Part shown: piece by piece, positions 1 to 64,000 of the stretch
Position numbering within the stretch: the first letter of the stretch is position 1
Layout: each line of letters opens with the position of its first letter
From: an uncultured Chthonomonadaceae bacterium
GTDB taxonomy: Bacteria; Armatimonadota; Chthonomonadetes; Chthonomonadales; Chthonomonadaceae
NCBI GenBank assembly: GCA_963835065.1
Contig: CAWIEK010000053.1
Location: 224,001 to 288,000 of the forward strand
DNA length: 64,000 bases
Direction: 5' to 3'
Translations under genes and position numbers: made by a program
The notes under the pieces: model-generated
Seen by the model: the letters and a program-made list of their open reading frames with translations, nothing else
Databases searched by the model: none
What the model was told of the DNA's origin: nothing

Positions 1-99
1 ATTCTGTTGGCTCCGGCTCATTGCGTGTATACTGAAGTCGTTGATAGGTGATAGTGAGGCAGGAACTATCAACTACTTAAAGGCAGGAGGGTTGAGAGG

Positions 100-375
100 A
101 TGCAATCCGCACTGAAACTGACAGCAACGGTTCTTCCCGGTAAGCGCGTGGAGTTCACCGCGCCTGAATTGACGGAAGGAGAATGTGTCGAAGTAATCGT
201 TCTTAAAGATGTACCTGTTGAAGACGCGCCTGTTGGCGTTACTCCACAACCGGCTCATCAATTTGCGTCGGCATGGGATTTTATTCAATCGCTGCCCCCT
301 TCAAATCTAACGGCGGAAGATTGGGAGCGCATGGAGCGCGAGTTTCAGGAGGAGCGTAATTCGTGGGGAGACTGA
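100..375 (+). CDS. Putative antitoxin (VapB-like)
   Basis: 91 aa, GGAGG RBS-like sequence upstream, acidic C-terminus ending EERNSWGD, overlaps the downstream PIN gene. Confidence 0.7.
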   Translation: MQSALKLTATVLPGKRVEFTAPELTEGECVEVIVLKDVPVEDAPVGVTPQPAHQFASAWDFIQSLPPSNLTAEDWERMEREFQEERNSWGD

Positions 376-803
376 TCTTACCAGCATCAGGATTCATTTA
401 CGTTGATGCGCAAATTCCTATCTATAGCGTAGATAGCCACCCCCAATATGGCGCTGTTTGCGCTCCGTTGTGGCAGGTGGTGAGCGCAACGATAGTTTCC
501 AGTGAGTTGACTCTGATGGAAACGCTTGTTGGGCCGCTGCGGAGTGGAGACACCGTTAAGCAAAACCAGCGTGAAGCCCTCTGGCAACAGATCAACACTC
601 GCCTTCTGCCGATCACTCAGGATGTTCTGCGGGAAGCGACGCGGCTTCGCGCGGTCATACCTGCGCTGAAAACGCCGGACGCTATCCACGCGGCAACCGC
701 CCTGCTGAACGGCTGCGTTCTGTTTGTTTCCAATGATACGGGTTTCCGCCGCATTCCCGGCCTGCCGCTTGTGCTGTTGGATGATGTGCTTGCCGCGCCA
801 TAA
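363..803 (+). CDS. vapC: PIN-domain toxin (VapC family)
   Basis: IYVDAQ N-terminal Asp, SELTLME, TPDAIHAATA and FVSND PIN motifs. Confidence 0.9.
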   Translation: MGRLILPASGFIYVDAQIPIYSVDSHPQYGAVCAPLWQVVSATIVSSELTLMETLVGPLRSGDTVKQNQREALWQQINTRLLPITQDVLREATRLRAVIPALKTPDAIHAATALLNGCVLFVSNDTGFRRIPGLPLVLLDDVLAAP

Positions 804-832
804 ACACTCTAGGCAAAAGTCAATCCTTTTGC

Positions 833-2092
833 CTATGGGATCACGGCTGCGGACACCATTTCAAGGACGCGGCGCAGGCCATCGTCGCCGCCCATGCTGC
901 CTTCGTTGAAGGGAGTGCGCGGAATGGGCTTCCAGTTGTCGCGGGACGTGTCCACCTGGAAGTTTTGCGGCAGGCCGGTCAGAGTAGGATCGTACTGGCC
1001 GTTGTTGCCGCCTAATTTGTAGATCACCAAATCAAGCGATGGCACGATGAAGATGCCGAAGCCGCCCGCGCCGGATTTGTAGTAAGCGTCGCGGGGCGCG
1101 CCCGCCACATGCCCGTCGGAATTGTTCTCGAACATCAGGCTGAAGGGCGTATGCGGGTTGTAGGGTAAGGGCTGGTTGCACTTGGCGACGTAATCGGCGG
1201 GCACAATCTGCTTGCCGTTCCATTGGCCTTTGTGCAGCAGGCAGTAGCCGAAGCGCAGGGCGTCCGTTGCGTGAACCGCGGTGCTGCCCGCGCCATTCGC
1301 GTGCGGCATGGTGTAATCGCCCCGGTGCAGGCAATAGTCCCACGCGCCCCACCCCATCGGCTTCGCCATTCGCTCGTTGATATAATCCCGCAACTCCATG
1401 CCGGTGACATGCCGCAGCACGATGGAAGCGATATGCGGCGCGGGCGAGGAGTAGGAATAGCCCCCACCCGGCGCTGTCCATAACGGAGTGCGCAGGGACG
1501 ATTGATCCAGATTGCGGATGTCCTGGCCGGGAACGGGCTGCAAAGGCACAACCTGCCCGTTGGTCACGCCCGGACTGCCGCCCTCGCCGTGATACCCCGC
1601 TGACATGCACAGCAGTTGCCCCAATGTAATGTCGGCTTTGCGCGCGTCATCCAGTGGAAACGCTTCGGGAAGATACTGCGGGGTAAACACCTTCTGGTCC
1701 AGGCCGTCCGGTATTTTGTCGTGGAACTCGTGGAGCATGATGCCGCAGGCGATACTCGTGTACGCTTTGCCCGTTGAGGCCATGTCCGGGTTGGCGTTGC
1801 GGTTGGCGCGTCCGTAGTATTTCTCATAAACCAGATAGCCGTGCCGAACCACAAGCAGGCCGCCGTTCTGGCTGCATCGCTGCGTAAAATCGTAGGCTTG
1901 TTCCAGCCGCGCCAAATCCATTCCCGCCAGTTTACGGATTGCCGCCGCATCCTTGAGCGTTCGCCACCCTCCGTTTGCATCCGATGGCGGGAAATAATCG
2001 GCAGGTTTCGCCTGTGCCAGAGAGGGTATAAGCAATAGAAGGAAAAACGCTGCCTGAAGCGCGAACCGGCTTAATTGTTGACCACTGTTCAT
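833..2092 (-). CDS. Secreted serine hydrolase, beta-lactamase class C-like
   Basis: Signal peptide, SxxK (ASTGK), YSYS, ITLGQLLCM, KSGAGG. Confidence 0.85.
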   Translation of the reverse strand: MNSGQQLSRFALQAAFFLLLLIPSLAQAKPADYFPPSDANGGWRTLKDAAAIRKLAGMDLARLEQAYDFTQRCSQNGGLLVVRHGYLVYEKYYGRANRNANPDMASTGKAYTSIACGIMLHEFHDKIPDGLDQKVFTPQYLPEAFPLDDARKADITLGQLLCMSAGYHGEGGSPGVTNGQVVPLQPVPGQDIRNLDQSSLRTPLWTAPGGGYSYSSPAPHIASIVLRHVTGMELRDYINERMAKPMGWGAWDYCLHRGDYTMPHANGAGSTAVHATDALRFGYCLLHKGQWNGKQIVPADYVAKCNQPLPYNPHTPFSLMFENNSDGHVAGAPRDAYYKSGAGGFGIFIVPSLDLVIYKLGGNNGQYDPTLTGLPQNFQVDTSRDNWKPIPRTPFNEGSMGGDDGLRRVLEMVSAAVIP

Positions 2093-2121
2093 TGTGTTCC
2101 TGTCCTATTATGATAACGGGT

Positions 2122-3513
2122 TTAATGTTGTCCCTTGAAGATCGTGGCGTAGATCAGATACAGGTTGAGGCCGGCGATGACAACGGCGATGCTCCAGCCA
2201 ATGGTCTTCGTCCACGCGCCGTTGACGAACGGCCCCATCTTGTCTTTGTTACTCGTGAATTGTACCAGAGGAATGACCGCGAACGATAGCTGCGCCGACA
2301 AAACGACCTGACTGAAGATGAGAAGCCGTTCCGTTCCCTGTTCGCCGTATAGGGCAATGGCGATGACAGCAGGCACGATTGCCAGTCCGCGCGAAATCAT
2401 GCGCCGCAGCCAGGGCTTGATGCGCAGATGCGTGAAGCCTTCCAGCACGACCTGCCCGGCCATGGTTCCCGTCAGCGTGGAGTTTTGCCCCGATGCGAGT
2501 AATGCAATCGCAAACAGGGGCGTTGCCAGGGACACGCCCACAATCGGCGTAATCAGCTTATACGCTTTCTGGATGCTGCCTACGTCGTGGTTGCCTGACC
2601 GGTAAAACGTGGCGGCGGCTAAAATCAAGATCGCGGCATTGACGAACAGGGCCAGCATCAGCGCAATCGTTGAGTCTGTATACGCCATTTTCAGCGCGTC
2701 GCGCAATTCGGGCAGAGTTTTGCCGTAACGCCGCGTCTGCACAATGGACGAATGGAGGTAGAGGTTGTGCGGCATCACGGTCGCGCCCAGAATGCCGAGC
2801 GCGATGTACAGCATGGCCGGATTGTGAACCACTTCCGCGCGGGGCGCGAAGCCGGACAGCACCGCCGCCCATTCGGGACGCGCATACGCCAATTCCAGCG
2901 CGAAAATCACAATCATCGTCGCAATCAGCGTAATCACGAGGCTTTCAATCCAGCGAAACCCCTTGTGCTGCAACGCCAGCACCAGCAGCACGTCCAGAGC
3001 CGTGATAATCACGCCCAGGATAAGCGGAATGTGAAACAGCAGGTTGAGCGCAATCGCCGCCCCAATCACTTCCGCAATGTCGCAGGCCACAATTGCGATT
3101 TCCGCCGACAGCCACAGCAGGATAGATACCCGCTTGCTGTAAGCGTCGCGGCATGCCTGCGCCAGATCGCGCCCCGCCACAATCCCAAGTTTCGCCGCCA
3201 ACGCCTGCAAAAAAATGGCGAGAAAATTGGAAATCAAAATTACGGACAGCAGGCGGTAGTTGTACTTCGCGCCGCCTTCAATGTCTGTCGCCCAGTTGCC
3301 GGGATCCATGTAGCCCACCGCCACCAGATACCCCGGCCCGATAAACGCCAGCAGGCGACGCCAAAAGGAAGCGCTCAAGGGCACGGCAATGGAACGATGC
3401 ACTTCGGGCAGGCTGGGCGCTCCGCCCTGTTCGCGCCATCCCGCCGTTTCGGACGTTTCTTCCGTCATGGGTTCGCTATCAATTGCAGCATCCATCACTC
3501 TATTCACTCTCAC
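2122..3513 (-). CDS. mntH: Nramp divalent metal (Mn2+) transporter
   Basis: GYMDPGNW and MPHNLYLHS signature motifs, many TM helices; start could be a few codons downstream. Confidence 0.97.
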
Positions 3514-4181
3514 TCTCCACTACAACTCTCACTTGTTACAACAAAAATTCGCTCTGCCGCCTGCGGAGCTACTCGCGCGATTGCCCCGCCGACGCGCACA
3601 AGAAACGCGCCGCCAAAAGGTTCCTGCTCGATAAATTCGATGGCCGTACCCGGCAGCAATCCCAACTGCTTCAAATGCCGCAGCAGCGCGGCGTCCTCAT
3701 CGGCCACGCGGCGAATGGTCAGCGCGGCGGGGGTATGCTGCTGCGCGAGCGTGAGCGTGGACACCTGCGCGATCAGGCCGTCCCGCGTCGGTATCGGGTC
3801 GCCATGCGGGCAGGCGGTCGGGCGGCCAAGCAGGGCGTCAATACGCTCTTCAAATTCCTCGCTGATATGGTGTTCCAGCCGCTCGGCTTCTTCATGCACC
3901 GCGTCCCATTCATAGCCCAGCGCCTGCACAAGATACAATTCCAGCAGCCGATGATGCCGAATGATTTCCAGCGCCATTTTTTCGCCGGTGGGCGTCAAAT
4001 GAATTCCATGATAGGGAGCATGGTCTACAAGGCGCAATTCCGTCAGCCGCTTGAGCATCTTGCTGACGGCTGCCGCGCTCACCTGCATCCGCGCCGCCAC
4101 ATCCAGCGTACTCACCTCGGCGGAATCCTGCCCCGCTTTGTAAATCGCCTTGATGTAATCCTCAACAGAAGGAGAAGACAT
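3510..4181 (-). CDS. mntR: DtxR/MntR metal-dependent repressor with FeoA domain
   Basis: [34 protein letters not shown] at 4181 with GGAG RBS. Confidence 0.95.
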
Positions 4182-4215
4182 GCCAGACTCCTGTAGATAA
4201 ACCCCACGCAAACCA

Positions 4216-4274
4216 AATTTGAAACCCAGGTTAAACTTCTTTGCTACTATACCTCAAATTTAGAGAAATTACAA
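4216..4274 (-). promoter_or_regulatory. Sigma70 promoter of mntR-mntH with candidate MntR operator
   Basis: TTGTAA(4274-4269)-17bp-TATAGT(4251-4246); imperfect palindrome TTTAACC-TG-GGTTTCA just downstream. Confidence 0.6.
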
Positions 4275-4282
4275 GACGCAAC

Positions 4283-4322
4283 AAGCGGGGGAGGATGCTG
4301 ACATAAGCATCCTCCCCCGCTT
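4283..4322. terminator. Perfect 17-bp inverted repeat downstream of the pilus cluster
   Basis: AAGCGGGGGAGGATGCT-6nt-AGCATCCTCCCCCGCTT. Confidence 0.75.
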
Positions 4323-4361
4323 CCATCCTCTGCTTTACAATTCTTCGTTCAGCCTACGCAA

Positions 4362-5243
4362 CTACGGCTGCGCTTTCGCGGATGGCTCCGCATTGCCTGA
4401 CGGGACGGGCGTGGAGGTCAACTCAACCGTATTTGTCGGCTTGCTGTCTTCGGCGGCAGCCACGCGGCGAACAGGGCCGAAGCCCATGCCCGGAGCCATG
4501 CTGTCGGGCGCGTTAAAGCCTTCGGTTCCCGGCTTGACGGGCATAGCCACGCTCAGGGACTTGCCAACCTGAATAAACCATGTTTGCTTGCCCCGCTTGA
4601 CGTAAACGCCGTCTTCGGTAATGCGCGTCAGCGACATATTGAAGGGCATTTGTTCGCCCGCGCTGAGAGGATAGGAGCGCTCGCCCACATGAATTACGGC
4701 AACCGCCTGCGGCCCGGCAATCACGCCCGCCAGAATCATCTGGTTGGCCTGCGCGTTCGGATCATTTTGCGGCGTCAGGCCGGCCGGAACAGAACCGCCC
4801 GCGCCCAGGCGGGGATTTCCCGCCCGGAATGTCGGCAGTACGCTCGGCCCGACAGCTACGCTTGTGAAGGGGCGCGGGGTAGAAGTGACCTTACGCGGCG
4901 GCGCGGTGGGGTGAAATATCGGGTTAGGGCCATCTTCTTCGGGCACTGCCGGCGTGAAGGGGTTTTTGGTCGTTATCGGCTCACTGACGCTGTCGTCGTA
5001 CATATCCAGTTTGCTGCCGCCCATGCCCTTCATCGGCATATTTCCCGGCACAAAGCCAGCGCCAAGCGTTCCCTGTGTCGCCGGCGTGATGGCAGCCCCA
5101 GGAGCGTTTGTGGCGGCTGCCGCCTCCGGTTTATTGCCGTTCAGCAACCGGGGCAGCGTTCGCCCGACGCCGAACAGCAGCACAACGCCGGTGGCAACCC
5201 CTAATCCGATAACCGTCGGGCGTTCTTCAGGTTTGATTTTCAT
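4362..5243 (-). CDS. PilP/GspC-like membrane-anchored pilus assembly protein
   Basis: N-terminal TM, NPF motif, LAGVIAG..AVI beta domain, coupled to the secretin gene. Confidence 0.6.
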   Translation of the reverse strand: MKIKPEERPTVIGLGVATGVVLLFGVGRTLPRLLNGNKPEAAAATNAPGAAITPATQGTLGAGFVPGNMPMKGMGGSKLDMYDDSVSEPITTKNPFTPAVPEEDGPNPIFHPTAPPRKVTSTPRPFTSVAVGPSVLPTFRAGNPRLGAGGSVPAGLTPQNDPNAQANQMILAGVIAGPQAVAVIHVGERSYPLSAGEQMPFNMSLTRITEDGVYVKRGKQTWFIQVGKSLSVAMPVKPGTEGFNAPDSMAPGMGFGPVRRVAAAEDSKPTNTVELTSTPVPSGNAEPSAKAQP

Positions 5244-7294
5244 GGTTTTTTGCCCTTGTTGATAAAGATGTCTTCAGGCAGGTGAGAGCCGCGCGGATTG
5301 GGAACGGTAACGCGGGTTTCCTCAACGGTTTTTGCGGCGGAATTGGCTCTTTCGGCTTCGGTCATGGTATTGGTCAGGTGCGGCGTGATAAAGACCATGA
5401 CTTCGCTGCGGACGCGGTTGTGCTGGCGATAACGGAACAGTTCGCCCACAAGCGGCAGTTTCGACAAAATGGGAACTTCCGAAACCGTGCGCGTCAAATC
5501 GTCGCGGATCAGCCCGCCGATAATAATAGTTTCGCCATCCTGCACCATGACGGTTGTTTCCGCTTCGCGGTTGCTGGTCTGCGGAATGTTGCCCGCCGAC
5601 AGCGAGGTAATGGTACTCACGACGGGATGGACGCGCATGGTGATGTGGCCGTCCGCATTGACGCGGGGGCGCACCAGCAGAATAATGCCGACCGGAAATT
5701 CCAGCACCTGAATCGTGGTTCCCGAAATCCCCGACTGCGAAATCTGAGTGCGGACCGTATCGCCGATGAAAATACTGGCGTCGTCATTGTCCGTCACTTG
5801 AACGCGCGGGTCGGCCAGCATTTTGCTGTTGGTGCGCGTTGTCAGCGCGCTGATCTGCGCGCCGAAGCCCGGTCCAAGCCGGCTGAATGTCGCGCTGTTG
5901 AAACTGGCGCTGTTGGTGGTCTGCACTCCGCCGGTTGTCGGATCAATCGTTGAACCGGACGGATAGTTGCCGACGGCAATAGGAGCATACTGATACTGTA
6001 CGCCCAGCGCCTGTATAAATTGGGGGGACACGTCCACGACTTTGACTTCCACCATGACCTGACGGGGCGCTACGTCCACTTGTTCCAGCAGGGTCAATAC
6101 CTGCGTGATGTCGCCCAATGTGCCGTTCAGCACCAGCGTTTTGGCGCGGTCGTTTACCGCGCCACGTCCGTTGGAACTGGAAGCGTTGCCGGTGACAACT
6201 CCCCCGCCGTTCGCGTTGCCGACAGCGGCTTCCGCGATGTTACTGCCGCCATTCACATCGCCAATCCCGCCGCCCGTCGTGCTGCCTCCCGTCGTTGATG
6301 AAGTGCCGGAGCCGCCCACGCTGCTGGAAGCGGTTCCCAGCGCGCCGCCCGTGATCGGGTTGAAACTGGGGCGCGGCGGCGAGTAGCTTTCCGGGCCGGT
6401 CAGTACGGTGACGTTGGGCGCGGCGCTTTGCAGGAAAGATCGCAGTACGCGCGAACTGCTGTACTTGATATTGTAAATGCGGAACACGCGATCCGGTTCT
6501 TTGGCAATCGCGCTGTTGTCTATGGTCGCCAGGGATTGCCGGGCGCGCTCGATCATCGAACGCGGGCCGGCCAGTCCAATCGAGCCGCCGGGCTTGGTCG
6601 GGTCGCCAATCGCCTGTATTTTCAGTTCGGGGTACAGGCTTTTCAGCACATTGACGGCCTGCGTGGAATTGACGTTTTGCACCGCGATCACTTCGGTCAT
6701 AGCCGGGTCGGGAGTGCGCAAGCCATCCTGTTCGCGCAGCAGCGCCTGCGCCTGCTGCAAATCCGCAGCCGCTCCAATCAGCAGCAGTTGCGAACCGGCG
6801 GGCCGCGCGGTAACATACGGGAAAGCCTCTTCCACCACTTTAATCGCGTCCGCGGAATTCAGCGACATCAGGGGAACCCGCGCCTGCTCACCCAACGGCT
6901 CAATAGCCTGCCGCAGCGCGGCCGCCGGGGCCACCACATACGAGTTGCCGACCTGCCGAAACGCCAACCCTGACGCAGCCGTGATGTAACGCAGCGCTTC
7001 TTCGGTCGTGGACGCATTGACGTTGATGGAGATAAGTTTTTTGCCCGCTCCCGCATAAACGATGTTGTCTCGCGTGCGGACTCCCAGCGCTTGCAGCACT
7101 TCGGAGACATCGGTGTCAACAAAGCGAATGCGAATGTCGCCCCGGCGTGGATTGTTGATTTGCAGGCTGCTCTTAAGCCCCGATGTTTGGCTGTTGACGA
7201 ACGCCGGCATTTGCGCGGAAACGCCGACGGCCAGTGGCAGAAGCAGGTGGCGCGCTCTCAGGGACGCTCTAGGTTTACAGGTTCGGGTGTGCAT
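5240..7294 (-). CDS. Secretin (PilQ/GspD family)
   Basis: QVMVEVKVVDV, ETTVMVQDGETIIIGGLI, VPILSKLPLVGELF, VFITPH. Confidence 0.95.
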   Translation of the reverse strand: MHTRTCKPRASLRARHLLLPLAVGVSAQMPAFVNSQTSGLKSSLQINNPRRGDIRIRFVDTDVSEVLQALGVRTRDNIVYAGAGKKLISINVNASTTEEALRYITAASGLAFRQVGNSYVVAPAAALRQAIEPLGEQARVPLMSLNSADAIKVVEEAFPYVTARPAGSQLLLIGAAADLQQAQALLREQDGLRTPDPAMTEVIAVQNVNSTQAVNVLKSLYPELKIQAIGDPTKPGGSIGLAGPRSMIERARQSLATIDNSAIAKEPDRVFRIYNIKYSSSRVLRSFLQSAAPNVTVLTGPESYSPPRPSFNPITGGALGTASSSVGGSGTSSTTGGSTTGGGIGDVNGGSNIAEAAVGNANGGGVVTGNASSSNGRGAVNDRAKTLVLNGTLGDITQVLTLLEQVDVAPRQVMVEVKVVDVSPQFIQALGVQYQYAPIAVGNYPSGSTIDPTTGGVQTTNSASFNSATFSRLGPGFGAQISALTTRTNSKMLADPRVQVTDNDDASIFIGDTVRTQISQSGISGTTIQVLEFPVGIILLVRPRVNADGHITMRVHPVVSTITSLSAGNIPQTSNREAETTVMVQDGETIIIGGLIRDDLTRTVSEVPILSKLPLVGELFRYRQHNRVRSEVMVFITPHLTNTMTEAERANSAAKTVEETRVTVPNPRGSHLPEDIFINKGKKP

Positions 7295-7434
7295 GTCAAT
7301 CAGAATTCCCCTTTACGCGCCGAACTTCACGCGAATCATGGATTGGATAAATAACTTGAAGGCCGCAAGGCTGTTTCCAGGCGGCGGGACGCTGAAAGTT
7401 CGTAAGTTCCTGTCCCTCTCTCAACTATCAACTA

Positions 7435-8049
7435 TCAACTGTTACCGGCAGGCGCGGCATCCCCCGTCGGCTTGGTGGGAGGAGGGATAGGAACGGCCAC
7501 ATAGCGCAGCAGGGTAAATCCCAGATGCGTGAGCGGCCATTTCTCGTTGGTCGTTCCCCGGTTCCATTTCAAATCTACGGTGTTGTACAGGCGGGGCGCA
7601 TGCAGCAATTGATACATGAATTGCCGGATGGAATTGTAATCTCCCGCCACTTCCACCTCGCTGTTGAGCGCCATGACGCCCGGCGGCAGCGTGGGTTTTT
7701 TCGCTTCGGCGCTGTCCGGGGGAGGCGGCGGAATATAGCGATTGTTGTACCGCACCAGCCGCACTCGGCTTTTCTCGGCAAAACCGCGTATCATGTTCAG
7801 GAATTGCGATTGTTCATCGTAAGTGGGAGGAACAACCGCCACTTTACTCAGGGTTGGTTTGGCTTTTATTTCCAGAGAAAGGCGGTTCAGAACCGCCAGT
7901 TGCTGCTCAGTTTTCTCCTTCTGCTCCTTGAGTGAATTCAGTTTATTCCACTGGAGGAAGACCAGAAAGATGGCCGCCATGACGCCGATGATGGGCAGCA
8001 GGACCGTTGCCAGCTTGAGCCAGGAAAAAGTGGAAGGGGATTTGTTCAT
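7435..8049 (-). CDS. pilO: PilO-like protein
   Basis: Single TM, coiled coil, EVAGDYNSIRQFMYQL motif, follows pilM-N. Confidence 0.75.
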   Translation of the reverse strand: MNKSPSTFSWLKLATVLLPIIGVMAAIFLVFLQWNKLNSLKEQKEKTEQQLAVLNRLSLEIKAKPTLSKVAVVPPTYDEQSQFLNMIRGFAEKSRVRLVRYNNRYIPPPPPDSAEAKKPTLPPGVMALNSEVEVAGDYNSIRQFMYQLLHAPRLYNTVDLKWNRGTTNEKWPLTHLGFTLLRYVAVPIPPPTKPTGDAAPAGNS

Positions 8050-9734
8050 GGTGTGCCTCCGGTAGTTGTCGCGGGCGGGGGCTGACCGTACAATTGGCTG
8101 ACGATTTTGAACTCGATGTGCGCGGGAGTTTCCGGCCGGGCCTGTTTGCGCTCCTGCGATTGCAGGGTGGGAAGAAGAAACCAGTTGACGCCGCGCAGCC
8201 CATCCAGCGTTTGCACAATGGCCTCGTCATCGGCGGCATTGCCCGTTATGGTCAGGATGCCGCCGCTATTCAAGGCTACCTCGGTCAAGCCCGTATGCGG
8301 CGAAATCACGCTGGAGACAGCATCCATCAGGCGCGGAAAGGGATAGCCCTTTTTTTGCAGCGCAATCAGTGAAGTCTGCTGTCGCTGCCAATCGTCCAGG
8401 ATAAGCTGCTGCTGACGCTGCTTTGTGTCGTACTCAGCCTGCACCGTGTCCAGTTCGCGCTTTACCGCATTCGCGCGCAGGGACACCATACCGGAAACGA
8501 TCACTCCCAACAGCACGATGGCCGCCGCAGCCGCAAGCGACATGGTCAGCGCGCGCTTCGCGGCGTCCGCAAGCGCGCTTTTGCGATGCTCATTAGTCAA
8601 ATTGAAGCGCGGCACACCGGCAGGCGGTTCCGGCAGCGCGCCGAGCGCCAGGCCAACAACCGGCATCAAGGCCAATTCGGGCTGATCCACATCCCGCGCG
8701 CTGCCCATAGAGGGGGCTTGCAGCACGTTCACGCCGTTCAATCCGCGCGCCATTGCCGGTCTTGCCAGCGTCACGGGGCGTCCCAACTCCTCCTGCAGCC
8801 ACGTCAGCATGGCCTCCACAGCCGGCACATCGGAAACCACCACGATTGCGCCTTCGCCACTGCCCGGATTTTCGCGCCGGTAATACTCAATGGAGCGCCG
8901 CATTTCCAGGGCGAGCGTCCGCGCCGCGCTCATATTCATAGAAACGTTCGGCAGGCCGGAATTCATTCCCGGCATACTCAAATTGGGGTCTTCTTCCTCG
9001 CCCAAAATGGAAGCGCGGGCGCGCGGCGGGTTCGCGGAATTTTGCGCCGAACCGGGGAACAATGAGGGAAAGAGGCTTTCACTGCCCACCTCAATGCGGC
9101 GGTACAGGCGAATGGCCCCGGCTTCAATAAAAGCCACTTCCGACCGCAGATGATCCACGCTCAGGCAAAGCGCGCCTGCCTGCTCACTCGCCACCATCCA
9201 CCCGACCCGGTACATTGCCAGCAGCGTCGGCTCCAGCGAAACCATGTTCAAGCCGGCCAGTTCCGCCACGCGCTGATAAATGGCGACCACGCTTTTTTCC
9301 GCCGCCATCAGCAGCATCGGCAACTCGCCGCCGGGCTGCGCTTCGCCCGGCGCTGTCGTACTCAGGCGCGTGAAATCGAACGCGCTTTCGCCATGCCGCA
9401 TGATCTTGTAGTGTTCGAGTTCGCCTTCCAGCACCGTTTGCAGTTCGCTATCCGGCACGAACGGCACATTCATCACCTGCGTGACAACACTGCCGGAAGC
9501 CAGCCCGAACACCACGTCCCGCGACACTACCTTTGAACTTTCCACAAGCCGGCGCAGCGCAATCGCAACGGCTTCCGGCTCGGCGATTTTATCGCCGGCA
9601 AACGCGCCTTCCGGCATGGCGGCAATGCCCGCGTGAAGAACTTGCGCATTGGAAGCGCGCCCCTGAATTTCTACGATGCGTATCTGATGCGGCGCAAACT
9701 CCACGCCCAGCACAAGGTCTTTTCTGGTTCGCAT
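8046..9734 (-). CDS. pilM: PilM (actin-like) fused to a PilN-like TM/periplasmic domain
   Basis: LGVEFAPHQIRIVE start, VGLALG end of the PilM fold, then NL motif, TM, coiled coil, LTITGNA. Confidence 0.8.
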   Translation of the reverse strand: MRTRKDLVLGVEFAPHQIRIVEIQGRASNAQVLHAGIAAMPEGAFAGDKIAEPEAVAIALRRLVESSKVVSRDVVFGLASGSVVTQVMNVPFVPDSELQTVLEGELEHYKIMRHGESAFDFTRLSTTAPGEAQPGGELPMLLMAAEKSVVAIYQRVAELAGLNMVSLEPTLLAMYRVGWMVASEQAGALCLSVDHLRSEVAFIEAGAIRLYRRIEVGSESLFPSLFPGSAQNSANPPRARASILGEEEDPNLSMPGMNSGLPNVSMNMSAARTLALEMRRSIEYYRRENPGSGEGAIVVVSDVPAVEAMLTWLQEELGRPVTLARPAMARGLNGVNVLQAPSMGSARDVDQPELALMPVVGLALGALPEPPAGVPRFNLTNEHRKSALADAAKRALTMSLAAAAAIVLLGVIVSGMVSLRANAVKRELDTVQAEYDTKQRQQQLILDDWQRQQTSLIALQKKGYPFPRLMDAVSSVISPHTGLTEVALNSGGILTITGNAADDEAIVQTLDGLRGVNWFLLPTLQSQERKQARPETPAHIEFKIVSQLYGQPPPATTTGGTP

Positions 9735-9831
9735 TGCTGTTTGTTCTCACGAAGCCGTTATTGATAGTTGATAGTTGGCCGTTGCTAGGAAGACAGGAAC
9801 TACAAACTATCAACTATCAACTATCAACTAT

Positions 9832-10563
9832 TCAGGAAGTGGGCGGCGGCGGACTGTTGCGCAGGCGGACAAAACTTTGCAGGGTGCGCGTTTCTCCGTT
9901 CAAGCTGACCGTCGCCACAATGTTGACGGCTCCCACCAGCGGCAGTTCCGAAGCGGAGGGCGCATGGGGATCGGCTGTCGTCACCCACCCCGAAACGTCG
10001 GCATTATACGCGCCGCCCGCCGGGACATAGTAGGTGATTTGCAGCGACTGCATATCCGTCACCAAAGGTTCCGAGGAGCTGCCCCCGCTGCCGCCAGCGC
10101 CGGTGCCACTGCCCCCACCCGATGAAGCCGTGCCCGCGCTTGGCCCCGAGCCGCCGCTCGCTCCTGAACCGCTCCTTGATCGTCGCAGCACTTGCGCACT
10201 CGTATCCAGCCAGATGCGCGTGGTATCGCCTGAATCGTCGGTATAGCAGGTCACGTCGGAACCACTGGCGGCAACAAGCGCGGCGGCGCTGCTTCCCGAA
10301 CCGTTGGACTGGGCATTGCGCAGCGTATCCCCCAGAACGTCCAGGGGACGGCGGCTGGAAGTGTTGGCGTAGTTCTGGCCCTGAATGGTGAGTTGGGCGA
10401 TATAGCTGCTTTGCTGCAAAGATACCAGAACCGCTCCGGTCAACAGCGCAATCACGCAGCCGACCAGCAGATCAATCAGCATGCTGCCATGCGTTGCGGC
10501 GGCCAGTCCGGACAAGCGCATTGGCACAGCGGTACGCAAACGCACAGAATTAAAATGCGTCAT
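9832..10563 (-). CDS. Minor pilin, PilW-like
   Basis: G|SMLIDLLVG prepilin-like helix, C-terminal VRLRN motif, Gly/Ser insert. Confidence 0.7.
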   Translation of the reverse strand: MTHFNSVRLRTAVPMRLSGLAAATHGSMLIDLLVGCVIALLTGAVLVSLQQSSYIAQLTIQGQNYANTSSRRPLDVLGDTLRNAQSNGSGSSAAALVAASGSDVTCYTDDSGDTTRIWLDTSAQVLRRSRSGSGASGGSGPSAGTASSGGGSGTGAGGSGGSSSEPLVTDMQSLQITYYVPAGGAYNADVSGWVTTADPHAPSASELPLVGAVNIVATVSLNGETRTLQSFVRLRNSPPPPTS

Positions 10564-11036
10564 TATATCCCCCGTTTCACCAATTCAGCGCCCGTTGTAT
10601 ACAGCGTTTCCCCCGTATCAAGCAGGGTTACGGTGATTTTCACCGTGCGATACGAACTGTAAGAGGGATACCCGCCCTGGCTGCTCACGCTGGTGACAAC
10701 GCGCATCCGCGAATTCGCCCCCTGCGTCGCGCTTTCACTGCCGCCAAGATGGTCGTAGTACAGCGTGGTAGTGCCTTCCGCCGCGAAATCAAACCCCGAC
10801 AGTTTGACGCGCTCCATAGCGTGACGCCCGACCGTGTACGCGGCTCCTACATTGTCCGCCTTTGTGGTTATTCCGAAAGAGAAGTACCACAGGCTGATCA
10901 TCGCCATCACGCTCAGAGCCAGGATCAGCGAGGCTACCAGCGCTTCCACGAGGACAAAGCCGGGCATCATGCCCTTTCGCGCAGGACGCAGGCGGCGGCA
11001 AGCGATTTTGCGAGTTTGTTTCACGCTTTGCATCAT
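10563..11036 (-). CDS. Minor pilin, PilV-like
   Basis: G|FVLVEALVAS class III signal; ATGA overlap with the upstream gene. Confidence 0.75.
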   Translation of the reverse strand: MMQSVKQTRKIACRRLRPARKGMMPGFVLVEALVASLILALSVMAMISLWYFSFGITTKADNVGAAYTVGRHAMERVKLSGFDFAAEGTTTLYYDHLGGSESATQGANSRMRVVTSVSSQGGYPSYSSYRTVKITVTLLDTGETLYTTGAELVKRGI

Positions 11037-12433
11037 TGGTTTGCCCCTCCCACATTGCCCGAAGCGTTGAGTTCCGACCATGCGCCGCTGAAACCGAAGT
11101 ATTCAACCGGCGTCTCGAAATAACCGCTTTGCCCGATGATGTTCGTCGTGGCTCCAATGTTGATAATCTTGGTAGTGACCTGGCCTCGGAAATCTACATC
11201 GGGGCCAATGTTGACCTGGCCGACCGTATAGGTTTTGCCTTTGTAGACATAGCTGTCAAAGTCGTAAATGCCCATATCCACTTCCGTGCTGTTCGCCACG
11301 CCGGGGATAGGGTCCGCCGCGTTAACAACGATAGCGCCGACGGAAGACGTAAACATTCTTACTTTGTTATCCGTAACGTTGTCGGCGCTTTGCAGCGAGT
11401 GACCGCCGCGCATGTGGATGCCCGCTCCCGACAGGTTCAGATAGTAGATGTTGATGGGTCCCTTGGTGTTGTCAAAGATCAGGTCGCTATGGCCGTCCAT
11501 GTTGATGTCGGTCAGGTAGTAATTTGCGCCGCCGGGCTTGCCTACCAGCGTCACCGTTTGATGGCCGGTCGTGTTCAACGCATACTTGTCCGAAGAGATT
11601 GCTTTGGGCGGGGGAGTGCCCGGAGGAGTAGGGTTGTCGGGATCGTTCTTAACAGCCAAATCGTTGTCGTTATGCGCCTTGATGTAATCGGAACCTCCGG
11701 GATATTTGGCGTTCACCATATCCGTCACTCCCTGCAGGGGAAGCGGCTTGGGGTTACTGACCATCTTGTAACCATCATAGTCCGGGCCGGTCGGCGCTGA
11801 AGTGCCATTGAATACCATACTGTTGATCTGTGGCTTCACGCTCAACCCGGAAGTGATGGACTGTACGCCGTTCGTACCGGAAATACCATTTACGACAATG
11901 CCATTGTCCGTGAAATTGGTGGAACTGCTGGAATACAGCGTATAAAACGTGCTGTAAGGCTGGGCATTGATGCGAACCGAGCGCCGGGCGGAAGTGTTGT
12001 TTGCGGCAGGTACGGTCCCCGTACAGGTGATTGTAAACTTCGTGGTGTTGGCATTGACCGGTCCACCGCCTGGCGCGGCAACCGTTACGGTAAAGGTTCC
12101 CGGCAGGCCGGGGGCGATATACGTAGACGCGCTGTAGTTAATATCCCCATAATCCGCGCTTGTAATGCCACTGTTCGTCAGTTTATACAATTCCCAGTTG
12201 ACACCGGCTTCGGCAAGGTCGAGCGCGTCCGAAGAAGCCGCTTGCACATTGGCAAGGCTGTAGTGAGAAATCGTCAGCGTCCCTATGCCGGCAAGGGCCA
12301 GGGCAATAATGACGGTGAAAACCAGAGCCGTAATCAGCGCGCTGCCTTCAGGGGCAGACGCGACAAAGCCGCGACGCAAGCGCCGACAGCGAGGGGAGTA
12401 ACGATTAACTTGGGTGACAGGTTCCACTTGCAT
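11033..12433 (-). CDS. PilX-like minor pilin with large beta-rich C-terminal domain
   Basis: G|SALITAL (no Glu5), ALDLAEAGV motif. Confidence 0.75.
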   Translation of the reverse strand: MQVEPVTQVNRYSPRCRRLRRGFVASAPEGSALITALVFTVIIALALAGIGTLTISHYSLANVQAASSDALDLAEAGVNWELYKLTNSGITSADYGDINYSASTYIAPGLPGTFTVTVAAPGGGPVNANTTKFTITCTGTVPAANNTSARRSVRINAQPYSTFYTLYSSSSTNFTDNGIVVNGISGTNGVQSITSGLSVKPQINSMVFNGTSAPTGPDYDGYKMVSNPKPLPLQGVTDMVNAKYPGGSDYIKAHNDNDLAVKNDPDNPTPPGTPPPKAISSDKYALNTTGHQTVTLVGKPGGANYYLTDINMDGHSDLIFDNTKGPINIYYLNLSGAGIHMRGGHSLQSADNVTDNKVRMFTSSVGAIVVNAADPIPGVANSTEVDMGIYDFDSYVYKGKTYTVGQVNIGPDVDFRGQVTTKIINIGATTNIIGQSGYFETPVEYFGFSGAWSELNASGNVGGANQ

Positions 12434-12525
12434 TGAATTTTCCCGCTTCCTGACAGGGAAAGCGCCTGCGGTATCGTCAATGTGTTGAACACACAGCGAC
12501 ACCGCAGACGGTGGCACAACCACGC

Positions 12526-12918
12526 TTAGTTGTGGTCTACGCCCGGCTCGAATGTGCCGGCGTTCGTATCAGAACATTGGACAAGGAATGACCCTGCAAT
12601 CGTGCCGGTTTGGATGGTATAGGTCTCGCCGCTCGGTCCCATGATGTCGCCTTGCAGGTCGGGCAGCAGCGTCTTATTGGCTGTCTGGCCGATAAATTCG
12701 CTATAGTCCGCGGCACCATTTTTCACGTGTGCGGCCTGTACCGCGTTGGCGATGGTCTGCATGTTGGCGCGGTTTGTCTTCCGGCGGCTGTCGGCAACCG
12801 CGCTGAGGTAGAGCGGCAGGGCGACGGCCATCAAGATGGACAGGATCAGGGTGACGACGAGCAGTTCGACGAGCGTGAAGCCGCGAACACGGCGGCGAAC
12901 GGAAGTGGTGTGAACCAT
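12526..12918 (-). CDS. Type IV major pilin, copy A (130 aa prepilin)
   Basis: RG|FTLVELLVV, AGGAG RBS before ATG 12918. Confidence 0.92.
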   Translation of the reverse strand: MVHTTSVRRRVRGFTLVELLVVTLILSILMAVALPLYLSAVADSRRKTNRANMQTIANAVQAAHVKNGAADYSEFIGQTANKTLLPDLQGDIMGPSGETYTIQTGTIAGSFLVQCSDTNAGTFEPGVDHN

Positions 12919-13161
12919 TGTAACTGAACTCCTGACAGGCAATACGCAACTTTCGCGCACATTCCTGTACGGGTGATGGCTTCCATGCCTTAACGCAAAA
13001 CTTCTATGCTCTTGCGCCGATACCATGCCATCCTTTGCAACTATGAAAAGCCTGTTTCGATTTTGTTTCAAACTTGTACAGAACTTGGTTTTGGGGGAGC
13101 GCCTGCGGCATTGCCGCGTATAGACTACGCGACGCTGCCGCAGACGGTGGCACAACCACGC

Positions 13162-13554
13162 TTAGTTGTGGTCTACGCCCGGCTCGAATGTGCCGGCGTT
13201 CGTATCAGAGCATTGCACTTTGAACGAACCCGCAATCGTGCCGGTTTGGATGGTATAGGTCTCGCCGCTCGGTCCCATGATGTCGCCTTGCAGGTCGGGC
13301 AGCAGCGTCTTATTGGCCGTCTGGCCGATAAATTCGCTATAGTCCGCTTTGCCATCTTTAACATGTGCGGCCTGTACCGCGTTGGCGATGGTCTGCATGT
13401 TGGCGCGGTTTGTCTTCCGGCGGCTGTCGGCAACCGCGCTGAGGTAGAGCGGCAGGGCGACGGCCATCAAGATGGACAGGATCAGGGTGACGACGAGCAG
13501 TTCGACGAGCGTGAAGCCGCGAACACGGCGGCGAACGGAAGTGGTGTGAACCAT
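13162..13554 (-). CDS. Type IV major pilin, copy B (130 aa prepilin)
   Basis: Same as copy A except 3 aa; AAGGAG RBS. Confidence 0.92.
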   Translation of the reverse strand: MVHTTSVRRRVRGFTLVELLVVTLILSILMAVALPLYLSAVADSRRKTNRANMQTIANAVQAAHVKDGKADYSEFIGQTANKTLLPDLQGDIMGPSGETYTIQTGTIAGSFKVQCSDTNAGTFEPGVDHN

Positions 13555-13967
13555 TGTAACTGAACTCCTTAAGTCCGTGGTTTCCGGCTGCCAGGCCGGG
13601 AAGTGAATTGGGTTGAACCTTGGCAATGCGCTCGCGTCAGGTCCTCATGAAAGCCTGCGCGAAACGCGGGAGTGATGGTACGCCGAAGCGCAGGAAAAAG
13701 GAGCATTATCTGCTCACAATTCAGACACGGCTGCCGTCAGCGGATGGAACTTTGGCAGGTTGGGTTTGCGCGCTTTCAGAACCGGTATGCGCGTAAAAGC
13801 AGGTTCGGCTTTCGCTGTGGCCTGATTTACCCTGATACCGTCCCGAACGCGGCAAACGAGATCGCTATTATTCGGCTTCATGACCGAGGGTTCACGGCGC
13901 GCAACGGCAACGTTCCAGGTGAGGAGAACCGTTATGTTCGCGCCGAGCTATCTCCCACATACTGCGC

Positions 13968-15185
13968 CTAGCTGCGCAGAACCTGCGTGAGAGAAAAGAT
14001 GGGCATGTAGAGAGCCAGCAGAATGAAGAGGACGAGAACGCCCACAACAATCGTCATCAATGGCTCCATCAATTTGGTCAATTTTTCAACCGTATATTGA
14101 ATATCACGGTTATAAAACGCGGTAATTTCACTGAGCATTTCATCTATGTTACCGGATTGCTCACCTGCCGCGATCAAGCGCGTCACCATCAGGGGAAATT
14201 CATTGGTCGCTTCCAGGGGTTTCGCCAGGCCGGCTCCCTGCTGCACCTGCTCCGCCACCTTCATAACCGCTTCCTGAATGATGACGTTGCCGCTGGTATT
14301 GGCGGAAACCGCCAGCGAACGCAGAATGGGAACGCCCGCCGCGCTCATACCCGCGAAAGTTTGGCAGAACCGCGCAATCGCGATCTTCCTGTTAAGTTTC
14401 CCAAGTAAGGGCAGTTTCAGTTTCAGCCGATCATAAATGTGGCGTCCCCGCGGAGTTTTGATAATGCGCCGCAGGATGTACAGGGAAATGCCAAGCCCTA
14501 CCAGCACCCAGAACCAGTAATGCACCACAATCGCGCTGACTTTCACCAGCATCAGCGTAATGAAAGGCAGGGGGGCGTGAAACTGCTCGTACACTTTGGC
14601 GAACACGGGCACGATAGCCGTCAGCATGAACGCCACGACGCCGACAGCCACCACAATAACCAGGATGGGATAGGTCATGGCCGCCTTGACCTTCTCCCGC
14701 AAATCGGCTTCCTGATTGAACTGAACGGCGGCGGTTTCCAGCGTCTTGTCCAGCAGGCCGCCCGTTTCGCCCGCCTGCACCAGCGCGACATACATTTCGT
14801 TGAACACGTCCGGGTGCTTGCGCATCGCGTCGGCAAGCGTGCTGCCGGACAGCACATCCTTGCGCACCGCGTCCAAAGTGGCGGTCAGGGTCGGGTTTTC
14901 GGACTGCCCCGCAACGGAATACAGACACTCCGTAATGTTAAGCCCGGCGCGCACCAGCGTGGCAAGCTGGCGGCTCATCACCACCATGTCGCCCAATTTC
15001 ACGCGCTTACGCCGGAACAGGGACGAGGGTTCGTCATCCTCCAGGCCGGACTGTTCGCGGGCATCGGTGACAAATAAATTTTTTTCGCGCAGTTGACCGC
15101 GCAGGTCGCCAAGATTGCCGGCGCTCTGAACGCCGGTTATCAATTCCCCGCTGCGGTCGCGGGCGGTGTAGGTAAACGTGGGCAT
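13968..15185 (-). CDS. pilC: PilC/GspF inner membrane platform protein
   Basis: MPTFTYTARD, RQLATLVRAG, AGETGG, AGEQSG, EPLM motifs. Confidence 0.95.
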   Translation of the reverse strand: MPTFTYTARDRSGELITGVQSAGNLGDLRGQLREKNLFVTDAREQSGLEDDEPSSLFRRKRVKLGDMVVMSRQLATLVRAGLNITECLYSVAGQSENPTLTATLDAVRKDVLSGSTLADAMRKHPDVFNEMYVALVQAGETGGLLDKTLETAAVQFNQEADLREKVKAAMTYPILVIVVAVGVVAFMLTAIVPVFAKVYEQFHAPLPFITLMLVKVSAIVVHYWFWVLVGLGISLYILRRIIKTPRGRHIYDRLKLKLPLLGKLNRKIAIARFCQTFAGMSAAGVPILRSLAVSANTSGNVIIQEAVMKVAEQVQQGAGLAKPLEATNEFPLMVTRLIAAGEQSGNIDEMLSEITAFYNRDIQYTVEKLTKLMEPLMTIVVGVLVLFILLALYMPIFSLTQVLRS

Positions 15186-15284
15186 TGCGTTGTCTCTCTC
15201 GTACTCGCGCCGTCTTGCGCCTTCAAGGGCGGAAGCGTACAGGGTTCACCACTATAATAGCCGTAAAACCACGTAAAAATACGT

Positions 15285-15314
15285 ATTATGGCAATTTTAC
15301 CCTAAAATTGTCAA
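15285..15314 (-). promoter_or_regulatory. Internal sigma70 promoter for pilC with palindromic spacer
   Basis: TTGACA-18bp-CATAAT; CAATTTTA-CCC-TAAAATTG at 15292-15310. Confidence 0.65.
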
Positions 15315-15317
15315 AAT

Positions 15318-17027
15318 TTAATCCTCAAGATATAGAACGCGCAGCATTTCTTCTGGCGTCGTCACTTCATCCACCACTTTGCGCAGGGCGGATTGGCGCA
15401 GAGTCACCATGCCATCGGCAACGGCCTGCGCTTTCAACTGCGAACCGGACGCACCCTGCAAAATCAGGTCGCGCAGGCCGTCCGTCATGGTCATCAGCTC
15501 ATACACGGCGGTACGGCCCTTCATGCCTCTGCCGTTGCATTTGACGCAGCCCCTGCCCCGCGCCACAATGGGCGGGCGTCCATCGTCCGGGCACATGCCC
15601 AGGGACTGCGCCGCCGCGGAACTGACAAGATGCGCTTCCTTGCAATAGGGGCAAACCTGCCTTAGCAAGCGCTGCGCCACAACCCCGATAATGGCCGAAG
15701 AAATGAGAAACGGCTCCACGCCCATATTTTGCAGGCGAACGACCGCGCCGGGCGCGTCGTTGGTGTGCAGGGTGGAAAGCACCAGGTGGCCGGTGAGGGC
15801 GGCCTGCACCGCGATTTCCGCTGTTTCCTGATCGCGGATTTCGCCTACCATAATCACGTCGGGGTCCTGGCGCACCAGGGTGCGCAGGCCGGAAGCGAAC
15901 GTCACGCCGATCTTGGGATTGACCTGCATCTGATTGACGCCGGGCAGATGATACTCTACCGGGTCTTCAATCGTGTTAATGTTGCGGGTCATGTCGTTGA
16001 TTTCATTCAGCGCGGCAAACAGCGTGGTTGATTTTCCCGAACCGGTGGGGCCTGTTACCAGAAGTATTCCATGTGGCTGCTGAATAAACCCCTTAAAAAT
16101 TTGCTGTTGTTCGGGGTAAAAGCCCAAAGAATTCAGGCCGGAAAACGCGCCGGATTTAGAAAGCACCCGCATGACGATCTTCTCGCCATGCACGAGGGGT
16201 ATGATACTGACCCGGAAATCGTAACCCTTGCCGTTGTCGTCACTGGCGACGAAGCGCCCGTCCTGCGGGCGGCGACGCTCGGCAATATCCATCCGCGCCA
16301 TGATTTTGATACGCGATACCACCGCGGCGAGATGGTGCAAAGGAAACGTCATTTGCTCATGCAGCAGCCCGTCCTGGCGGAAGCGGACACGGACGCTATG
16401 CTCCTGTGGCTCGATATGAATATCGCTTGCCCCGGAGTTGGTGGCGGCATGAATGATATTGTTCACCAGCCGCACAATGGGCGCGTCTTCCGCAAGGCCA
16501 ACCAGGTCATCTTCGCTAAGATGCGACTGCCCCTGCGCAATGTCGGTCATTTCATCCAGAACCGACTGCGTTTTCACGCGCACATCGTACACGCGGTTGA
16601 TGGCGTCCAGCAAATCGTTGCGCAGCGCCAGATGCGGCTCAATGTGGCGGCGCAGGCGTACGCGCAGATCATCAACCGTCACGACATCGAGCGGGTCGGA
16701 CATTGCCACATGAACCGCGTTGTCGGCATCCGCAAACGGCAGCAGCACTTTACGCCGCGCGATTTCTTCAGGAACCAACTGGGCGAGGGTCGGGTCTACG
16801 ACGGTTTCCGTGATGTCTATAAAGGGAAAACCGAGCGCCCGCTCCAGATAGTGTCCGACGATAGCCGCCGCGACAAATCCCTGCGCGACCAGGGCTTCTC
16901 CGAAAAGCAGATTGGTATGACGCTGATAGGCCAGCGTTTGCTCCACCTGCGCTTCGTCAATGATGCCGTCTGTCTTCATGCGCTCGCCGAGAAGCGCGCT
17001 GGCCCGATTAGTTAGTGTAATGGTCAT
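15318..17027 (-). CDS. pilB: PilB/GspE assembly ATPase
   Basis: GPTGSGKST, TIEDPVE, RQDPD, GHLVLSTLH, CxxC..CxxC. Confidence 0.97.
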   Translation of the reverse strand: MTITLTNRASALLGERMKTDGIIDEAQVEQTLAYQRHTNLLFGEALVAQGFVAAAIVGHYLERALGFPFIDITETVVDPTLAQLVPEEIARRKVLLPFADADNAVHVAMSDPLDVVTVDDLRVRLRRHIEPHLALRNDLLDAINRVYDVRVKTQSVLDEMTDIAQGQSHLSEDDLVGLAEDAPIVRLVNNIIHAATNSGASDIHIEPQEHSVRVRFRQDGLLHEQMTFPLHHLAAVVSRIKIMARMDIAERRRPQDGRFVASDDNGKGYDFRVSIIPLVHGEKIVMRVLSKSGAFSGLNSLGFYPEQQQIFKGFIQQPHGILLVTGPTGSGKSTTLFAALNEINDMTRNINTIEDPVEYHLPGVNQMQVNPKIGVTFASGLRTLVRQDPDVIMVGEIRDQETAEIAVQAALTGHLVLSTLHTNDAPGAVVRLQNMGVEPFLISSAIIGVVAQRLLRQVCPYCKEAHLVSSAAAQSLGMCPDDGRPPIVARGRGCVKCNGRGMKGRTAVYELMTMTDGLRDLILQGASGSQLKAQAVADGMVTLRQSALRKVVDEVTTPEEMLRVLYLED

Positions 17028-17502
17028 AATGAACGGTATTAAAATTCGCTTGCTCGCTTGTCGCGCAAGAGTTGAATGTTACAGGGACACACGGCGGGGT
17101 GTGGCGGATATTGGAAAGATAAGGTCTGGGTTGAGTTAGGCCAGCATCAAGACCGGCACGGATTGATTTCCGGGGAGTTTGCGAAAACTCTTTGGAATAT
17201 TGGACGGAAGAGGTGAAATTCGCGTGGGAACAGCAGAACGCTTATTTCACGAAAATTGTCTTACCGGAAGCGATATTTACAGTGTTCGCTTTGTCGGCAA
17301 ATCAGGCGGAGGGGGTTCCGTTGATTTGCTGGAAGGCTATGCGCCTGTTCCTCGTTATTTTACTTCTTTCACTTGACGAAGAAACATGACGAATGTTCCC
17401 GCATTTTTACGTGACAGAGAGAGTATAACACGCTTTTTCAAAAACGCGCAAATGAGTTTCTCTCATTTTTGAAGAATTTGCCGGGCAGGAGCCACAAAAA
17501 AT

Positions 17503-17541
17503 ATCCCGTTGTCTGACAATGGTATTGTCGGACAACGGGAT
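17503..17541 (-). terminator. Intrinsic terminator of the PEP-CTERM gene
   Basis: 18-bp stem ATCCCGTTGTCYGACAAT followed by a T-tract on the minus strand. Confidence 0.8.
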
Positions 17542-17648
17542 GCGGCCCAATTTGGGCAGGATTACAAGTTTTCTCACTTACAGGCACAGGCGTTCGTTGC
17601 TGTTACAAGCGACAAACGCTTCCATTTATTTGTGAGCGCGGCGGCGTC

Positions 17649-18458
17649 TTATTTGCGAACGCGGCGGCGCGCAGCCAGCAGGCCGAGCGGCAGGGTGGAA
17701 GCGGCCATCAGCGCCAGTGCGCCGGGTTCGGGAACGGGTGACGTGAGTTTGAAGCGCAACCCGCCCACCGCGAAATCATTGGGCGTATTGTTTACCACAA
17801 GCGGCGCCGGCAGTGGAAGTGGCTCGGCAACGCCAAAAATCAGCAGTGACGTAATCTTATTGCCACTCGTATCCCGGACGCCAAAGAAAGGGGCCGATCC
17901 ATCTCCCTGTCCGAAATTAACCACACCGAGCTGTGTGAAATCCGTAGACGCGCTGCCTTCAAACACGCGGAACGTGAAATCCGTTGGGGCAAGGCTCTGG
18001 GTCGGATCAAAGTTGAAGCCGAATGCGCTGACAGGACCGGCGAACGTAATCAACATCCCGTCTGCGGGAGCAGACGACGCACTACTTACCACATTGCGTA
18101 CCAGGGGAGTCGCATTAGCAAAATCGCCTCCGAAGGTATTATTTGTGGGACCGCCTGCGCCCTGCTGGTTGCGGCGAACCAGATATTTGTTGACAAGATC
18201 GCCGTTGTCGGTAATACTCAACGTCTGCGTTCCTACGGATGTTTGATACAGAGTGTAAGCCGTAGGCGGATTGCCGATGATTGGCACGGAGGTTGGCGAC
18301 AGCGCGTTAAAATCGGCTTCGGTGGGCTGGCCTACGTCGCCGTAAGCCGTCAGTTGGGCTTGTGCAGGGGCAGTCGCCAGCATGGCGGCGCATGCGCCGA
18401 AAGCGAACAAGATGGCTTTTGCATTGCGGAGGGCATGGAACGGAGCGTGTGTTGTCAT
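17649..18458 (-). CDS. PEP-CTERM sorting domain surface protein
   Basis: Signal peptide AQA; VPEP + TM + RRRVRK. Confidence 0.92.
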   Translation of the reverse strand: MTTHAPFHALRNAKAILFAFGACAAMLATAPAQAQLTAYGDVGQPTEADFNALSPTSVPIIGNPPTAYTLYQTSVGTQTLSITDNGDLVNKYLVRRNQQGAGGPTNNTFGGDFANATPLVRNVVSSASSAPADGMLITFAGPVSAFGFNFDPTQSLAPTDFTFRVFEGSASTDFTQLGVVNFGQGDGSAPFFGVRDTSGNKITSLLIFGVAEPLPLPAPLVVNNTPNDFAVGGLRFKLTSPVPEPGALALMAASTLPLGLLAARRRVRK

Positions 18459-18604
18459 TTCGGCGTGTTCCCTCTCTGGGGTTAAGTACATTGACTGTTC
18501 GGCGGTACAGTCAGGCAAAAATGGCGGCAGGGTTTAAGGGACGTCGCTGATCGCAGCGAAGAAGGCGAAAAATAATTGGTTTGCGCGCCTCTATGAAAGA
18601 GTAT

Positions 18605-18620
18605 TGCATAAAACGTGCCA
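18605..18620 (-). promoter_or_regulatory. Sigma54 (-24/-12) promoter
   Basis: TGGCACGTTTTATGCA versus consensus TGGCACG-N4-TTGCW. Confidence 0.75.
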
Positions 18621-18719
18621 AACTCTCCGATTCCAGCAAAATTTTCTTTTTCCTAGCAAAAATACTACTATTTGCTTAATTTCAGCGCACAGCTTCATTA
18701 CGCAAAATAAATACCCCTC

Positions 18720-18747
18720 TCCCGGCAATGTAGGATTGTTGCCGGGA
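18720..18747 (-). terminator. Hairpin downstream of the helicase gene
   Basis: TCCCGGCAA/TTGCCGGGA stem with T-rich tail on the minus strand. Confidence 0.6.
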
Positions 18748-18787
18748 AATGGGTGTTTATAAAGGAACATCCGCTGCGAGGTTCTGC

Positions 18788-21229
18788 CTAATTGTTGCGG
18801 CGGAAGCGTCGGCTGGCGTCTTCCGGGCGGTTGTCCGGGCGATGGGGCCGGAAGGTGGAGCGGGTGAAGCGCTCGTCCCGTCCGCCGAACCGGTTGTCGC
18901 GGTTGTTGTCCTGGCCTCGATTGTCGCGCCCGTAACCGTTGTCACGGTTGTCGCGGGGGTTTTGGTCGTCGCGATTGAACGGACGGTTTTGCCCGCCGGG
19001 GAACGCCTCCCCACCCTCGCCATCCTCGCGGCGCGGGCGGGCAATGTCCACATACACGCGCTTGCCGCGCAGTTTGGTGCGGTTGAGCATGTCCATGACG
19101 CGGGCGGCGTCTGCTTCAGGCACTTCCACAAACGTGCTGCGATCCATGATGTCAATCGCGCCGATGGCATTGCCGGGTACGCCCGCTTCGTTGGCAATCG
19201 CGCCCACGATGTCGCCGGGACGCACACCGTCCTGCCGTCCGATTTGCAGGAACAGGCGGGTCATGCCGGACTCGGTGCGCTCCTGCGCCACGTCCACTTC
19301 GGTCACGTCGTAATCCGACGCGCCCTTTTGCGCCTGCCACAGCATTTGCAGCGCGGCTCCCGCGATCTGCGAAGCGTCCCACTTGCCTTCTTCGGTCAGT
19401 TCCTCGACCGTCATCAGGAAGCCGTCCACATTTCCGGCATTGAGCGTTTCGCGGACTTTTTCCTTGAACATTTCGCGTCGCCGCGTGGCAATATCGGCGG
19501 CGGTCGGAACGCGGGCAGGCTTGATGGGCGCGTTGATAAAGCGCTCGATCAGCTTCAGTTGCCGGCGTTCGCGGGGCGCAATCAGGGTGATGGCGTTGCC
19601 GCTGCGTCCTGCGCGTCCCGTGCGCCCGATGCGGTGAATATAGGACTCTACATCCCACGGAATGTCGTAGTTGATGACGTGCGAAACGTGGTCAATGTCC
19701 AGCCCACGAGCGGCCACATCCGTAGCGATCAGCAGGTCGGCCTGTCCCGCCCGGAAGCGGTTCATCACGCGGTCACGGGCGGCCTGATTCATTTCGCCGT
19801 GCAGGGTTTCGGCCTCATAGCCGCGCAATTGCAGGGCTTCGCCCAACTCGTCCACTTCGCGGCGCGTCCGGCAGAACATGATGGTGCTGCCGGGCGATTC
19901 CATATCAAGGATACGCGCCAGCGCTTCCACTTTCTGCGAAGGAATCACTTCGTAATACGTCTGATTGACGAGGGCAACGGTGCGGTGCTTGCTTTCGATG
20001 GACACGCGCTGCGGGTTGTTCAGGTAATCGCGGGAAAGCGCGACAATGCGCGGCGGCATGGTGGCGGAAAACAGCGCGGTCTGCCGCTCTTTGGGCGCTT
20101 CCTTCAGGATTTCCTCAACGTCTTCCAGAAAGCCCATGTTGAGCATTTCATCGGCTTCGTCGAGTACGACCATGCGTATCTGGTTGAGCTTCAGCGTACC
20201 CCGCCGCAGGTGATCCAGAACGCGCCCCGGCGTTCCGACAACGATTTGCGGCCCACCCATCAGGGCGCGGAACTGGCGGTCAATCGGCTGCCCGCCATAC
20301 ACGGGCACAACGCGCATCCGCTTGTACTTGGTCAGGTTGTGTGTTTCCTGCGCCACCTGAATACACAGTTCGCGGGTGGGCAGCAGAATAATGGCCTGCA
20401 CATGGTTCTGTGTGGCGTCCAGCTTTTCGGCAAGCGGGAGGGCGAATGCGGCGGTTTTGCCGGTTCCCGTTTGCGCCTGCCCGATAAGGTCGTGACCGGC
20501 AAGCAGGATAGGAATGGACTGCGCCTGAATGGGCGTGGGCGCTTCAAACCCGGATTCGATAATGGCGCGCATTGTCGGTTCGCTCAGATTGAGGACGCGG
20601 AATGCGGCAGCCGGTTCGATGACAGGTTCAACGATTGGCTCGGCATCGGCTTCTGCAACGGGTTCCGCAATCGGCGCTGCAACGGCTTCAGCTTTCATCT
20701 TCGGTTTCGCAGCCGGCTCCGCTGTCATCTCAACAACCGGCTCGGCTTTGGCTTCAACAGACGCTTTGCCGGTGGTTTTGGCGGCGGATTTGGCAGCGGG
20801 CTTGCCGGCAGTCTCGGCGGCAGGCGGCGCGACAGCGTTGGTCGGCGCGACAGCATCCATCTTCGCTTCTGCGGCGGGTTCGCTGCTTGCCTTTGCGGTA
20901 GATTTTGTGGCGGATTTCGCCGTCGTTTTGCGGGCAGGCTTCGCGCCTGCTTCGGTCGTGAGTTCCTGCGCGGCCTCACTCTTAGTTTTTGCCGTGTCCG
21001 GCGCGACTTCCATAGCGGGAAGTTCGATTACTTTGGGTTCTGCAACTGGCATAAGTGTGTTTTCGGTACCTTCGTTCGTGTCGGCGCGCGCATCGGGCGC
21101 GGAAGCACGAGAGTTATCAGGGGTCGGCGTCAATGGTTCCGCCCCGGCGAGCGCCGTAGTCGGGGGCGGCGTGAGCGCGTCCTGAACATCGGCAACGGGT
21201 TTCTTTTTGCTGGCTTTGGCTGCGCTCAT
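18788..21229 (-). CDS. deaD: DEAD-box RNA helicase (DeaD/CsdA type) with DbpA domain and long N-terminal low-complexity arm
   Basis: Q motif, AQTGTGKT, PTREL, DEAD, SAT, HRIGRTGRAG, RPGDIVGAIANE. Confidence 0.95.
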   Translation of the reverse strand: MSAAKASKKKPVADVQDALTPPPTTALAGAEPLTPTPDNSRASAPDARADTNEGTENTLMPVAEPKVIELPAMEVAPDTAKTKSEAAQELTTEAGAKPARKTTAKSATKSTAKASSEPAAEAKMDAVAPTNAVAPPAAETAGKPAAKSAAKTTGKASVEAKAEPVVEMTAEPAAKPKMKAEAVAAPIAEPVAEADAEPIVEPVIEPAAAFRVLNLSEPTMRAIIESGFEAPTPIQAQSIPILLAGHDLIGQAQTGTGKTAAFALPLAEKLDATQNHVQAIILLPTRELCIQVAQETHNLTKYKRMRVVPVYGGQPIDRQFRALMGGPQIVVGTPGRVLDHLRRGTLKLNQIRMVVLDEADEMLNMGFLEDVEEILKEAPKERQTALFSATMPPRIVALSRDYLNNPQRVSIESKHRTVALVNQTYYEVIPSQKVEALARILDMESPGSTIMFCRTRREVDELGEALQLRGYEAETLHGEMNQAARDRVMNRFRAGQADLLIATDVAARGLDIDHVSHVINYDIPWDVESYIHRIGRTGRAGRSGNAITLIAPRERRQLKLIERFINAPIKPARVPTAADIATRRREMFKEKVRETLNAGNVDGFLMTVEELTEEGKWDASQIAGAALQMLWQAQKGASDYDVTEVDVAQERTESGMTRLFLQIGRQDGVRPGDIVGAIANEAGVPGNAIGAIDIMDRSTFVEVPEADAARVMDMLNRTKLRGKRVYVDIARPRREDGEGGEAFPGGQNRPFNRDDQNPRDNRDNGYGRDNRGQDNNRDNRFGGRDERFTRSTFRPHRPDNRPEDASRRFRRNN

Positions 21230-21298
21230 AAGTGTCGTAATCTCCTAACGTTACATTAAAGTATACCAGATAGGAGCGGTTCCATGTCGGGTTGTTTT

Positions 21299-21333
21299 TT
21301 GCACACGCTGTCATGGCAAGACAGCGTGTGCAA
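21299..21333. other. Perfect 14-bp hairpin in the helicase leader
   Basis: TTGCACACGCTGTC-7nt-GACAGCGTGTGCAA. Confidence 0.7.
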
Positions 21334-21457
21334 CTATCTTCTTTTCGACACTCCGTAAGCCTTTGCTAAACACGCCAAAACGCGCCGCCTTGTGGAAGCA
21401 TAGACGGCGCGTGTTGCTTGTATAGCGAGTAAGAGACACTCTGTTGCCGCAAACATA

Positions 21458-22927
21458 CTATAAAACCGGCTGGAGTTGGGAACGGCGAGATTGCTGCATC
21501 CACTCTTGGAATTGTTCTGCTCCGACTCTTTCCTGCAAAGATTGCAGCATATTCATTAAATCGTCTGTATAGGGCGACTGTAGTTCCTGAGAGACTAATG
21601 TAGCACTTTGTAAATATTTAAATGCTTGGTTAAAAATGCCTTGCTGCATTTTTAATTCTCCCAAATTTGCCATTGTGATTGCCAGAAAAGCTTTATCCCC
21701 AGTATCGGAACCAATTTGTAGGCTTTCCTGATACAAGGTTTCTGCTCCTGTCAAATCACCCATTTTCTGCTTAATCACAGCCAAATTAAGTAGCGTACTC
21801 CCGCGCAATCTGCTGTTCCCAATCCGGTTTGCAACGGACAGCGCTTGCTGGTACAGTTGCTGTGCTTCATCAAAGTTTTGCCTGTTCGACTGAATGTTAC
21901 CAAGTCCAACCAATACATTCGCTATGTTCAATAAATGTTCGCTGGAACTGCCCTGCAGCGCCTGAAACTTCTGCAAACTTTGTTCATAGTAATGTTGGGC
22001 AGTCTCCAGGTCTCCTTCATAGAAGTATATGTTTCCGATTTGAGTAAGGCTAACTGCCTGGCGATAGGTATCGCCTGATTGTTGTTCCTCAGATAAATTT
22101 CGCACATAAATAGCGCGGGCCTGCTCGAAGTTGCCCAATCGCGTTGCGATTACAGCAAGTTCATGCGAAGCATCCAACACGCCGTTTTTATCATGAATTT
22201 GTTCTGATAAGCGCCGACTCTCTTCCAGATATTGGCTTGCCTGCTTCCAATTGCCGGAGTTAGCATACAGCATGCTACATTGTCGCAGAATAGTAGCGAT
22301 TATTCTGTTATCGCTGTCACTGGTCTGCGGCAGAGTACGCGCCGTTTGCAGTAGCTCCTCCAATCGCTGCAGTTCCTGTTGCTTCTCGGTCTGAGTGAGG
22401 GAGGAAAGCTCCGGCCAGCCAATGTTTAAATGCCCGGAACTGTCTTTTTGCCAATGTTCGGCGCTTGTGGGAAACTCATAAACACCGGAGCGCCATGCCC
22501 AAAAATCCGGGGCGCTGAGAACCATTTTGTCCAGCGCGTAATCGGGCAGCCAGATCAGCAGGACGGCGGGACAGGCGCGGCGGATCAAATCGCGGTCGTT
22601 ATTCAGGCGTCCTAATGCGGGGGAGTAATCTTCCTGCGCATAGATGGATTTTTCCAGTCCAAAGACGTTGACGAAGGCCGGAAGGTCGTTGACATCTATA
22701 ACTGCCTTCAATTTATCTAACAAACTAATGATTGGCTCGTCAAGCGTTATTTCAACGGCGCGTTTACCGCTCAGGCGTTCCAAAAGCATCCGGCTTAATT
22801 GCCGCTGCTGAATGGGGCTATTGCATTTGACGAAGCCCAAAACAAATTCATTCGCCCGACGCACAACGCGCGCAATTCGGGTAAATACCTCGTCTACTTC
22901 TGGAGTTAAATCGCTGGTGACTGTCAT
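21458..22927 (-). CDS. TPR protein with N-terminal degenerate NTPase-like domain
   Basis: APDFWAWRSGVYEF motif followed by about 6 TPR repeats. Confidence 0.85.
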   Translation of the reverse strand: MTVTSDLTPEVDEVFTRIARVVRRANEFVLGFVKCNSPIQQRQLSRMLLERLSGKRAVEITLDEPIISLLDKLKAVIDVNDLPAFVNVFGLEKSIYAQEDYSPALGRLNNDRDLIRRACPAVLLIWLPDYALDKMVLSAPDFWAWRSGVYEFPTSAEHWQKDSSGHLNIGWPELSSLTQTEKQQELQRLEELLQTARTLPQTSDSDNRIIATILRQCSMLYANSGNWKQASQYLEESRRLSEQIHDKNGVLDASHELAVIATRLGNFEQARAIYVRNLSEEQQSGDTYRQAVSLTQIGNIYFYEGDLETAQHYYEQSLQKFQALQGSSSEHLLNIANVLVGLGNIQSNRQNFDEAQQLYQQALSVANRIGNSRLRGSTLLNLAVIKQKMGDLTGAETLYQESLQIGSDTGDKAFLAITMANLGELKMQQGIFNQAFKYLQSATLVSQELQSPYTDDLMNMLQSLQERVGAEQFQEWMQQSRRSQLQPVL

Positions 22928-24258
22928 TGCGTGTTACTCGGCGCGGCAGGCGCGGACGGCTCTGAGGGAGCGAGAAATTTGCGCAATGTCCGCACAACAG
23001 GGTTGACGGCGTAGCAGGGTTCGCCGTTCAGGTACTCCAAAATACTGGCGTTGTACATCAACACCTGATCGTCGGGACTGCCCGGCAGGGCTTGCGTTTC
23101 CTCCACCGTGTGAAGCGTCGTATAGAACTGCGGTTTGGTTAAGGCGCGCTCGAAATCGGTACGCATCAGGGTGACGGCTTTTTCCGCCTCGCGGCGCGTA
23201 ATCGGCAGATCATCTATGTAATCACAGGCGGAGCGTACCATAATCAGAACGTTGCGCACATGCCCGCCACTCATGCCACAAAGGTAATCCAGCGTGTCGG
23301 GAGTGTCGAACGCCTGATCACTGGGGATGTGGGAAACTGTCAGCCGCTTTTGTACGATGTCGTGCATGGCGGCAATGCCGGCTGCATTGCCCTGCCGATC
23401 ACGCCCAATAATTTTGATCATCGGCAAAGTGAATGGCTGCTTGCTGTAAATGGTGGTCAGGGCAGGCGCAGTCGGCGCGAACAGCATCGAGATAGGAAGC
23501 GTATAGATAATGTGTGTTTGGAGTTGCGTGAGCTGCGCGCCCCGGTTGATGAACAATTGCTCATGCGTATTGTATTGGCTCTCAGGAATGTTACGCAGTG
23601 TGATACGATCCAGATTGTCAACGATGACTACAAGGTCTTCATATCCTTTGGCCTTGAGTTTTGTTGCCACCTCGGCCAGCAGATCGTTCACCGCCTGAAT
23701 TAAATTCGAGACGTTTGGCTCCAACGCCTGACGAATTTGGTTCCGGGCGATAGGACTGCTTTTAATGGAAGCCGTCAGTTTGCCTACTTTTGCATCCAGC
23801 GTCAGGTTCTCGAACACCACTTCACTGCCTAAAAGAGTTTTCAAATCTTCAAAGAAGCGGCTCAGGCGCGCAGGGCGCAAATCCTCATGAAAGTATTCGC
23901 GCATCACTTTCCCGACTTCGCGCGCAATGGCAAGAAGAATGTCGGCTAAGTCTACGTCGTTGACATCCACATCCTGATCGTCCGCTTCAAAGTAGACGAC
24001 AAAGAAGGGACGCCTTTCTCCGGCAGGCTTGGAAAGACGATCCATCAGGCGTTTCAACTCCGTAGATTTGCCGCAGCCACGATGCCCCGTAAAGAGCAGA
24101 TGCATCGGCTCGTCGGCGCGACGAATGGCTTTCGCCATGCGTCCAACCAAATCGTCCGTGCCGCGCACATCGTCACAAAGAACGTAGCGTTCATCACCGG
24201 GCCGCAACGGTTCTGTAGGATTGCATTTCTGGTAAAACAAGTCAATGCCTTCTGCCAT
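22924..24258 (-). CDS. P-loop ATPase (AAA/STAND-like)
   Basis: Walker A GHRGCGKST, Walker B VVIVDNLDR, SGGHVR; ATGA-coupled to the TPR gene. Confidence 0.88.
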   Translation of the reverse strand: MAEGIDLFYQKCNPTEPLRPGDERYVLCDDVRGTDDLVGRMAKAIRRADEPMHLLFTGHRGCGKSTELKRLMDRLSKPAGERRPFFVVYFEADDQDVDVNDVDLADILLAIAREVGKVMREYFHEDLRPARLSRFFEDLKTLLGSEVVFENLTLDAKVGKLTASIKSSPIARNQIRQALEPNVSNLIQAVNDLLAEVATKLKAKGYEDLVVIVDNLDRITLRNIPESQYNTHEQLFINRGAQLTQLQTHIIYTLPISMLFAPTAPALTTIYSKQPFTLPMIKIIGRDRQGNAAGIAAMHDIVQKRLTVSHIPSDQAFDTPDTLDYLCGMSGGHVRNVLIMVRSACDYIDDLPITRREAEKAVTLMRTDFERALTKPQFYTTLHTVEETQALPGSPDDQVLMYNASILEYLNGEPCYAVNPVVRTLRKFLAPSEPSAPAAPSNTQ

Positions 24259-24370
24259 TCTCACATCCTCCCTCCTTCTATTGTATCCTATCTGTCAATA
24301 GCTTTCATACATCCTTGCGCGGCCTCCAAAATAAGACGGCAAAATATTTTGCGAGTTGATGAAAATTCGC

Positions 24371-24401
24371 TTGACTCTCCCGTTACGGGAGGCATTATAC
24401 T
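24371..24401 (+). promoter_or_regulatory. MerR-type promoter (19-bp spacer with dyad)
   Basis: TTGACT-19bp-TATACT with CTCCCGT-T-ACGGGAG at 24377-24391. Confidence 0.9.
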
Positions 24402-24492
24402 GTGCTTGTTCGCTGCAAACGGCAGGCTTTCTTGTATGGGCAAGGTTCTTGTGCGGGCAGGGCGGTTTGCCACAACGAATTGGAAGACGACC

Positions 24493-25326
24493 ATGTTCAA
24501 AATCGGGGATTTTTCCAGAATGAGCCGGGTGTCGGTGAAGGCGCTGCGCCATTACGATGACGTGGGATTGCTGGAACCGGCGCATGTGGATGAGGAAAGC
24601 GGCTACCGCTATTATACGGCGGAACAGCTCGCGCTGCTGAACCGCATTCTGGCGCTCAAAGACTTGGGCTTTTCGCTGGAACAGATTGCACGGCTGCTGA
24701 AAGAAGGACTATCCCCGGCGGAAATGCGCGGGATGCTGCGCCTGCGGCAGCAGGAGATACAGCAGCGCATGGAAGAGGAACAGGGACGTTTGGAGCGCGT
24801 GGAAGCGCGGCTGCGGCAAATCGAGCAGGAAAGCGGAGCGTCGCCCTATGACGTGATTATGAAGCAGACCGATGCCCGATTGATTGCCGGTTTGCGGGCC
24901 ACCATCCCCGACTTTCATCATATTCAGACGTTGTTTGCGGAGATGTACACCGACCTGCACCGCCTGGGAATCCGAACGCGCGGTCCGCACATTGTTTTCT
25001 GGCACGACCGGGAATATTGCGAAACCGCCATTGACATTGAAGTGGCGGCGGCTATCGAACCATGCCCTGCCGCCCGTTTCGAGCCGAGCCTGCGCGTACG
25101 TCCGCGCGAACTGGCCGAAGAAACCGTTCTTAGCGTGGTACATCAGGGGGAATATGGAGGGATTGAACATGCGTACAAGCCCCTGCTGGAAACTATTGCC
25201 AACCACCGCTATCAAGTAGCCGGCGCTTTTCGCGTTCTGGTGCTGAAATGGGATTTCAACATGCCGCCCGAACAAATCGTCAGCGAAATACAAGTGCCTG
25301 TGGAATTACCTTCAACTAATGTTTAG
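24493..25326 (+). CDS. MerR-family regulator with GyrI-like ligand domain (BmrR-like)
   Basis: MFKIGDFS..VKALRHYDDVGLL..GYRYY; C-terminal HQGEY..EIQVPV. Confidence 0.93.
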   Translation: MFKIGDFSRMSRVSVKALRHYDDVGLLEPAHVDEESGYRYYTAEQLALLNRILALKDLGFSLEQIARLLKEGLSPAEMRGMLRLRQQEIQQRMEEEQGRLERVEARLRQIEQESGASPYDVIMKQTDARLIAGLRATIPDFHHIQTLFAEMYTDLHRLGIRTRGPHIVFWHDREYCETAIDIEVAAAIEPCPAARFEPSLRVRPRELAEETVLSVVHQGEYGGIEHAYKPLLETIANHRYQVAGAFRVLVLKWDFNMPPEQIVSEIQVPVELPSTNV

Positions 25327-25349
25327 AAGCCCAATCGGAGGACACGACA

Positions 25350-26234
25350 ATGCAATTCACAAAGCGCAATGGTTCCCTTAAGCGCCGCCCTGCCAACATC
25401 GCAGGATGCCGGACGCGCGTTCGCCCGCTCTCGTTCGCCGTCGCCAATCTCAGCCTGGTCACAGTGGGAGGACTGCTCCTGATGACGGGCAGCGCTTTGC
25501 AGCCGAGTCAGGCCGCGCCCCAATCTTCCGGCGCAACGAAACCGGCTCCCGAACCTGTGAAACCGGCAGGCAATTCCAACGTCAATACGGCTATCATTCA
25601 CAAAGATGGCCGTCCCGCGCATCTGGATATGCTGTTGCGCGACGACTTCTTTGTCGGCTTTACGGGCGACGAGGCGCGGCTTGCGCATGGCATGAAAATA
25701 TGTGAGCAGATGATGGCAAAGTATCCCAATTTCGGGGAAGCCATTGTCTGGCATGGCAGCGGCCTGGTTTTCCAATCTGCGAAACTGTTTCAGAAGGGGG
25801 ACAACAAGCAGGGCATGGTCGTCTGGCAAAAGGGATTGGATGAAATGGATGCGGCCGTAAAACTGGAGCCGAACAACGTTTCCGTGCTGATACCCCGCGC
25901 CGCAACCCTGATTCCCGCCGCCCGCTTTATCAACTACAAGCCTCTCGCGGACTCACTCTGGACTCGCGCAGCTTCCGACTACGAAAAAACATACGCCGCG
26001 CAAAAACCCGGTTTCGACAAGCTGACCTCCCATTCCAAAGGCGAGTTGCTGTTCGGACTGGCCGAAGCCAGCGCGCGGTTGGGCAACGAAGAGAAAGCCC
26101 GCGCGTACCTGAAACAGATGCAGCAGGCATGCAAAGGAACCGACTACGTGACGGAAGCCCAAACCTGGCTGGACAAGAAGACCCTGGCAACGGGACTGCC
26201 TGCCCGCAATTGCATCGGATGCCATGTAAAATAG
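25350..26234 (+). CDS. Exported helical/TPR-like protein with C-terminal CxxCH
   Basis: Hydrophobic signal region, helical repeats, ends NCIGCHVK. Confidence 0.75.
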   Translation: MQFTKRNGSLKRRPANIAGCRTRVRPLSFAVANLSLVTVGGLLLMTGSALQPSQAAPQSSGATKPAPEPVKPAGNSNVNTAIIHKDGRPAHLDMLLRDDFFVGFTGDEARLAHGMKICEQMMAKYPNFGEAIVWHGSGLVFQSAKLFQKGDNKQGMVVWQKGLDEMDAAVKLEPNNVSVLIPRAATLIPAARFINYKPLADSLWTRAASDYEKTYAAQKPGFDKLTSHSKGELLFGLAEASARLGNEEKARAYLKQMQQACKGTDYVTEAQTWLDKKTLATGLPARNCIGCHVK

Positions 26235-26336
26235 TTGGTGATTGGTTTGAGGAGTGGATTGTGCAACGTTGGATGCTGGAATTGAACTTTTATTACCGCG
26301 ATTTTCGATGTTTTTCAAACAAGGAGCGTAACAGGC

Positions 26337-27413
26337 ATGGCACAGGATACAATTACAACGAACCAGTCGCCAGTCGCCAGTCGCCAGTCACCAGCCGCCA
26401 ATCACCAACCACCAACCACTAATCACCCCCTCCTGGAAGCGCGTCAACTGCGCAAGCAGTACGAGCGCCTTACCGCTGTGGATGGCATTGATTTTGAGAT
26501 AAAGCGGGGCGAGATTTTCGGACTGCTTGGGCCGAACGGCGCGGGCAAAACCACGACCATCAGCATGTTGGCGGGGATTTTAACGCCAAGCAGCGGGGAA
26601 ATCTGGCTGAACGGCCTGGCATCCAATGGCGGCAGAGAAGCGCGGCAAATGCTCGGAGTCGTGCCGCAGGAACTGGCGATTTACAGCAAACTAACGGCGC
26701 GAGAGAATTTAGCCTTTTTTGGGGAATTGTACGGCTTGCATGGCGCTACTCTTGCGGAGCGTATTGAGGAAATGCTGACGCTGGTGGGACTTGCCGACCG
26801 CGCGGGGGATCGCGCCGACACGTTTTCGGGCGGCATGAAGCGGCGCTTGAATCTTGCCGTCGGCCTGATGCACCGTCCGCAATTGCTGCTGCTGGACGAG
26901 CCGACGGTGGGCGTTGATCCACAGTCGCGTAACCACATCTTTGAAGGCGTTCGGACGCTGAACCGGGCAGGGCTGACGGTGCTGTATACCAGTCATTATA
27001 TGGAAGAAGTGCAGGCGCTGTGTCACCGCGTGGGCATCATGGACAAAGGGCAACTTATTGCCTGCGATACGGTTGCCAATCTGATCGCGGCGCATGGCAA
27101 GCCCATCATTGAAATTGTCCTGGATATGGCGCAGATTGCTCCCGATTTGCAGCGGCAACTGGAGCAAATGCCGGGTGTGCAGTCCGTACAGGCCACGCCG
27201 ACACCCCGCGCGTCCGACGGCCTTGCGGGAGCAGCGGAAAATTCCGACGCAATCACACTGCTCAACATCTGCACCGAGCAGCCCAATCGCCTGTTGCCGG
27301 AAATCATTCTTGCCTTAAGCGCCGCCCACGCGCCCATTCTCTCGCTCAACGTCAAGCAGCCCACGCTCGAAGACGTGTTCCTCGCCCTCACCGGCAAAAC
27401 GCTGCGGGATTGA
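26337..27413 (+). CDS. ABC exporter ATP-binding subunit (DrrA-like)
   Basis: GPNGAGKTT, FSGGM, LLLDEPT, TSHYMEE. Confidence 0.95.
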   Translation: MAQDTITTNQSPVASRQSPAANHQPPTTNHPLLEARQLRKQYERLTAVDGIDFEIKRGEIFGLLGPNGAGKTTTISMLAGILTPSSGEIWLNGLASNGGREARQMLGVVPQELAIYSKLTARENLAFFGELYGLHGATLAERIEEMLTLVGLADRAGDRADTFSGGMKRRLNLAVGLMHRPQLLLLDEPTVGVDPQSRNHIFEGVRTLNRAGLTVLYTSHYMEEVQALCHRVGIMDKGQLIACDTVANLIAAHGKPIIEIVLDMAQIAPDLQRQLEQMPGVQSVQATPTPRASDGLAGAAENSDAITLLNICTEQPNRLLPEIILALSAAHAPILSLNVKQPTLEDVFLALTGKTLRD

Positions 27414-27523
27414 GGAAGGGAGTAGGGAGTAGGTGGTAGGGAGTAGGACAAGCAAAGTCATTCCTACTCCCTACCACCTACTCTCTACCACCTACTCCCT
27501 ACTCCCTACTTCTGGAGACTGCC

Positions 27524-28795
27524 ATGCCATTCTGGAGCATTGCGCGCAAGGATTTGCGCACCATACTGCGCGACAAGTCCGGGGCCATTATGCTTTTCCT
27601 GTTGCCCCTCGTGTTTCTGTTCGTGTTCGGAGCCGCGTTTGGCGGGCAGTCGCAGGCTGGGAACAAAAGCCCCTTCAAGATTCTGGTGAGCAACGCGGAT
27701 CAGGGTAAGCGGGGCGCGGAAGTAGTACGCGCCATACAGCAGGTGAACCTGACCACGCAGGAAACAGCGGGTGGTGCGCAGGAGGTGGAGGCGCAGGTGA
27801 GCAAGGGCGCGTATGCGATTGGCGTGATTTTGCCTGCCGATTTCAGCGCACAGTTGGAAGCGTATGTCCAAACCGCCTCGGAAGGCAAGTCATCCCCTAC
27901 CCCAACGGAAATGCGCGTCCTGATTGACCCGGCGCAGCCGCAGGTGGCGGGCATGGCAAAGGGCGCGATCTTCGCGTCCGTTCAGCGCGTGATGGGGCCG
28001 CTGTATCGGGAAGCGGCGCTGGCGCGAATTCCCGCCGCGTATCGCGCCGACGCGGAAAAGAACATGACTGCGCAAAGCGGCAACAGCGTCATGCCGTTTG
28101 AAATGAGCGGCGAGGCAAGCGGCAATGCGCAGACAGACGCAGGCAAAGAAGCGAACGGGAACAACAAGAGCGGCAATACAGGGGAAGTAAAGCGCGCGGA
28201 CATAACCGCCGGGGATGTGATTACGCCCGGATTTGCCGTGTACTTCGTGTTTTTCCTGGCGAACAGCGTTGCCGTCAGCCTGCTGCTGGAACGGCAGGAG
28301 GGCACGCTGCGACGCATGTTAAGCGCCCCCATTGCCCGCTCGCAGATTTTACTTGGCAAACTGACGGCGCGAGCGATTTTGGGAATTCTGCAAACGATGA
28401 TGCTGTTCGGCGTGGCGGGCGTGTTCCTGCACACGCATTACGGCAGTTCGCCGTTCGGCATTGCGCTTATCGGACTGGCAACCATTTTCACCGCAACCGG
28501 GTTAGGTCTGCTGATTGCCACCCTCGCCAAAACGCCGGAACAGATTCAGGGCATGACCACCCTGCTGCTGGTGGTGATGGGCGCGATTTCCGGCTGCCTG
28601 ATGCCGCGCATGTTCCTGCCCGACAGCGTACAAAAGTTCAGCCTGATTACGCCCCATGCGTGGGCCTTGACCGCGTATCAGGATTTGATGCTGCGCGGCA
28701 GGCCCTTGACCGCCGTTCTGCCCGAAATTATGGTCGTTGTCGGCTTCGGCGCGGTCTTCTACATTCTGGCTCTGGTTCGCTTCCGCTTTGAATGA
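27524..28795 (+). CDS. ABC-2 type permease
   Basis: ERQEGTLRRMLSAP motif, six TM segments, large extracytoplasmic loop. Confidence 0.92.
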   Translation: MPFWSIARKDLRTILRDKSGAIMLFLLPLVFLFVFGAAFGGQSQAGNKSPFKILVSNADQGKRGAEVVRAIQQVNLTTQETAGGAQEVEAQVSKGAYAIGVILPADFSAQLEAYVQTASEGKSSPTPTEMRVLIDPAQPQVAGMAKGAIFASVQRVMGPLYREAALARIPAAYRADAEKNMTAQSGNSVMPFEMSGEASGNAQTDAGKEANGNNKSGNTGEVKRADITAGDVITPGFAVYFVFFLANSVAVSLLLERQEGTLRRMLSAPIARSQILLGKLTARAILGILQTMMLFGVAGVFLHTHYGSSPFGIALIGLATIFTATGLGLLIATLAKTPEQIQGMTTLLLVVMGAISGCLMPRMFLPDSVQKFSLITPHAWALTAYQDLMLRGRPLTAVLPEIMVVVGFGAVFYILALVRFRFE

Positions 28796-28800
28796 TAAAC

Positions 28801-29775
28801 TCAGTTCTGCTTTGTCAGCCACTCTTCGGCATCTGCCAGCGTGTTGAGGTCGAATAAAGCCAGGCCCAACTCGTCCATCTGTTCTGTTGATAGGCTATGC
28901 AGGCGTGTCTGCAACTCAGGTGATAATGATCCGAATCGGTGCGTCAGCAGCGCCACAAGTAACTCCTCTTTACCTTCCGCGCGGCCTTCCGCGCGGCCTT
29001 CCAGTCGCCAACTGCTTACCATATCTTCTCGCTCCTTTTCTATCTGCGGCAGTTTTGCTTCTGCCTGATTGTATTGACGCTGCTCCACCGTGTTCAGTCT
29101 CAAATACCGGTCAACAAACTGGAAAATCAACTCCGATTTCGCCGGGTTGAGTTTGAGCGTGAGCAGCAGGCGCAGGCACTGCAGCTTCACTTTCGGCCTA
29201 TCCCCCGCCGCAATCTTCATCTTCGCCATCAGCGCCGTCGCTGCCGGGTTGGGCTGCTTGACATACGCGCGCCAACTCAGGCGGTTGAGTTGAATAACGC
29301 GATAGTTGAAGCGATTGACCACGAAGCCGGGAAACGCGACCACATGCTGCTTGGGTTCCGGGCGCAGAGGCGTGTCGTAAGAGAAGATGACCACCGGGTA
29401 AACAGGCAGATTGTATTTCTCGTACAATCGGGCGAAGTACCGGAACATCCGCTTGGGAAAATCCGACTTCGCGCTGGACTGGTTCTCAATGTGAATTAGA
29501 AAGAACGCTTCGAAGGGAGGCTCTTGTGGCTGCGTTGGGTCTGCGGCATCCGCAAGCGCGGCAGGAGTTCGCTTGAAGCGGACTTTCACAACAATGTCTA
29601 CTTCGTGCTTGTCGCCCGAAGCGATGTCGGTAAACACTTCCTTGTCCAGCAGTTCGTAGAAGGAGGTGTCTATGTAGGCGAACACATCCGGCAGGAACGA
29701 CTCGACGAACTCCATGAAGAAGTTCGTCAGCAACTCCTTAAACATTTTATCATGATCTACAGTTTCAAGATTCAT
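28801..29775 (-). CDS. Rpn-family (PD-(D/E)xK) nuclease with DUF4351-like C-terminus
   Basis: HDKMFKELL, VDIVVK, LIHIENQ, RMFRY, EGRAEG repeats, LTHRFG; real start MNLETVD. Confidence 0.88.
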   Translation of the reverse strand: MNLETVDHDKMFKELLTNFFMEFVESFLPDVFAYIDTSFYELLDKEVFTDIASGDKHEVDIVVKVRFKRTPAALADAADPTQPQEPPFEAFFLIHIENQSSAKSDFPKRMFRYFARLYEKYNLPVYPVVIFSYDTPLRPEPKQHVVAFPGFVVNRFNYRVIQLNRLSWRAYVKQPNPAATALMAKMKIAAGDRPKVKLQCLRLLLTLKLNPAKSELIFQFVDRYLRLNTVEQRQYNQAEAKLPQIEKEREDMVSSWRLEGRAEGRAEGKEELLVALLTHRFGSLSPELQTRLHSLSTEQMDELGLALFDLNTLADAEEWLTKQN

Positions 29776-29804
29776 GCCGCTATTGTACCCAATCCCAAGT
29801 TGCC

Positions 29805-30869
29805 TTATGACGCTATACGGTGGGCGGCTGCACCTCGACCATTTTGCCGGTTTCCGCCGACTTCGATGGTAGCGAAGGTCAGGGCAAGGGTGTTCAGGTT
29901 GTCGCGCCCACTGGTTTCGGGTTCCGTGCCGGATTCGATGCAGGCCCGCCAGTGGTACAGATCGTAATGGTGGCCCTGCGCGCCGATGGAGGGCGCCCAC
30001 AGGGGTTCGCCCCAGGGTTCCGGCAGGGGCGTGAAGAAGTGCATGGCGTTGTACTGCGACGTATCCGCGTTTTGCGGAAAATAGCGGATCGGCCCCCACT
30101 CGTCGCGCTGGTTCCACACCAGGCTGCCCCGCGTTCCCGTAATCACCCATCGCCCGTTCCAGCCCGTATCTACGCCGGGTGAGGCGAAACTGCCCGTGTA
30201 GTTGACCTTGACGCCGTTTGCAAAGTCAATCCACGCGAACGCGCTCAGATCGCCCTGCGTGTTGCTGACGCGGGGGTTCCAAGTTTGGGCCATGACCCGC
30301 GTGGCGTTGGAAGCAAGCAGGTAGCGCATCATATCGAAGTGATGCACGGCCATATCCATGAGAAACGGGTGCGGCATTTTCTGCCGCCAGCCGAACAGCA
30401 AGCCGTGTATCTGAAACTCCACATGAACATGGTCAATTTCGCCAATCGCGCCTTCCGCAATCAAGCGGCGCAGAAAGCGGGGCTGATCGTGGTAACGGAA
30501 CTGCTGCGTGACCATCAGCGTTCGCTTCATTTCCTGCGCCGTCCGCACGATCTTAGCCGCCACCGCCATGTTTTCGGCCAGGGGTTTTTCCGCCAGAACG
30601 TTCAGGCCGGCGCGCAGGGCAAGCGTACTGGTAAACTCATGGCAGGGAGCGGGGGTACAGTCAATGAGGCCGTCCGCTTCCACATTGGCAGCGGCGTCCT
30701 CTACATTGGTAAATTGACGCTCTGATGGTACGCCCACAACATCGCCCGCCATTCGCAGCGCGTCGGGGTTCGGGTCCACCAGCGCCACATGATGAAATCC
30801 GTCGCAGTCGCGCACGGCGTAGATCCAGCTTTGTCCAAAGCCGCCTACGCCCGCCTGTATCACGCGCAT
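29805..30869 (-). CDS. Gfo/Idh/MocA oxidoreductase (last codons probably frameshifted)
   Basis: GVGGFG, EKP, DMAVHHFD. Confidence 0.92.
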   Translation of the reverse strand: MRVIQAGVGGFGQSWIYAVRDCDGFHHVALVDPNPDALRMAGDVVGVPSERQFTNVEDAAANVEADGLIDCTPAPCHEFTSTLALRAGLNVLAEKPLAENMAVAAKIVRTAQEMKRTLMVTQQFRYHDQPRFLRRLIAEGAIGEIDHVHVEFQIHGLLFGWRQKMPHPFLMDMAVHHFDMMRYLLASNATRVMAQTWNPRVSNTQGDLSAFAWIDFANGVKVNYTGSFASPGVDTGWNGRWVITGTRGSLVWNQRDEWGPIRYFPQNADTSQYNAMHFFTPLPEPWGEPLWAPSIGAQGHHYDLYHWRACIESGTEPETSGRDNLNTLALTFATIEVGGNRQNGRGAAAHRIAS

Positions 30870-30976
30870 TCTCTTATCGTCTCCCCACAGCGCGCCAAAA
30901 CCTTCGTCCGTAAAACTTTCGTCTTTGAAAGGCGCTGCGTATAACTTTATTGTGCTGAATGTAGATTCCTGCCAAA

Positions 30977-32629
30977 TCATGGCGAAATGGTTGAGGAATT
31001 GCTCACGAACTTCATGCTCACGTTTAACTGCGCGACAAAATAGCGCGGGTTAAGCGGTTCCTCCGTCGCGTGTGCCAGCCATTCTTCCCAGGGCCGTATT
31101 GCCCCAGGATGGAACAATTTTTCCTGCATATAGTTCCCAATTTTCGGACTGGAAACCAGCGCGTCAGCCGGTTCGCCTTCCAGAACCGTTGCTTGAATAT
31201 AATGCAGGAGTTGGGAAGCGACCATTTCGCCAAGCAAATAGTTGTGGTAATACACGGGCGACGAGGCCAGGTGAATTTTGCTTGCCCACGCATCTTTCGG
31301 ACGAAATTCGAGGGGACATGTGACATTTTGCCATGTTTCTACCTGCTCCCACCACAGCGCATCTAAATCCTGCTCCGGGTCGCGGTACAATTCGCGCTCA
31401 AAATGCGCCATCACGAAGCACCAGCGCATGAACACGAGCAGATGATCCCGCATTTCGCGCTTCGCGCTGGCGGCAATCCGCGCGGCTTCTCCCGCTTCCA
31501 CGCCCGCGTACCGATGCAGCCAATCCGCGTTCTTGGTCAATCTGCCCATAAACAGGGCAATGGCTTCCGTTGTCATGATGTGTGTGGGTTCGCGCAGCAG
31601 AAACGGCAGATTCGCGTCCATGAACTTATCATACACGGCATGGCCGAACTCGTGCAGCATGGTTCCCATCCAGCGCTCGTTGTCGCGGCAGTTGCACAAC
31701 ACGCGCACATCGCCCTCGTGATCCACATCCATGCAGAAAGCGTGCTGGCATTTGCCTTCGCGCTCGTACAAATCCGCGATTTTCAGCAAATCATCAACCG
31801 GCAGGCCGATGGCTGTATAAAAGTCCGACGTTAGCGCTTCCAGATTCTTGCCTTTGAAAAAGCGGTCCAAATCCGCTTCGCCCGGCCCCGGCTCCTGAAA
31901 AAAGCGGTTGGCATGATGCCAGGGACGGACTTCTTCGGGCGCGATGTGAAAACGGGCGGCAAGGTCGGCGTCTAATTGGGCTTTGTAATCATGCCAGATC
32001 GGATTGGACTGCGTTTTCAGATCGTCTAAAATGCCGAACAAGCGTTCCTCATCCAGTTCCTGCAGCTGCATACTCATGGCGTAGTAATTGACAAAACCCA
32101 GGCGACGCGCTTCCCGGTTGCGCAGCCGCGCCAGATGCCGCACTTTGTCCGCAACCGCGCTGCCGACCGTTTTGCTGGCAAGCCAGGCTTCGCGGCGCAA
32201 TTCAACATCATTGGAACGAATTAAAATGTCGTCAACGGCGTTGTCGCTGACGGGTTCGCCGTTTACAAGGGCGCGGTGGGCGTTGAATTGCTCCTCGATG
32301 TCCACTTGCAGCCCAATCATCTCTTCAATGACCTGCGCATCCATCTGAAACGCCAGGTAATTGTTGAGCAAAAGCGCGTGTTGGCGGGCGAGGAGAGGGG
32401 CTTGTAACTCGGACGCTGGCAGGGCCTGCAGGAAAGCATACTCCTGCGCGTTGGCGTACACTTTGGCAACATCCGCGCTCATTTGCGCCGAACGCTCTTT
32501 GGCGGCTTCGCTGCCGGTTGTTTGCAGTTCCCACGCGGCGATATTGGAAGCGCGTATCAGCGGCTCTACGGTGGCTAAATGCCGGTCAATGAACTGCTGC
32601 ATTTGCGCGTCTGCGGTGGCTGGAGTCAT
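30977..32629 (-). CDS. M3/M2-type zinc metallopeptidase
   Basis: HEFGH, TEAIA, H...PVYYHNY. Confidence 0.9.
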   Translation of the reverse strand: MTPATADAQMQQFIDRHLATVEPLIRASNIAAWELQTTGSEAAKERSAQMSADVAKVYANAQEYAFLQALPASELQAPLLARQHALLLNNYLAFQMDAQVIEEMIGLQVDIEEQFNAHRALVNGEPVSDNAVDDILIRSNDVELRREAWLASKTVGSAVADKVRHLARLRNREARRLGFVNYYAMSMQLQELDEERLFGILDDLKTQSNPIWHDYKAQLDADLAARFHIAPEEVRPWHHANRFFQEPGPGEADLDRFFKGKNLEALTSDFYTAIGLPVDDLLKIADLYEREGKCQHAFCMDVDHEGDVRVLCNCRDNERWMGTMLHEFGHAVYDKFMDANLPFLLREPTHIMTTEAIALFMGRLTKNADWLHRYAGVEAGEAARIAASAKREMRDHLLVFMRWCFVMAHFERELYRDPEQDLDALWWEQVETWQNVTCPLEFRPKDAWASKIHLASSPVYYHNYLLGEMVASQLLHYIQATVLEGEPADALVSSPKIGNYMQEKLFHPGAIRPWEEWLAHATEEPLNPRYFVAQLNVSMKFVSNSSTISP

Positions 32630-33223
32630 CAGGAATTGTCCTTGTAAAATTTTGGATGTAGTATTGTACCCGGCACACTCCGCATTGACAGCACTCTATG
32701 AAATACGGGGTTATCCCGGCAGTCTGTAGAATCGGAGATAATTCAGGGGCGGTGGCTACCGGTAAGTGTTCATAAATCCATAACTTGTCGAACCAGCGGG
32801 AAGTCGAGCAAACAACGGATGAAGGATGAAAAGACAAGGATGAAGGATGAAGGATGAAGGATGAAAGCGCCGGGAAAAGGGCATGTAGAAAAAAGAGTAT
32901 GTAGAGTCATCGTCGAAATCTTGGCAATGCAGCGCTTCCAGCCCGATGTCTCGTTGTGTCAGGTTGTAGGAGAGAGGCGTCGTGACCTCGTAAGCATCAG
33001 GGCGAACGGGAGGGGTGTGGGAACATAGGACTGGCACCTCCCTTCCTGTGTGTCTAACATCTGCATAGTAGACGTTCGTACCACTATTTAGACGACTGTG
33101 TTGAGTTAAGGTTTCACTTTTTTCGCGTTGTTTGGATTTTTTTGCGGAATTATTTTACCGAATTGTTTTTGTTGGCTGGTTGCTGTTGGCGTTGTGTGAA
33201 GAACGGTGCAGGACGCTTGCTTA

Positions 33224-33315
33224 GAGCCTATCCCAGTAGGCCGGGTATTGAAAATACCCGGCAGGAAAGTGCAAGCGTCTTTCAGACGCGAATTCCCGAC
33301 TATCGGGATAGGCTC
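33224..33315. mobile_element. 92-bp MITE with 11-bp TIRs and TTA target duplication
   Basis: TTA-GAGCCTATCCC...GGGATAGGCTC-TTA. Confidence 0.7.
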
Positions 33316-33537
33316 TTAGTATCCGTACATCTATCACGTCCCGGTGGGCGCAGCAAGCAACGCCCCTGCGTTCGTGAAGTTAATAATTTACAGACCCTAA
33401 GTGCGGGGTTATTCGGCCTTACCCATGAAAGCAGACAGCCACAGGCACATTCAGACAACCTATGCTATAATGTCAAACGGACGCAACCGGTATCTGGCGC
33501 GGCAAGATCGCCCGGTTCGGTTGGAGGGGAACCTACC

Positions 33538-33846
33538 ATGATTAGCGAAACGCTTCCACTATCTGTCGAATCGGAGACAGTTCAGGGACAATGGCTGCCG
33601 GTAACGATGATGGAGTTGAGTACAGACGACACGCCCCGTTTAACATTCAGCGTTGTTATGACGTTGCGCAATGGAAATACGCGGCACGGCATCAGCACAG
33701 CGCTTGTGACCGATGCGCGTTTATTGCAGCGTCTGCGTGACGAGGTTCACTCTGGCGATCAAATGGAGGTTTGCATCCAAACGGATTGGGAAGCCGAGGA
33801 TATTCCGACCACTTTGCTGGATTTCGTACTGTGCAATCGCGGATAA
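33538..33846 (+). CDS. Hypothetical protein (102 aa)
   Basis: GGAGG RBS, extended -10 TGCTATAAT at 33463-33471. Confidence 0.6.
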   Translation: MISETLPLSVESETVQGQWLPVTMMELSTDDTPRLTFSVVMTLRNGNTRHGISTALVTDARLLQRLRDEVHSGDQMEVCIQTDWEAEDIPTTLLDFVLCNRG

Positions 33847-33932
33847 TAAAACAGGCTGGAAGCGAAATTTGCTTCCGGCCTGTTTTTGCGTTTCTGGCTT
33901 GTGCTGGTGGGCATCAAACCGCTTTGTCAAGG

Positions 33933-34607
33933 TTAGGCGCGACGCTTTCGGCTTTGGTGGCACAGCAGGCCGCTTCCCGCCATCAGGCTTGCCAGGAGGG
34001 CGATATTGCCGGGTTCGGGAACGGCGGCAATTGTCGGCGCGGCAATCGTCAGGGGAGTTCCGCCGCCTGCCGGGGATTGGGTATCATCGCTGGCGAAGGC
34101 TTGCAAGTTCAGCGGGTCGCCTGTCAAGTCGGTGAGCAGGAACACATCGGAGCCGACGTTGGCAAGTCCGAGGGTGGGCAGTTCCGTGCCGCTGCTGTCG
34201 AGAATGGCAAACGTGAACTCGTCCGGCGTGCCGCTTGCGTCGGCCCTATTGGTCAGCGTCAGGTCGAAGTCCAGTACGCTGCCCGGCGTGAACTCCTGCG
34301 CGAAATCGTTGAGCAGGCCGGTATCGGTCAGCGTCACGCTGGAAGCGAGATTGCCGGTCACGCCGCCCATTGCCGTCGGAGTCCCGGCTCCACTCCCCCC
34401 GCCGAAGGCGAAGTTGAACAGCCGAACCGTATTGTTGGCGTCACCGGGCGTATTGCCGCTGCCGTCCGTAAACTGGAAGTTCAGAGCAAACGGTCCCGCT
34501 GCGTGGCCGACAAGTGGCGAGGTGTCCATGCGGATGTGGTAAGCCTGCGTTTGCGCATGGCACAGGGTTCCTATGCACAGCAAACTTAACGTGGAAAGCA
34601 GGCGCAT
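33933..34607 (-). CDS. PEP-CTERM surface protein
   Basis: Own signal peptide MRLLSTLSLL..CHA; VPEP + TM + RKRR. Confidence 0.85.
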   Translation of the reverse strand: MRLLSTLSLLCIGTLCHAQTQAYHIRMDTSPLVGHAAGPFALNFQFTDGSGNTPGDANNTVRLFNFAFGGGSGAGTPTAMGGVTGNLASSVTLTDTGLLNDFAQEFTPGSVLDFDLTLTNRADASGTPDEFTFAILDSSGTELPTLGLANVGSDVFLLTDLTGDPLNLQAFASDDTQSPAGGGTPLTIAAPTIAAVPEPGNIALLASLMAGSGLLCHQSRKRRA

Positions 34608-34657
34608 GGCATAGGCGCTTTTATGCGCCGGTATGCAAAAATAGTGTGGCAAAGGTT

Positions 34658-36278
34658 TCAAGGCTGGGTTCCTCCGGCGAGAATGCGCGTAGTGTAAGTG
34701 AACGCCCGATTGGACGGATTGCTGAACTGCAGAGTGATCGGTGACGCTGGCTCCCGGCGCGAGGCGATTGCCTGTCGTCGGATATACGTTCATATAGGGG
34801 CTGTTGAACGGCGCAAGCGATTGGGTAAGGCCGTTCGCGGAAGCCAGCGTGACGCCAGGCGGCAGGCCGTCAAGAGCGAGAAACACACTGCCCGGAATGG
34901 ACGCGGACGACGTGTTTTTCAGCGTGATTTGCTGCGCGTACAGGTTCGTGCCGCGGTTGAAACGCAGGCCGCCCCGCGTAACGCGCATCTGTGAGGTGAC
35001 ATCATGCAGGCCACGATTGTTCAGCAGGACGCTGGCATCGCCGCTGGTAAAGTTTGCCGTGACGAGGTCGGGAAAGCCATCGCCGTTGAAATCCCCAACG
35101 GCCAGCCAGTTCGGGCCAATCCCGTTGATGGCATAGGTTTGCAAATCCCCGAATGTGCCATCCCCGTTGCCGGGCAGAACGCTCACCGAGTTGCTGGTAT
35201 AGTTGGCGGTGACGAGGTCCAGTTTGCCGTCGCCGTTGATATCCACGATGACGAGGCCGTCCGGTCCCGATCCACTGCCGGTGGAAATAATCTGCTGGCT
35301 TTGAAACGTTCCGTCGCCGTTTCCGAAATAAACGCTCACATTGTCGTCGCTGTAGCCGGGAACCACGACATCCAGATTGCCGTCGTGGTTCAGGTCGGCG
35401 ACGGCAACGGCATACGGGTTCTGGCCGACCGGCAGATCGCTGGAAGCGCCGAACGTGCCGTCGCCGTTGTTGAGCAGCGTGGAAAAGGTTCCGCCGTAGG
35501 AGTTGGCGGTGACAATATCGAGTTTGCCGTCGTGGTTGAGATCGGCGAGGACAATAGCCTGCGGGCCGCTCCCGGCATTGTAAAGCTGAACCGTTTGAAA
35601 GGTTCCATCCCCGTTGCCAAACAGGACGCCAACGGTATCATTTTCGTAGTTGGCGGTGACGATATCCGGCTTGCCGTCGCCGTTCACGTCCCCAATAGCA
35701 ACGCCTTCCGGCACGGCATCCGTTGCGAACGTCAGGGGCGACTGAAACGTTCCATCCCCATTGCCAAGCAGGACGCTGACATTGCCGTTTGTGGTGCTGG
35801 CGGTCACAATATCCGGCTTGCCATCGCCGTTCACATCCGCGACAGCCATGCTTTCCGGCCTGCTTCCGACGGCAAATTCCAGCGGGTCCTGAAAGGTTCC
35901 ATCGCCGTTGCCAAGCAGGACGCTGACGCTGCTGACTCGCCGGTTCACAACGGCAATGTCGGGAATGCCATCGTGGTTGAAATCGGCAACCACAGACGCA
36001 TACGCCCCGAAATCCGTTGTATACTCATCACTCGGCCCGAAAAGCGGACGCTGCTGCGCCTGCGCCTGCCGAGACAGGCCGGACAGGGCAAACAAAGTAA
36101 ACAGCATCGCAAGCGCGGCTAAACGGTTGATAGTTGATAGTTGATAGTTGATAGGGAGGCAGGAACTACGAACTTTCAGCGCCCCTCTGGTTAGACGCAT
36201 ACCTTGCGTACATGGAATAGCGCGGCGAATACCGCGTCGGATTCGCGCTGCGTCAGTCAAAACAAAAACGGCGGACAT
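34658..36278 (-). CDS. FG-GAP/VCBS repeat secreted protein, +1 frameshift near 34740
   Basis: Seven DxNxDGxxD repeats; the alternate frame restores TLQFSNPSNR..RILAGGTQP*, matching the paralogue's end. Confidence 0.85.
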
Positions 36279-36306
36279 AAGAACTCCTTTGTGTGATGCC
36301 GGATGG

Positions 36307-36348
36307 TCGGCGGGTGGGGCAAACGGTCAAGCCGCCCTACCCGCCGAC
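36307..36348. repeat. Intergenic hairpin between FG-GAP paralogues
   Basis: GTCGGCGGGTGGGGC / GCCCTACCCGCCGAC. Confidence 0.65.
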
Positions 36349-36357
36349 AGGTAAACG

Positions 36358-37812
36358 TCAGGGCTGAACGCCGCCCGCAAGAATGCGAGGCGTGTAGCTG
36401 ATGGCGCGGTTGGACGGATTGCGGAACTGAAGCGTGACCGATACGGTTTTTCCCGGCGCTAACCCGCCGGCAGGCATGTACACGCGCATATAGGGGCTGT
36501 TGAGTGGCCTTAAGTTTTGCGTCGCGCCGTTCGCGGAAGCAAGCGTTACGCCGGGTGTCAGGCTGTCGAGCGCGAGGAACAGGCTGCCGCTAAACGTATT
36601 CAGTCCCGTATTTTTGAGTATGACCCGCTGCGTGTACAGCGTCGTACCGGTTCCGCGCAGGGGCGTACTGCCGGACACGGAGAACTCCGAACTGACGTTG
36701 GCTCCCCCCTCGTTGTTAAGCAGAACGCTGATGGAATTGTCTGTCGCGTTCGTGGTAATGATGTCGGGCTGTCCATCGCCGTTGAGGTCGGCAAGCACAA
36801 CCGCAACTGGGCCTGCCCCCGCGCGCGAAGGCGTGGGATCGTTCACTCCTCCACCCAACAATCCGCGCAGGACGTTGACCTGATTGTTGGCCGTGTCCGT
36901 TATCACATAATCGGGCAGGCCGTCGTCATTGAGGTTGGCAATGGCAAGACTGCTCGCATTGCTGCCGCCATCAAAGAGCGCGTCCTGAAAGGTTCCATCC
37001 CCATTCCCAAACCGTGTGCGCAAGTCCGCGCCGCCGTTCGCAATCACAAGGTCGGGTATGCCATCAACGTTTACATCGGCAACCACGACAGCAAGCGGGT
37101 TGGGCGGAGTGGAAAGCGTAGGCGCGGGAGTGAAGGTTCCATCCCCGTTGCCAAGCAGAACGCTGAGGGTTGCATCGCCGTAATTGGGCGTGACAATGTT
37201 GAGGCTGCCGTCGCCGTTGAGATCGGCAAGGACGACGTTACGGGGTTGGCTGCCGACAGCCAGGGTCGTTCGGGGCTGAAACGCGCCGTTGCCCTTGCCG
37301 ATGAGGAGGCTGACGGTATTATCACCGGCATCAGCGGTGAGAATGTCGGGCTTCCCGTCGCCGTTCACATCGCCAATTGCAAGGCCGTCAGGATTATTGC
37401 CGACGGGAAGAACGGTTTGGGGCTGGAAGGTTCCGTTGCCGTTGCCGCGCAGCAGGGAAACGGTATTGTCAGCAGCGTTGACCGTGACAATATCGAGTTT
37501 GCCGTCGCCATCAAGGTCGGCAAGGACGATGCCGCGAGGATTGTTGCCGACAGGAACGATTCTCTGCGGCTGGAAGGTTCCGTTGCCGTTGCCAAGCAGG
37601 ATACTGACCGAAGCGTTGCCGGCATTGGCGGTCACAATATCGGGGATGCCGTCGCCATTGACATCTCCGACAGCAGACGCAGAGGGATGGAGGCCGACAC
37701 CGGTGTTGATTGCCGGCTGAAACAGAATGGGCGGATTGATGCACCCGGACAGCGCGAACGCGGCGAAGCCGAGCAGCGCGCCGGGAAGCGCGAGTGAGCG
37801 TGTGCGATACAT
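36358..37812 (-). CDS. FG-GAP repeat lipoprotein
   Basis: Lipobox LSGC, seven DxNGDG repeats, C-terminal domain shared with the neighbour. Confidence 0.88.
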   Translation of the reverse strand: MYRTRSLALPGALLGFAAFALSGCINPPILFQPAINTGVGLHPSASAVGDVNGDGIPDIVTANAGNASVSILLGNGNGTFQPQRIVPVGNNPRGIVLADLDGDGKLDIVTVNAADNTVSLLRGNGNGTFQPQTVLPVGNNPDGLAIGDVNGDGKPDILTADAGDNTVSLLIGKGNGAFQPRTTLAVGSQPRNVVLADLNGDGSLNIVTPNYGDATLSVLLGNGDGTFTPAPTLSTPPNPLAVVVADVNVDGIPDLVIANGGADLRTRFGNGDGTFQDALFDGGSNASSLAIANLNDDGLPDYVITDTANNQVNVLRGLLGGGVNDPTPSRAGAGPVAVVLADLNGDGQPDIITTNATDNSISVLLNNEGGANVSSEFSVSGSTPLRGTGTTLYTQRVILKNTGLNTFSGSLFLALDSLTPGVTLASANGATQNLRPLNSPYMRVYMPAGGLAPGKTVSVTLQFRNPSNRAISYTPRILAGGVQP

Positions 37813-38301
37813 AATCGTGGTTTCCTTGTCAAACTGAGAATGGGACGCTATCGAAGGGAGTATACAAATCCATCGTGATACTTTCGTAACATCTGCGTGA
37901 TATTTAGGGAACACACGCGCTATTTTGCGGCAGGAGCGTACAAGGACCAACCTCGTTGACAGTTTGGGAGAGGTTGGAGAGGCTTCCGGGAGTTTGATAA
38001 GAATACTATTTCAGAATTCATACGGATTCAGCTTGTCCCGGCTGAAGATGCCGGACATTTCTGCCAAAAATAGAGCCGCATCCAGCGAAGTTGTCCAAAC
38101 GCTCTCCTCCGCGCGTGTTCGGACACTCGTTCGCAAAACGGCGTTCGGTCAGGAAGCCCATCTCCTGACTGAACGCCGTTTTGTATTCCAACTGAAAGTT
38201 TTCCCTGCGTCCCGCCTCCCAACTTCCCGATAATTCTACAGGTAATAATCCAGCATTAAGACAGTCTCTTGCGCCGGAGATTGTAAAGCCCCGGCAGGCA
38301 T

Positions 38302-38419
38302 CCGGGTACTGAAAGTACCCGGCAAGACAAAACAAGCGTCTTTCAGACGCGACACTCTATAAAGATTCCCGCGTCCGCAGGACGCTTGTACTTTCCTGCC
38401 GGGGATTTTCAATCCCCGG
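38302..38419. repeat. REP-like inverted doublet (related copy at 33241-33290)
   Basis: Two 50-bp two-hairpin units in inverted orientation. Confidence 0.8.
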
Positions 38420-38437
38420 TATCGTTGGGAGTTGCGT

Positions 38438-41012
38438 ATGCGCCGCCTCTTTCTTTTATTCTTCCTGTTTGTTTCCGTTGCCGCTTGCGCGCAGGAAAAG
38501 CCCCCGCCTCCCATCGGGCCACATATCGAGCAGATTGGGCCGCACAATACGATTACCGTTCAGGCGGTGGGCGAACCGGGGCATTATATCGGATTTGATG
38601 TGCTTGCGGACGGCAAATTGGCCGCGCCCGTTCGCTTCACATCCCGTGAGTTGATCTTCAGCGCGGATGCTGCTAGCCGCCAACAAGGGCGCTGCGTCCA
38701 CGCTTGTCTTTGACAATCTGCAAGCCGCGCCCGATTGCGGGCTTGCTTTACAGCACAGCCGCGTTGTCGTGACGCTTGTACAGCAGCAATTCCCCACCGT
38801 CGCCTTCGACCTCAATCTCACTTCGTTTTCGTCTCGCGAGTGGCAGCAGGCGATTGGCTTGCAGCCGTTCCACTTTCTCACGTTGGGACTGCCGGAAGCG
38901 ACGGTATGGCATCAGCGGGGCTGGCTGTTTGCCACGCCACGCGCCGATTTGTTTCCCCTCCTGCTCGATGTTCACGCCGGAATGCCCGAACTTTCCGCTT
39001 CCTACAACCACGAATGGAGCGCGACTCCGCCCCTGTCCGCCCATGCTTTGCCCGTTGTCGGGTTGTGGTCTCCCGCCCGAAAATTGTACATCGGCTGGGA
39101 TTTTCAGGCTTCGCGCATAGGTGACAATTCCGAGCGCGACATTGCCACCGGCTTCTGCAATCGCCTGATTGTTCCGGTTGAACCGCGCATCCGCCAGCCT
39201 ATCGAAGAAACACAGCCGCCCGCTTCGCCCCTCCCGGACGCGGACGCGCCCCGCAGCCGCAATGGAAAGCCGCCGTCCCATCGTGACCCGCGCACTCGCC
39301 GCCCGCTTTCCTATGACCAGCAGGCAAGCCGGGAACTGGATCACAGCGGCGTGGGTAAATTCGTCGCGCTCGTGTACCCGCAGGGCGGCGCAGACGCGCG
39401 GCAGCCTGCCTATCCCAAAGCCGGAACACGATTGTCCTCCCGCGCCACGCTTACGTTCAACACGGATTTAAGCGATACGGATGATCCCAACCGCTTTTTG
39501 TGGCAGAACTGGTGGAACACGCCTTCCATTTACAGCCATCTGGCAAACGTGCCGCTTGTCAACGATCTGAGTTGGCTGCCCACATCAACACTCCTGCAAA
39601 CGCTCACGCCCGCTCCTCAAAACAGCCTGCTTACCGTTGCCGATGACCAGTACCACATCCCCGGTTCCCTGCTGCTGGCCGGCCAAAACACGCTCAACGA
39701 AAGCCAAGTGGAAACCGCCTTTCATACCGACAGCCAAACCCAATTGACACAACTGCAAGCCGACGCGCAAACCCTGCTCCACTACGCCAAACATTTCACC
39801 CTTGACAAAGAACCCTGCGTCTATTGGGAACAGCCGCTTGCCGGCGAATGGACAACGCAATGGGGCGGCGAACCCGCCACCACCCTCCATTCTCACAGCG
39901 GGTGGGCGGCGGCGCGGCTGTTGCTGGACTTGTATAAAGAGGAGAAAAGAAGAAGAGAAGAAGAGAAGAAGAGAAGAAAAGCAGAGCAAAACGAACATAC
40001 CTCTGCGAGTTTGCTAACGCAGGAAGGGGAGAAGCATCCCAACTCTTCTCTTCTTCCTACAATAGACGGTGTTTTCAACTGGACAAAGCGCGTCGTCTGG
40101 ACGCGGGGGCGGTTGGGCGATTCGCCTGCGTCGGCAAGCGTGGAGGATGGCGCGTCGGCGATTGCGTTTTTGCTGGATTATTATTTCACCTTCAAAGACG
40201 ATCTGACGGAGGACGCCCACCATACGCGGGCTTTGCAGGCGTTGGAACTGGCGCGTACTTTTGCGTACCGTTATCTGATTATGTGGACGGGTAATGGGGA
40301 TAGTGGCGGCGCTGAGAACAGCGCGTTTTTGTGGGAGCGGCGTTCAGGACAGGAACCGGCAGGCGGGGCGCAAGACGGGGAGAACCTGGACGCGCTGGCG
40401 CAGGTGGCGGTGCATACCGGGGATCCTATTTTGATGTGGGCGCTTCGCGGCAGCCTGTCGCGTGGCACAGCCCTGTTTCAGAACATGCCTCAACAAGCAG
40501 TAGTAAAGGAAGCCGCCGATCAGGAAAGAACACCGGGCACTACATTAACATCTACCGCAGCAAGCATGTCCCTGCACATGATGGAGCCGGTTGGCGACAC
40601 GCAGATGCGGGTGTTGTGCGGGGAACGGGCCGCGCTTGCCTTTGACCGCAACGCACAAACCCTGAACGTCCGCGATTATCGCTGCACAAGTTCGGGGGAC
40701 TTCGCGTTTACGCTGCGCGCAGGGGATACGTCACTGGTTTCCCCGGCGAATACGCGCCGGTTCAGCGTGACAATTACGTTCCCTTATGTGGATTTAAGCC
40801 GAAAAACGGTTGCCGTCCGGCATGGCAATGTCACGCAGAAAACGCTCGATCCGGGCGCGGAACTGATGCGGGAACCGGACGCGTTCTGGTCGTTGATTGT
40901 CCGCAACTTGCGCGATGGCGATACCGTTATTGTCGGCAAGCCGGATTTGAGCGCGGCAAACCGCCTGCCCGTTGCGCCTCCTCGTGCCACAATCAACGGT
41001 TTACTTCCCTGA
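38438..41012 (+). CDS. Large secreted hypothetical protein, frameshift near 38670-38690
   Basis: Signal-peptide ORF overlaps the 781-aa ORF in another frame. Confidence 0.65.
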
Positions 41013-41047
41013 GTTACTGCCGACTTTTACAATTTCCCGACCTGATT

Positions 41048-41214
41048 GGTAACTCTTCACCACCAAGACGCCAAGAACACCAAGATAATACAGGCCACTC
41101 AAAAGTCTTAGACATGGAAGATAGTTTCGTTCTCTCCTGCAATTTCACAACGTCTTTCTTATCGTTCTTCTCGTTTCCTTGGTGTTCTTAGTGTCTTGGT
41201 GGTGAAGAGTCACC
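41048..41214. repeat. 37-bp inverted repeat built of 9-mers (MITE-like)
   Basis: 41048-41084 versus 41178-41214, 34/37 match. Confidence 0.85.
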
Positions 41215-41553
41215 GGAATTGTTTCGCAACCAATCTGCCGTTTGGCGCGTCTAATAGGGTGAGTGGAGCAAAGGCCGGCGCTCACGGGCGTTGTCCAATA
41301 TTATATTCATTTGCGGACGAACTTTTGCCCTCGTTGTTCTCGTCATTAGTGTCAGCCGTCAGCGTAATGCCTGTTCGTTCCTCAAGCCGAAATACGGTAT
41401 GTGTTCACCAATGTTCTGCTGTGTGACCTGCCGCATTGCCGACGCCTGTTTGCTCAGTTTGCATTTCTCCCCATAAACAAAGCCGCGCCGCCGCGTTTTG
41501 CCCTACATCCGTTTGCGCCTTGCAGCGCTTCGTATCAGGGTACGATTTAATAC

Positions 41554-42342
41554 GTGATTACCCGGACACGGCTACTTGAACGACAGAAGGACGGTTACAC
41601 CGTGCGAAAATGGAGCCGAGAGTCCATCGGGCTGGAAATCCGCCACATGTTTGAAGCCGGCGAAGATTTGAATTACGCCAGCATTGCGCAGGAGCAAGTC
41701 GCCCTGCTCCGCGCCGCCACCCGCTATTTTGGCTCGTGGCGCAGCGCGGTAGAATTCGCCGGGCTGAACTACGACGACATTCGCCGTTACAAAACCTGGA
41801 GCCGCGCCCGGATTTTGGAACGCATCCGCGAACTGCATGACAACGGCGAAGACCTGAGTTGGCGGCATGTCAGCACCAAAGTAGACCCGCAATTGGCGGC
41901 AGCCGCCACCAAGCGCAAGCATTTCGGATCATGGCGCGACGCGGTTGCGGCAGCCGGCCTGGATTACGGCATCATTCGCCGTTACCGCGAATGGGACGAG
42001 GCCACCATCAAAGCCAAACTTCATGAACTTCATGAGCAGGGCATTGATCTCAACGCCAAACATATCGAAGAGTACGACATTACGCTGATTACCGCCGCCC
42101 GCCGCCGTTTCGACAGTTGGGACAAGGCGCTCACGGCAGCGGGACTGGATTACAAGCAGATTGTGCTGCGCACCCCGTTCAAGCGCCGCCGTCCTCTTGC
42201 CGCGCCTGCCGGTACGCGCGCTTCCCACCGGGAAACCGAATCGGAACGCGCGGAACCATCTCCTGCCGCCGAAAAACACACCGAAGCGCAACACAAAACA
42301 GAACGTGGAGACGCCTCCTTAGTCGGCTCTTCCACGCGCTAA
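41554..42342 (+). CDS. Protein of three tandem FGSW/AAGLDY repeats (homing-endonuclease-associated repeat-like)
   Basis: RYFGSWRSAVEFAGLNY / KHFGSWRDAVAAAGLDY / RRFDSWDKALTAAGLDY. Confidence 0.75.
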   Translation: MITRTRLLERQKDGYTVRKWSRESIGLEIRHMFEAGEDLNYASIAQEQVALLRAATRYFGSWRSAVEFAGLNYDDIRRYKTWSRARILERIRELHDNGEDLSWRHVSTKVDPQLAAAATKRKHFGSWRDAVAAAGLDYGIIRRYREWDEATIKAKLHELHEQGIDLNAKHIEEYDITLITAARRRFDSWDKALTAAGLDYKQIVLRTPFKRRRPLAAPAGTRASHRETESERAEPSPAAEKHTEAQHKTERGDASLVGSSTR

Positions 42343-42356
42343 TGGACGAATCAGAA

Positions 42357-42394
42357 CAATAGCCCGAACTTTCAAAGGAAAGTTCGGGCTATTG
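42357..42394. terminator. Bidirectional terminator
   Basis: CAATAGCCCGAACTTTC/GAAAGTTCGGGCTATTG between convergent genes. Confidence 0.85.
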
Positions 42395-42469
42395 CTTTGG
42401 GGCACAAGATATAAGGGAAAAGGAAAAAGGAGAAAGAATGAAATTCATCCTTCATCCTTCATCCTTTCC

Positions 42470-43837
42470 TTAAAAGCCACGCAGCAAGAGGCCTAGATAA
42501 GCCACGCTGCTCACGGCTCCGAGGTAATCGAACGCATCGCGGCCTTTCGGGATCGTGCCGGACGGGATCGTAATGGTATCGCCCGGCTGCAAATCAATGT
42601 CCTGCGCCTTGCCTTTGGCAATGTCGCGGTAGCTGAACGGAATGATCTGCGAGTGCTTGGCGTCGTTGTCAGAGTGGCGGAAGATCACGCCGTTGTTTTC
42701 TTTGGCAAACGGAGCCACGCCGCCCGCTTCGCTGATGGCCTGCGTCAGCGTGGTGCGCTTGTCATAGACGATCTTGCCGGGGCGGACAAAGCCGCCATTG
42801 ACGTTGATGTAAGAGTTGTTTTCCAGTTTCTCAACGTATACGGTGTCATCGGGCTTCAAGGTGATGTTGTTGACCACATCGCCCTGCTCGGCCTTGTCCA
42901 GATCAATCGTCAAGGGACGGTCTTCGCCCACGCGCCGAATAATGACCTGCTTGCGGTTGGCGGCCAGGCGCGTCCCGCCTACAAGGTTGATGGCTTCGCG
43001 CACGGTCAGGGTTTGGCCGGTCGGCAGGGGAATGTCGCGCTGCGTTTTTTCCACTTCGCCAAAAACCGAAACCGTTCCCTTGCTGGGCAGGGTTTTGAAG
43101 CCCACGATGATGCGGTCTTTGTCCTTCAGCACGGGGTTTTGGCTTTCGTCGGGCGTTTCGCCAACCGCGGGGCGGAAGAACTTTTCGAAGTTGTAGGTCA
43201 GCGTCGTGACTTTATCTTCGTTGCCCACTTTGGTATGGCGCAGGATATTGACGCGGGACAGGTCGGAGTTTTCCGTCGGATCGGCGCGGGAAAGCACGTC
43301 AATCAGCGTCACGTCGCTGCCGATGGCAACCGGGCCGGAATTGCGCACCGCGCCGCCGATGAAAATCACCGGGCGGGGCACGCCCACAATCGTCACCGTG
43401 ACCTGCGGATTCTTGACATACACTTTGAGGTAATCGGCAATGGCGGCGGCGGTCTGCGCCGGGGTTTTGCCGAGCGCCTTGATGGGCTGCATGATGCCGG
43501 CATACTTGACGTTGATGTTGCCATTGGCGTCCACGCCATACGTGCCGCTGGGATCGGGTTCGCCGACGACGGTGACGCTGATGACAAAGCCGGCCTTGAT
43601 GGGCTGCGTCTGGCTGATGGCTTCCTCGCCGATGGAAGAAGTGGATTTATCCAGGGACTTGTCCGTCTTATCGGTCTTGTCCGTTTTAATCAGTGGATCG
43701 GTTTTATCGCCGGTATCCAACCCCTGCGCCCGCGCCGACAGGCTTGCGCCGGACAGCAGCAGGCCCAGCCCGCAGGCCATAATCAGCGACCTCGCACCGG
43801 CGCGTTTTGGAAAGAATGAAGAACACTTCATGGGCAT
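42470..43837 (-). CDS. Polysaccharide export (Wza-like) protein with SLBB domains
   Basis: Poly_export-like N-domain (YVKNPQVTV), three repeats of LKxxDxI type. Confidence 0.88.
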   Translation of the reverse strand: MPMKCSSFFPKRAGARSLIMACGLGLLLSGASLSARAQGLDTGDKTDPLIKTDKTDKTDKSLDKSTSSIGEEAISQTQPIKAGFVISVTVVGEPDPSGTYGVDANGNINVKYAGIMQPIKALGKTPAQTAAAIADYLKVYVKNPQVTVTIVGVPRPVIFIGGAVRNSGPVAIGSDVTLIDVLSRADPTENSDLSRVNILRHTKVGNEDKVTTLTYNFEKFFRPAVGETPDESQNPVLKDKDRIIVGFKTLPSKGTVSVFGEVEKTQRDIPLPTGQTLTVREAINLVGGTRLAANRKQVIIRRVGEDRPLTIDLDKAEQGDVVNNITLKPDDTVYVEKLENNSYINVNGGFVRPGKIVYDKRTTLTQAISEAGGVAPFAKENNGVIFRHSDNDAKHSQIIPFSYRDIAKGKAQDIDLQPGDTITIPSGTIPKGRDAFDYLGAVSSVAYLGLLLRGF

Positions 43838-44135
43838 ACTCCTTAATGACTGGCAAACGTGAGGAAGGCATCAGGCATTAGATATTAGGCATTAGATAAG
43901 GGCTGTTGGGACAATAACTTGTATCTAGTGCCTAATGCCTGATGCCTTCCCCGCAAAATAGTACCGCAAACATTGAATGAGAACCGAGTCAGTTTCGCAT
44001 CGGTTGGGGTAGTATAGAAAAAGCAGTTGCAAACACCCTTTGGGAATGGAGCGCAGTCCCTTATACGGAGGCTGGCCCGCTTTCCATCACGCCATTTACC
44101 GGAAAATTTCTAAATTTTTTGACGGGAGAACCCCT

Positions 44136-44783
44136 ATGATGAAACCTGCCGCCCTGAAAATGCTCTGGATCAACTGTGTCGAGCGCCTCAAAGATCGGAT
44201 CAACAACCGCTCGTTCTGGGAAGCGCTGGAAGCCACAAACGCCATTACGGTAGAAGGCGATGTCCTGATTATCGGCTTAGACCCGCAAAACTTCAATCGC
44301 GCTACACATTTGCAGCAAGTGACCAATATGCACACCATTATGGATGTGGTCAAAGAGCTGTTCAACCAGCCTTTGCAGGTGCGCTTGATCGAAGGCACGA
44401 CGCTGCAGGATTGGGAAACCACCAAAGAAAGCGATATTCGCGTTGCGGCCATGAAACAGGCCGGGAACACGCGCCTTGTCAAAGAAGACCGACAGCTTAC
44501 CGGATGGGAGGGCGTGTACGAAACCATGTCGCGTCTGTACGCGCAGTCCCCCAATCGCTCGCTGCCGCAGGGCAAGGCGCGTTATGCCAACGAAGCGCTG
44601 TACCTGCTGGCCGAAGCGATGGATAACCTGTACCCGGAGGAACCCGATGAGGTCACGGAGCGCAGCCTGGCGCGGACTCTGGAACGAATTTCCAATGCGG
44701 CAGATATTCCGGCTTCAGTTCTGGCCTTTGAACTGGAACGCCTGCGCACCTGGCGCAAAGGCGGCCAGGAAGCGGCGGAGTAA
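44136..44783 (+). CDS. Hypothetical protein, N-terminus DnaA domain I-like
   Basis: W..CVERLK..I...SFW...I.VEGDVLIIG pattern; GGGAG RBS. Confidence 0.6.
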   Translation: MMKPAALKMLWINCVERLKDRINNRSFWEALEATNAITVEGDVLIIGLDPQNFNRATHLQQVTNMHTIMDVVKELFNQPLQVRLIEGTTLQDWETTKESDIRVAAMKQAGNTRLVKEDRQLTGWEGVYETMSRLYAQSPNRSLPQGKARYANEALYLLAEAMDNLYPEEPDEVTERSLARTLERISNAADIPASVLAFELERLRTWRKGGQEAAE

Positions 44784-45146
44784 TCCACGCGCTATCTCGT
44801 AAACTATACCACAACTTTTCGCGGTTTGCGTGGAAATCATCGGGAACGGGCGCGTTTATGCGCCCCTCCTACCTTGTAGCATTGCAAGAATCATGCCAAA
44901 CCACGCGAATTTGGGAAAACGGGCAAAATATCTTTTTGCGATTGCGGGAACATTCATCAAGGGAGTCGCCGTCCTGCGCATAGATCACGCAGGCAGCATT
45001 TGTAGAACGTTTGGCATAGCGCCGGACGCTCTGCGCACACGGGAAGTCCGGCGCGTTTCCGGCGCGGCGGTGAATTCCTTACAATAGAAAAGCGACACAA
45101 CCCTTAACAAAATACCGACGGCCTGCGCGTGAGGAGAAAGACAACC

Positions 45147-45689
45147 ATGGCACAGCATAACGCATCCGTGACGGTGAATGCGCCCTTGCATCAGGTGTTT
45201 CAACTGTTCTCGCATTTCAACGACTTTCCGAAGTTCATGTCCTACATCAAGGAAGTGACGTACTACGACAATGAGCGCAGCCACTGGGTTGCCAACGTGG
45301 TCGGCAAGCATGAGTGGGACGCGATCAACGAAAACTGGATACCGGATCAGCAGATCGGCTGGCGTTCCACGGACGGCCTGGAAAACAGCGGCGTGGTGCG
45401 CTTCACATCCGCCGGGGATATGGCGACGAAGATAAACGTGACCATCAACTACGATCCGCCTGCGGGCGTGTTGGGCGACATTGGCGAGTCGCTTGGCGTG
45501 GGCAAAAAGTTCGAGCAGACACTGCAGCACGACCTGGACAACTTCGCGGAAATGGTGGCGCAGGCTCCACGCGGCGCACTCGATCCCCAATCGTCCAGTT
45601 ACCTGTTCCACGAAGACAGCGCGGCGGCACAGGGGCAGACCACCGAAGCGCAAAACGCCACAATGGACAACGCGGCGACAGTTCGATAA
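45147..45689 (+). CDS. SRPBCC (polyketide cyclase/START) family protein
   Basis: FPKFM, SHW, WDA, QIGWRS, YDPPAG. Confidence 0.92.
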   Translation: MAQHNASVTVNAPLHQVFQLFSHFNDFPKFMSYIKEVTYYDNERSHWVANVVGKHEWDAINENWIPDQQIGWRSTDGLENSGVVRFTSAGDMATKINVTINYDPPAGVLGDIGESLGVGKKFEQTLQHDLDNFAEMVAQAPRGALDPQSSSYLFHEDSAAAQGQTTEAQNATMDNAATVR

Positions 45690-48600
45690 CCAGCATTGCC
45701 GCAACAGTCTGAACCTTTAACAACGACACATACACGAGCAACGCCCGCTTTTCTTTCGAGATGAGAGCGGGCGTTGTTATTTGGTTGGAGGAAACAGGCG
45801 CTATCATTGTCCGTTGACTGGGCGAGACTTGTGGTTTGTCGGTTTGCTTGTAGTCTTATTTGTCTCCTGGCTTGTTGTTTCGGCAACGTGACAACCTTAC
45901 GGCCAACCGGCGTAAACGGCTTCCTGGGTTCCGCCTGCCAGAACAGCACATTTCCACTCCCATGCCCGCTTGCCAATGTATTGCCATCCGGCGAAAAGGC
46001 AAGGGAATGAAGCCCTTCCTGATCCGAGTTCAGCGTCAGCGTATCCAGCACCTGATGATCGCGCAGTGTGGACAGTGACCAAAGTTTAATAACGCCATCC
46101 CTGCTGCCGGTGGCAAGCGTTTTGCCATCGGGAGAAAAAGTCAAAGCCTCCACAGAAGCGTTATGGCCGGGAAGCAGGTATAGAGGCTTGCGCGATTTGA
46201 CATCCCAAATACGCGCGGTATGATCCCGACTGCCGGTTGCCAGCAAGCGTCCATCCGGCGAAAAAGCGACAGATAGAATGGTGTCCTGATGAACAAACTG
46301 TGAGGGCACGGTGGAACCCTGCACCTGGCGCGGCGGGCGGCCAATCTCCTGGCGAGTTTCGGGATTCCACCACCGCAACTCCCCGGAACCGCCTCCTGTA
46401 ACGAGTATCTTGCCATCAGGTGAGAATGCCATCGCCATGATCCAGCCGGTATGGCCGAGATGATGCGTAAATTCCGGTATCTCCTTATGGGTGGCAACGT
46501 CCCACAGTCGGGCATGGTAGCCGTTGTAGGGGCTGGGATGGAATTCCGGCTCTCTTTTGGTGTTGCCGCCTCCCGTAACAATGTACTTGCCATTTGGTGA
46601 AAAGGCAACCGATCTGAAAATATCCGCATCAATGTCTTCAGTTGCTGCCTGGAAACAGGCAATCTCCCGCCCTGTTTGCGTGTCGCACAAGGTCAGCGAT
46701 TTATCCGCGCTTGCGACTGCAAGGGTGTTGCCATTCGGCGCAAAAGCAACGTATACCTCTTTGGCATGTAGTGGGGTAGACGCACTGAAGTTTATGAGTG
46801 CGCGCGTTCCAAATACGCGCGACATTTTTATCTTTGTCGCCACAGGTTGCCAGCCACTTTCCATCACGGGAATACACAAGCGTGTTTACGGTTCCACTCT
46901 GCGTTGGCAGCATGGGCGGCGTGAACTGCGCGACATCCCACAACTTGATTGTCTCGTCAAGGCCGCCACTAATCAGCGTTCGGCTGTCAGGCGTGAAGGT
47001 GATCGCTTTTACGCTTTTCGTGTGTCCGCGTAGGGTCCTCATTTCACGCGGCCTGCCTAACATAGATATAGTGCGCGCATCCCATACTTTAATGATGTTG
47101 TCATCGCTGCTCGTTGCCATCCAAAAGCCATCAAGCGAAAAGGCGACCCCGGTGATTGTGTTGACATGACTGGTTAGCTCCTGGCATTTCTGCGTGGCGA
47201 TGTTCCAGACGCGAACGATTTTATCTTCACCACCCGTAACCAGGTAGTTTCCGTCCGGGCTGAACACGGCACTATGAAGATATTCCTGTGTCGAACGCAC
47301 TCTTGCGCCTGTACTTAAAGTGGCAATTTGTTTGCCACTGCTGACGTCCCATACGATAGTGGATTGAATATCCAAAGGAATGCCTCCGCCGCTTGCCAGA
47401 CGCTTGCCATCCGGGGAGAAAGCGACACATAAAATGGGGCAATTGAGATGAGGCGAACCCCCATCAGGAGAATGCGACAGCCATTTGAGGGTATGGCGAG
47501 TGGCAGTATCTGTCAAGCCCACTCTGCCGTCTAACGTTCCAAAAGCGAGCAGTGTTCCATCCGGGGAATACGCCAGCGAAAGCACTTTGATATCGCTTTG
47601 TTCGCCAAGAGGGAAAAAGAAGTCTTCTTTTGCGGATTTCACATCCCATAAACGTATGCGGTTGGAAATAGCGACCGCAAGGGTATGCCCATCCGGCGAG
47701 AAAGCTACACAGGGCTTGGTGTATTTCGCCTTGACCGGCAAGTCGGCATGTCGTCCGGTTTTTAGATTGGTCAGGCGAACCATGCAATTATCACTGCCAC
47801 TGGCAAGCAAGGTTCCATCCGGTGAACAGGCAAGGCTGCAAATCCCGTCTTGCTGGTTCTGAAAAGTACGATGCGCCGTGTTAAGGCATTCTTGGTGTAG
47901 GTAGTACCATTCAAAGCTGCGCAAGTCACTGGCAAAAGCATTTGGATGTGCATAACGCACAAGAATTCCTTTCGCTACAGTAAAGTTATCTGTGTTGATT
48001 GCCTTCTGGCTAAGAACCAGTGAATGAGGATAAAGTAGTCTTTCTGTGTGCTGCCGTTCAAGTGTTGCAGCCATTAAAGCTTGAGAACGTTGCTGTGCCA
48101 AACGTTTTGCCTTCGCTTCCGCCACTCGCTCTGTGGCGGCATTATGATTGGCGCGCTTTGCCTCTTTGTTCGCGCGTTCAGCCTCAGTTGTACGATCTAA
48201 AGCATATTCTTGGGCCTTCTGCTGGTTTTGTTGAGCAATCTCCTTCTGTTTTTTTGCTTCGTTTGCAATTCGTTCGATGCCGAGTGCATATTCATGTTCC
48301 GCTTCGGCCTTTTCGTGTTCTGTTTTGGCCTGAAGTTGGGTTTGACGGACCAACAAATCATCCTTGGCAAGTTTTACAGCGTCGGCCTCTCGCTTTTGCT
48401 GAAGTGCAACTCCCGCCAGAATACTCATAATGAGCAGCACGGCGGACGAAAGCGTCAACGCTCGAATCAAGCCTTTGCGGTAAGCTTCGCGCTGGCGACG
48501 CAGTTCCGCGTCGGGCATGTGGGCGGTTATCCACGCCTTATCGAAAACATGCCCGTAAATGCGGTTGCGGACGCGGAGCAGACCCTTTTCCACGCCCGCC

Positions 48601-49589
48601 ACGCCGCTGAGTTTGAGAATAGCGGGGAGGGGGCTGGTATCATCATCGGGAACAATTCTGCCCTGCCGAACCTGGCTGTACAGGTCGAGCAGGGACGCGA
48701 CATCCGCTTCGCTGTTCAACAGGCGGCTGCGCACAAAAGTCAGGTTATCATCCGTTTCTTTGGCCTTGTGCGCGAGAAAGAGTTCGTCGCACAGGCTGTC
48801 TACCTGCGTGGGCGTTTTCGCATCCGTTTCGGCTGCCGCCAGGCACAGGCGCTGCGTGAGATAGGGATGCCCGCCCGTCCAGTACAGCACGCGATTCAGC
48901 ACGGCTTTGCTGTTGCCGTGCAGCCCTTCGGCAAGCGGGGCGGCTTCCATATCCGTGAAATCACACACTTCAATGCGCCTGCCGATGTTGAAGGGAGAAA
49001 CGCGCGTATCCTGCACCAAATCGGCGGGCGTGGCGGTTCCGAGCAGGCAGAAAACCAGACGGCTGAAGTCGGCGTTGGTGGCGCGCTCCACGTAGCACTG
49101 GCGAATGGCGGCAAAGAACTCGTCGGCGGAAAACGGCAGGGAACGCACCACGTCAATCTCATCCACGAACAAAATCAATTTCTGCTTGACGGCGGGCAGG
49201 GCGATTTGCTCGATAGCCGTAAAGCAGCGCTGCAAGGGACTGAGGCGCGGATTGTCCTGGTAATAATCGTCGAATTCGTCTTCCAAATCAAGCTGGCGGC
49301 CCAAGCGCAGGAGCAGGCCATCGTACCACTGTTCGGGCGTCAGGTTCTGCCCAATGGCCGTCAGGTCTAAAACCGCTACCGCGTGTCCTTCGGCTCGCAG
49401 ACGCTGCGCCGTATGCACCATCAGACTGGACTTGCCCATCTGCCGCGCATTGAGAACGTAACAATACTCGCCTGCCATCAGGCTTGCGTAAAGGTCGGTG
49501 TCGGCCTGGCGCGCGATGTAGGAAGCCGAACCTTGCCGGAGTGTGCCGCCGGTCACATAGAAGGCGGGAGAAAGAGCCGCAGTAGTCAT
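45599..49589 (-). CDS. AAA_35-type ATPase - TM - coiled coil - WD40 protein, frameshift near 46770; true end probably near 45800
   Basis: ARQMGKSS, FVDEID, WTGGHPYLTQ, TM, FEWYYL, more than 10 WD40 repeats spread over two frames. Confidence 0.85.
45739..45776. terminator. Terminator between convergent genes
   Basis: CAACGCCCGCT/AGCGGGCGTTG followed by TTATTT. Confidence 0.7.
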
Positions 49590-49803
49590 AGTAACGCCTT
49601 AACAGTAGAGGAAGCACCGGGAGTGGAGAAATGGATGCGGCTAAATTCGCTTCAAAATCCTATTTTCCTCCCCTGAATTTACATTTTCATCGGAATTTAT
49701 TTTTCGGACTGTTCTTTCCATTTCCAAAGCAAGGAAAGCAGGAAATTGCCTCACGGTTACGGAAAGAGTCAGCCACAACTCCAACCTTGCAAGAGAAGAA
49801 GCT

Positions 49804-51747
49804 ATGTCCCGACTTTACCCTGCATCGTTCGCTCCGCTTCAGCCTGATACGTTTACACCCCTTCCGCTTGGCAGCGTTTTGCCGCGCGGTTGGCTGCTGC
49901 GCCAGTGCCAAATACAAGCCGACGGCCTGACCGGGCATCTGGAAGAGTTCTGGCCGGATTTGGGACCGGACAATATGTGGCTTGGCGGCAGCCGGGAAGG
50001 ATGGGAGCGCGCGCCCTACTATCTCGACGGCCTGGTTCCCCTCGCCCATTTGCTACAGGACGCGCGGCTCAAAGGCATGGCGCAACGTTGGCTGGACAGC
50101 ATTTTGTCCATGCAGGACGAAACCGGCTGGATCGGTCCCGTTCGTTCACAGGCGTCGGCGCGGACGTATGACCAGTGGCCGATTTTCATTGTATTCAAGG
50201 TTCTGACGCAGCATCACGAGGCGACGGGAGACGAGCGCGTTATACCTCTGATGCTCAATTTTACGCGCTATCTGCGCGACACGCTGGACGAGCGCCCCCT
50301 GTTTTCGTGGGGACAAATGCGCTGGGCCGATTTAGTATTGTCGCTGCACTGGCTGTATGACCGCGTAAACAGCAAAGTGGATAAAGCAAATGGCGAAAAT
50401 AGTGGCGAAGACAACGGCTGGATTTTGGAAGTGGCGCAAAAAGTGCAGGCGCAGGGCTACGACTGGCGCGGCCACTTTGCGGATTTTCAATTTACGGAAA
50501 AGAACCCGCAAGGCGACATCAGCCTGAAAACGCACGTCGTCAACAACGCGATGGCCGTGAAGTGCGGCGGAATCGCGTGGAAGCAAAGCGGGCAGGAAAC
50601 AGACAGAGCAAGCGTGTACCGAACACTGGAAATGCTCGACACGTATCACGGGCAGGCAACGGGCATGTTCGGCGGGGATGAGCATTACGCGGGCAAAAAT
50701 CCCTCACAGGGAACGGAGTTATGCGCGGTTGTGGAAATGATGTACTCGCTGGAGCTGCTGCTGGCGACGCTGGGCGACCCGGCTTTTGGCGACCGATTGG
50801 AAAAGATCGCTTACAACGCCCTGCCCGCCACCTGCACACCCGACTTTTGGGCGCACCAGTACGACCAGCAGGTGAATCAGGTGTCCTGCACGATTGACAA
50901 ACGGCAGTGGACTTCCAACAACGACGACAGCAACGTCTACGGCCTGGAACCCAATTTCGGCTGCTGCACGGCCAACATGCACCAGGGCTGGCCGAAGTTC
51001 GTTTCTCATTTATGGATGGCAACGCCCGATGATGGCCTTGCGGCAGTGGCGTATGGCCCGTGCGCGGTAAAAGCGCAGGTGGGCAACGGCGCAACAGTCA
51101 CGATTGAAACCCAAACCGAGTACCCATTCCGCGATACCATTGTCTTCACCATTCGATGTTCGGAGCAGGCAACGTTTCCCCTTAAATTGCGTATTCCGGC
51201 GTGGACGGAACGCGCTATCATTCAAATCGGGCATGGCGAAATCGAAAAACATCTCCGACCGGGAACATGGCACACGCTGGCCCGAACATGGCAGGACGGC
51301 GATACGGTCACGCTGACCCTGCCACAGCACGTCCGTTTGGAACGCCGCTATAACAATGCTGTTTCTGTTCTGCGCGGCCCGCTTGTGTATGGCCTGCGCA
51401 TGGGCGAACGGTTCGAGCAGATACGCGGCGAAGCGCCCCATTGCGATTACGCCGTCCATGCCACCACGCCGTGGAACTACGGCCTTGTCATAGACGAACA
51501 CACGCACAGCAGCGGCTTGGCCGTCCGCGAACAGCCGCTCGGCGACATCCCCTTTGCGCCCCAATCCGCGCCCGTGATCGTCACCGCCCCGGCCAAGCAG
51601 ATTCCGCACTGGCAGATGGAGCAGAATTCGGCAGGCACATTGCCGCAAAGCCCGGTGCAGACCGATACGCCCCTCGAAGCCGTCGAACTCATCCCCTACG
51701 GCTGCACCAATCTCCGCATCGGCGAGTTCCCAACAGTTGAAGCCTAA
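49804..51747 (+). CDS. GH127 beta-L-arabinofuranosidase-like glycoside hydrolase
   Basis: HVVN, TELCAVVE, LEKIAYN, GCCTAN, LRIPAW, RGPLVY. Confidence 0.9.
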   Translation: MSRLYPASFAPLQPDTFTPLPLGSVLPRGWLLRQCQIQADGLTGHLEEFWPDLGPDNMWLGGSREGWERAPYYLDGLVPLAHLLQDARLKGMAQRWLDSILSMQDETGWIGPVRSQASARTYDQWPIFIVFKVLTQHHEATGDERVIPLMLNFTRYLRDTLDERPLFSWGQMRWADLVLSLHWLYDRVNSKVDKANGENSGEDNGWILEVAQKVQAQGYDWRGHFADFQFTEKNPQGDISLKTHVVNNAMAVKCGGIAWKQSGQETDRASVYRTLEMLDTYHGQATGMFGGDEHYAGKNPSQGTELCAVVEMMYSLELLLATLGDPAFGDRLEKIAYNALPATCTPDFWAHQYDQQVNQVSCTIDKRQWTSNNDDSNVYGLEPNFGCCTANMHQGWPKFVSHLWMATPDDGLAAVAYGPCAVKAQVGNGATVTIETQTEYPFRDTIVFTIRCSEQATFPLKLRIPAWTERAIIQIGHGEIEKHLRPGTWHTLARTWQDGDTVTLTLPQHVRLERRYNNAVSVLRGPLVYGLRMGERFEQIRGEAPHCDYAVHATTPWNYGLVIDEHTHSSGLAVREQPLGDIPFAPQSAPVIVTAPAKQIPHWQMEQNSAGTLPQSPVQTDTPLEAVELIPYGCTNLRIGEFPTVEA

Positions 51748-51831
51748 AGGCCCGTAAACGTATAAGTTCCCGGTTTTGCAGGTCAACCTCACACAGACAA
51801 CGGGAAGTAATAGATTTACCGGCAGTGCTTG

Positions 51832-52752
51832 TTATGCCCAACTCAGGTCACGGCTAATCAGCACCTCGGTCATGGCGGCATGATGGGTGTTCTTCATAGG
51901 AATCGCCAGAGTTTCAAAACCATGCTTTGCCGCCAGTTCGCACACGCCCGGCGCGTTGTCGTAGGTCATCAGGAACGCGCCCCGTAGCGTTGCGGCAACG
52001 CGAAACAGTTCCTCGTGATCCAGTTCGCTGTGCGCGTACAAACGGGAACCCGCTTTTTTGCCATCCGCCGTGTAAGGCGGGTCAATGAAGAACACAGCAT
52101 CAGGACATAAGGCGTTCTCCTTGAGAACTTGCAGGCCGTCACCCTGCACAAAGCAAATGCGCTCGGCAACCAGAGCGATGTTGTCAATGCGCGTTTTCAG
52201 CGTCTGCGGATACCAACGCGAGGCCAATCCCTTGCCGTTCTCGCCACGCTTGAGCCTTCCGCTTCCCGGCGCTAAGATGCCGCCGTGATTGATACGGTTG
52301 CGCAACAGGGTTTGAAAGGCTCTTTCGCGTACATCCGAACAGGGACGGTCAAGTTCCGCCTGTACGTTCTCTGCGGTCAAGTCAAACCCCACAATTTTCT
52401 TCGCCAGCCATGCCGCATTGCCGCCAAGAATGGCTTGCCACACGGCGGCAACATCCGCGTCAAGTTCTACCATCGTTACCATGTTTGCCAGTTGCTCAAA
52501 CGCGACGGTCAGGCTGATAATGCCGCCCCCGGCAAACGGCTCGATGAAATGCTGCGGCTTGTTATTGAGACTGCCAAGCCATTGCCGCAGGCGCGGCACG
52601 AACCACGTTTTGCCGCCGGGATAGCGAAACGGACTGCGCTGCGGAACCGAAGCGACATTGACAATGGCTTCGCTTTTCGCCTCCTCGAACAGTTCGTATT
52701 GGTAAGCAGGCTCACGAACCTGTGTCAAGGGTATTGAGCGCGTTGCCGCCAT
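51832..52752 (-). CDS. DNA adenine methyltransferase (Dam/D12 class)
   Basis: FRYPGGK, EPFAGG, DPPY. Confidence 0.93.
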   Translation of the reverse strand: MAATRSIPLTQVREPAYQYELFEEAKSEAIVNVASVPQRSPFRYPGGKTWFVPRLRQWLGSLNNKPQHFIEPFAGGGIISLTVAFEQLANMVTMVELDADVAAVWQAILGGNAAWLAKKIVGFDLTAENVQAELDRPCSDVRERAFQTLLRNRINHGGILAPGSGRLKRGENGKGLASRWYPQTLKTRIDNIALVAERICFVQGDGLQVLKENALCPDAVFFIDPPYTADGKKAGSRLYAHSELDHEELFRVAATLRGAFLMTYDNAPGVCELAAKHGFETLAIPMKNTHHAAMTEVLISRDLSWA

Positions 52753-53587
52753 TGTTCAGTCTCCTGTTGAGTTGCGTCTGCAATTGACCCACAAACACGC
52801 CTTCATCCCCCGCCTCCGAGCGGGTAATTTTCAACAGCGCGGCTTCAAATTGCGTGTAGATGATTTTGTGACGAACAAGGTTGTAGCGGTTGTTTGTGGC
52901 GTCGTGCTGCATATCATAGATCAGCCAGGCCATATCCGCATCGGCTTTGTCCACTTCTTCCAATTTGGGCAGAGTGTTGTAAAAGCCGCGATGCAGAGCA
53001 ACCGCCATTTTGCGCTGCCAGGTGTTGAGAATGCCGCCTTTGAAAATCAATTGCGGAGCCAACCGCTTGCGGGAGGACGAAAGATAATCTGGGCGCGGAT
53101 AGTTACGCTGCCGCCGCCAATCCATATCAAACCGTGTCGGCGGGTCTTCCATGTAGTTTTCAAACGGCGTTCGCACATTGCCCGAAATGTAAACCGCCTG
53201 CACTTCCAGCGCACCGTAATCAAGGACGCGGCCCACTTTGTCATAGGAAATCAGCACCACGTCAATGTTACCGGCAGACTTGCCCGCGCGGTCGTTAAGC
53301 TGTACTTCCGTCAGCGCTGTCCAGGCCGCTTCGGGCGGAAAGAAAAACTCGGCGGCATCGGTGGCAATACGCCAATCCTGCCGGAAGCGCACCGGGCAGG
53401 TAATCGCCACTTCGCCGCCTGTGCCAAAAACGCTGCACACGCCAAGCGGATTTTCCACGCTGCTCTTCGTGCAGTTGGGTGAGGTGTTGTTGAAAGGGCA
53501 CAGCCGATTGTTGCGAACGCGGTCAGCGTCTGAGGACAGATTATCTGCCGGAAAGCCAAACACTTCGGCTAAAGGATGGTTGGGCAT
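52712..53587 (-). CDS. NotI-family restriction endonuclease
   Basis: CPF..C.K..GVC..CPVRF Cys cluster, GNID, EVQAVYISG, KRLAPQL..KG. Confidence 0.85.
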   Translation of the reverse strand: MPNHPLAEVFGFPADNLSSDADRVRNNRLCPFNNTSPNCTKSSVENPLGVCSVFGTGGEVAITCPVRFRQDWRIATDAAEFFFPPEAAWTALTEVQLNDRAGKSAGNIDVVLISYDKVGRVLDYGALEVQAVYISGNVRTPFENYMEDPPTRFDMDWRRQRNYPRPDYLSSSRKRLAPQLIFKGGILNTWQRKMAVALHRGFYNTLPKLEEVDKADADMAWLIYDMQHDATNNRYNLVRHKIIYTQFEAALLKITRSEAGDEGVFVGQLQTQLNRRLNNGGNALNTLDTGS

Positions 53588-53787
53588 GATGCCTGTCTAT
53601 TCGCGAAGATAGAAGCACATTCCTCTTCATTTCTTCATAGTTTGTTCGCTTGCAGTGAGTTGATTTTATCTACCTTTGGGAACTGTCAATACACTTTTCC
53701 ACGTCCTAACCCTGAACTGTCTGTCACTTCAGTTTTTCGGATTGTCAACATTGTTTTTATTTGGCAGGATTGCGGGAGGAGCCTTCC

Positions 53788-54471
53788 ATGCGTATTGAAC
53801 TTGGCGATCATGTCCATTCTCAGGATGGGCAGGACGTGGGCAAAATCAAGCATCTTATTCTGGACCCGGCGACGGGAAGGGTGAAAACGCTCGTCGTGGA
53901 AAAGGGTATGCTGCTCCCTGATGATGTGGAAATCCCGCTTTCAGCTGTGCAGGAGAATGGAAACGGGCCGGTGTTCGTCGCTTACACGGCGGAACAGGTA
54001 CACAATCTGCCCCATTTCGACGAGCAGCAATACGCGCCCGCGCCGCCTGCCATGCAGGAAACCTTTCCCAATATCCCGATGGGCGGCTTGCTGTGGCCGG
54101 GCGCAACAATGGGACAGGCGTTCGCGCCGAGCGGGTTTCCATTCGGGGCAGGCATGGCGTTGCCCGTTGTGGGTGTGGAGGAGGGAATACGGGGCGAACA
54201 GCCCCCGCAAGTGGAGGAGTACCTGCATCAGCAGGACGTGGAGAACGTCGTGATTTCCGAGGGCGACGATGTGTACAGCCGCGATGGAGAGAAAGTCGGC
54301 GAAATCCACAGCGTAACCCTGGATACCACTTCCGGCAAGCCGACGGCCATTGTGGTGCGTCAAGGCCACTTCTTTGGCGCGGACACCACGTTTTTGGCCG
54401 ACTCCATTGCCTCGGTAGATGATGGCATTGTCACCCTGAACATGGACAAGAAAGCGTTGTCACCGGAATAG
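53788..54471 (+). CDS. Tandem PRC-barrel protein
   Basis: Two GDxVxSxDGxxVGxI repeats. Confidence 0.88.
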   Translation: MRIELGDHVHSQDGQDVGKIKHLILDPATGRVKTLVVEKGMLLPDDVEIPLSAVQENGNGPVFVAYTAEQVHNLPHFDEQQYAPAPPAMQETFPNIPMGGLLWPGATMGQAFAPSGFPFGAGMALPVVGVEEGIRGEQPPQVEEYLHQQDVENVVISEGDDVYSRDGEKVGEIHSVTLDTTSGKPTAIVVRQGHFFGADTTFLADSIASVDDGIVTLNMDKKALSPE

Positions 54472-54626
54472 AAGATTGACTGCTGTTACCGGCTACAATT
54501 GGGCCGGTAATGGCACGGCCCATGTCGCCATGATTGGGTACAGTACCGGCAAGGCTTCCAGCAGTTCACGTACAGACTGATACCCGGCTAACGACTGTGC
54601 CGATGTGAAATAGTCTCCAGGCAATT

Positions 54627-55127
54627 TCAATTCAGCAATAGCATTGCAGGAATATTCTCCTGCCGCTGCAAAAAGCTGATCGGGTTTTCCGCAGAGGTTT
54701 CATTGTCAGCAACAGAAGGCGAACTTTCATACTGCTCCATCATTTCGGAAGCGTAATTTATCGGATTTTCGAGCATAATGGCGTACGCATTGCGTACTTG
54801 CATCAATAGATCAGCGCTCGACCAGTGTTCACCCGGCAGACAGGCAGAAGTCGGATTCTCAAACTCTTCCGGTCGCAGAAAGTACAAATCGAGTCTACCA
54901 CGCAACGGCAGAGCTGACGTACTGGTAAAACGCACATGGCGCGGCCCCTCCCAATCCTGCACAACCTCTAACAAATTGATGTTATACGGTCCGCCTGTAG
55001 ACACTAACGAGCCGAAAACAAGCAAGGCCCGAAGTTTGTCCCGGTGAATCTCAGGATGCTTCCGTAAGAGTTCGGTAATTACTCCCCACTCGGTATAAGG
55101 TATGTTTTCCGCAGAATATAACGGCAC
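54627..55127 (-). CDS. Hypothetical protein, degenerate minimal nucleotidyltransferase-like
   Basis: LLVFGS followed by NINLL in place of DxDL. Confidence 0.5.
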   Translation of the reverse strand: MPLYSAENIPYTEWGVITELLRKHPEIHRDKLRALLVFGSLVSTGGPYNINLLEVVQDWEGPRHVRFTSTSALPLRGRLDLYFLRPEEFENPTSACLPGEHWSSADLLMQVRNAYAIMLENPINYASEMMEQYESSPSVADNETSAENPISFLQRQENIPAMLLLN

Positions 55128-55175
55128 GGTATGTTTCTCCTTCCCTACCCACCTTGCTGCAAACAGAATATGGCA

Positions 55176-55907
55176 CTAAACTTCTGCTGTGGACGCAAGA
55201 GGGCGCGAGGCGCGGGCAACATCGGCGTCATCAGCAAAAGGACAATCAATCCATCCCAGGCAGAGCGTTATGTCTTGAACACAAGGCGCGATAGATAAAC
55301 CGTTTTTTGTGACGGTTGCGCCGAGATATTGGGCGAAATTCCGAAAATCCTCGAAGTCTTGCGTATTGCTTTGAAATGATTGTACCAGCATGACGGCTTG
55401 CCCTGCTCCACAACGCCGCGCTTCCAGAACCGCTGAGGCCGTACGGTGAAAAAGTTGATACCGTAATTGCGCAATGCCCGGTTGGGACGCAGACACGTTT
55501 AACGTTTGACAAAGACCTGATAAGCGGGTTTGCCGGTTCGTGGTTGTGCCAAGCCATTCTCCAATGAATTTGCCGAATGGCTCCCCGGCTTTGGCTTCTA
55601 CAGCCAACGAGATTAATCCGGTGGCACTGCGTAAAAGCGCCCACAAATCGCTTTGGGAAGGTCTGCCTGTTCCCTCTAACTCTACGGTATGTTCGGGAAT
55701 CGCAAATAAGACCGCAGCGTCACGTAACGGCTTGCATTGATCCAGAACTTCAGCAACTTGTATCGGCAACCCACGCGGTAAGGAGGCCGCGTTCTCCCAG
55801 GCAACAGCCAATTCATACGCGGAGTGTTTGCGCTTCCAATGGATGGGAGAAGCCAATCGCTCTTGCCAATTCTCCAATCCCTGCGCGTTGACATAAATGC
55901 GCCGCAT
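55176..55907 (-). CDS. PD-(D/E)xK-like protein (DUF6946-like)
   Basis: SAYELA, PEH, SQSDL, VEAK, RYQLFHR. Confidence 0.7.
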   Translation of the reverse strand: MRRIYVNAQGLENWQERLASPIHWKRKHSAYELAVAWENAASLPRGLPIQVAEVLDQCKPLRDAAVLFAIPEHTVELEGTGRPSQSDLWALLRSATGLISLAVEAKAGEPFGKFIGEWLGTTTNRQTRLSGLCQTLNVSASQPGIAQLRYQLFHRTASAVLEARRCGAGQAVMLVQSFQSNTQDFEDFRNFAQYLGATVTKNGLSIAPCVQDITLCLGWIDCPFADDADVARASRPLASTAEV

Positions 55908-56019
55908 CTGTTTTCTACTTTCTCCTACACATGCTTTTCAGGTAGGGAAATGCGCGTTAATCTCATGCCGAAAAAGGCAAGTAGTAGATTTACGCCTCCT
56001 AAGCACCCAATACTCAAAT

Positions 56020-57255
56020 TCATCGGCCTTCATTCAGGAACAGGTACAGGCCGCTTTTGCCTGGCGCGATTATATCCAGCCGTCCCGTATGCCGCAGGTC
56101 AACGGCAGTCAATTGCAGGCCGGTTCCCACTTGCGACCCTTCGTCAATGACGACTTTTTGCCACGCCTTGCCCTTGCGGTCATACTTGTAGTAGTACAGG
56201 CCAAGCGGGTCGCCCGCGCCCGGATCATGGTCATGCGCTTTGTAACGCTTGCCGGTGAGAATGACGGGCTGTTTTGTGCCTTCCAGGTCGGCTAAAATCA
56301 GCGTATGCGCCTGTGACCAACTCGTATCAATCGCCTGTTGCGCCCACTTCATGCCCGCGCCTGCCGACGAGCTTTCGGGCGTCTGCTGAAGCCAGTACAG
56401 GCCGTAATGATGCCCGCTGCCGAACACAATGGAGCGTTTGCCGCTCCCATCCACGTCCAGTGTCGGGGTTCCAATTCCCAGATCGCCCGGATTGCACTCC
56501 CAATCCTTGTGCCACGTCCATTTGTCATTGCGGGCGTCCACGTTCTCGTACCAGCCATGCGGCGTAATCAAATCGCATTTGCCGTCGCCGTTCACGTCGC
56601 CAAAGCCGATGCCGTGTCCCGCGCCCTCCTTGCCGACAACGTGTTCCACCCACTGTGGTTTGTCACCCTTAGCCGCGCCCTTGCGCAGTTCGTACCAGAC
56701 GACCTGCCCTCCGCAGTTGGGCAAAATGCAGACGGTTTTCTTGTCCAGCAGGGGCGCAAAAACCGTCGTTTCCGCGCTGCCGGGTTTGGCAATCAGATGC
56801 TTTTCCCACATCGCGCCGTTCAGTTTCGCTTTGCCGGGGTTCTCGCTCCAGAAAATCTCTCCCGTCGCGTAATCGGACGAAACAATATCTATATTGCCGT
56901 CGCCGTTGCAGTCTACGGGCAGGTCGGCAAAGTCCGCGCGATAGCCGCTGTTGTTGGCGTCCCGGCCCCATACGCCGATCTCACGGAACTTATGTGGCGT
57001 CCAATTCGGCGCTTCGTACCACGTATCGCCGCTCACAATATCGAGTTTGCCGTCGCCGTTCATATCCGCCGCGCTTGCCGCCTCAAAATCCGAATTGGCG
57101 TTAATTACCACCTTGCGCCACTTCACCCGCGACGGCGCAGCCGCAGGAACCACATTCCCCGGCTTGTCCACATCCTGCGCCCCCATCGGCAGCGCCCCTA
57201 TTCCCACGCCAACGGCAAGTACGCCCGCCGCCACTGCTGCATTGATTCTCTTCAC
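56020..57255 (-). CDS. FG-GAP/VCBS repeat secreted protein
   Basis: GTG start with AGGAG RBS; DMNGDG, DCNGDG, DVNGDG repeats. Confidence 0.88.
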   Translation of the reverse strand: MKRINAAVAAGVLAVGVGIGALPMGAQDVDKPGNVVPAAAPSRVKWRKVVINANSDFEAASAADMNGDGKLDIVSGDTWYEAPNWTPHKFREIGVWGRDANNSGYRADFADLPVDCNGDGNIDIVSSDYATGEIFWSENPGKAKLNGAMWEKHLIAKPGSAETTVFAPLLDKKTVCILPNCGGQVVWYELRKGAAKGDKPQWVEHVVGKEGAGHGIGFGDVNGDGKCDLITPHGWYENVDARNDKWTWHKDWECNPGDLGIGTPTLDVDGSGKRSIVFGSGHHYGLYWLQQTPESSSAGAGMKWAQQAIDTSWSQAHTLILADLEGTKQPVILTGKRYKAHDHDPGAGDPLGLYYYKYDRKGKAWQKVVIDEGSQVGTGLQLTAVDLRHTGRLDIIAPGKSGLYLFLNEGR

Positions 57256-57274
57256 GCGCCAGTCTCCTTGTATA

Positions 57275-57498
57275 AACCGCGAAACACGCCAAACAAACGA
57301 AAAAAGAACAAAAACAAAAATACAAACCACGGAGAACACGGAGAACACGGAGGAACGCGGATAGGAATATCAGGAGGCTGTTTTGATGAACAGAGCTTTT
57401 TCCATCTTTGTTCGTAATCCTGTTTAATCCTTCTAATCCTCTTAATCCTGTCTATTTTCTTTCGTATTCTTTTCGTTTGGTTCGCGTGTTTCGCGGTT
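57275..57498. repeat. 29-bp inverted repeat enclosing two other 9-mer arrays
   Basis: 57275-57303 versus 57470-57498 (27/29); internal (CACGGAGAA)3 and (TAATCCTnn)4. Confidence 0.85.
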
Positions 57499-57503
57499 CT
57501 TAC

Positions 57504-59018
57504 TTATGCAAGTATCGGATGGATCACTTCGCCGCTTACATCGGTCAGGCGCATGTTGCGGCCACTGTACTGGTACGTGAGGCGGGTATGGTCCAGGCCA
57601 AGCAGATGCAGAATGGTGGCGTTGAGGTCATATACTGTCTGCACGTTTTCAGACGCGACGTAGCCGATTTCATCCGACGCGCCGTAAATGGTTCCGCCCT
57701 TGACGCCGCCGCCCGCCAGCCAGCACGAGAACGCTTTCGGGTTGTGGTCGCGGCCCACGCTGCCTTCGGTAAACGGCATACGTCCAAACTCGGTATGGAA
57801 CACGAGCAGGGTGTCCTCGAACAAGCCGCGCTGTTTCAGATCGCGGATCAGGCCGGCAATCGGGAGGTCAATTTCGCCCGCCCGCATCGTGTGGTTGGGA
57901 ACCATCGCGTTGTGCGCGTCCCAACTCTGGTCGAATACGCCGCCGCCGGAGTAAATCTGCACAAAGCGAACGCCGCGCTCCACCAGCCGACGCGCCAGCA
58001 AACACTGCCGCCCGACGATTTCGGTTTGCGGCTTGTCCAGACCGTACAGCGTTTTCGTGGCCTCGGACTCGCGGCTCAAATCAACCGCTTCCGTCGCTTC
58101 CGACTGCATCCGGTACGCCAGTTCATACGCCCGTATCCGCGCCGCCAACTCCTGCTCGCCCGGACGCCCGCGCAGAAACTCCTCATTGAGTTTGCCGATG
58201 AAGTCCAGATGTTCGCGCTGCTTTTCGGGCGTGACGCCGGCGGGCGGCTTCAGGTTGAGGACCGGCAAGCCCTGACTGCGAAACTGTACGCCCTGATAGT
58301 TGGATGGCAGAAAGCCCGCGCTCCAGTTGCCCGCGCCGCCGCCGACAAGGGCGCGCGGATCGGTCATCACGACAAACGCGGGCAGGTTCTGGTTTTCGGT
58401 TCCCAATCCATAGGTGATCCAGTTGCCCAACCCCGGCCTGCCGCTCAAAATGCTGCCGGTCAGCATGTGGTACACGGCGGGAACGTGGTTGTTGCTGTCG
58501 GACTTCATGGAGCGGATGAGGGCAATATCATCGGCGCAGCTTCCGATATGCGGCAATAAGTCGGACACGGGCATCCCGCACTGACCGTATGGCTTGAACT
58601 GCCAGGGACTTTTCATCAATTTGCCCGGCGCGCTCCGCCCGCCCGTGTCAAAGCCGGGCCGCCCCGCAACCGAAGCGCCATCTTGTTTGATAAGCTCGCT
58701 TTTCGGGTCAAACGTGTCAACGTGGCTGATGCCGCCGAACATAAACAGCGAAATCACGCGCTTCACTTTGGGCGCGAAGTGCGGCGGTTTTGGGAAGAGC
58801 GGGTCTTGGGTGTTGGGATTGCCGATTGCCGATTGCCGATTGTGGATTGTGGATTGTTCCCTGACCCCTGACCCATGACCCCTGGCCCCTTCTCCTAAAG
58901 CGCCTTCTTCACCAAGCAGAAAGGCCAATGCCAGCCCGCCAATGCCGCCGCCTGCCCGCGCCAGGAAGTCTCGCCGCGCAATGTTCTCCGGCCCGCTATG
59001 ATCGTCGTGTGGTTCCAT
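57504..59018 (-). CDS. DUF1501 family protein (Tat signal)
   Basis: RRDFL, GGISHVDTFDPK, LLARRLVERGVRFV, WDAH, EFGRMP, GRDH. Confidence 0.93.
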   Translation of the reverse strand: MEPHDDHSGPENIARRDFLARAGGGIGGLALAFLLGEEGALGEGARGHGSGVREQSTIHNRQSAIGNPNTQDPLFPKPPHFAPKVKRVISLFMFGGISHVDTFDPKSELIKQDGASVAGRPGFDTGGRSAPGKLMKSPWQFKPYGQCGMPVSDLLPHIGSCADDIALIRSMKSDSNNHVPAVYHMLTGSILSGRPGLGNWITYGLGTENQNLPAFVVMTDPRALVGGGAGNWSAGFLPSNYQGVQFRSQGLPVLNLKPPAGVTPEKQREHLDFIGKLNEEFLRGRPGEQELAARIRAYELAYRMQSEATEAVDLSRESEATKTLYGLDKPQTEIVGRQCLLARRLVERGVRFVQIYSGGGVFDQSWDAHNAMVPNHTMRAGEIDLPIAGLIRDLKQRGLFEDTLLVFHTEFGRMPFTEGSVGRDHNPKAFSCWLAGGGVKGGTIYGASDEIGYVASENVQTVYDLNATILHLLGLDHTRLTYQYSGRNMRLTDVSGEVIHPILA

Positions 59019-59031
59019 ATCAGTTTTCCTA

Positions 59032-59355
59032 CTACCTTCGCATGTCTTGACCCGTTAATGATGTTTCTGCCTGATTCCATACCGACCAAACTTCGGCGGC
59101 AAGTGGCAAAACCGATTCTACAAAGCGCAGTCCTTCTTCAGACAACAAGCGATAACCCTCCGCAGCCAATTCGTCCTGACAGAGACGGGCATCTTCGACA
59201 ACAAGGTCCGCCAGGTAGCGGTTCACTAATTTGTCTTCTTCCGTTGTGCGCTGCCACAAAACATTTATGACAGCACTTTCAAAATACAGGTTCAGCTTTA
59301 TCAAAGACAGGGACATACCTTCTACTTTAGTATGTGCTACGAACCGGTATAGCAC
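59032..59355 (-). CDS. Small ORF, possible antitoxin remnant
   Basis: LAAEGY..E..RF.E..LP pattern; start uncertain. Confidence 0.3.
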   Translation of the reverse strand: MLYRFVAHTKVEGMSLSLIKLNLYFESAVINVLWQRTTEEDKLVNRYLADLVVEDARLCQDELAAEGYRLLSEEGLRFVESVLPLAAEVWSVWNQAETSLTGQDMRR

Positions 59356-59379
59356 AATCTTCTTTACTTGATTGGAAGA

Positions 59380-60406
59380 AATTACTTCCTCTTACAACGC
59401 CGAAGCAGTTCCAGCCAAGCCAGAACATCTTTTGCGCCGTTGCGAACAGCCTCATTCGGTTCCCGCAAAACTTTATGGCACAATTGTTCTATGGAAGGTA
59501 CATCAAAGGTCCGAATACAGAGAAACCATTTCGGGCGCGTTGTGCAGCAGTTCCAGCACTTCTATTTTTTCTGGAACTGTGAGCTGTCTTGTTGCCAAAA
59601 CTTTGCGTGGCAATTCTCTCCAAGCATCCGTATGTTCAGAGGTTTCTACATCCTTATCCCTCCAGCCAAGGCGACATAGACAATTATGCGCGGTATCATG
59701 GATGTAGTAGTCTTTGCTTTGCAATGCCATTGCCAGCAGCTTGACTGACAAGAACTTGCTGTCTGCATTAAGGGGAAATGCCTGCAACGCGCGAAGTATG
59801 CTCAGGCGAACAGTTTGGGATGCTTGCGGGTATAAAGATGTAAGCAGTTCTATGGCCGATTTGGTTGCAATTCGCGTAAGTGCGTACACCGCAGCAAACT
59901 GGCTATCTTCACCACTGTTGTACAAAATCTCCCGTAAAATTGGAATTGCTTCATCGCCTGCAAGGTACATTGTGCGGATACTTCGGAACAACGGCTTGGC
60001 TATGGTCCTGTAATGCCAACTGCAAGAGCGGCAGAATCGATAAACTTCCAATTCGCCCTAATGATCGAACCGCCTCAACGCGCACACCTTCTACCTCATC
60101 CTGCAATGCAATGGAGAGGCCGTTAATAGCCGCCGGATTTCCAATATGCCCCAACGCTATTACGGCAGCAAGCCGAGTGACAATTTGATAATCTTGAAGT
60201 TTACCAATCAGCAAAGGTATGGCTTCTAAGCTGCCCTGATGCCCCAATGCTTTGATCGCGCTCTGACGCACCCTCTCGTCCCAATGGTTCAGCAAGCCAA
60301 TCAACGGTTCAATGGCGCGAGTGTCGAAAATATCCTGATAAACCTCTAATGCTGCAAGGCGCGTTTCCATTTCAGGGCTATTCAAGGCTTCCAGTGGGTC
60401 ATCCAT
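59380..60406 (-). pseudogene. HEAT-repeat protein split by at least 2 frameshifts
   Basis: VRQSAIKALG, TRLAAVIALG, VRVEAVRSLG; continues in other frames to EAVRNGAKDVL..LELLR. Confidence 0.7.
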
Positions 60407-60443
60407 GATACATCCGCCGTTCACGCGAACAGACAGTCACACA

Positions 60444-60874
60444 TTATCCGTAAGTTGCTTGCACGGCCTGCGGCTGTTCATTCCATTGGAAGACATAACC
60501 ACGCCGAAATTCTAAGCCATGAATTCTTCGTTCGTGAATTCATGGTAGCGCGGGTTTATTTGCTGCTGTGCCCGCATATATACGAGAAATTCCTTAACGA
60601 AGGGTTCATCAGGGCGTAAAACGACAACACGCGATATAGTAAGCAACTCTTCTTTTGTGAGAGACTTCTTCAACTTGTCGAACACCAAGTCCAATGTTGG
60701 TTTTGTGTTTTCCCCTACCCAGGGTGCCGAGACGATAATATCCCATGGTCCTACGGAGTTTTCTCTCTCCAGAAGAGCAAATAAGGTAAACTCTCCCCGC
60801 ATACGGGCGAGTTCCTGTTGAATCTCCGGCAAAACTTGAAGCAAGCGAGCTTTTTTTGATTGATAATCCATCAT
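60444..60874 (-). CDS. HEPN-partner hypothetical protein, frameshift near 60520
   Basis: LFALLERE..WDIIVSAPW; the alternate frame continues GLEFRRGYVF to TAA at 60444. Confidence 0.6.
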
Positions 60875-60875
60875 T

Positions 60876-61274
60876 TCAGATAACCTTTACCAACACGCGA
60901 ACTGCGGAAATCATATTGAGCGCGTCTGTTTGTGTAACAGAACCCACAGGGCGATAACACACTTCCGGCGTCCAGTTGTTCGTACCATTTGACCATTCCG
61001 AACCGTAATCAGCCCGAATACGCGCTTCGATACCGGAAAGTGTCAACAAAACATCAAGATCATGCGTCTTGAAACTTTGATAATGCGCGAACTCTCGGTT
61101 GGATTCGGGAAAACCTGCCCACTTCAGCGTTCGGCAGATACGCGCCTTCAAAGCAACTTCGACAGCATACCCACACAAGTAGACAGCGCCATCGTAGCGT
61201 TTGTTGCGGTAAAGCGCTTGCGCTTCATTCAAACGAACACGCGCAATCAGTCTCAAATTAGCAATGGAAATCAT
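60876..61274 (-). CDS. HEPN domain protein
   Basis: YDGAVYLCGYAVEVALKA, KTHDL. Confidence 0.85.
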   Translation of the reverse strand: MISIANLRLIARVRLNEAQALYRNKRYDGAVYLCGYAVEVALKARICRTLKWAGFPESNREFAHYQSFKTHDLDVLLTLSGIEARIRADYGSEWSNGTNNWTPEVCYRPVGSVTQTDALNMISAVRVLVKVI

Positions 61275-61303
61275 AGCCCTGTAGCTTCTGCCTCCCTTCT
61301 ATG

Positions 61304-63552
61304 CTATGGCACGTATACGAACTCGTTCAGGTTGAACACGGCCTGGCAGAAGTCGGAGAGGGCGGACGCGCCGCGCTTTTGCATGAATGTCAGGCTCAGG
61401 TTTAGTTCCTGCGCCGACGGGCTGCGGCCAAATGCCAGTTGGTAGGCGCGTTCTACCTGTTGGCGCGGATTGTTGGGACACTCTTTTTGCAGACGTTGCG
61501 CGAACAAGCCGGCCTGCCGCAGAATGAGCGGGTCGTTGAGCAGAGTCAGAGCTTGCAGGGGCGTGGTCGTGACATTGCGCTGCGCCACCGTATACGTAAT
61601 TTCGGGGCAGTCGAACACTTCCAGTTCCGGCAGCAGCGTGGAGCGTTTCACCTTCACGTACACGCTGCGCCGCCATGTGGACGCATCATCTTCGCCGTCG
61701 TGCCAGTTGGGACCTTGAAACGTGTCGGCGCGGAGGGATGGATCAATCGGCGGATACACGGGCGGGCCACCCATTTGCAGGTTCAGGGTTCCCGCCAGCG
61801 ACAAAATGGTGTCTCGTATCGGTTCGCCTTCCAAACGGCGCACGGGCATACGCCAGTAATACTTGTCCTGCGGGTCGGCCTTCATCCCCGCGTCGCGCAT
61901 GTCCGAAGCCTGCTGATACGTGGACGAGAGGAGCATCAGGCGGTGCAGGGGCTTGAGGCGCCATTGCATGGCAAATGATGAGTGATGAGTGATGAGTGAT
62001 GAATTGGATTTTGTATTCCATTCATCATTCATCATTCCTCGTTCATCATTTGCAACGAAGTTGCTTGCCAGCCAATCCAGCAGTTCCGGGTGGGAGGGCC
62101 GTTCGCCGTTGAGGCCGAAGTTGCTGGGCGTGTTGACCAGGCCCCTGCCGAAGTGCTGCCGCCACACGCGGTTGACCCACACGCGGGCGGTGAGCGGGTT
62201 TTGCGGACTGGTCAGCCAATCGGCAAGCGCGGTTCGGCGTCCCGTCGTGGCGGCGGTTGCGGGAGCGGTTCCAACATCCGTTGCGCCATTGGGCAGGAAA
62301 CAGATAAAGCCCGGCTTTACCTCGTCGCCCGGATGGTAGGCGTCGCCGCGCAACAGCAAATGGCAGGCCGGAAACTCGCGGCCTCTGTCGGTGACGATTT
62401 GGGCGTGGGGAACTTCCAAACGCTGCGCTTCCAGCGCTTTCACCTGCTGCTGAAGCGCCGTAAATTGCTTACGAGCGGGTTCGGGCAGAGCGGCGGAGTA
62501 TTTGCGCGTCATCGGGTTTCGGCTGTCCCGCTTTCTTTGCGGCTTCCTCGCCCTGCTTATGCAGAGCGTCTAGTTGCGGGCGCAAGGCGGCCAGTTGTTT
62601 ATCCAAGCGGCGCGTTGTGTTCGGCGACGGTACGGCGTTCTTCCACACTCGCGCACTCCACTTCGCGCCGCTCGGTTGGGGCGAAGATGGCGGCCAGTCG
62701 GTAGTAATCCGTCTGCTTGACGGGATCATACTTGTGGTCGTGACACCGGGCGCAGCCAATCGTCAGGCCAAGCATGACCGAACCTGTAGTGGCAACCAGA
62801 TCATCCAGTTCGTTGGCGCGGGTTCGGGCGTTGTTTTCTACAATGTCCTGCGGGCCACAGGCGAGATACCCGGTTGCAATCAGCGCGTTAGGATCGTTGG
62901 GCTTGAGTTCATCGCCGGCAATCTGTTCGCGTATAAATTCGTTGTACGGCTTGTCCTGATTGAAAGCGTCAATCACATAATCCCGGTATCGCCAGGCAAG
63001 GACACGGTCTTTATCCCCCTCGAAGCCGCCACTGTCGGCGTAACGCGCCAAATCCAGCCAGTGCCGCCCCCACCGCTCGCCATAGCGCGGACTTGCCAGC
63101 AGGCCATCCACAACTTTTTCCCAGGCACGGGGAGACTTGTCGTTGACAAACGCTTCCACATCGGCAGGCGCAGGCGGCAGGCCGATCAAATCGAAATATG
63201 CGCGGCGAATCAACGCGCGGCGGGACGCGGGCGGAGACGGCTGCAAACCGTTTTCGCGCATTTTAGCAAGCACGAAAGCGTCAATCGGATTATGTATCCA
63301 CGCAGATTGTATCTTGGGAACAGGCGGCAGCACAGGCGCTTTGAAAGCCCACCAAACCTGCGGCTGCGCCTTATTGACGATTTTCGATTGCCGATTGACG
63401 ATTGACGATTTGGTTCCTGCTGTTCCCTGTTCCCTGTTCCCTGTTCTCTGTTCTTCTGTTTGACACGCGGCGGCAAGGGACAGCGCGGCGAGGCCGAGCG
63501 TCAAACCGAGTTGTATATTCCGTATGGCGCGATGTGGTCGCCCGTTGCTCAT
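61304..63552 (-). CDS. DUF1549/DUF1553 (PSCyt2/PSD1) protein with two frameshifts (about 62610 and 62500)
   Basis: [53 protein letters not shown]. Confidence 0.88.
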
Positions 63553-64000
63553 GCCGTTTCTCCCGCCCGTTAAGCAGTTGAGAGTTGAGAGTTCGTAGTT
63601 GATAGACAGGCAGGAACTACGAACCTTCAGCGTTCCTCCGCTTCGTTTCTGCGCTTCCCTGCGCAATGCCCGCCTGTAAACAATCTTATTGCCCTATTCT
63701 ACCATTTTCAACCGAGCATGGCAGACAAATTGCGCGGAGTTGCAGAGGCGTTGCGCCTTGCCATTGCGTCACAAGCGTTGTTGATTTTCGTTTTGACTAG
63801 CATACAAGGGAAGATTCGTTTTGTTAGACACGCTAAGTTCTTTGGAGTTGCAGGGAAAGGGGGCGGCAAGGCTGATTGCCCACGCCTCGACACTTTCAAG
63901 CAGGCCGGCTGTACGTGTAATTGCGTAAACACGCCGTAATGTCCGAATACCGAATACCTGAATACCGAACACCGAAGTTTTCAAGGCGAAATACTTAATG

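Follow-up and report, generated by a model that had tools for sequence, protein, structure and literature searches.

A dispersed GTTGATA-bearing repeat in a Chthonomonadaceae genome is very probably an IS630-family miniature transposon with a likely overwritten left end

The window, a 64,000-nucleotide stretch of the genome of an uncultured Chthonomonadaceae bacterium, carries the same short composite repeat at five places, and raises the question of how an array of GTTGATA heptamers came to be joined to a conserved core and dispersed with it. A sequence-only reading had described the five copies and proposed a dispersed, non-autonomous element in which heptamers are added at every site, seeded or templated by the fixed core. 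The copies are real and lie where they were reported, with all five sequences, including two hairpin forms, as described; their true limits are wider than first given, because both ends carry a conserved tip. The 9-mer CAGGAACTA occurs six times in the window against 0.17 expected by chance and a two-unit heptamer pattern 11 times against 0.15, and Rfam gave no match in the window.

We refer to the 70-bp heptamer-bearing element between two TA dinucleotides as family A, to a second repeat family as family B and to heptamer-free mini-elements as family C; G000 is the genome of the window, G002 a sister genome, and C2, C24, C43, C54 and C69 are contigs. Standard family A copies are 76 bp long and sharply bounded (C-TA…TA-G): across 76 aligned copies, positions beyond C-TA and TA-G carry about 0 bits of information; no direct repeats of at least 4 bases were found beyond the C and G ends of 65 copies. 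Outside family B, G000 holds 76 core-bearing copies plus seven hairpin derivatives, or about 75 to 100 copies overall. These counts rest on an HMM of the right half, which was used because the reversed-genome control of a full-length HMM was useless (192 matches), the reversed array resembling its own complement. Family A is thus a short, multi-copy element with paired tips and terminal inverted repeats, lacking a transposase gene, and both of its ends read TA, 18 nt and then GTTCGTAG. The number of sharp-ended copies, together with their absence at every mappable site of the sister genome (see below), upholds the view of a dispersed non-autonomous element. The earlier statement that array length varies is only weakly true: the tip-to-core offset has its four-unit value in 55 of 76 copies, with three units in eight and two in two. 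Length changes tend toward loss or smoothing of units, as the GTTCGTA unit is missing from 13 of 14 short copies; in 9 of 56 full copies it is converted. The element forms an imperfect palindrome in intergenic gaps, in one case with copies head to head (C2 47575), and there was no clear signal of covariation between its two arms. Complementary arrays in both arms, purine-rich arm first, characterize the seven hairpin derivatives and not the standard form. A mean divergence from the consensus of 14%, together with a broken local transposase copy, makes family A look old.

One full-length copy in the window lies at 36119..36194 on the forward strand, where C-TA, the 70-bp element and TA-G follow one another, with four GTTGATA units at the left end and the core in the right end. 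Its third unit is converted from GTTCGTA. The comparison with the G002 orthologue places the TA dinucleotides of the target duplication at 36120..36121 (left) and 36192..36193 (right), both on the forward strand; cutting out 72 nt (70 plus one TA) restores colinearity of the host N-terminus with that orthologue, whereas removal of 70 or 74 breaks the frame. The core (36160..36181, forward strand) makes up the inner portion of the right terminal inverted repeat, and its reverse complement has GTTCGTAG 18 nt in from the TA. The host gene (33933..36278, reverse strand) encodes an FG-GAP repeat protein that carries the copy in frame in its N-terminal region, gaining 24 codons; a ribosome-binding site and ATG at 36278, with the orthologue, suggest that the insert is translated. 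This is one of two in-frame fusions checked against orthologues, the other being at C54 85720. The second full-length copy (63570..63645, forward strand) is 76 bp long with an intact GTTCGTAG at 63591-63598 and a decayed right TA. Both copies had been read as in-frame N-termini, which is supported at 36119-36194 and probably does not apply at 63570: the gene caller starts the neighboring DUF1549 gene at 63552, but the copy probably lies upstream of its real start, and no orthologue of this gene was found in the comparison.

The remaining three copies depart from the standard form. At about 7378-7446 on the reverse strand lies a three-unit copy, at which a contig of run X2 shows four units; its left tip, instead of a clean C-TA junction, coincides with seven host bases that G002 shares, the gap there being occupied by a different 8-mer cassette. 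A hairpin derivative at about 9750-9835 (forward strand; DNA fold z −4.9) has a copy of the heptamer arm in place of the outer right end, and the matching site of G002 holds no array. The short hairpin derivative at about 31-78 (forward strand; DNA fold z −3.3) consists of two units, part of the core and a complementary unit, and sits upstream of a small ORF and a PIN-domain gene. A full core had been credited to three copies; it is exact only at 36160, with one mismatch at 63611 and a 1-nt insertion in the copy at 7381. The attribution of stop codons to the repeat proved correct: the ORF at 7435..8049 (reverse strand), in a pilM/N-secretin operon, ends on the TGA of the first heptamer, inside the array, and that at 9832..10563 (reverse strand) stops at the end of the copy at 9760. 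Pfam gave no family for either ORF, which leaves the earlier names pilO and pilW provisional; their neighbors are PilM/PilN and secretin. Across 74 family A copies, the left end supplies the stop codon of a host gene in 18 and the right end in one, an 18:1 bias that falls outside the miniature-transposon model.

Comparing empty with filled sites, as the sequence-only reading had suggested, favored transposition. Family A was absent from all 11 sites that could be mapped to G002 (of 74), in a comparison covering 2.36 of about 7.5 Mb at 67-86% identity, and a TA duplication fits three of the four informative empty sites (36119 in the window, C54 85720, which is also empty at the orthologue, and C24 103922); at the duplicated C43/C69 locus, a TA-duplicated empty site needs a gap of 1-2 nt. 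The TA is duplicated mostly within a C-TA-G context. G002 has four family A copies of its own, one of which maps to G000 and is empty there, the other three not being mappable. None of the contigs of runs X1-X4 showed a cleanly empty site at the positions of the window copies.

The same end layout is found in IS630 elements. G000 contains a broken IS630 (C54:33311-34270), both halves of which match the NCBIfam IS630 transposase (E about 1e-20) and the Pfam HTH and DDE_3 domains, and G002 contains two full copies (L281 and L287; 87-90% identical), both flanked by C-TA…TA-G. A matrix built from nine IS ends, which were picked partly by the motif itself and one of which is probably spurious, ranked the family A left consensus in the top 2e-5 and the right in the top 1e-4 of 477,482 genomic TA sites; its 99.9th percentile was passed by 56 of 56 left ends and 43 of 56 right ends. 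Most of the other matches in the phylum (12 of 18 loci) showed no such end, and the IS630 subgroup itself occurs in 10 of 301 phylum genomes searched. The tips of family A read AGC against AGT in the IS630 copies of G000 and G002, so these copies are putative partners only; IS ends in G033 and G017 start with AGC. A search of G000 (92% complete) turned up no intact cognate transposase, the one copy there being deleted and MITE-interrupted. An intact transposase is not needed for MITE membership, but its lack in this genome implies inactivity.

Heptamer-free relatives link the two. Family C comprises 76-bp mini-elements that match family A in length, motifs and central linker, the best of them being identical to it at 50-51 of 76 positions without gaps. 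An HMM built from 14 family C elements only scored at least 10 bits in 42 of 76 family A copies, whereas the reversed genome gave one match. Of 42 family genomes, 6 contain the end-to-end pattern (control 0), and DNA of this IS is present in four of the five other genomes that have it. The tip, motif and GAGATG linker of family C are kept in family A, while the stretches between them are replaced with length unchanged.

Together, these results indicate that family A is very probably an IS630-family MITE, presumably moved in trans by the transposase of this IS, the left end of which was likely overwritten by GTTGATA before it spread; the IS630-like ends and the TA duplication make spread as a miniature transposon likely. 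What we regard as new is the likely rewriting of this left end into the commonest heptamer of the genome with its length and end motif kept. The seeding idea may hold in a historical sense: the IS end motif GTTCGTAG lies two changes away from the heptamer, and a one-time rewriting of the left end probably started from it. Movement would proceed by cut-and-paste into TA by an IS630 transposase, as in ISY100, and a spacing requirement of the transposase may fix the number of units separating tip from motif at two (4 + 14 = 18 nt), which would account for the fixed array length. After landing, slippage or conversion may remove or smooth the GTTCGTA unit, and the hairpin forms would arise when the left arm is copied over the right, presumably immobilizing the copy.

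How the left end became heptameric is open to another account, in which the same IS630 MITE acquired its array by ordinary local slippage from GTTCGTAG, or by one recombination with (GTTGATA)4, and no special rewriting system existed. The motif stands two changes from the unit, arrays shrink or grow by steps of 7, and the 316 GTTGATA arrays of the genome are possible donors. A single crossover would nevertheless be insufficient to swap the stretches between the retained tip, motif and linker of family C at constant length, and the unit is no arbitrary slippage product, being the commonest heptamer in G000 (279 of 2298 arrays); we regard this account as a realistic possibility, while leaning somewhat against it. 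Far less credible is the proposal that the core seeds or templates heptamers site by site, for instance by way of an RNA-templated reverse transcriptase. An array does lie upstream of all 76 non-B core matches, and in family B an array beside a core-like motif varies in length and unit. Yet the length in family A is mostly fixed, most arrays lack a core (183 of 316 GTTGATA arrays in G000 and 119 of 119 loci elsewhere), families C and D and the IS630 ends have the same core motif but no heptamers, and the two reverse transcriptases of G000, which look like group II intron and retron enzymes, have no reported GTTGATA repeat within 1.5 kb, so that no adjacent template holding the unit was found for either. 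The core is no seed but the inner portion of an IS630-family right end; this model is largely refuted, and the earlier caveat that the core could be a fragment of a described IS end comes close to what we find, an IS630-type end.

A further reading takes the repeat for an emptied heptamer cassette of a four-helix-bundle (23S-IVS) protein, the core being its decayed complementary arm. When reverse-complemented, the core looks like three degenerate units, all three four-helix-bundle and all three GxxExxY genes of G000 lie between inverted arrays, 738 of 2298 arrays form inverted pairs (shuffle mean 119), and a GTTGATA array stands beside a four-helix-bundle gene at 2 of 119 outside loci. Neither gene class in G000 is flanked by GTTGATA itself (0 of 3 each), however; the long-spacer pairs examined contain no such ORF and no master copy, enclosing ordinary host genes between separate elements. 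With the core matching IS630 ends in register and spacing, and with other cassettes showing no consistent TA duplication at 15 empty sites judged by eye, we consider this reading quite unlikely. An REP-like palindrome spread by a REP-associated tyrosine transposase (RAYT) would suit the palindromic, intergenic and occasionally head-to-head copies, and the genome has four Y1 transposase matches, but the Y1 genes are flanked by other palindromes and family A has a TA duplication and IS630-type ends, leaving hardly any likelihood for it.

The likely overwriting of the MITE's left end touches on the heptamer arrays of the genome at large. At gene junctions shared by G000 and G002, arrays are present in both genomes at 84, in one only at 74 and 40, and in neither at 314 (odds ratio 8.9), with the same unit at just 10 of the 84. 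For 45 orthologous junctions with different units, mean spacer homology exceeded the permutation null (p < 0.0002), although the orthologue was the best partner in only 3 of 45; the mean is probably driven by a few long host-derived spacers, so overwriting and repeated hot-spot insertion fit alike. Among spacers of hairpin cassettes, only 4 of 66 beat all shuffles as host-derived. Elsewhere, a family A-type left arm occurs at two metagenome loci, both without the core, and exact core patterns had no match in GTDB, IMG/VR or metagenome contigs, where records near this genome may be absent. Tentatively, and on balance doubtfully, an active system may overwrite DNA with a genome-wide unit of 7-9 bases, seeded at unit-like targets, with length kept and both hairpin arms often changed in concert; family A would be its fossil, an IS630 end converted patch-wise around GTTCGTAG, and four-helix-bundle/GxxExxY proteins its candidate agents. 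Such a system, if true, would explain why arrays recur above chance at orthologous junctions yet rarely share their unit.

Several known repeats invite comparison. Intergenic heptamer repeats include the cyanobacterial STRR, and IS630 reportedly prefers CTAG targets, to judge by the title of an earlier study. RUP of Streptococcus pneumoniae is a 107-bp MITE with IS630-Spn1 as its proposed mover (PMC2229807). Like it, family A is short, non-coding and present in about 100 copies, with ends like those of a resident IS630 and TA termini, and its heptamer-free sister lies inside its own transposase gene (C54); unlike it, family A is 70 bp long and little more than two ends joined by a short linker, with one of the ends remade out of 7-base units and one open reading frame permitting in-frame insertion. 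An HTH plus DDE transposase, imperfect ends of about 24-29 bp, TA duplication and a C-TA-G context are shared with IS630/Tc1/mariner elements such as ISY100, for which PMC2170065 shows cut-and-paste into TA, but family A is non-autonomous. Fusion in frame to proteins and co-location with gene ends recall the palindromic RPE of Rickettsia, ERIC (where orientation matters) and Correia/NEMIS, as outlined in PMC2229807, from which family A differs in having an identified parent transposon and heptamer-free sister. Intergenic TAACTGA heptamers in Beggiatoaceae, with no mechanism of spread evident according to PMC4679880, and heptamers before an IVS S23p ORF in Coxiella (PMC4990558) resemble family A in their roughly four 7-base units at gene junctions, stop codons in all frames and four-helix-bundle association. 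Neither source gives a mechanism or ancestral sequence, whereas the family A array has a known non-repeat ancestor and rides a transposon end. The open-access literature, supplements aside, was found to describe neither an IS630 MITE converted to heptamers nor orthologous junctions that swap units.

The dispersal of family A as an IS630 miniature transposon is thus ordinary, and what makes the family worth attention is the left end. Gene junctions in bacteria of many phyla are filled with heptamer arrays; here one array can be compared directly with the non-repeat sequence it came from, represented by family C and the IS ends, and the comparison points to replacement at constant length around a similar motif, not open-ended addition. 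Family A is a defined substrate with which the origin of heptamer arrays becomes testable, and it provides one route for their spread: carried along by a transposon, an array reached about 100 sites, entered proteins as 24-residue inserts and became part of the leader of a repeat family with 160 copies.

The sequence-only reading had described five sites in the window at which a (GTTGATA)n array is joined to a conserved core, and re-reading of the sequence bears them out. A genome-wide search of the source genome (8.0 Mb, 71 contigs, 57% GC), in which the window is C53:224001-288000, found the 22-base core 10 times in exact form and 66 times as a near match with ≤3 mismatches. A hidden Markov model of the right half only, chosen to avoid the array, gave 87 matches at a cut-off of ≥15 bits (none in the reversed genome at 14 bits): 76 copies of the repeat under study (family A), 10 of a second repeat family with a core-like motif (family B) and one reverse-strand duplicate. 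An array precedes the core in all 76 family A copies, and the element measures 76 bp, with conservation ending abruptly at a left-hand C-TA and a right-hand TA-G. Four heptamer units are present in 55 copies, three in 8 and two in 2; GTTCGTA is the third unit in 28 of the 55. The 52 distinct full copies lie on average 14% from the consensus and at least 7 bases from one another. Seven hairpin derivatives, two of them inside the window, carry a complementary array in place of the outer right end; directly after one of these (window 31-78) lie a small ORF and a PIN-domain gene (100-803), resembling a toxin-antitoxin pair. Among 31 genomes, family A was found only in the source genome and its sister, G002. 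At C8:10108-11074, the terminal bases of a family A copy were the target of two further elements that abut its ends, one a DDE_Tnp_1 insertion sequence and the other a mini-element.

A search for elements sharing the family A tips returned two heptamer-free families, C with members of 74-76 bp and D with members of 132-133 bp, together with a 960-bp element at C54:33311-34270 (locus L274). Families C and D, represented at C3 183071, C7 7445, C16 175690, C44 339935, C46 181817, C50 133873 and C67 56001, and further at C11 1753, C28 5262 and C68 107461, have TA + 18 nt + (G/C)TTCGTAG at either end; two of the copies supply a stop codon. The C54 element has ends of the same type around an HTH + DDE_3 frame and is a broken IS630, its 330-bp deletion bridged by its own family C mini-element with both junctions at TA. 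G002 holds two full copies of this IS630 (87-90% identical), each flanked C-TA…TA-G. One of them, L281, has two long frames that meet at an A-run and are probably joined by a −1 frameshift; the IS630 transposase model matches both halves at E about 1e-20, under the full-length cut-off because each is half of a transposase. A second IS630 type (C46:145997-147076 and C49:769855-770934) has TA-flanked ends with an AAGTTC motif about 20 bases inward.

Both ends of family A share with the IS630-type ends the 18-nt spacing to GTTCGTAG, which on the right is the previously described core read backwards and on the left is the third heptamer. Scored with a matrix of nine IS ends against all TA sites, the family A ends fall within the top 2e-5 and 1e-4; the nine were picked partly by the motif, and no end of this kind was seen at 12 of the 18 homologous loci. 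An HMM of 14 family C elements, a test independent of that choice, matches 42 of the 76 family A copies at ≥10 bits (control, 1), and the A-C alignment is gapless, with identity up to 51/76, the GAGATG linker included. The end-to-end mini-element pattern occurs in 6 of 42 genomes of the bacterial family (control, 0), and DNA of the IS630 represented by L281 was found in four of the five other than the source genome; G001 carries the mini-element, and a search there for the transposase gave no match.

Comparison with G002 (118 tiles, 2.36 of about 7.5 Mb) allowed 11 of 74 distinct family A sites to be mapped; family A occupies none of them there, and a different repeat cassette occupies two. 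The window copy at 36119-36194 lies in frame inside an FG-GAP protein gene, and excising 72 nt (70 plus one TA) renders the N-terminus colinear with the G002 orthologue, whereas excising 70 or 74 nt loses the frame. An in-frame internal copy at C54 85720 is absent from the G002 orthologue, where the site reads C-CA-G; the C24 103922 site aligns colinearly and keeps a single TA, and a duplicated C43/C69 site is ambiguous, fitting TA duplication only with a 1-2 nt gap. The 754-aa ORF at C54:84691-86955 (L321:692-2956, minus strand) contains in-frame heptamer arrays and a family A copy; in its G002 orthologue one shared spot carries a repeat insert that is shorter, and its G001 counterpart has no insert in repeat form. 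According to PMC2170065, the IS630-family element ISY100 targets TA, duplicates it on insertion and needs only about 30 bp per end. Judged from sequence, family A qualifies as an IS630-family MITE on the testable membership features and probably works like RUP, the precedent in PMC2229807 for a MITE proposed to be moved by IS630; the same text gives RPE as a precedent for in-frame repeat fusion. Family A failed on the membership features of REP/RAYT elements and RT-templated repeats and, in its standard form, on those of four-helix-bundle cassettes.

By our own gene calls, a gene within 300 bp points into the left end in 35 of 74 copies, and 18 of these genes end on a stop codon formed by element positions 2-4, two at the next array stop and none in the third frame. 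The right end serves as a host stop codon once, versus 18 times for the left. Insertion at a TA that belongs to a stop codon leaves the gene intact, which accounts in part for the enrichment but not for the left/right bias. Where a real upstream gene has a G002 orthologue (n = 5), the stop codon is the same in two and within 5-13 codons in three.

Heptamer arrays are also abundant outside family A; STRR are comparable repeats of cyanobacteria. The source genome has 1795 period-7 arrays versus 32 at period 6, and inverted same-unit pairs hold 738 of 2298 arrays (label shuffle mean 119, maximum 149), the first arm being purine-rich and spacers mostly 40-80 bp. Its 316 GTTGATA arrays comprise 87 before the family A core, 46 in family B, 83 core-less hairpins and 100 with other neighbours, the modal size being four units in every class. 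At least 119 loci of other bacteria carry the four-unit array; the core adjoins it in none of the 119, and a four-helix-bundle gene in two. All three four-helix-bundle genes and all three GxxExxY genes of the source genome lie between inverted arrays of other units. A candidate tRNA-like sequence lies between GTTGATA arrays at C49:430366-430660, and a heptamer array lies in or next to a group II intron-type RT locus (L328:2492-2540). Because core-less arrays abound here and elsewhere, the array does not depend on the core. The earlier proposal of core-seeded heptamer addition is not supported, as changes after insertion are losses and smoothing: GTTCGTA is absent from 13 of 14 short copies and converted to GTTGATA in 9 of 56 full copies, and one bridging contig (depth 3.6) from a close strain in run X2 has four units where the window copy has three. 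Family B (161 copies, e.g. C1 124585) consists of an ECF-type promoter, a micro-ORF ending CCC TGA and a conserved tail; at least 85 copies carry the core-like motif and a variable array between promoter and ribosome site, probably a captured, decayed family A copy released from its spacing constraint.

The heptamer is absent from IS ends in five genomes and from 13 of 14 family C elements, so the heptamer-free end is the ancestral state. Relative to family C, family A retains tip, motif and linker, and the intervening stretches are swapped at equal length. This rewriting may reflect slippage, a conversion that drew by chance on an array already present, or a system dedicated to the task. The source genome encodes two RTs, one group II intron RT-like and one retron RT-like, and no GTTGATA repeat was found near either. 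Across 512 orthologous gene junctions between the source genome and G002, arrays occur in both at 84, in one at 74 and 40, and in neither at 314 (odds ratio 8.9, p 5e-23), with a unit common to both at only 10 of the 84. This context favours a general process of turnover. Spacers at such junctions can seldom be recognised as orthologous (the orthologue is the best partner in 3 of 45), which counts against simple overwriting, and saturation or recurrent insertion at hot spots explains the pattern equally well. Inverted 7-9-mer hairpin cassettes occupy the same junctions in both sister genomes, with examples at window 27417-27510, 32817-32905, 42413-42466 and 61976-62050; at some clean empty sites (C56 61974) a few bases coincide with those of the unit, and the spacers of a single unit class can be recognised by eye as a family.

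Intergenic heptamers are described, with no mechanism given, in PMC4679880, and PMC4990558 reports heptamers preceding the IVS ORF in Coxiella; no account of an IS end converted to heptamers turned up in a search of the open-access literature. Family A is probably a variant of known IS630 MITEs, new in that an IS end was likely converted to heptamers, and its left end may, though this is less likely than not, be the record of a general repeat-overwriting process.

Follow-up and report, generated by a model that had tools for sequence, protein, structure and literature searches.

Scattered bacteria have for decades been reported to contain an excess of 7-base repeats, and we know of no mechanism that accounts for it; the cyanobacterial STRR elements are heptamer repeats of the same general kind. 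The repeats TAACTGA of the Beggiatoaceae (PMC4679880) and GGGAATC of Xanthomonas and Nostoc (PMC4692102) comprise 2-6 copies of a 7-nt unit and are mostly intergenic near starts or stops, with 70-75 inverted GGGAATC pairs in Xanthomonas (PMC4692102); these reports each deal with a single unit in a given genome and identify no gene as its source. In the S23p intervening sequences of Coxiella and Leptospira a PF05635 gene lies in the loop of a heptamer-built stem, which in Coxiella is 28 bp long and has GACAGAT heptamers (PMC4990558). Two other systems are comparable: REPIN-RAYT, with inverted doublets of conserved arms around a variable spacer that shows a length preference, several families per genome and a low-copy gene that has its own repeat on either side (PMC3337134), and the Rickettsia palindromic elements (RPEs; about 150 nt, 44 copies in one genome), hairpin repeats kept in frame in unrelated housekeeping genes (PMC10969869).

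We report that an 8.0-Mb genome (G000; 92%-complete assembly) carries heptamer arrays that agree with the published ones in unit length, copy number, intergenic position and even unit family. The likeness to cyanobacterial repeats seen by the initial annotation holds for unit length, copy number and unit family. They differ from the published repeats in comprising 108 unit families under one polarity rule, in being swapped at orthologous sites and in matching the arms of PF05635 genes. Our data suggest, with a probability of roughly 60%, that the arrays are the polarised arms of hairpin elements of ~120 bases, derived from and spread like PF05635 cassettes. If true, this would give the unexplained 7-base repeats of bacteria a testable origin; the genome ties the heptamer excess to PF05635 with numbers for fixed polarity, cargo-set period and content swap at stable sites.

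Genome-wide we found 2,217 period-7 arrays. Exact runs of at least 14 matches numbered 1,330 at period 7 and 2, 6, 239 and 46 at periods 5, 6, 8 and 9, respectively, compared to 0-1 in a codon-shuffled control (0 at period 7). Arrays are clustered (793 of 2,146 gaps <100 nt, ~60 under random placement), and among adjacent 7-mer arrays 10-100 nt apart 380 of 573 are inverted relative to each other vs ~24 after shuffling of unit labels, an enrichment of ~16-fold. Hence, the excess of period 7 and of inverted pairs anticipated in the initial annotation was borne out, and its nine sites were all recovered at the positions given. Its view that the period is fixed at 7 is contradicted by 581 8-mer and 177 9-mer arrays of the same architecture (overall range 7-10). 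Nor are the units unrelated: the families are joined in a one-change network (57 edges vs 29±5 with letter-shuffled units; 35 of the 51 common units in a single component), i.e. related by mutation. Two large families are AGTTGAT (265 arrays) and AGGCATT (220). The unit AAGACAG (75 arrays) resembles the Coxiella GACAGAT.

An arm consists of ~4 units with the purine/G-rich strand on the left and its complement on the right, and this polarity is obeyed at 902/902 ends of the 451 matched pairs, which form terminal inverted repeats. For mismatched two-arm sites that could be typed (n = 146) the order is left-right in 104, same-type in 40 and right-left in two, and all left arms come first in 111 of 115 sites with three or more typed arms. 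Arms are 96-98% identical to the unit, spacers between AGTAGTC arms have a median pairwise identity of 48%, and spacer length is 54-60 nt in 146 of 388. Like MITEs, the elements share terminal inverted repeats; they differ in lacking a target-site duplication, since 388 pairs matched the shuffled distribution with the sole exception of 6-mers (7 vs 2.5).

Of 1,889 sites 1,403 are intergenic, and matched pairs occupy gaps from the stop codon to the RBS. Specifically, 518 of 920 outer ends lie within -30 to +10 nt of stop codons and 270 of 974 lie 10-40 nt upstream of starts, and 304 of 339 pairs are located between co-directional genes. Matched pairs make up 445 of 619 intergenic multi-arm sites vs 26 of 202 multi-arm coding sites.

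The arms in the window, i.e. the whole 64-kb stretch of DNA that was analysed, are listed in the Table. TRF added arrays at 7421, 9761/9805, 36126, 39937 (8-mer), 57290-57454 (8/9-mers) and 63576 to those of the initial annotation, several of whose inverted pairs (42414, 58817, 63379) combine the left arm of one family with the right arm of another. Four of its sites (26362, 58817, 61976, 63379) are within open reading frames. The matched pairs folded in the window form strong RNA structures (for 27417..27510, -71.7 kcal/mol, z -9.7). The assembly holds at least one probable 1-nt error, near position 62597.

Table. Repeat arms in the 64-kb window.
Position	Strand	Feature	Context
7421..7440	+	right-type arm (TCAACTA)x3	at stop of minus-strand gene 7435-8049
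9761..9831	+	inverted pair (TTGATAG)/(AACTATC)	type II secretion-like genes on either side; not in the initial annotation
26232..26261	+	degenerate left arm, TGGTGAT-like	begins with the three bases of a TPR gene's TAG stop
26362..26427	+	right arm (CCAGTCG/CCAACCA)	in frame, N-terminus of ABC ATPase 26337-27413
27417..27510	+	matched pair (AGGGAGT)/(ACTCCCT)	fills stop-to-RBS gap from ABC ATPase to permease; variant unit mirrored
32817..32865	+	solo left arm (GGATGAA)x7	adjoins a separate dispersed repeat of ~300 nt
36126..36154	+	left-type arm (GTTGATA)x4	inner junction GCAGGAACTACGAAC, common to the arm at 63576
39937..39985	+	8-mer left arm AAGAGAAG	within ORF 38667-41012
42413..42466	+	mismatched pair, degenerate (AAGGAAA) left and (TTCATCC) right arm	between convergent genes
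43863..43950	+	matched pair (AGGCATT)/(AATGCCT)	RNA fold -56.5 kcal/mol, z -9.7
57275..57460	+	nested 8/9-mer arms, GxxExxY type, CACGGAGAA ... TAATCCTGT	gene-less
58790..58890	-	mismatched arms GATTGCC and CCCTGAC	in frame, DUF1501 gene 57504-59018
61976..62050	-	pair (TGATGAG)/(CATTCAT)	27-residue in-frame insert, DUF1553 domain
63373..63460	-	mismatched arms GATTGAC and CTGTTCC	in frame near N-terminus, DUF1549 gene 62599-63666
63576..63605	+	left arm (AGTTGAG/AGTTGAT)	
63943..63976	+	right-type arm (CCGAATA)x4-5	

PF05635 is, to our knowledge, a large family without known function, and it has no known catalytic role (PMC4990558). The three PF05635 four-helix-bundle genes of G000 (contigs C8, C25 and C33; TIGR02436 above cut-off) are all inside arms, as in the S23p intervening sequences; one encodes a protein of 125 residues within its own (AGTAGTC) arms. 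Unlike the S23p intervening sequences in 23S rRNA, these cassettes sit between protein genes in mRNA operons, and gene-less copies outnumber the gene by several hundred to one. PF05635 relatives across phyla are also inside arms: at 77 GTDB loci inverted sharing exceeded direct sharing in 69, with arrays of period 7-10 on the upstream side in 58, including one N run, and on the downstream side in 57, compared to 10 of 292 control windows. GxxExxY genes likewise lie inside arms, made of 8-10-mers, and within one phylum period 7 occurred in 31 of the 48 PF05635 flanks scored and in none of the 39 GxxExxY flanks, which argues that the period follows the cargo protein and not the host polymerase. 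This lends indirect support to a protein-linked ruler. The enzymatic mechanism with a 7-nt ruler inferred in the initial annotation is opposed by the 7-10 period range and the mutational kinship of the units, and no unit-writing enzyme was identified. The PF05635 genes are conserved, with a dN/dS of about 0.04-0.10 for the three pairs having finite dS.

The two large families AGTTGAT and AGGCATT have no cognate PF05635 gene in the 92%-complete assembly, and neither of the two PF05635 genes of the congener G002 carries its commonest units. In the congener G001, which has no PF05635, a 40-kb sample contained 0 arrays. Among 30 relatives, all with loads far below that of G000, we found 12 arrays in the 15 PF05635-positive genomes (600 kb in all) vs five in the 15 without PF05635 (556 kb), with ≤40 kb sampled per genome and kin not independent, and PF05635 presence did not significantly predict load (p = 0.096).

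The genes that share element ends belong to PF05635 and PF13366 and not to known transposases (Y1 and RT families searched). Y1 transposases and the two reverse transcriptases (C49, C50) were rejected as movers as they are not enclosed by arms, and the two best Y1 transposases (C42, C51) carry their own non-heptamer repeats. Unlike in REPIN-RAYT, the flanked gene is no Y1 transposase, the Y1 genes of G000 are flanked by other repeats, and the arms are tandem arrays with no palindromic REPs. The PF05635 genes show weak matches to the DGR accessory protein Avd (NF033474, E 5e-8; PF22296, E 6e-5; both below cut-offs), for which homology to PDB 2GSC has been stated (PMC10053308); unlike in a DGR, no reverse transcriptase is found beside them, the two being on other contigs. 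Inspection by eye of 84 left-right spans, each 200-1,500 nt long, revealed no recurring small cargo besides PF05635 and GxxExxY. A cyanobacterial host, as for STRR in the strict sense, was not indicated: a search of the 92%-complete genome detected no PF00124 photosynthetic reaction-centre gene, with a positive Synechococcus control.

A whole cassette has been gained at an empty site, the C8 cassette being missing from the same junction in 13/13 relatives. At the site of the C25 cassette a gene-less pair is present in G002 and nothing in G001. No site with the same unit both with and without the gene was found in 26 relative loci, few of which had orthologous flanks. Near-identical gene-less copies occur in unrelated flanks, e.g. 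C3:220000 and C3:223917, whose spacers are 96% similar, and for 67 of the 83 best spacer matches the flanks are unrelated. A spacer-only profile gave 16 new matches (E ≤ 0.1), every one next to clean arms, and in 11 of them one or both arms are built of a different unit; the interior of the C8 cassette was absent among the matches listed.

Comparison with G002 reveals stable sites with changing content. Junctions armed in G000 are armed there too in 53 of 82 cases, vs 12 of 130 unarmed junctions, and at 42 of the 53 shared sites the unit differs by at least two bases or in length in both arms. In the window, G002 has (AGGAGAT) arms at the position of 27417..27510, an intact left arm at 26232..26261, a shorter right arm, in frame too, at 26362..26427, and a 34-residue insert with an extra nested arm at 61976..62050; a ~95%-identical relative has a 45-nt version in place of 69 nt at 58790..58890. 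Spacers could be aligned in three of 21 cases vs 25 of 41 ordinary gaps, and since dS is about 0.67 (one gene) this loss of similarity could partly be drift. The data point to copying and replacement of ready-made arms over fresh synthesis of unrelated 7-mers.

The 334 coding sites are in 290 called genes. Mismatched pairs lie in frame in 246-290 genes, among them topA, metH, ddl, trpE and four in the window; gene naming covered eight hand-picked genes, which are no random sample. The in-frame insert in the DUF1553 gene is missing from 4/4 aligned orthologues of other genera, and TopA has about 25 additional residues compared to PDB 6OZW. Of the 437 arrays in four families that carry stops on each strand, only two are at coding sites, which together with the retained frame suggests that the inserts are translated. 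Out-of-frame inserts that need splicing were rejected: among 83 sites testable against G002 two were open only in G002, one of these intergenic, while 23 were open in both. No clean excision joint was present in contigs from relatives. Unlike in RPEs, the arms are mosaic tandem arrays, and congeners have exchanged one peptide for another. This would be an extreme case of repeat DNA adding new peptides of 15-60 residues to about 4% of the proteins, with topoisomerase I and methionine synthase among them.

Taken together, the elements are likely REPIN/RPE-like and non-autonomous, the gene-less offspring of cassettes. Parent cassettes would hold the PF05635 gene between the same kind of arms, each of about four 7-base units. 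New elements may insert beside or inside older ones, whose arms would then be deleted or overwritten, such that the content of a site changes but the site itself remains, and in coding DNA selection would keep stop-free, frame-keeping and mostly non-complementary combinations. More speculatively, the cargo protein, a predicted pentamer, might bind one unit with each of its subunits and would thereby fix the period as well as the arm length of 4-5 copies. A wider generalization, which we regard as doubtful, is that PF05635 and the GxxExxY nuclease-fold proteins act in trans within a class of mobile elements that is yet to be described. A ring of five subunits would read one 7-base unit with each subunit, GxxExxY would use units of 8-10 bases, and in this lineage gene-less copies would have multiplied out of control, overwriting one another at about 1,900 sites and altering loops in hundreds of proteins; this class would then be the source of the bacterial heptamer excess. 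We found no published description of the cassette or of the in-frame arrays; the repeat tables of PMC4679880 and PMC4692102 might list PF05635 neighbours.

An origin by polymerase slippage in place is, we think, rather unlikely. Slippage at 7 nt, taken as the polymerase footprint, was proposed by Mrazek 2007 as summarised in PMC4679880; the second arm would arise by fold-back template switching, and the host would retain the hairpins as terminators or mRNA-stabilising stems with the armed genes as passengers. Variant units are mirrored between both arms (94 vs 48±5), as predicted by template switching, one G002 site has a single-unit hairpin where G000 carries full arms, and the mutational network of units, the strong folding and the position between co-directional genes fit as well. 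This origin leaves unexplained the fixed left/right polarity, the homologous spacers at unrelated loci, the cargo-dependent period within one phylum and the low load in the 30 relatives. Moreover, sense-strand mismatches in arms, with mutation bias uncontrolled, comprise 67 G-U and 109 A-C; G-U does not exceed A-C, so there is no sign of wobble selection, and a wobble preference was rejected.

It is still less probable that the arms are sites for a host RNA-binding regulator of translation or mRNA processing, for which the PF05635 protein itself is a candidate, and that they spread through gene conversion and selection. MacGregor's proposal for TAACTGA (PMC4679880) is of this kind, and the clustering of ends at stops and before starts and the conserved PF05635 genes agree with it, whereas the altered unit identity at most sites shared between congeners, the hundreds of arms within coding loops and the array-free sample of G001 do not. 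Notwithstanding the probable 1-nt error, an assembly or sequencing artefact is refuted by independent assemblies, as the same architecture is present in G002, in named GTDB genomes and in independent metagenome contigs, where array variants in coding DNA keep the frame.

We report that period-7 tandem arrays are present in large excess across the Chthonomonadaceae genome (8.0 Mb, 57% G+C, 92% complete). Counting exact tandem runs with at least 14 matches gave 1,330 of period 7 versus 239 (period 8), 46 (period 9), six (period 6) and two (period 5), and a codon-shuffled control genome gave 0-1 such runs. The period, taken as fixed at 7 in the initial annotation, is not limited to that value; the nine 7-mer sites it named were all found in the window, and the inverted pairing it described is also borne out (380 of 573 neighbouring arrays 10-100 nt apart, versus approximately 24 expected). 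With mismatches tolerated, 2,217 7-mer, 581 8-mer and 177 9-mer arrays were detected, the 7-mer arrays, of median length 30 nt, representing 108 unit families; grouping resulted in 1,889 sites. Our preferred reading, to which we assign a probability of roughly 0.6, is that the arrays make up a real REPIN-/RPE-like family of hairpin elements that are non-autonomous and probably derive from cassettes in which arrays enclose a PF05635 (four-helix-bundle) or GxxExxY gene.

The arms of these elements are short arrays, of which 655 of 776 round to 4 or 5 units, and every unit has its own side: the purine/G-rich strand is to the left at 902 of 902 ends in 451 matched pairs (both arms of one family). 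Among mismatched two-arm sites, 146 were typed by polarity alone as left-right (104), same-type (40) or right-left (2), with 117 further sites, not fully typable, outside this number. Spacer length peaks at 54-60 nt (146 of 388; 88 of 325 with the AGTAGTC family left out), and variant units are mirrored across arms at twice the chance level (94 versus 48 +/- 5). The RNA fold z was -8 to -10 for three window pairs, and no G-U excess was found on the sense strand between arms (67 G-U versus 109 A-C).

Arms of common polarity enclose all three PF05635/TIGR02436 genes of the genome, and 8-9-mer arms enclose all three GxxExxY genes. In a GTDB survey of 80 loci from several phyla (n = 77 after leaving out three with short flanks), inverted sharing between flanks exceeded direct sharing at 69 loci, and arrays of period 7-10 were present upstream at 58 (one being an N run) and downstream at 57, compared with 10 of 292 control windows. 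Comparing the 30 best loci per family within the phylum of the present genome (one N run; one locus of the present genome in each set), 31 of the 48 PF05635 flanks that scored had 7 as their best period, versus 0 of 39 GxxExxY flanks; since the two families often occur in one host, a replicative-polymerase footprint alone does not account for the period. For three of four PF05635 pairs dS was finite, with dN/dS of approximately 0.04-0.10. The C8 PF05635 protein matches PDB 2GSC (E 1.5e-18; five chains), a protein described as a homopentamer (PMC4990558), and we infer that the five subunits might correspond to the 4-5 units per arm. Three PF05635 loci among relatives (L145, L031 and L034) have reversed or one-sided polarity and are possibly neighbouring-cassette or inverted forms. 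The 25-nt tandem duplication near the start of one GxxExxY gene, not present in the orthologue of the congener G002, probably shifts the reading frame.

Cassettes and other features, with positions in the window or by contig
Feature	Location	Arm unit
PF05635 cassette	C8	AGTAGTC
PF05635 cassette	C25	AACAGGG
PF05635 cassette	C33	8-mer
Type II secretion/type IV pilus-like cluster (secretin, PilM/N, pilins, T2SSE/F)	window 4362-17027	
Dispersed repeat, ~300 nt	window 32866-33200	
Second short repeat	window 33240-33330	
NotI-like restriction endonuclease beside D12-class adenine methyltransferase	window 51832-53587	
Apparent 1-nt frameshift between DUF1549 and DUF1553	window 62590-62610	
Array at DUF1549	window 63373-63460	
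GxxExxY gene, 25-nt tandem duplication	G000:C19:8300-8350	
RAYT-like Y1 transposase gene	G000:C42:76421-76894	
RAYT-like Y1 transposase gene	G000:C51:103020-103472	
Reverse transcriptase gene	G000:C49:681456-683452	

The C8 cassette is missing at the orthologous junction in 13 of 13 relatives, the C25 site holds a gene-less pair of a different unit in G002 and is empty in a second congener, G001, and the C33 site has gene-less 9-mer-type arms in both. No filled/empty pair with an identical unit was found among 26 relative loci and these three sites. Gene-less elements are copied whole: two elements 4 kb apart have 96% similar spacers and unrelated flanks, and of 83 best spacer matches, 67 have unrelated flanks. 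Pairs of one family tend to lie close together (20 of 75 within 2 kb, versus 8 +/- 2). A genome search with an AGTAGTC spacer-only profile gave 16 new matches (E<=0.1), every one adjoining clean arms, which in 11 cases include one or more of a different unit; the reversed genome gave one match (E 0.64).

Across 1.06 Mb of G002, which is roughly one seventh of that genome, 212 orthologous junctions were armed in both (53), in the present genome only (29), in G002 only (12) or in neither (118), and 7-mer array densities per 100 kb are 28 in the present genome and 13 in G002. At 42 of the 53 shared junctions the unit differs by at least two bases or in length, and spacers could be aligned at 3 of 21 sites armed in both versus 25 of 41 ordinary gaps. 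Drift would in part produce this spacer divergence, since dS is approximately 0.67, but the joint change of eight units on two arms is not expected from drift. No mobilising enzyme for the arms was found among the Y1 transposase and reverse transcriptase genes checked, and genes cognate to the AGTTGAT and AGGCATT families are absent from the 92%-complete assembly. Array load was 12 in 600 kb for 15 PF05635-positive genomes versus 5 in 556 kb for 15 negative ones (p = 0.096), both far under the present genome and G002; PF05635 presence is thus not sufficient for array expansion, which is lineage-specific.

With 6,601 genes called by our own dicodon method (76% coding), stop codons adjoin outer arm ends (518 of 920 within -30 to +10 nt), or the ends fall just upstream of the ribosome-binding site. 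Co-directional genes flank 304 of 339 pairs and divergent genes seven; target duplication was looked for at the pairs and none was found. The secretion/pilus-like cluster has arms in two junctions.

Inside coding sequence, 290 called genes hold 334 array sites at least 90 nt from their ends; 246 have a 7-mer or at least two arrays, and the lone 9-mers include ordinary coding repeats. Few multi-arm sites here are matched pairs (26 of 202, versus 445 of 619 intergenic ones), and four families that carry stop codons whichever strand is read have 2 of their 437 arrays at coding sites. Among eight hand-picked hosts, TopA, MetH, Ddl, TrpE and SucB exceed NCBIfam cut-offs, TopA being approximately 25 residues longer than PDB 6OZW. 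The pair at 61976 encodes a 27-residue insert, missing in four of four aligned other-genus orthologues; in G002, where a further arm is nested inside it, the insert is 34 residues long. By eye, many of 34 coding sites aligned with G002 have a different repeat-derived peptide at the equivalent position. Relatives' metagenome contigs preserve the frame (69 versus 45 nt at 58817; 60 versus 75 nt at 61982), and the coding sites compared with G002 gave no sign of out-of-frame inserts requiring splicing. The window, which spans positions 224001-288000 of contig C53 in the present genome (G000), contains DUF1501/1549/1553 genes, and PF00124 has no match in the 92%-complete genome. DUF1549 and DUF1553 form a single open frame in G002 (923 aa); the frameshift separating them here is probably an assembly error, since one relative's contig is without the base at 62597. 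The G002 DUF1549 orthologue has approximately 100 extra residues past the array; the deletion in the present genome stops at the array, which suggests an array-associated loss.

The hairpin elements resemble REPINs (PMC3337134) and RPEs (PMC10969869, also for MITE terms), yet membership tests separate them from strict REPINs, as from MITEs, IVSs and DGRs. Heptamers and a 28-bp stem are described for the Coxiella IVS (PMC4990558) and inverted pairs for GGGAATC repeats (PMC4692102); for TAACTGA repeats the mechanism is given as not evident in PMC4679880, where Mrazek 2007 is summarised. Avd homology and prokaryote satellites are treated in PMC10053308 and PMC6749651, respectively. Our search, with most subscription literature outside it, found no publication that connects dispersed heptamer pairs with genes of the PF05635 or GxxExxY families.

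The ~300-nt dispersed repeat, which adjoins the GGATGAA arm, and the second short repeat have 355 BLAST matches in the genome and also occur in G002. Each RAYT-like gene is surrounded by its own inverted non-heptamer repeats, and these genes and repeats are a separate REP-type system. The reverse transcriptase gene is followed by an ORF, the start of which may resemble Cas1.
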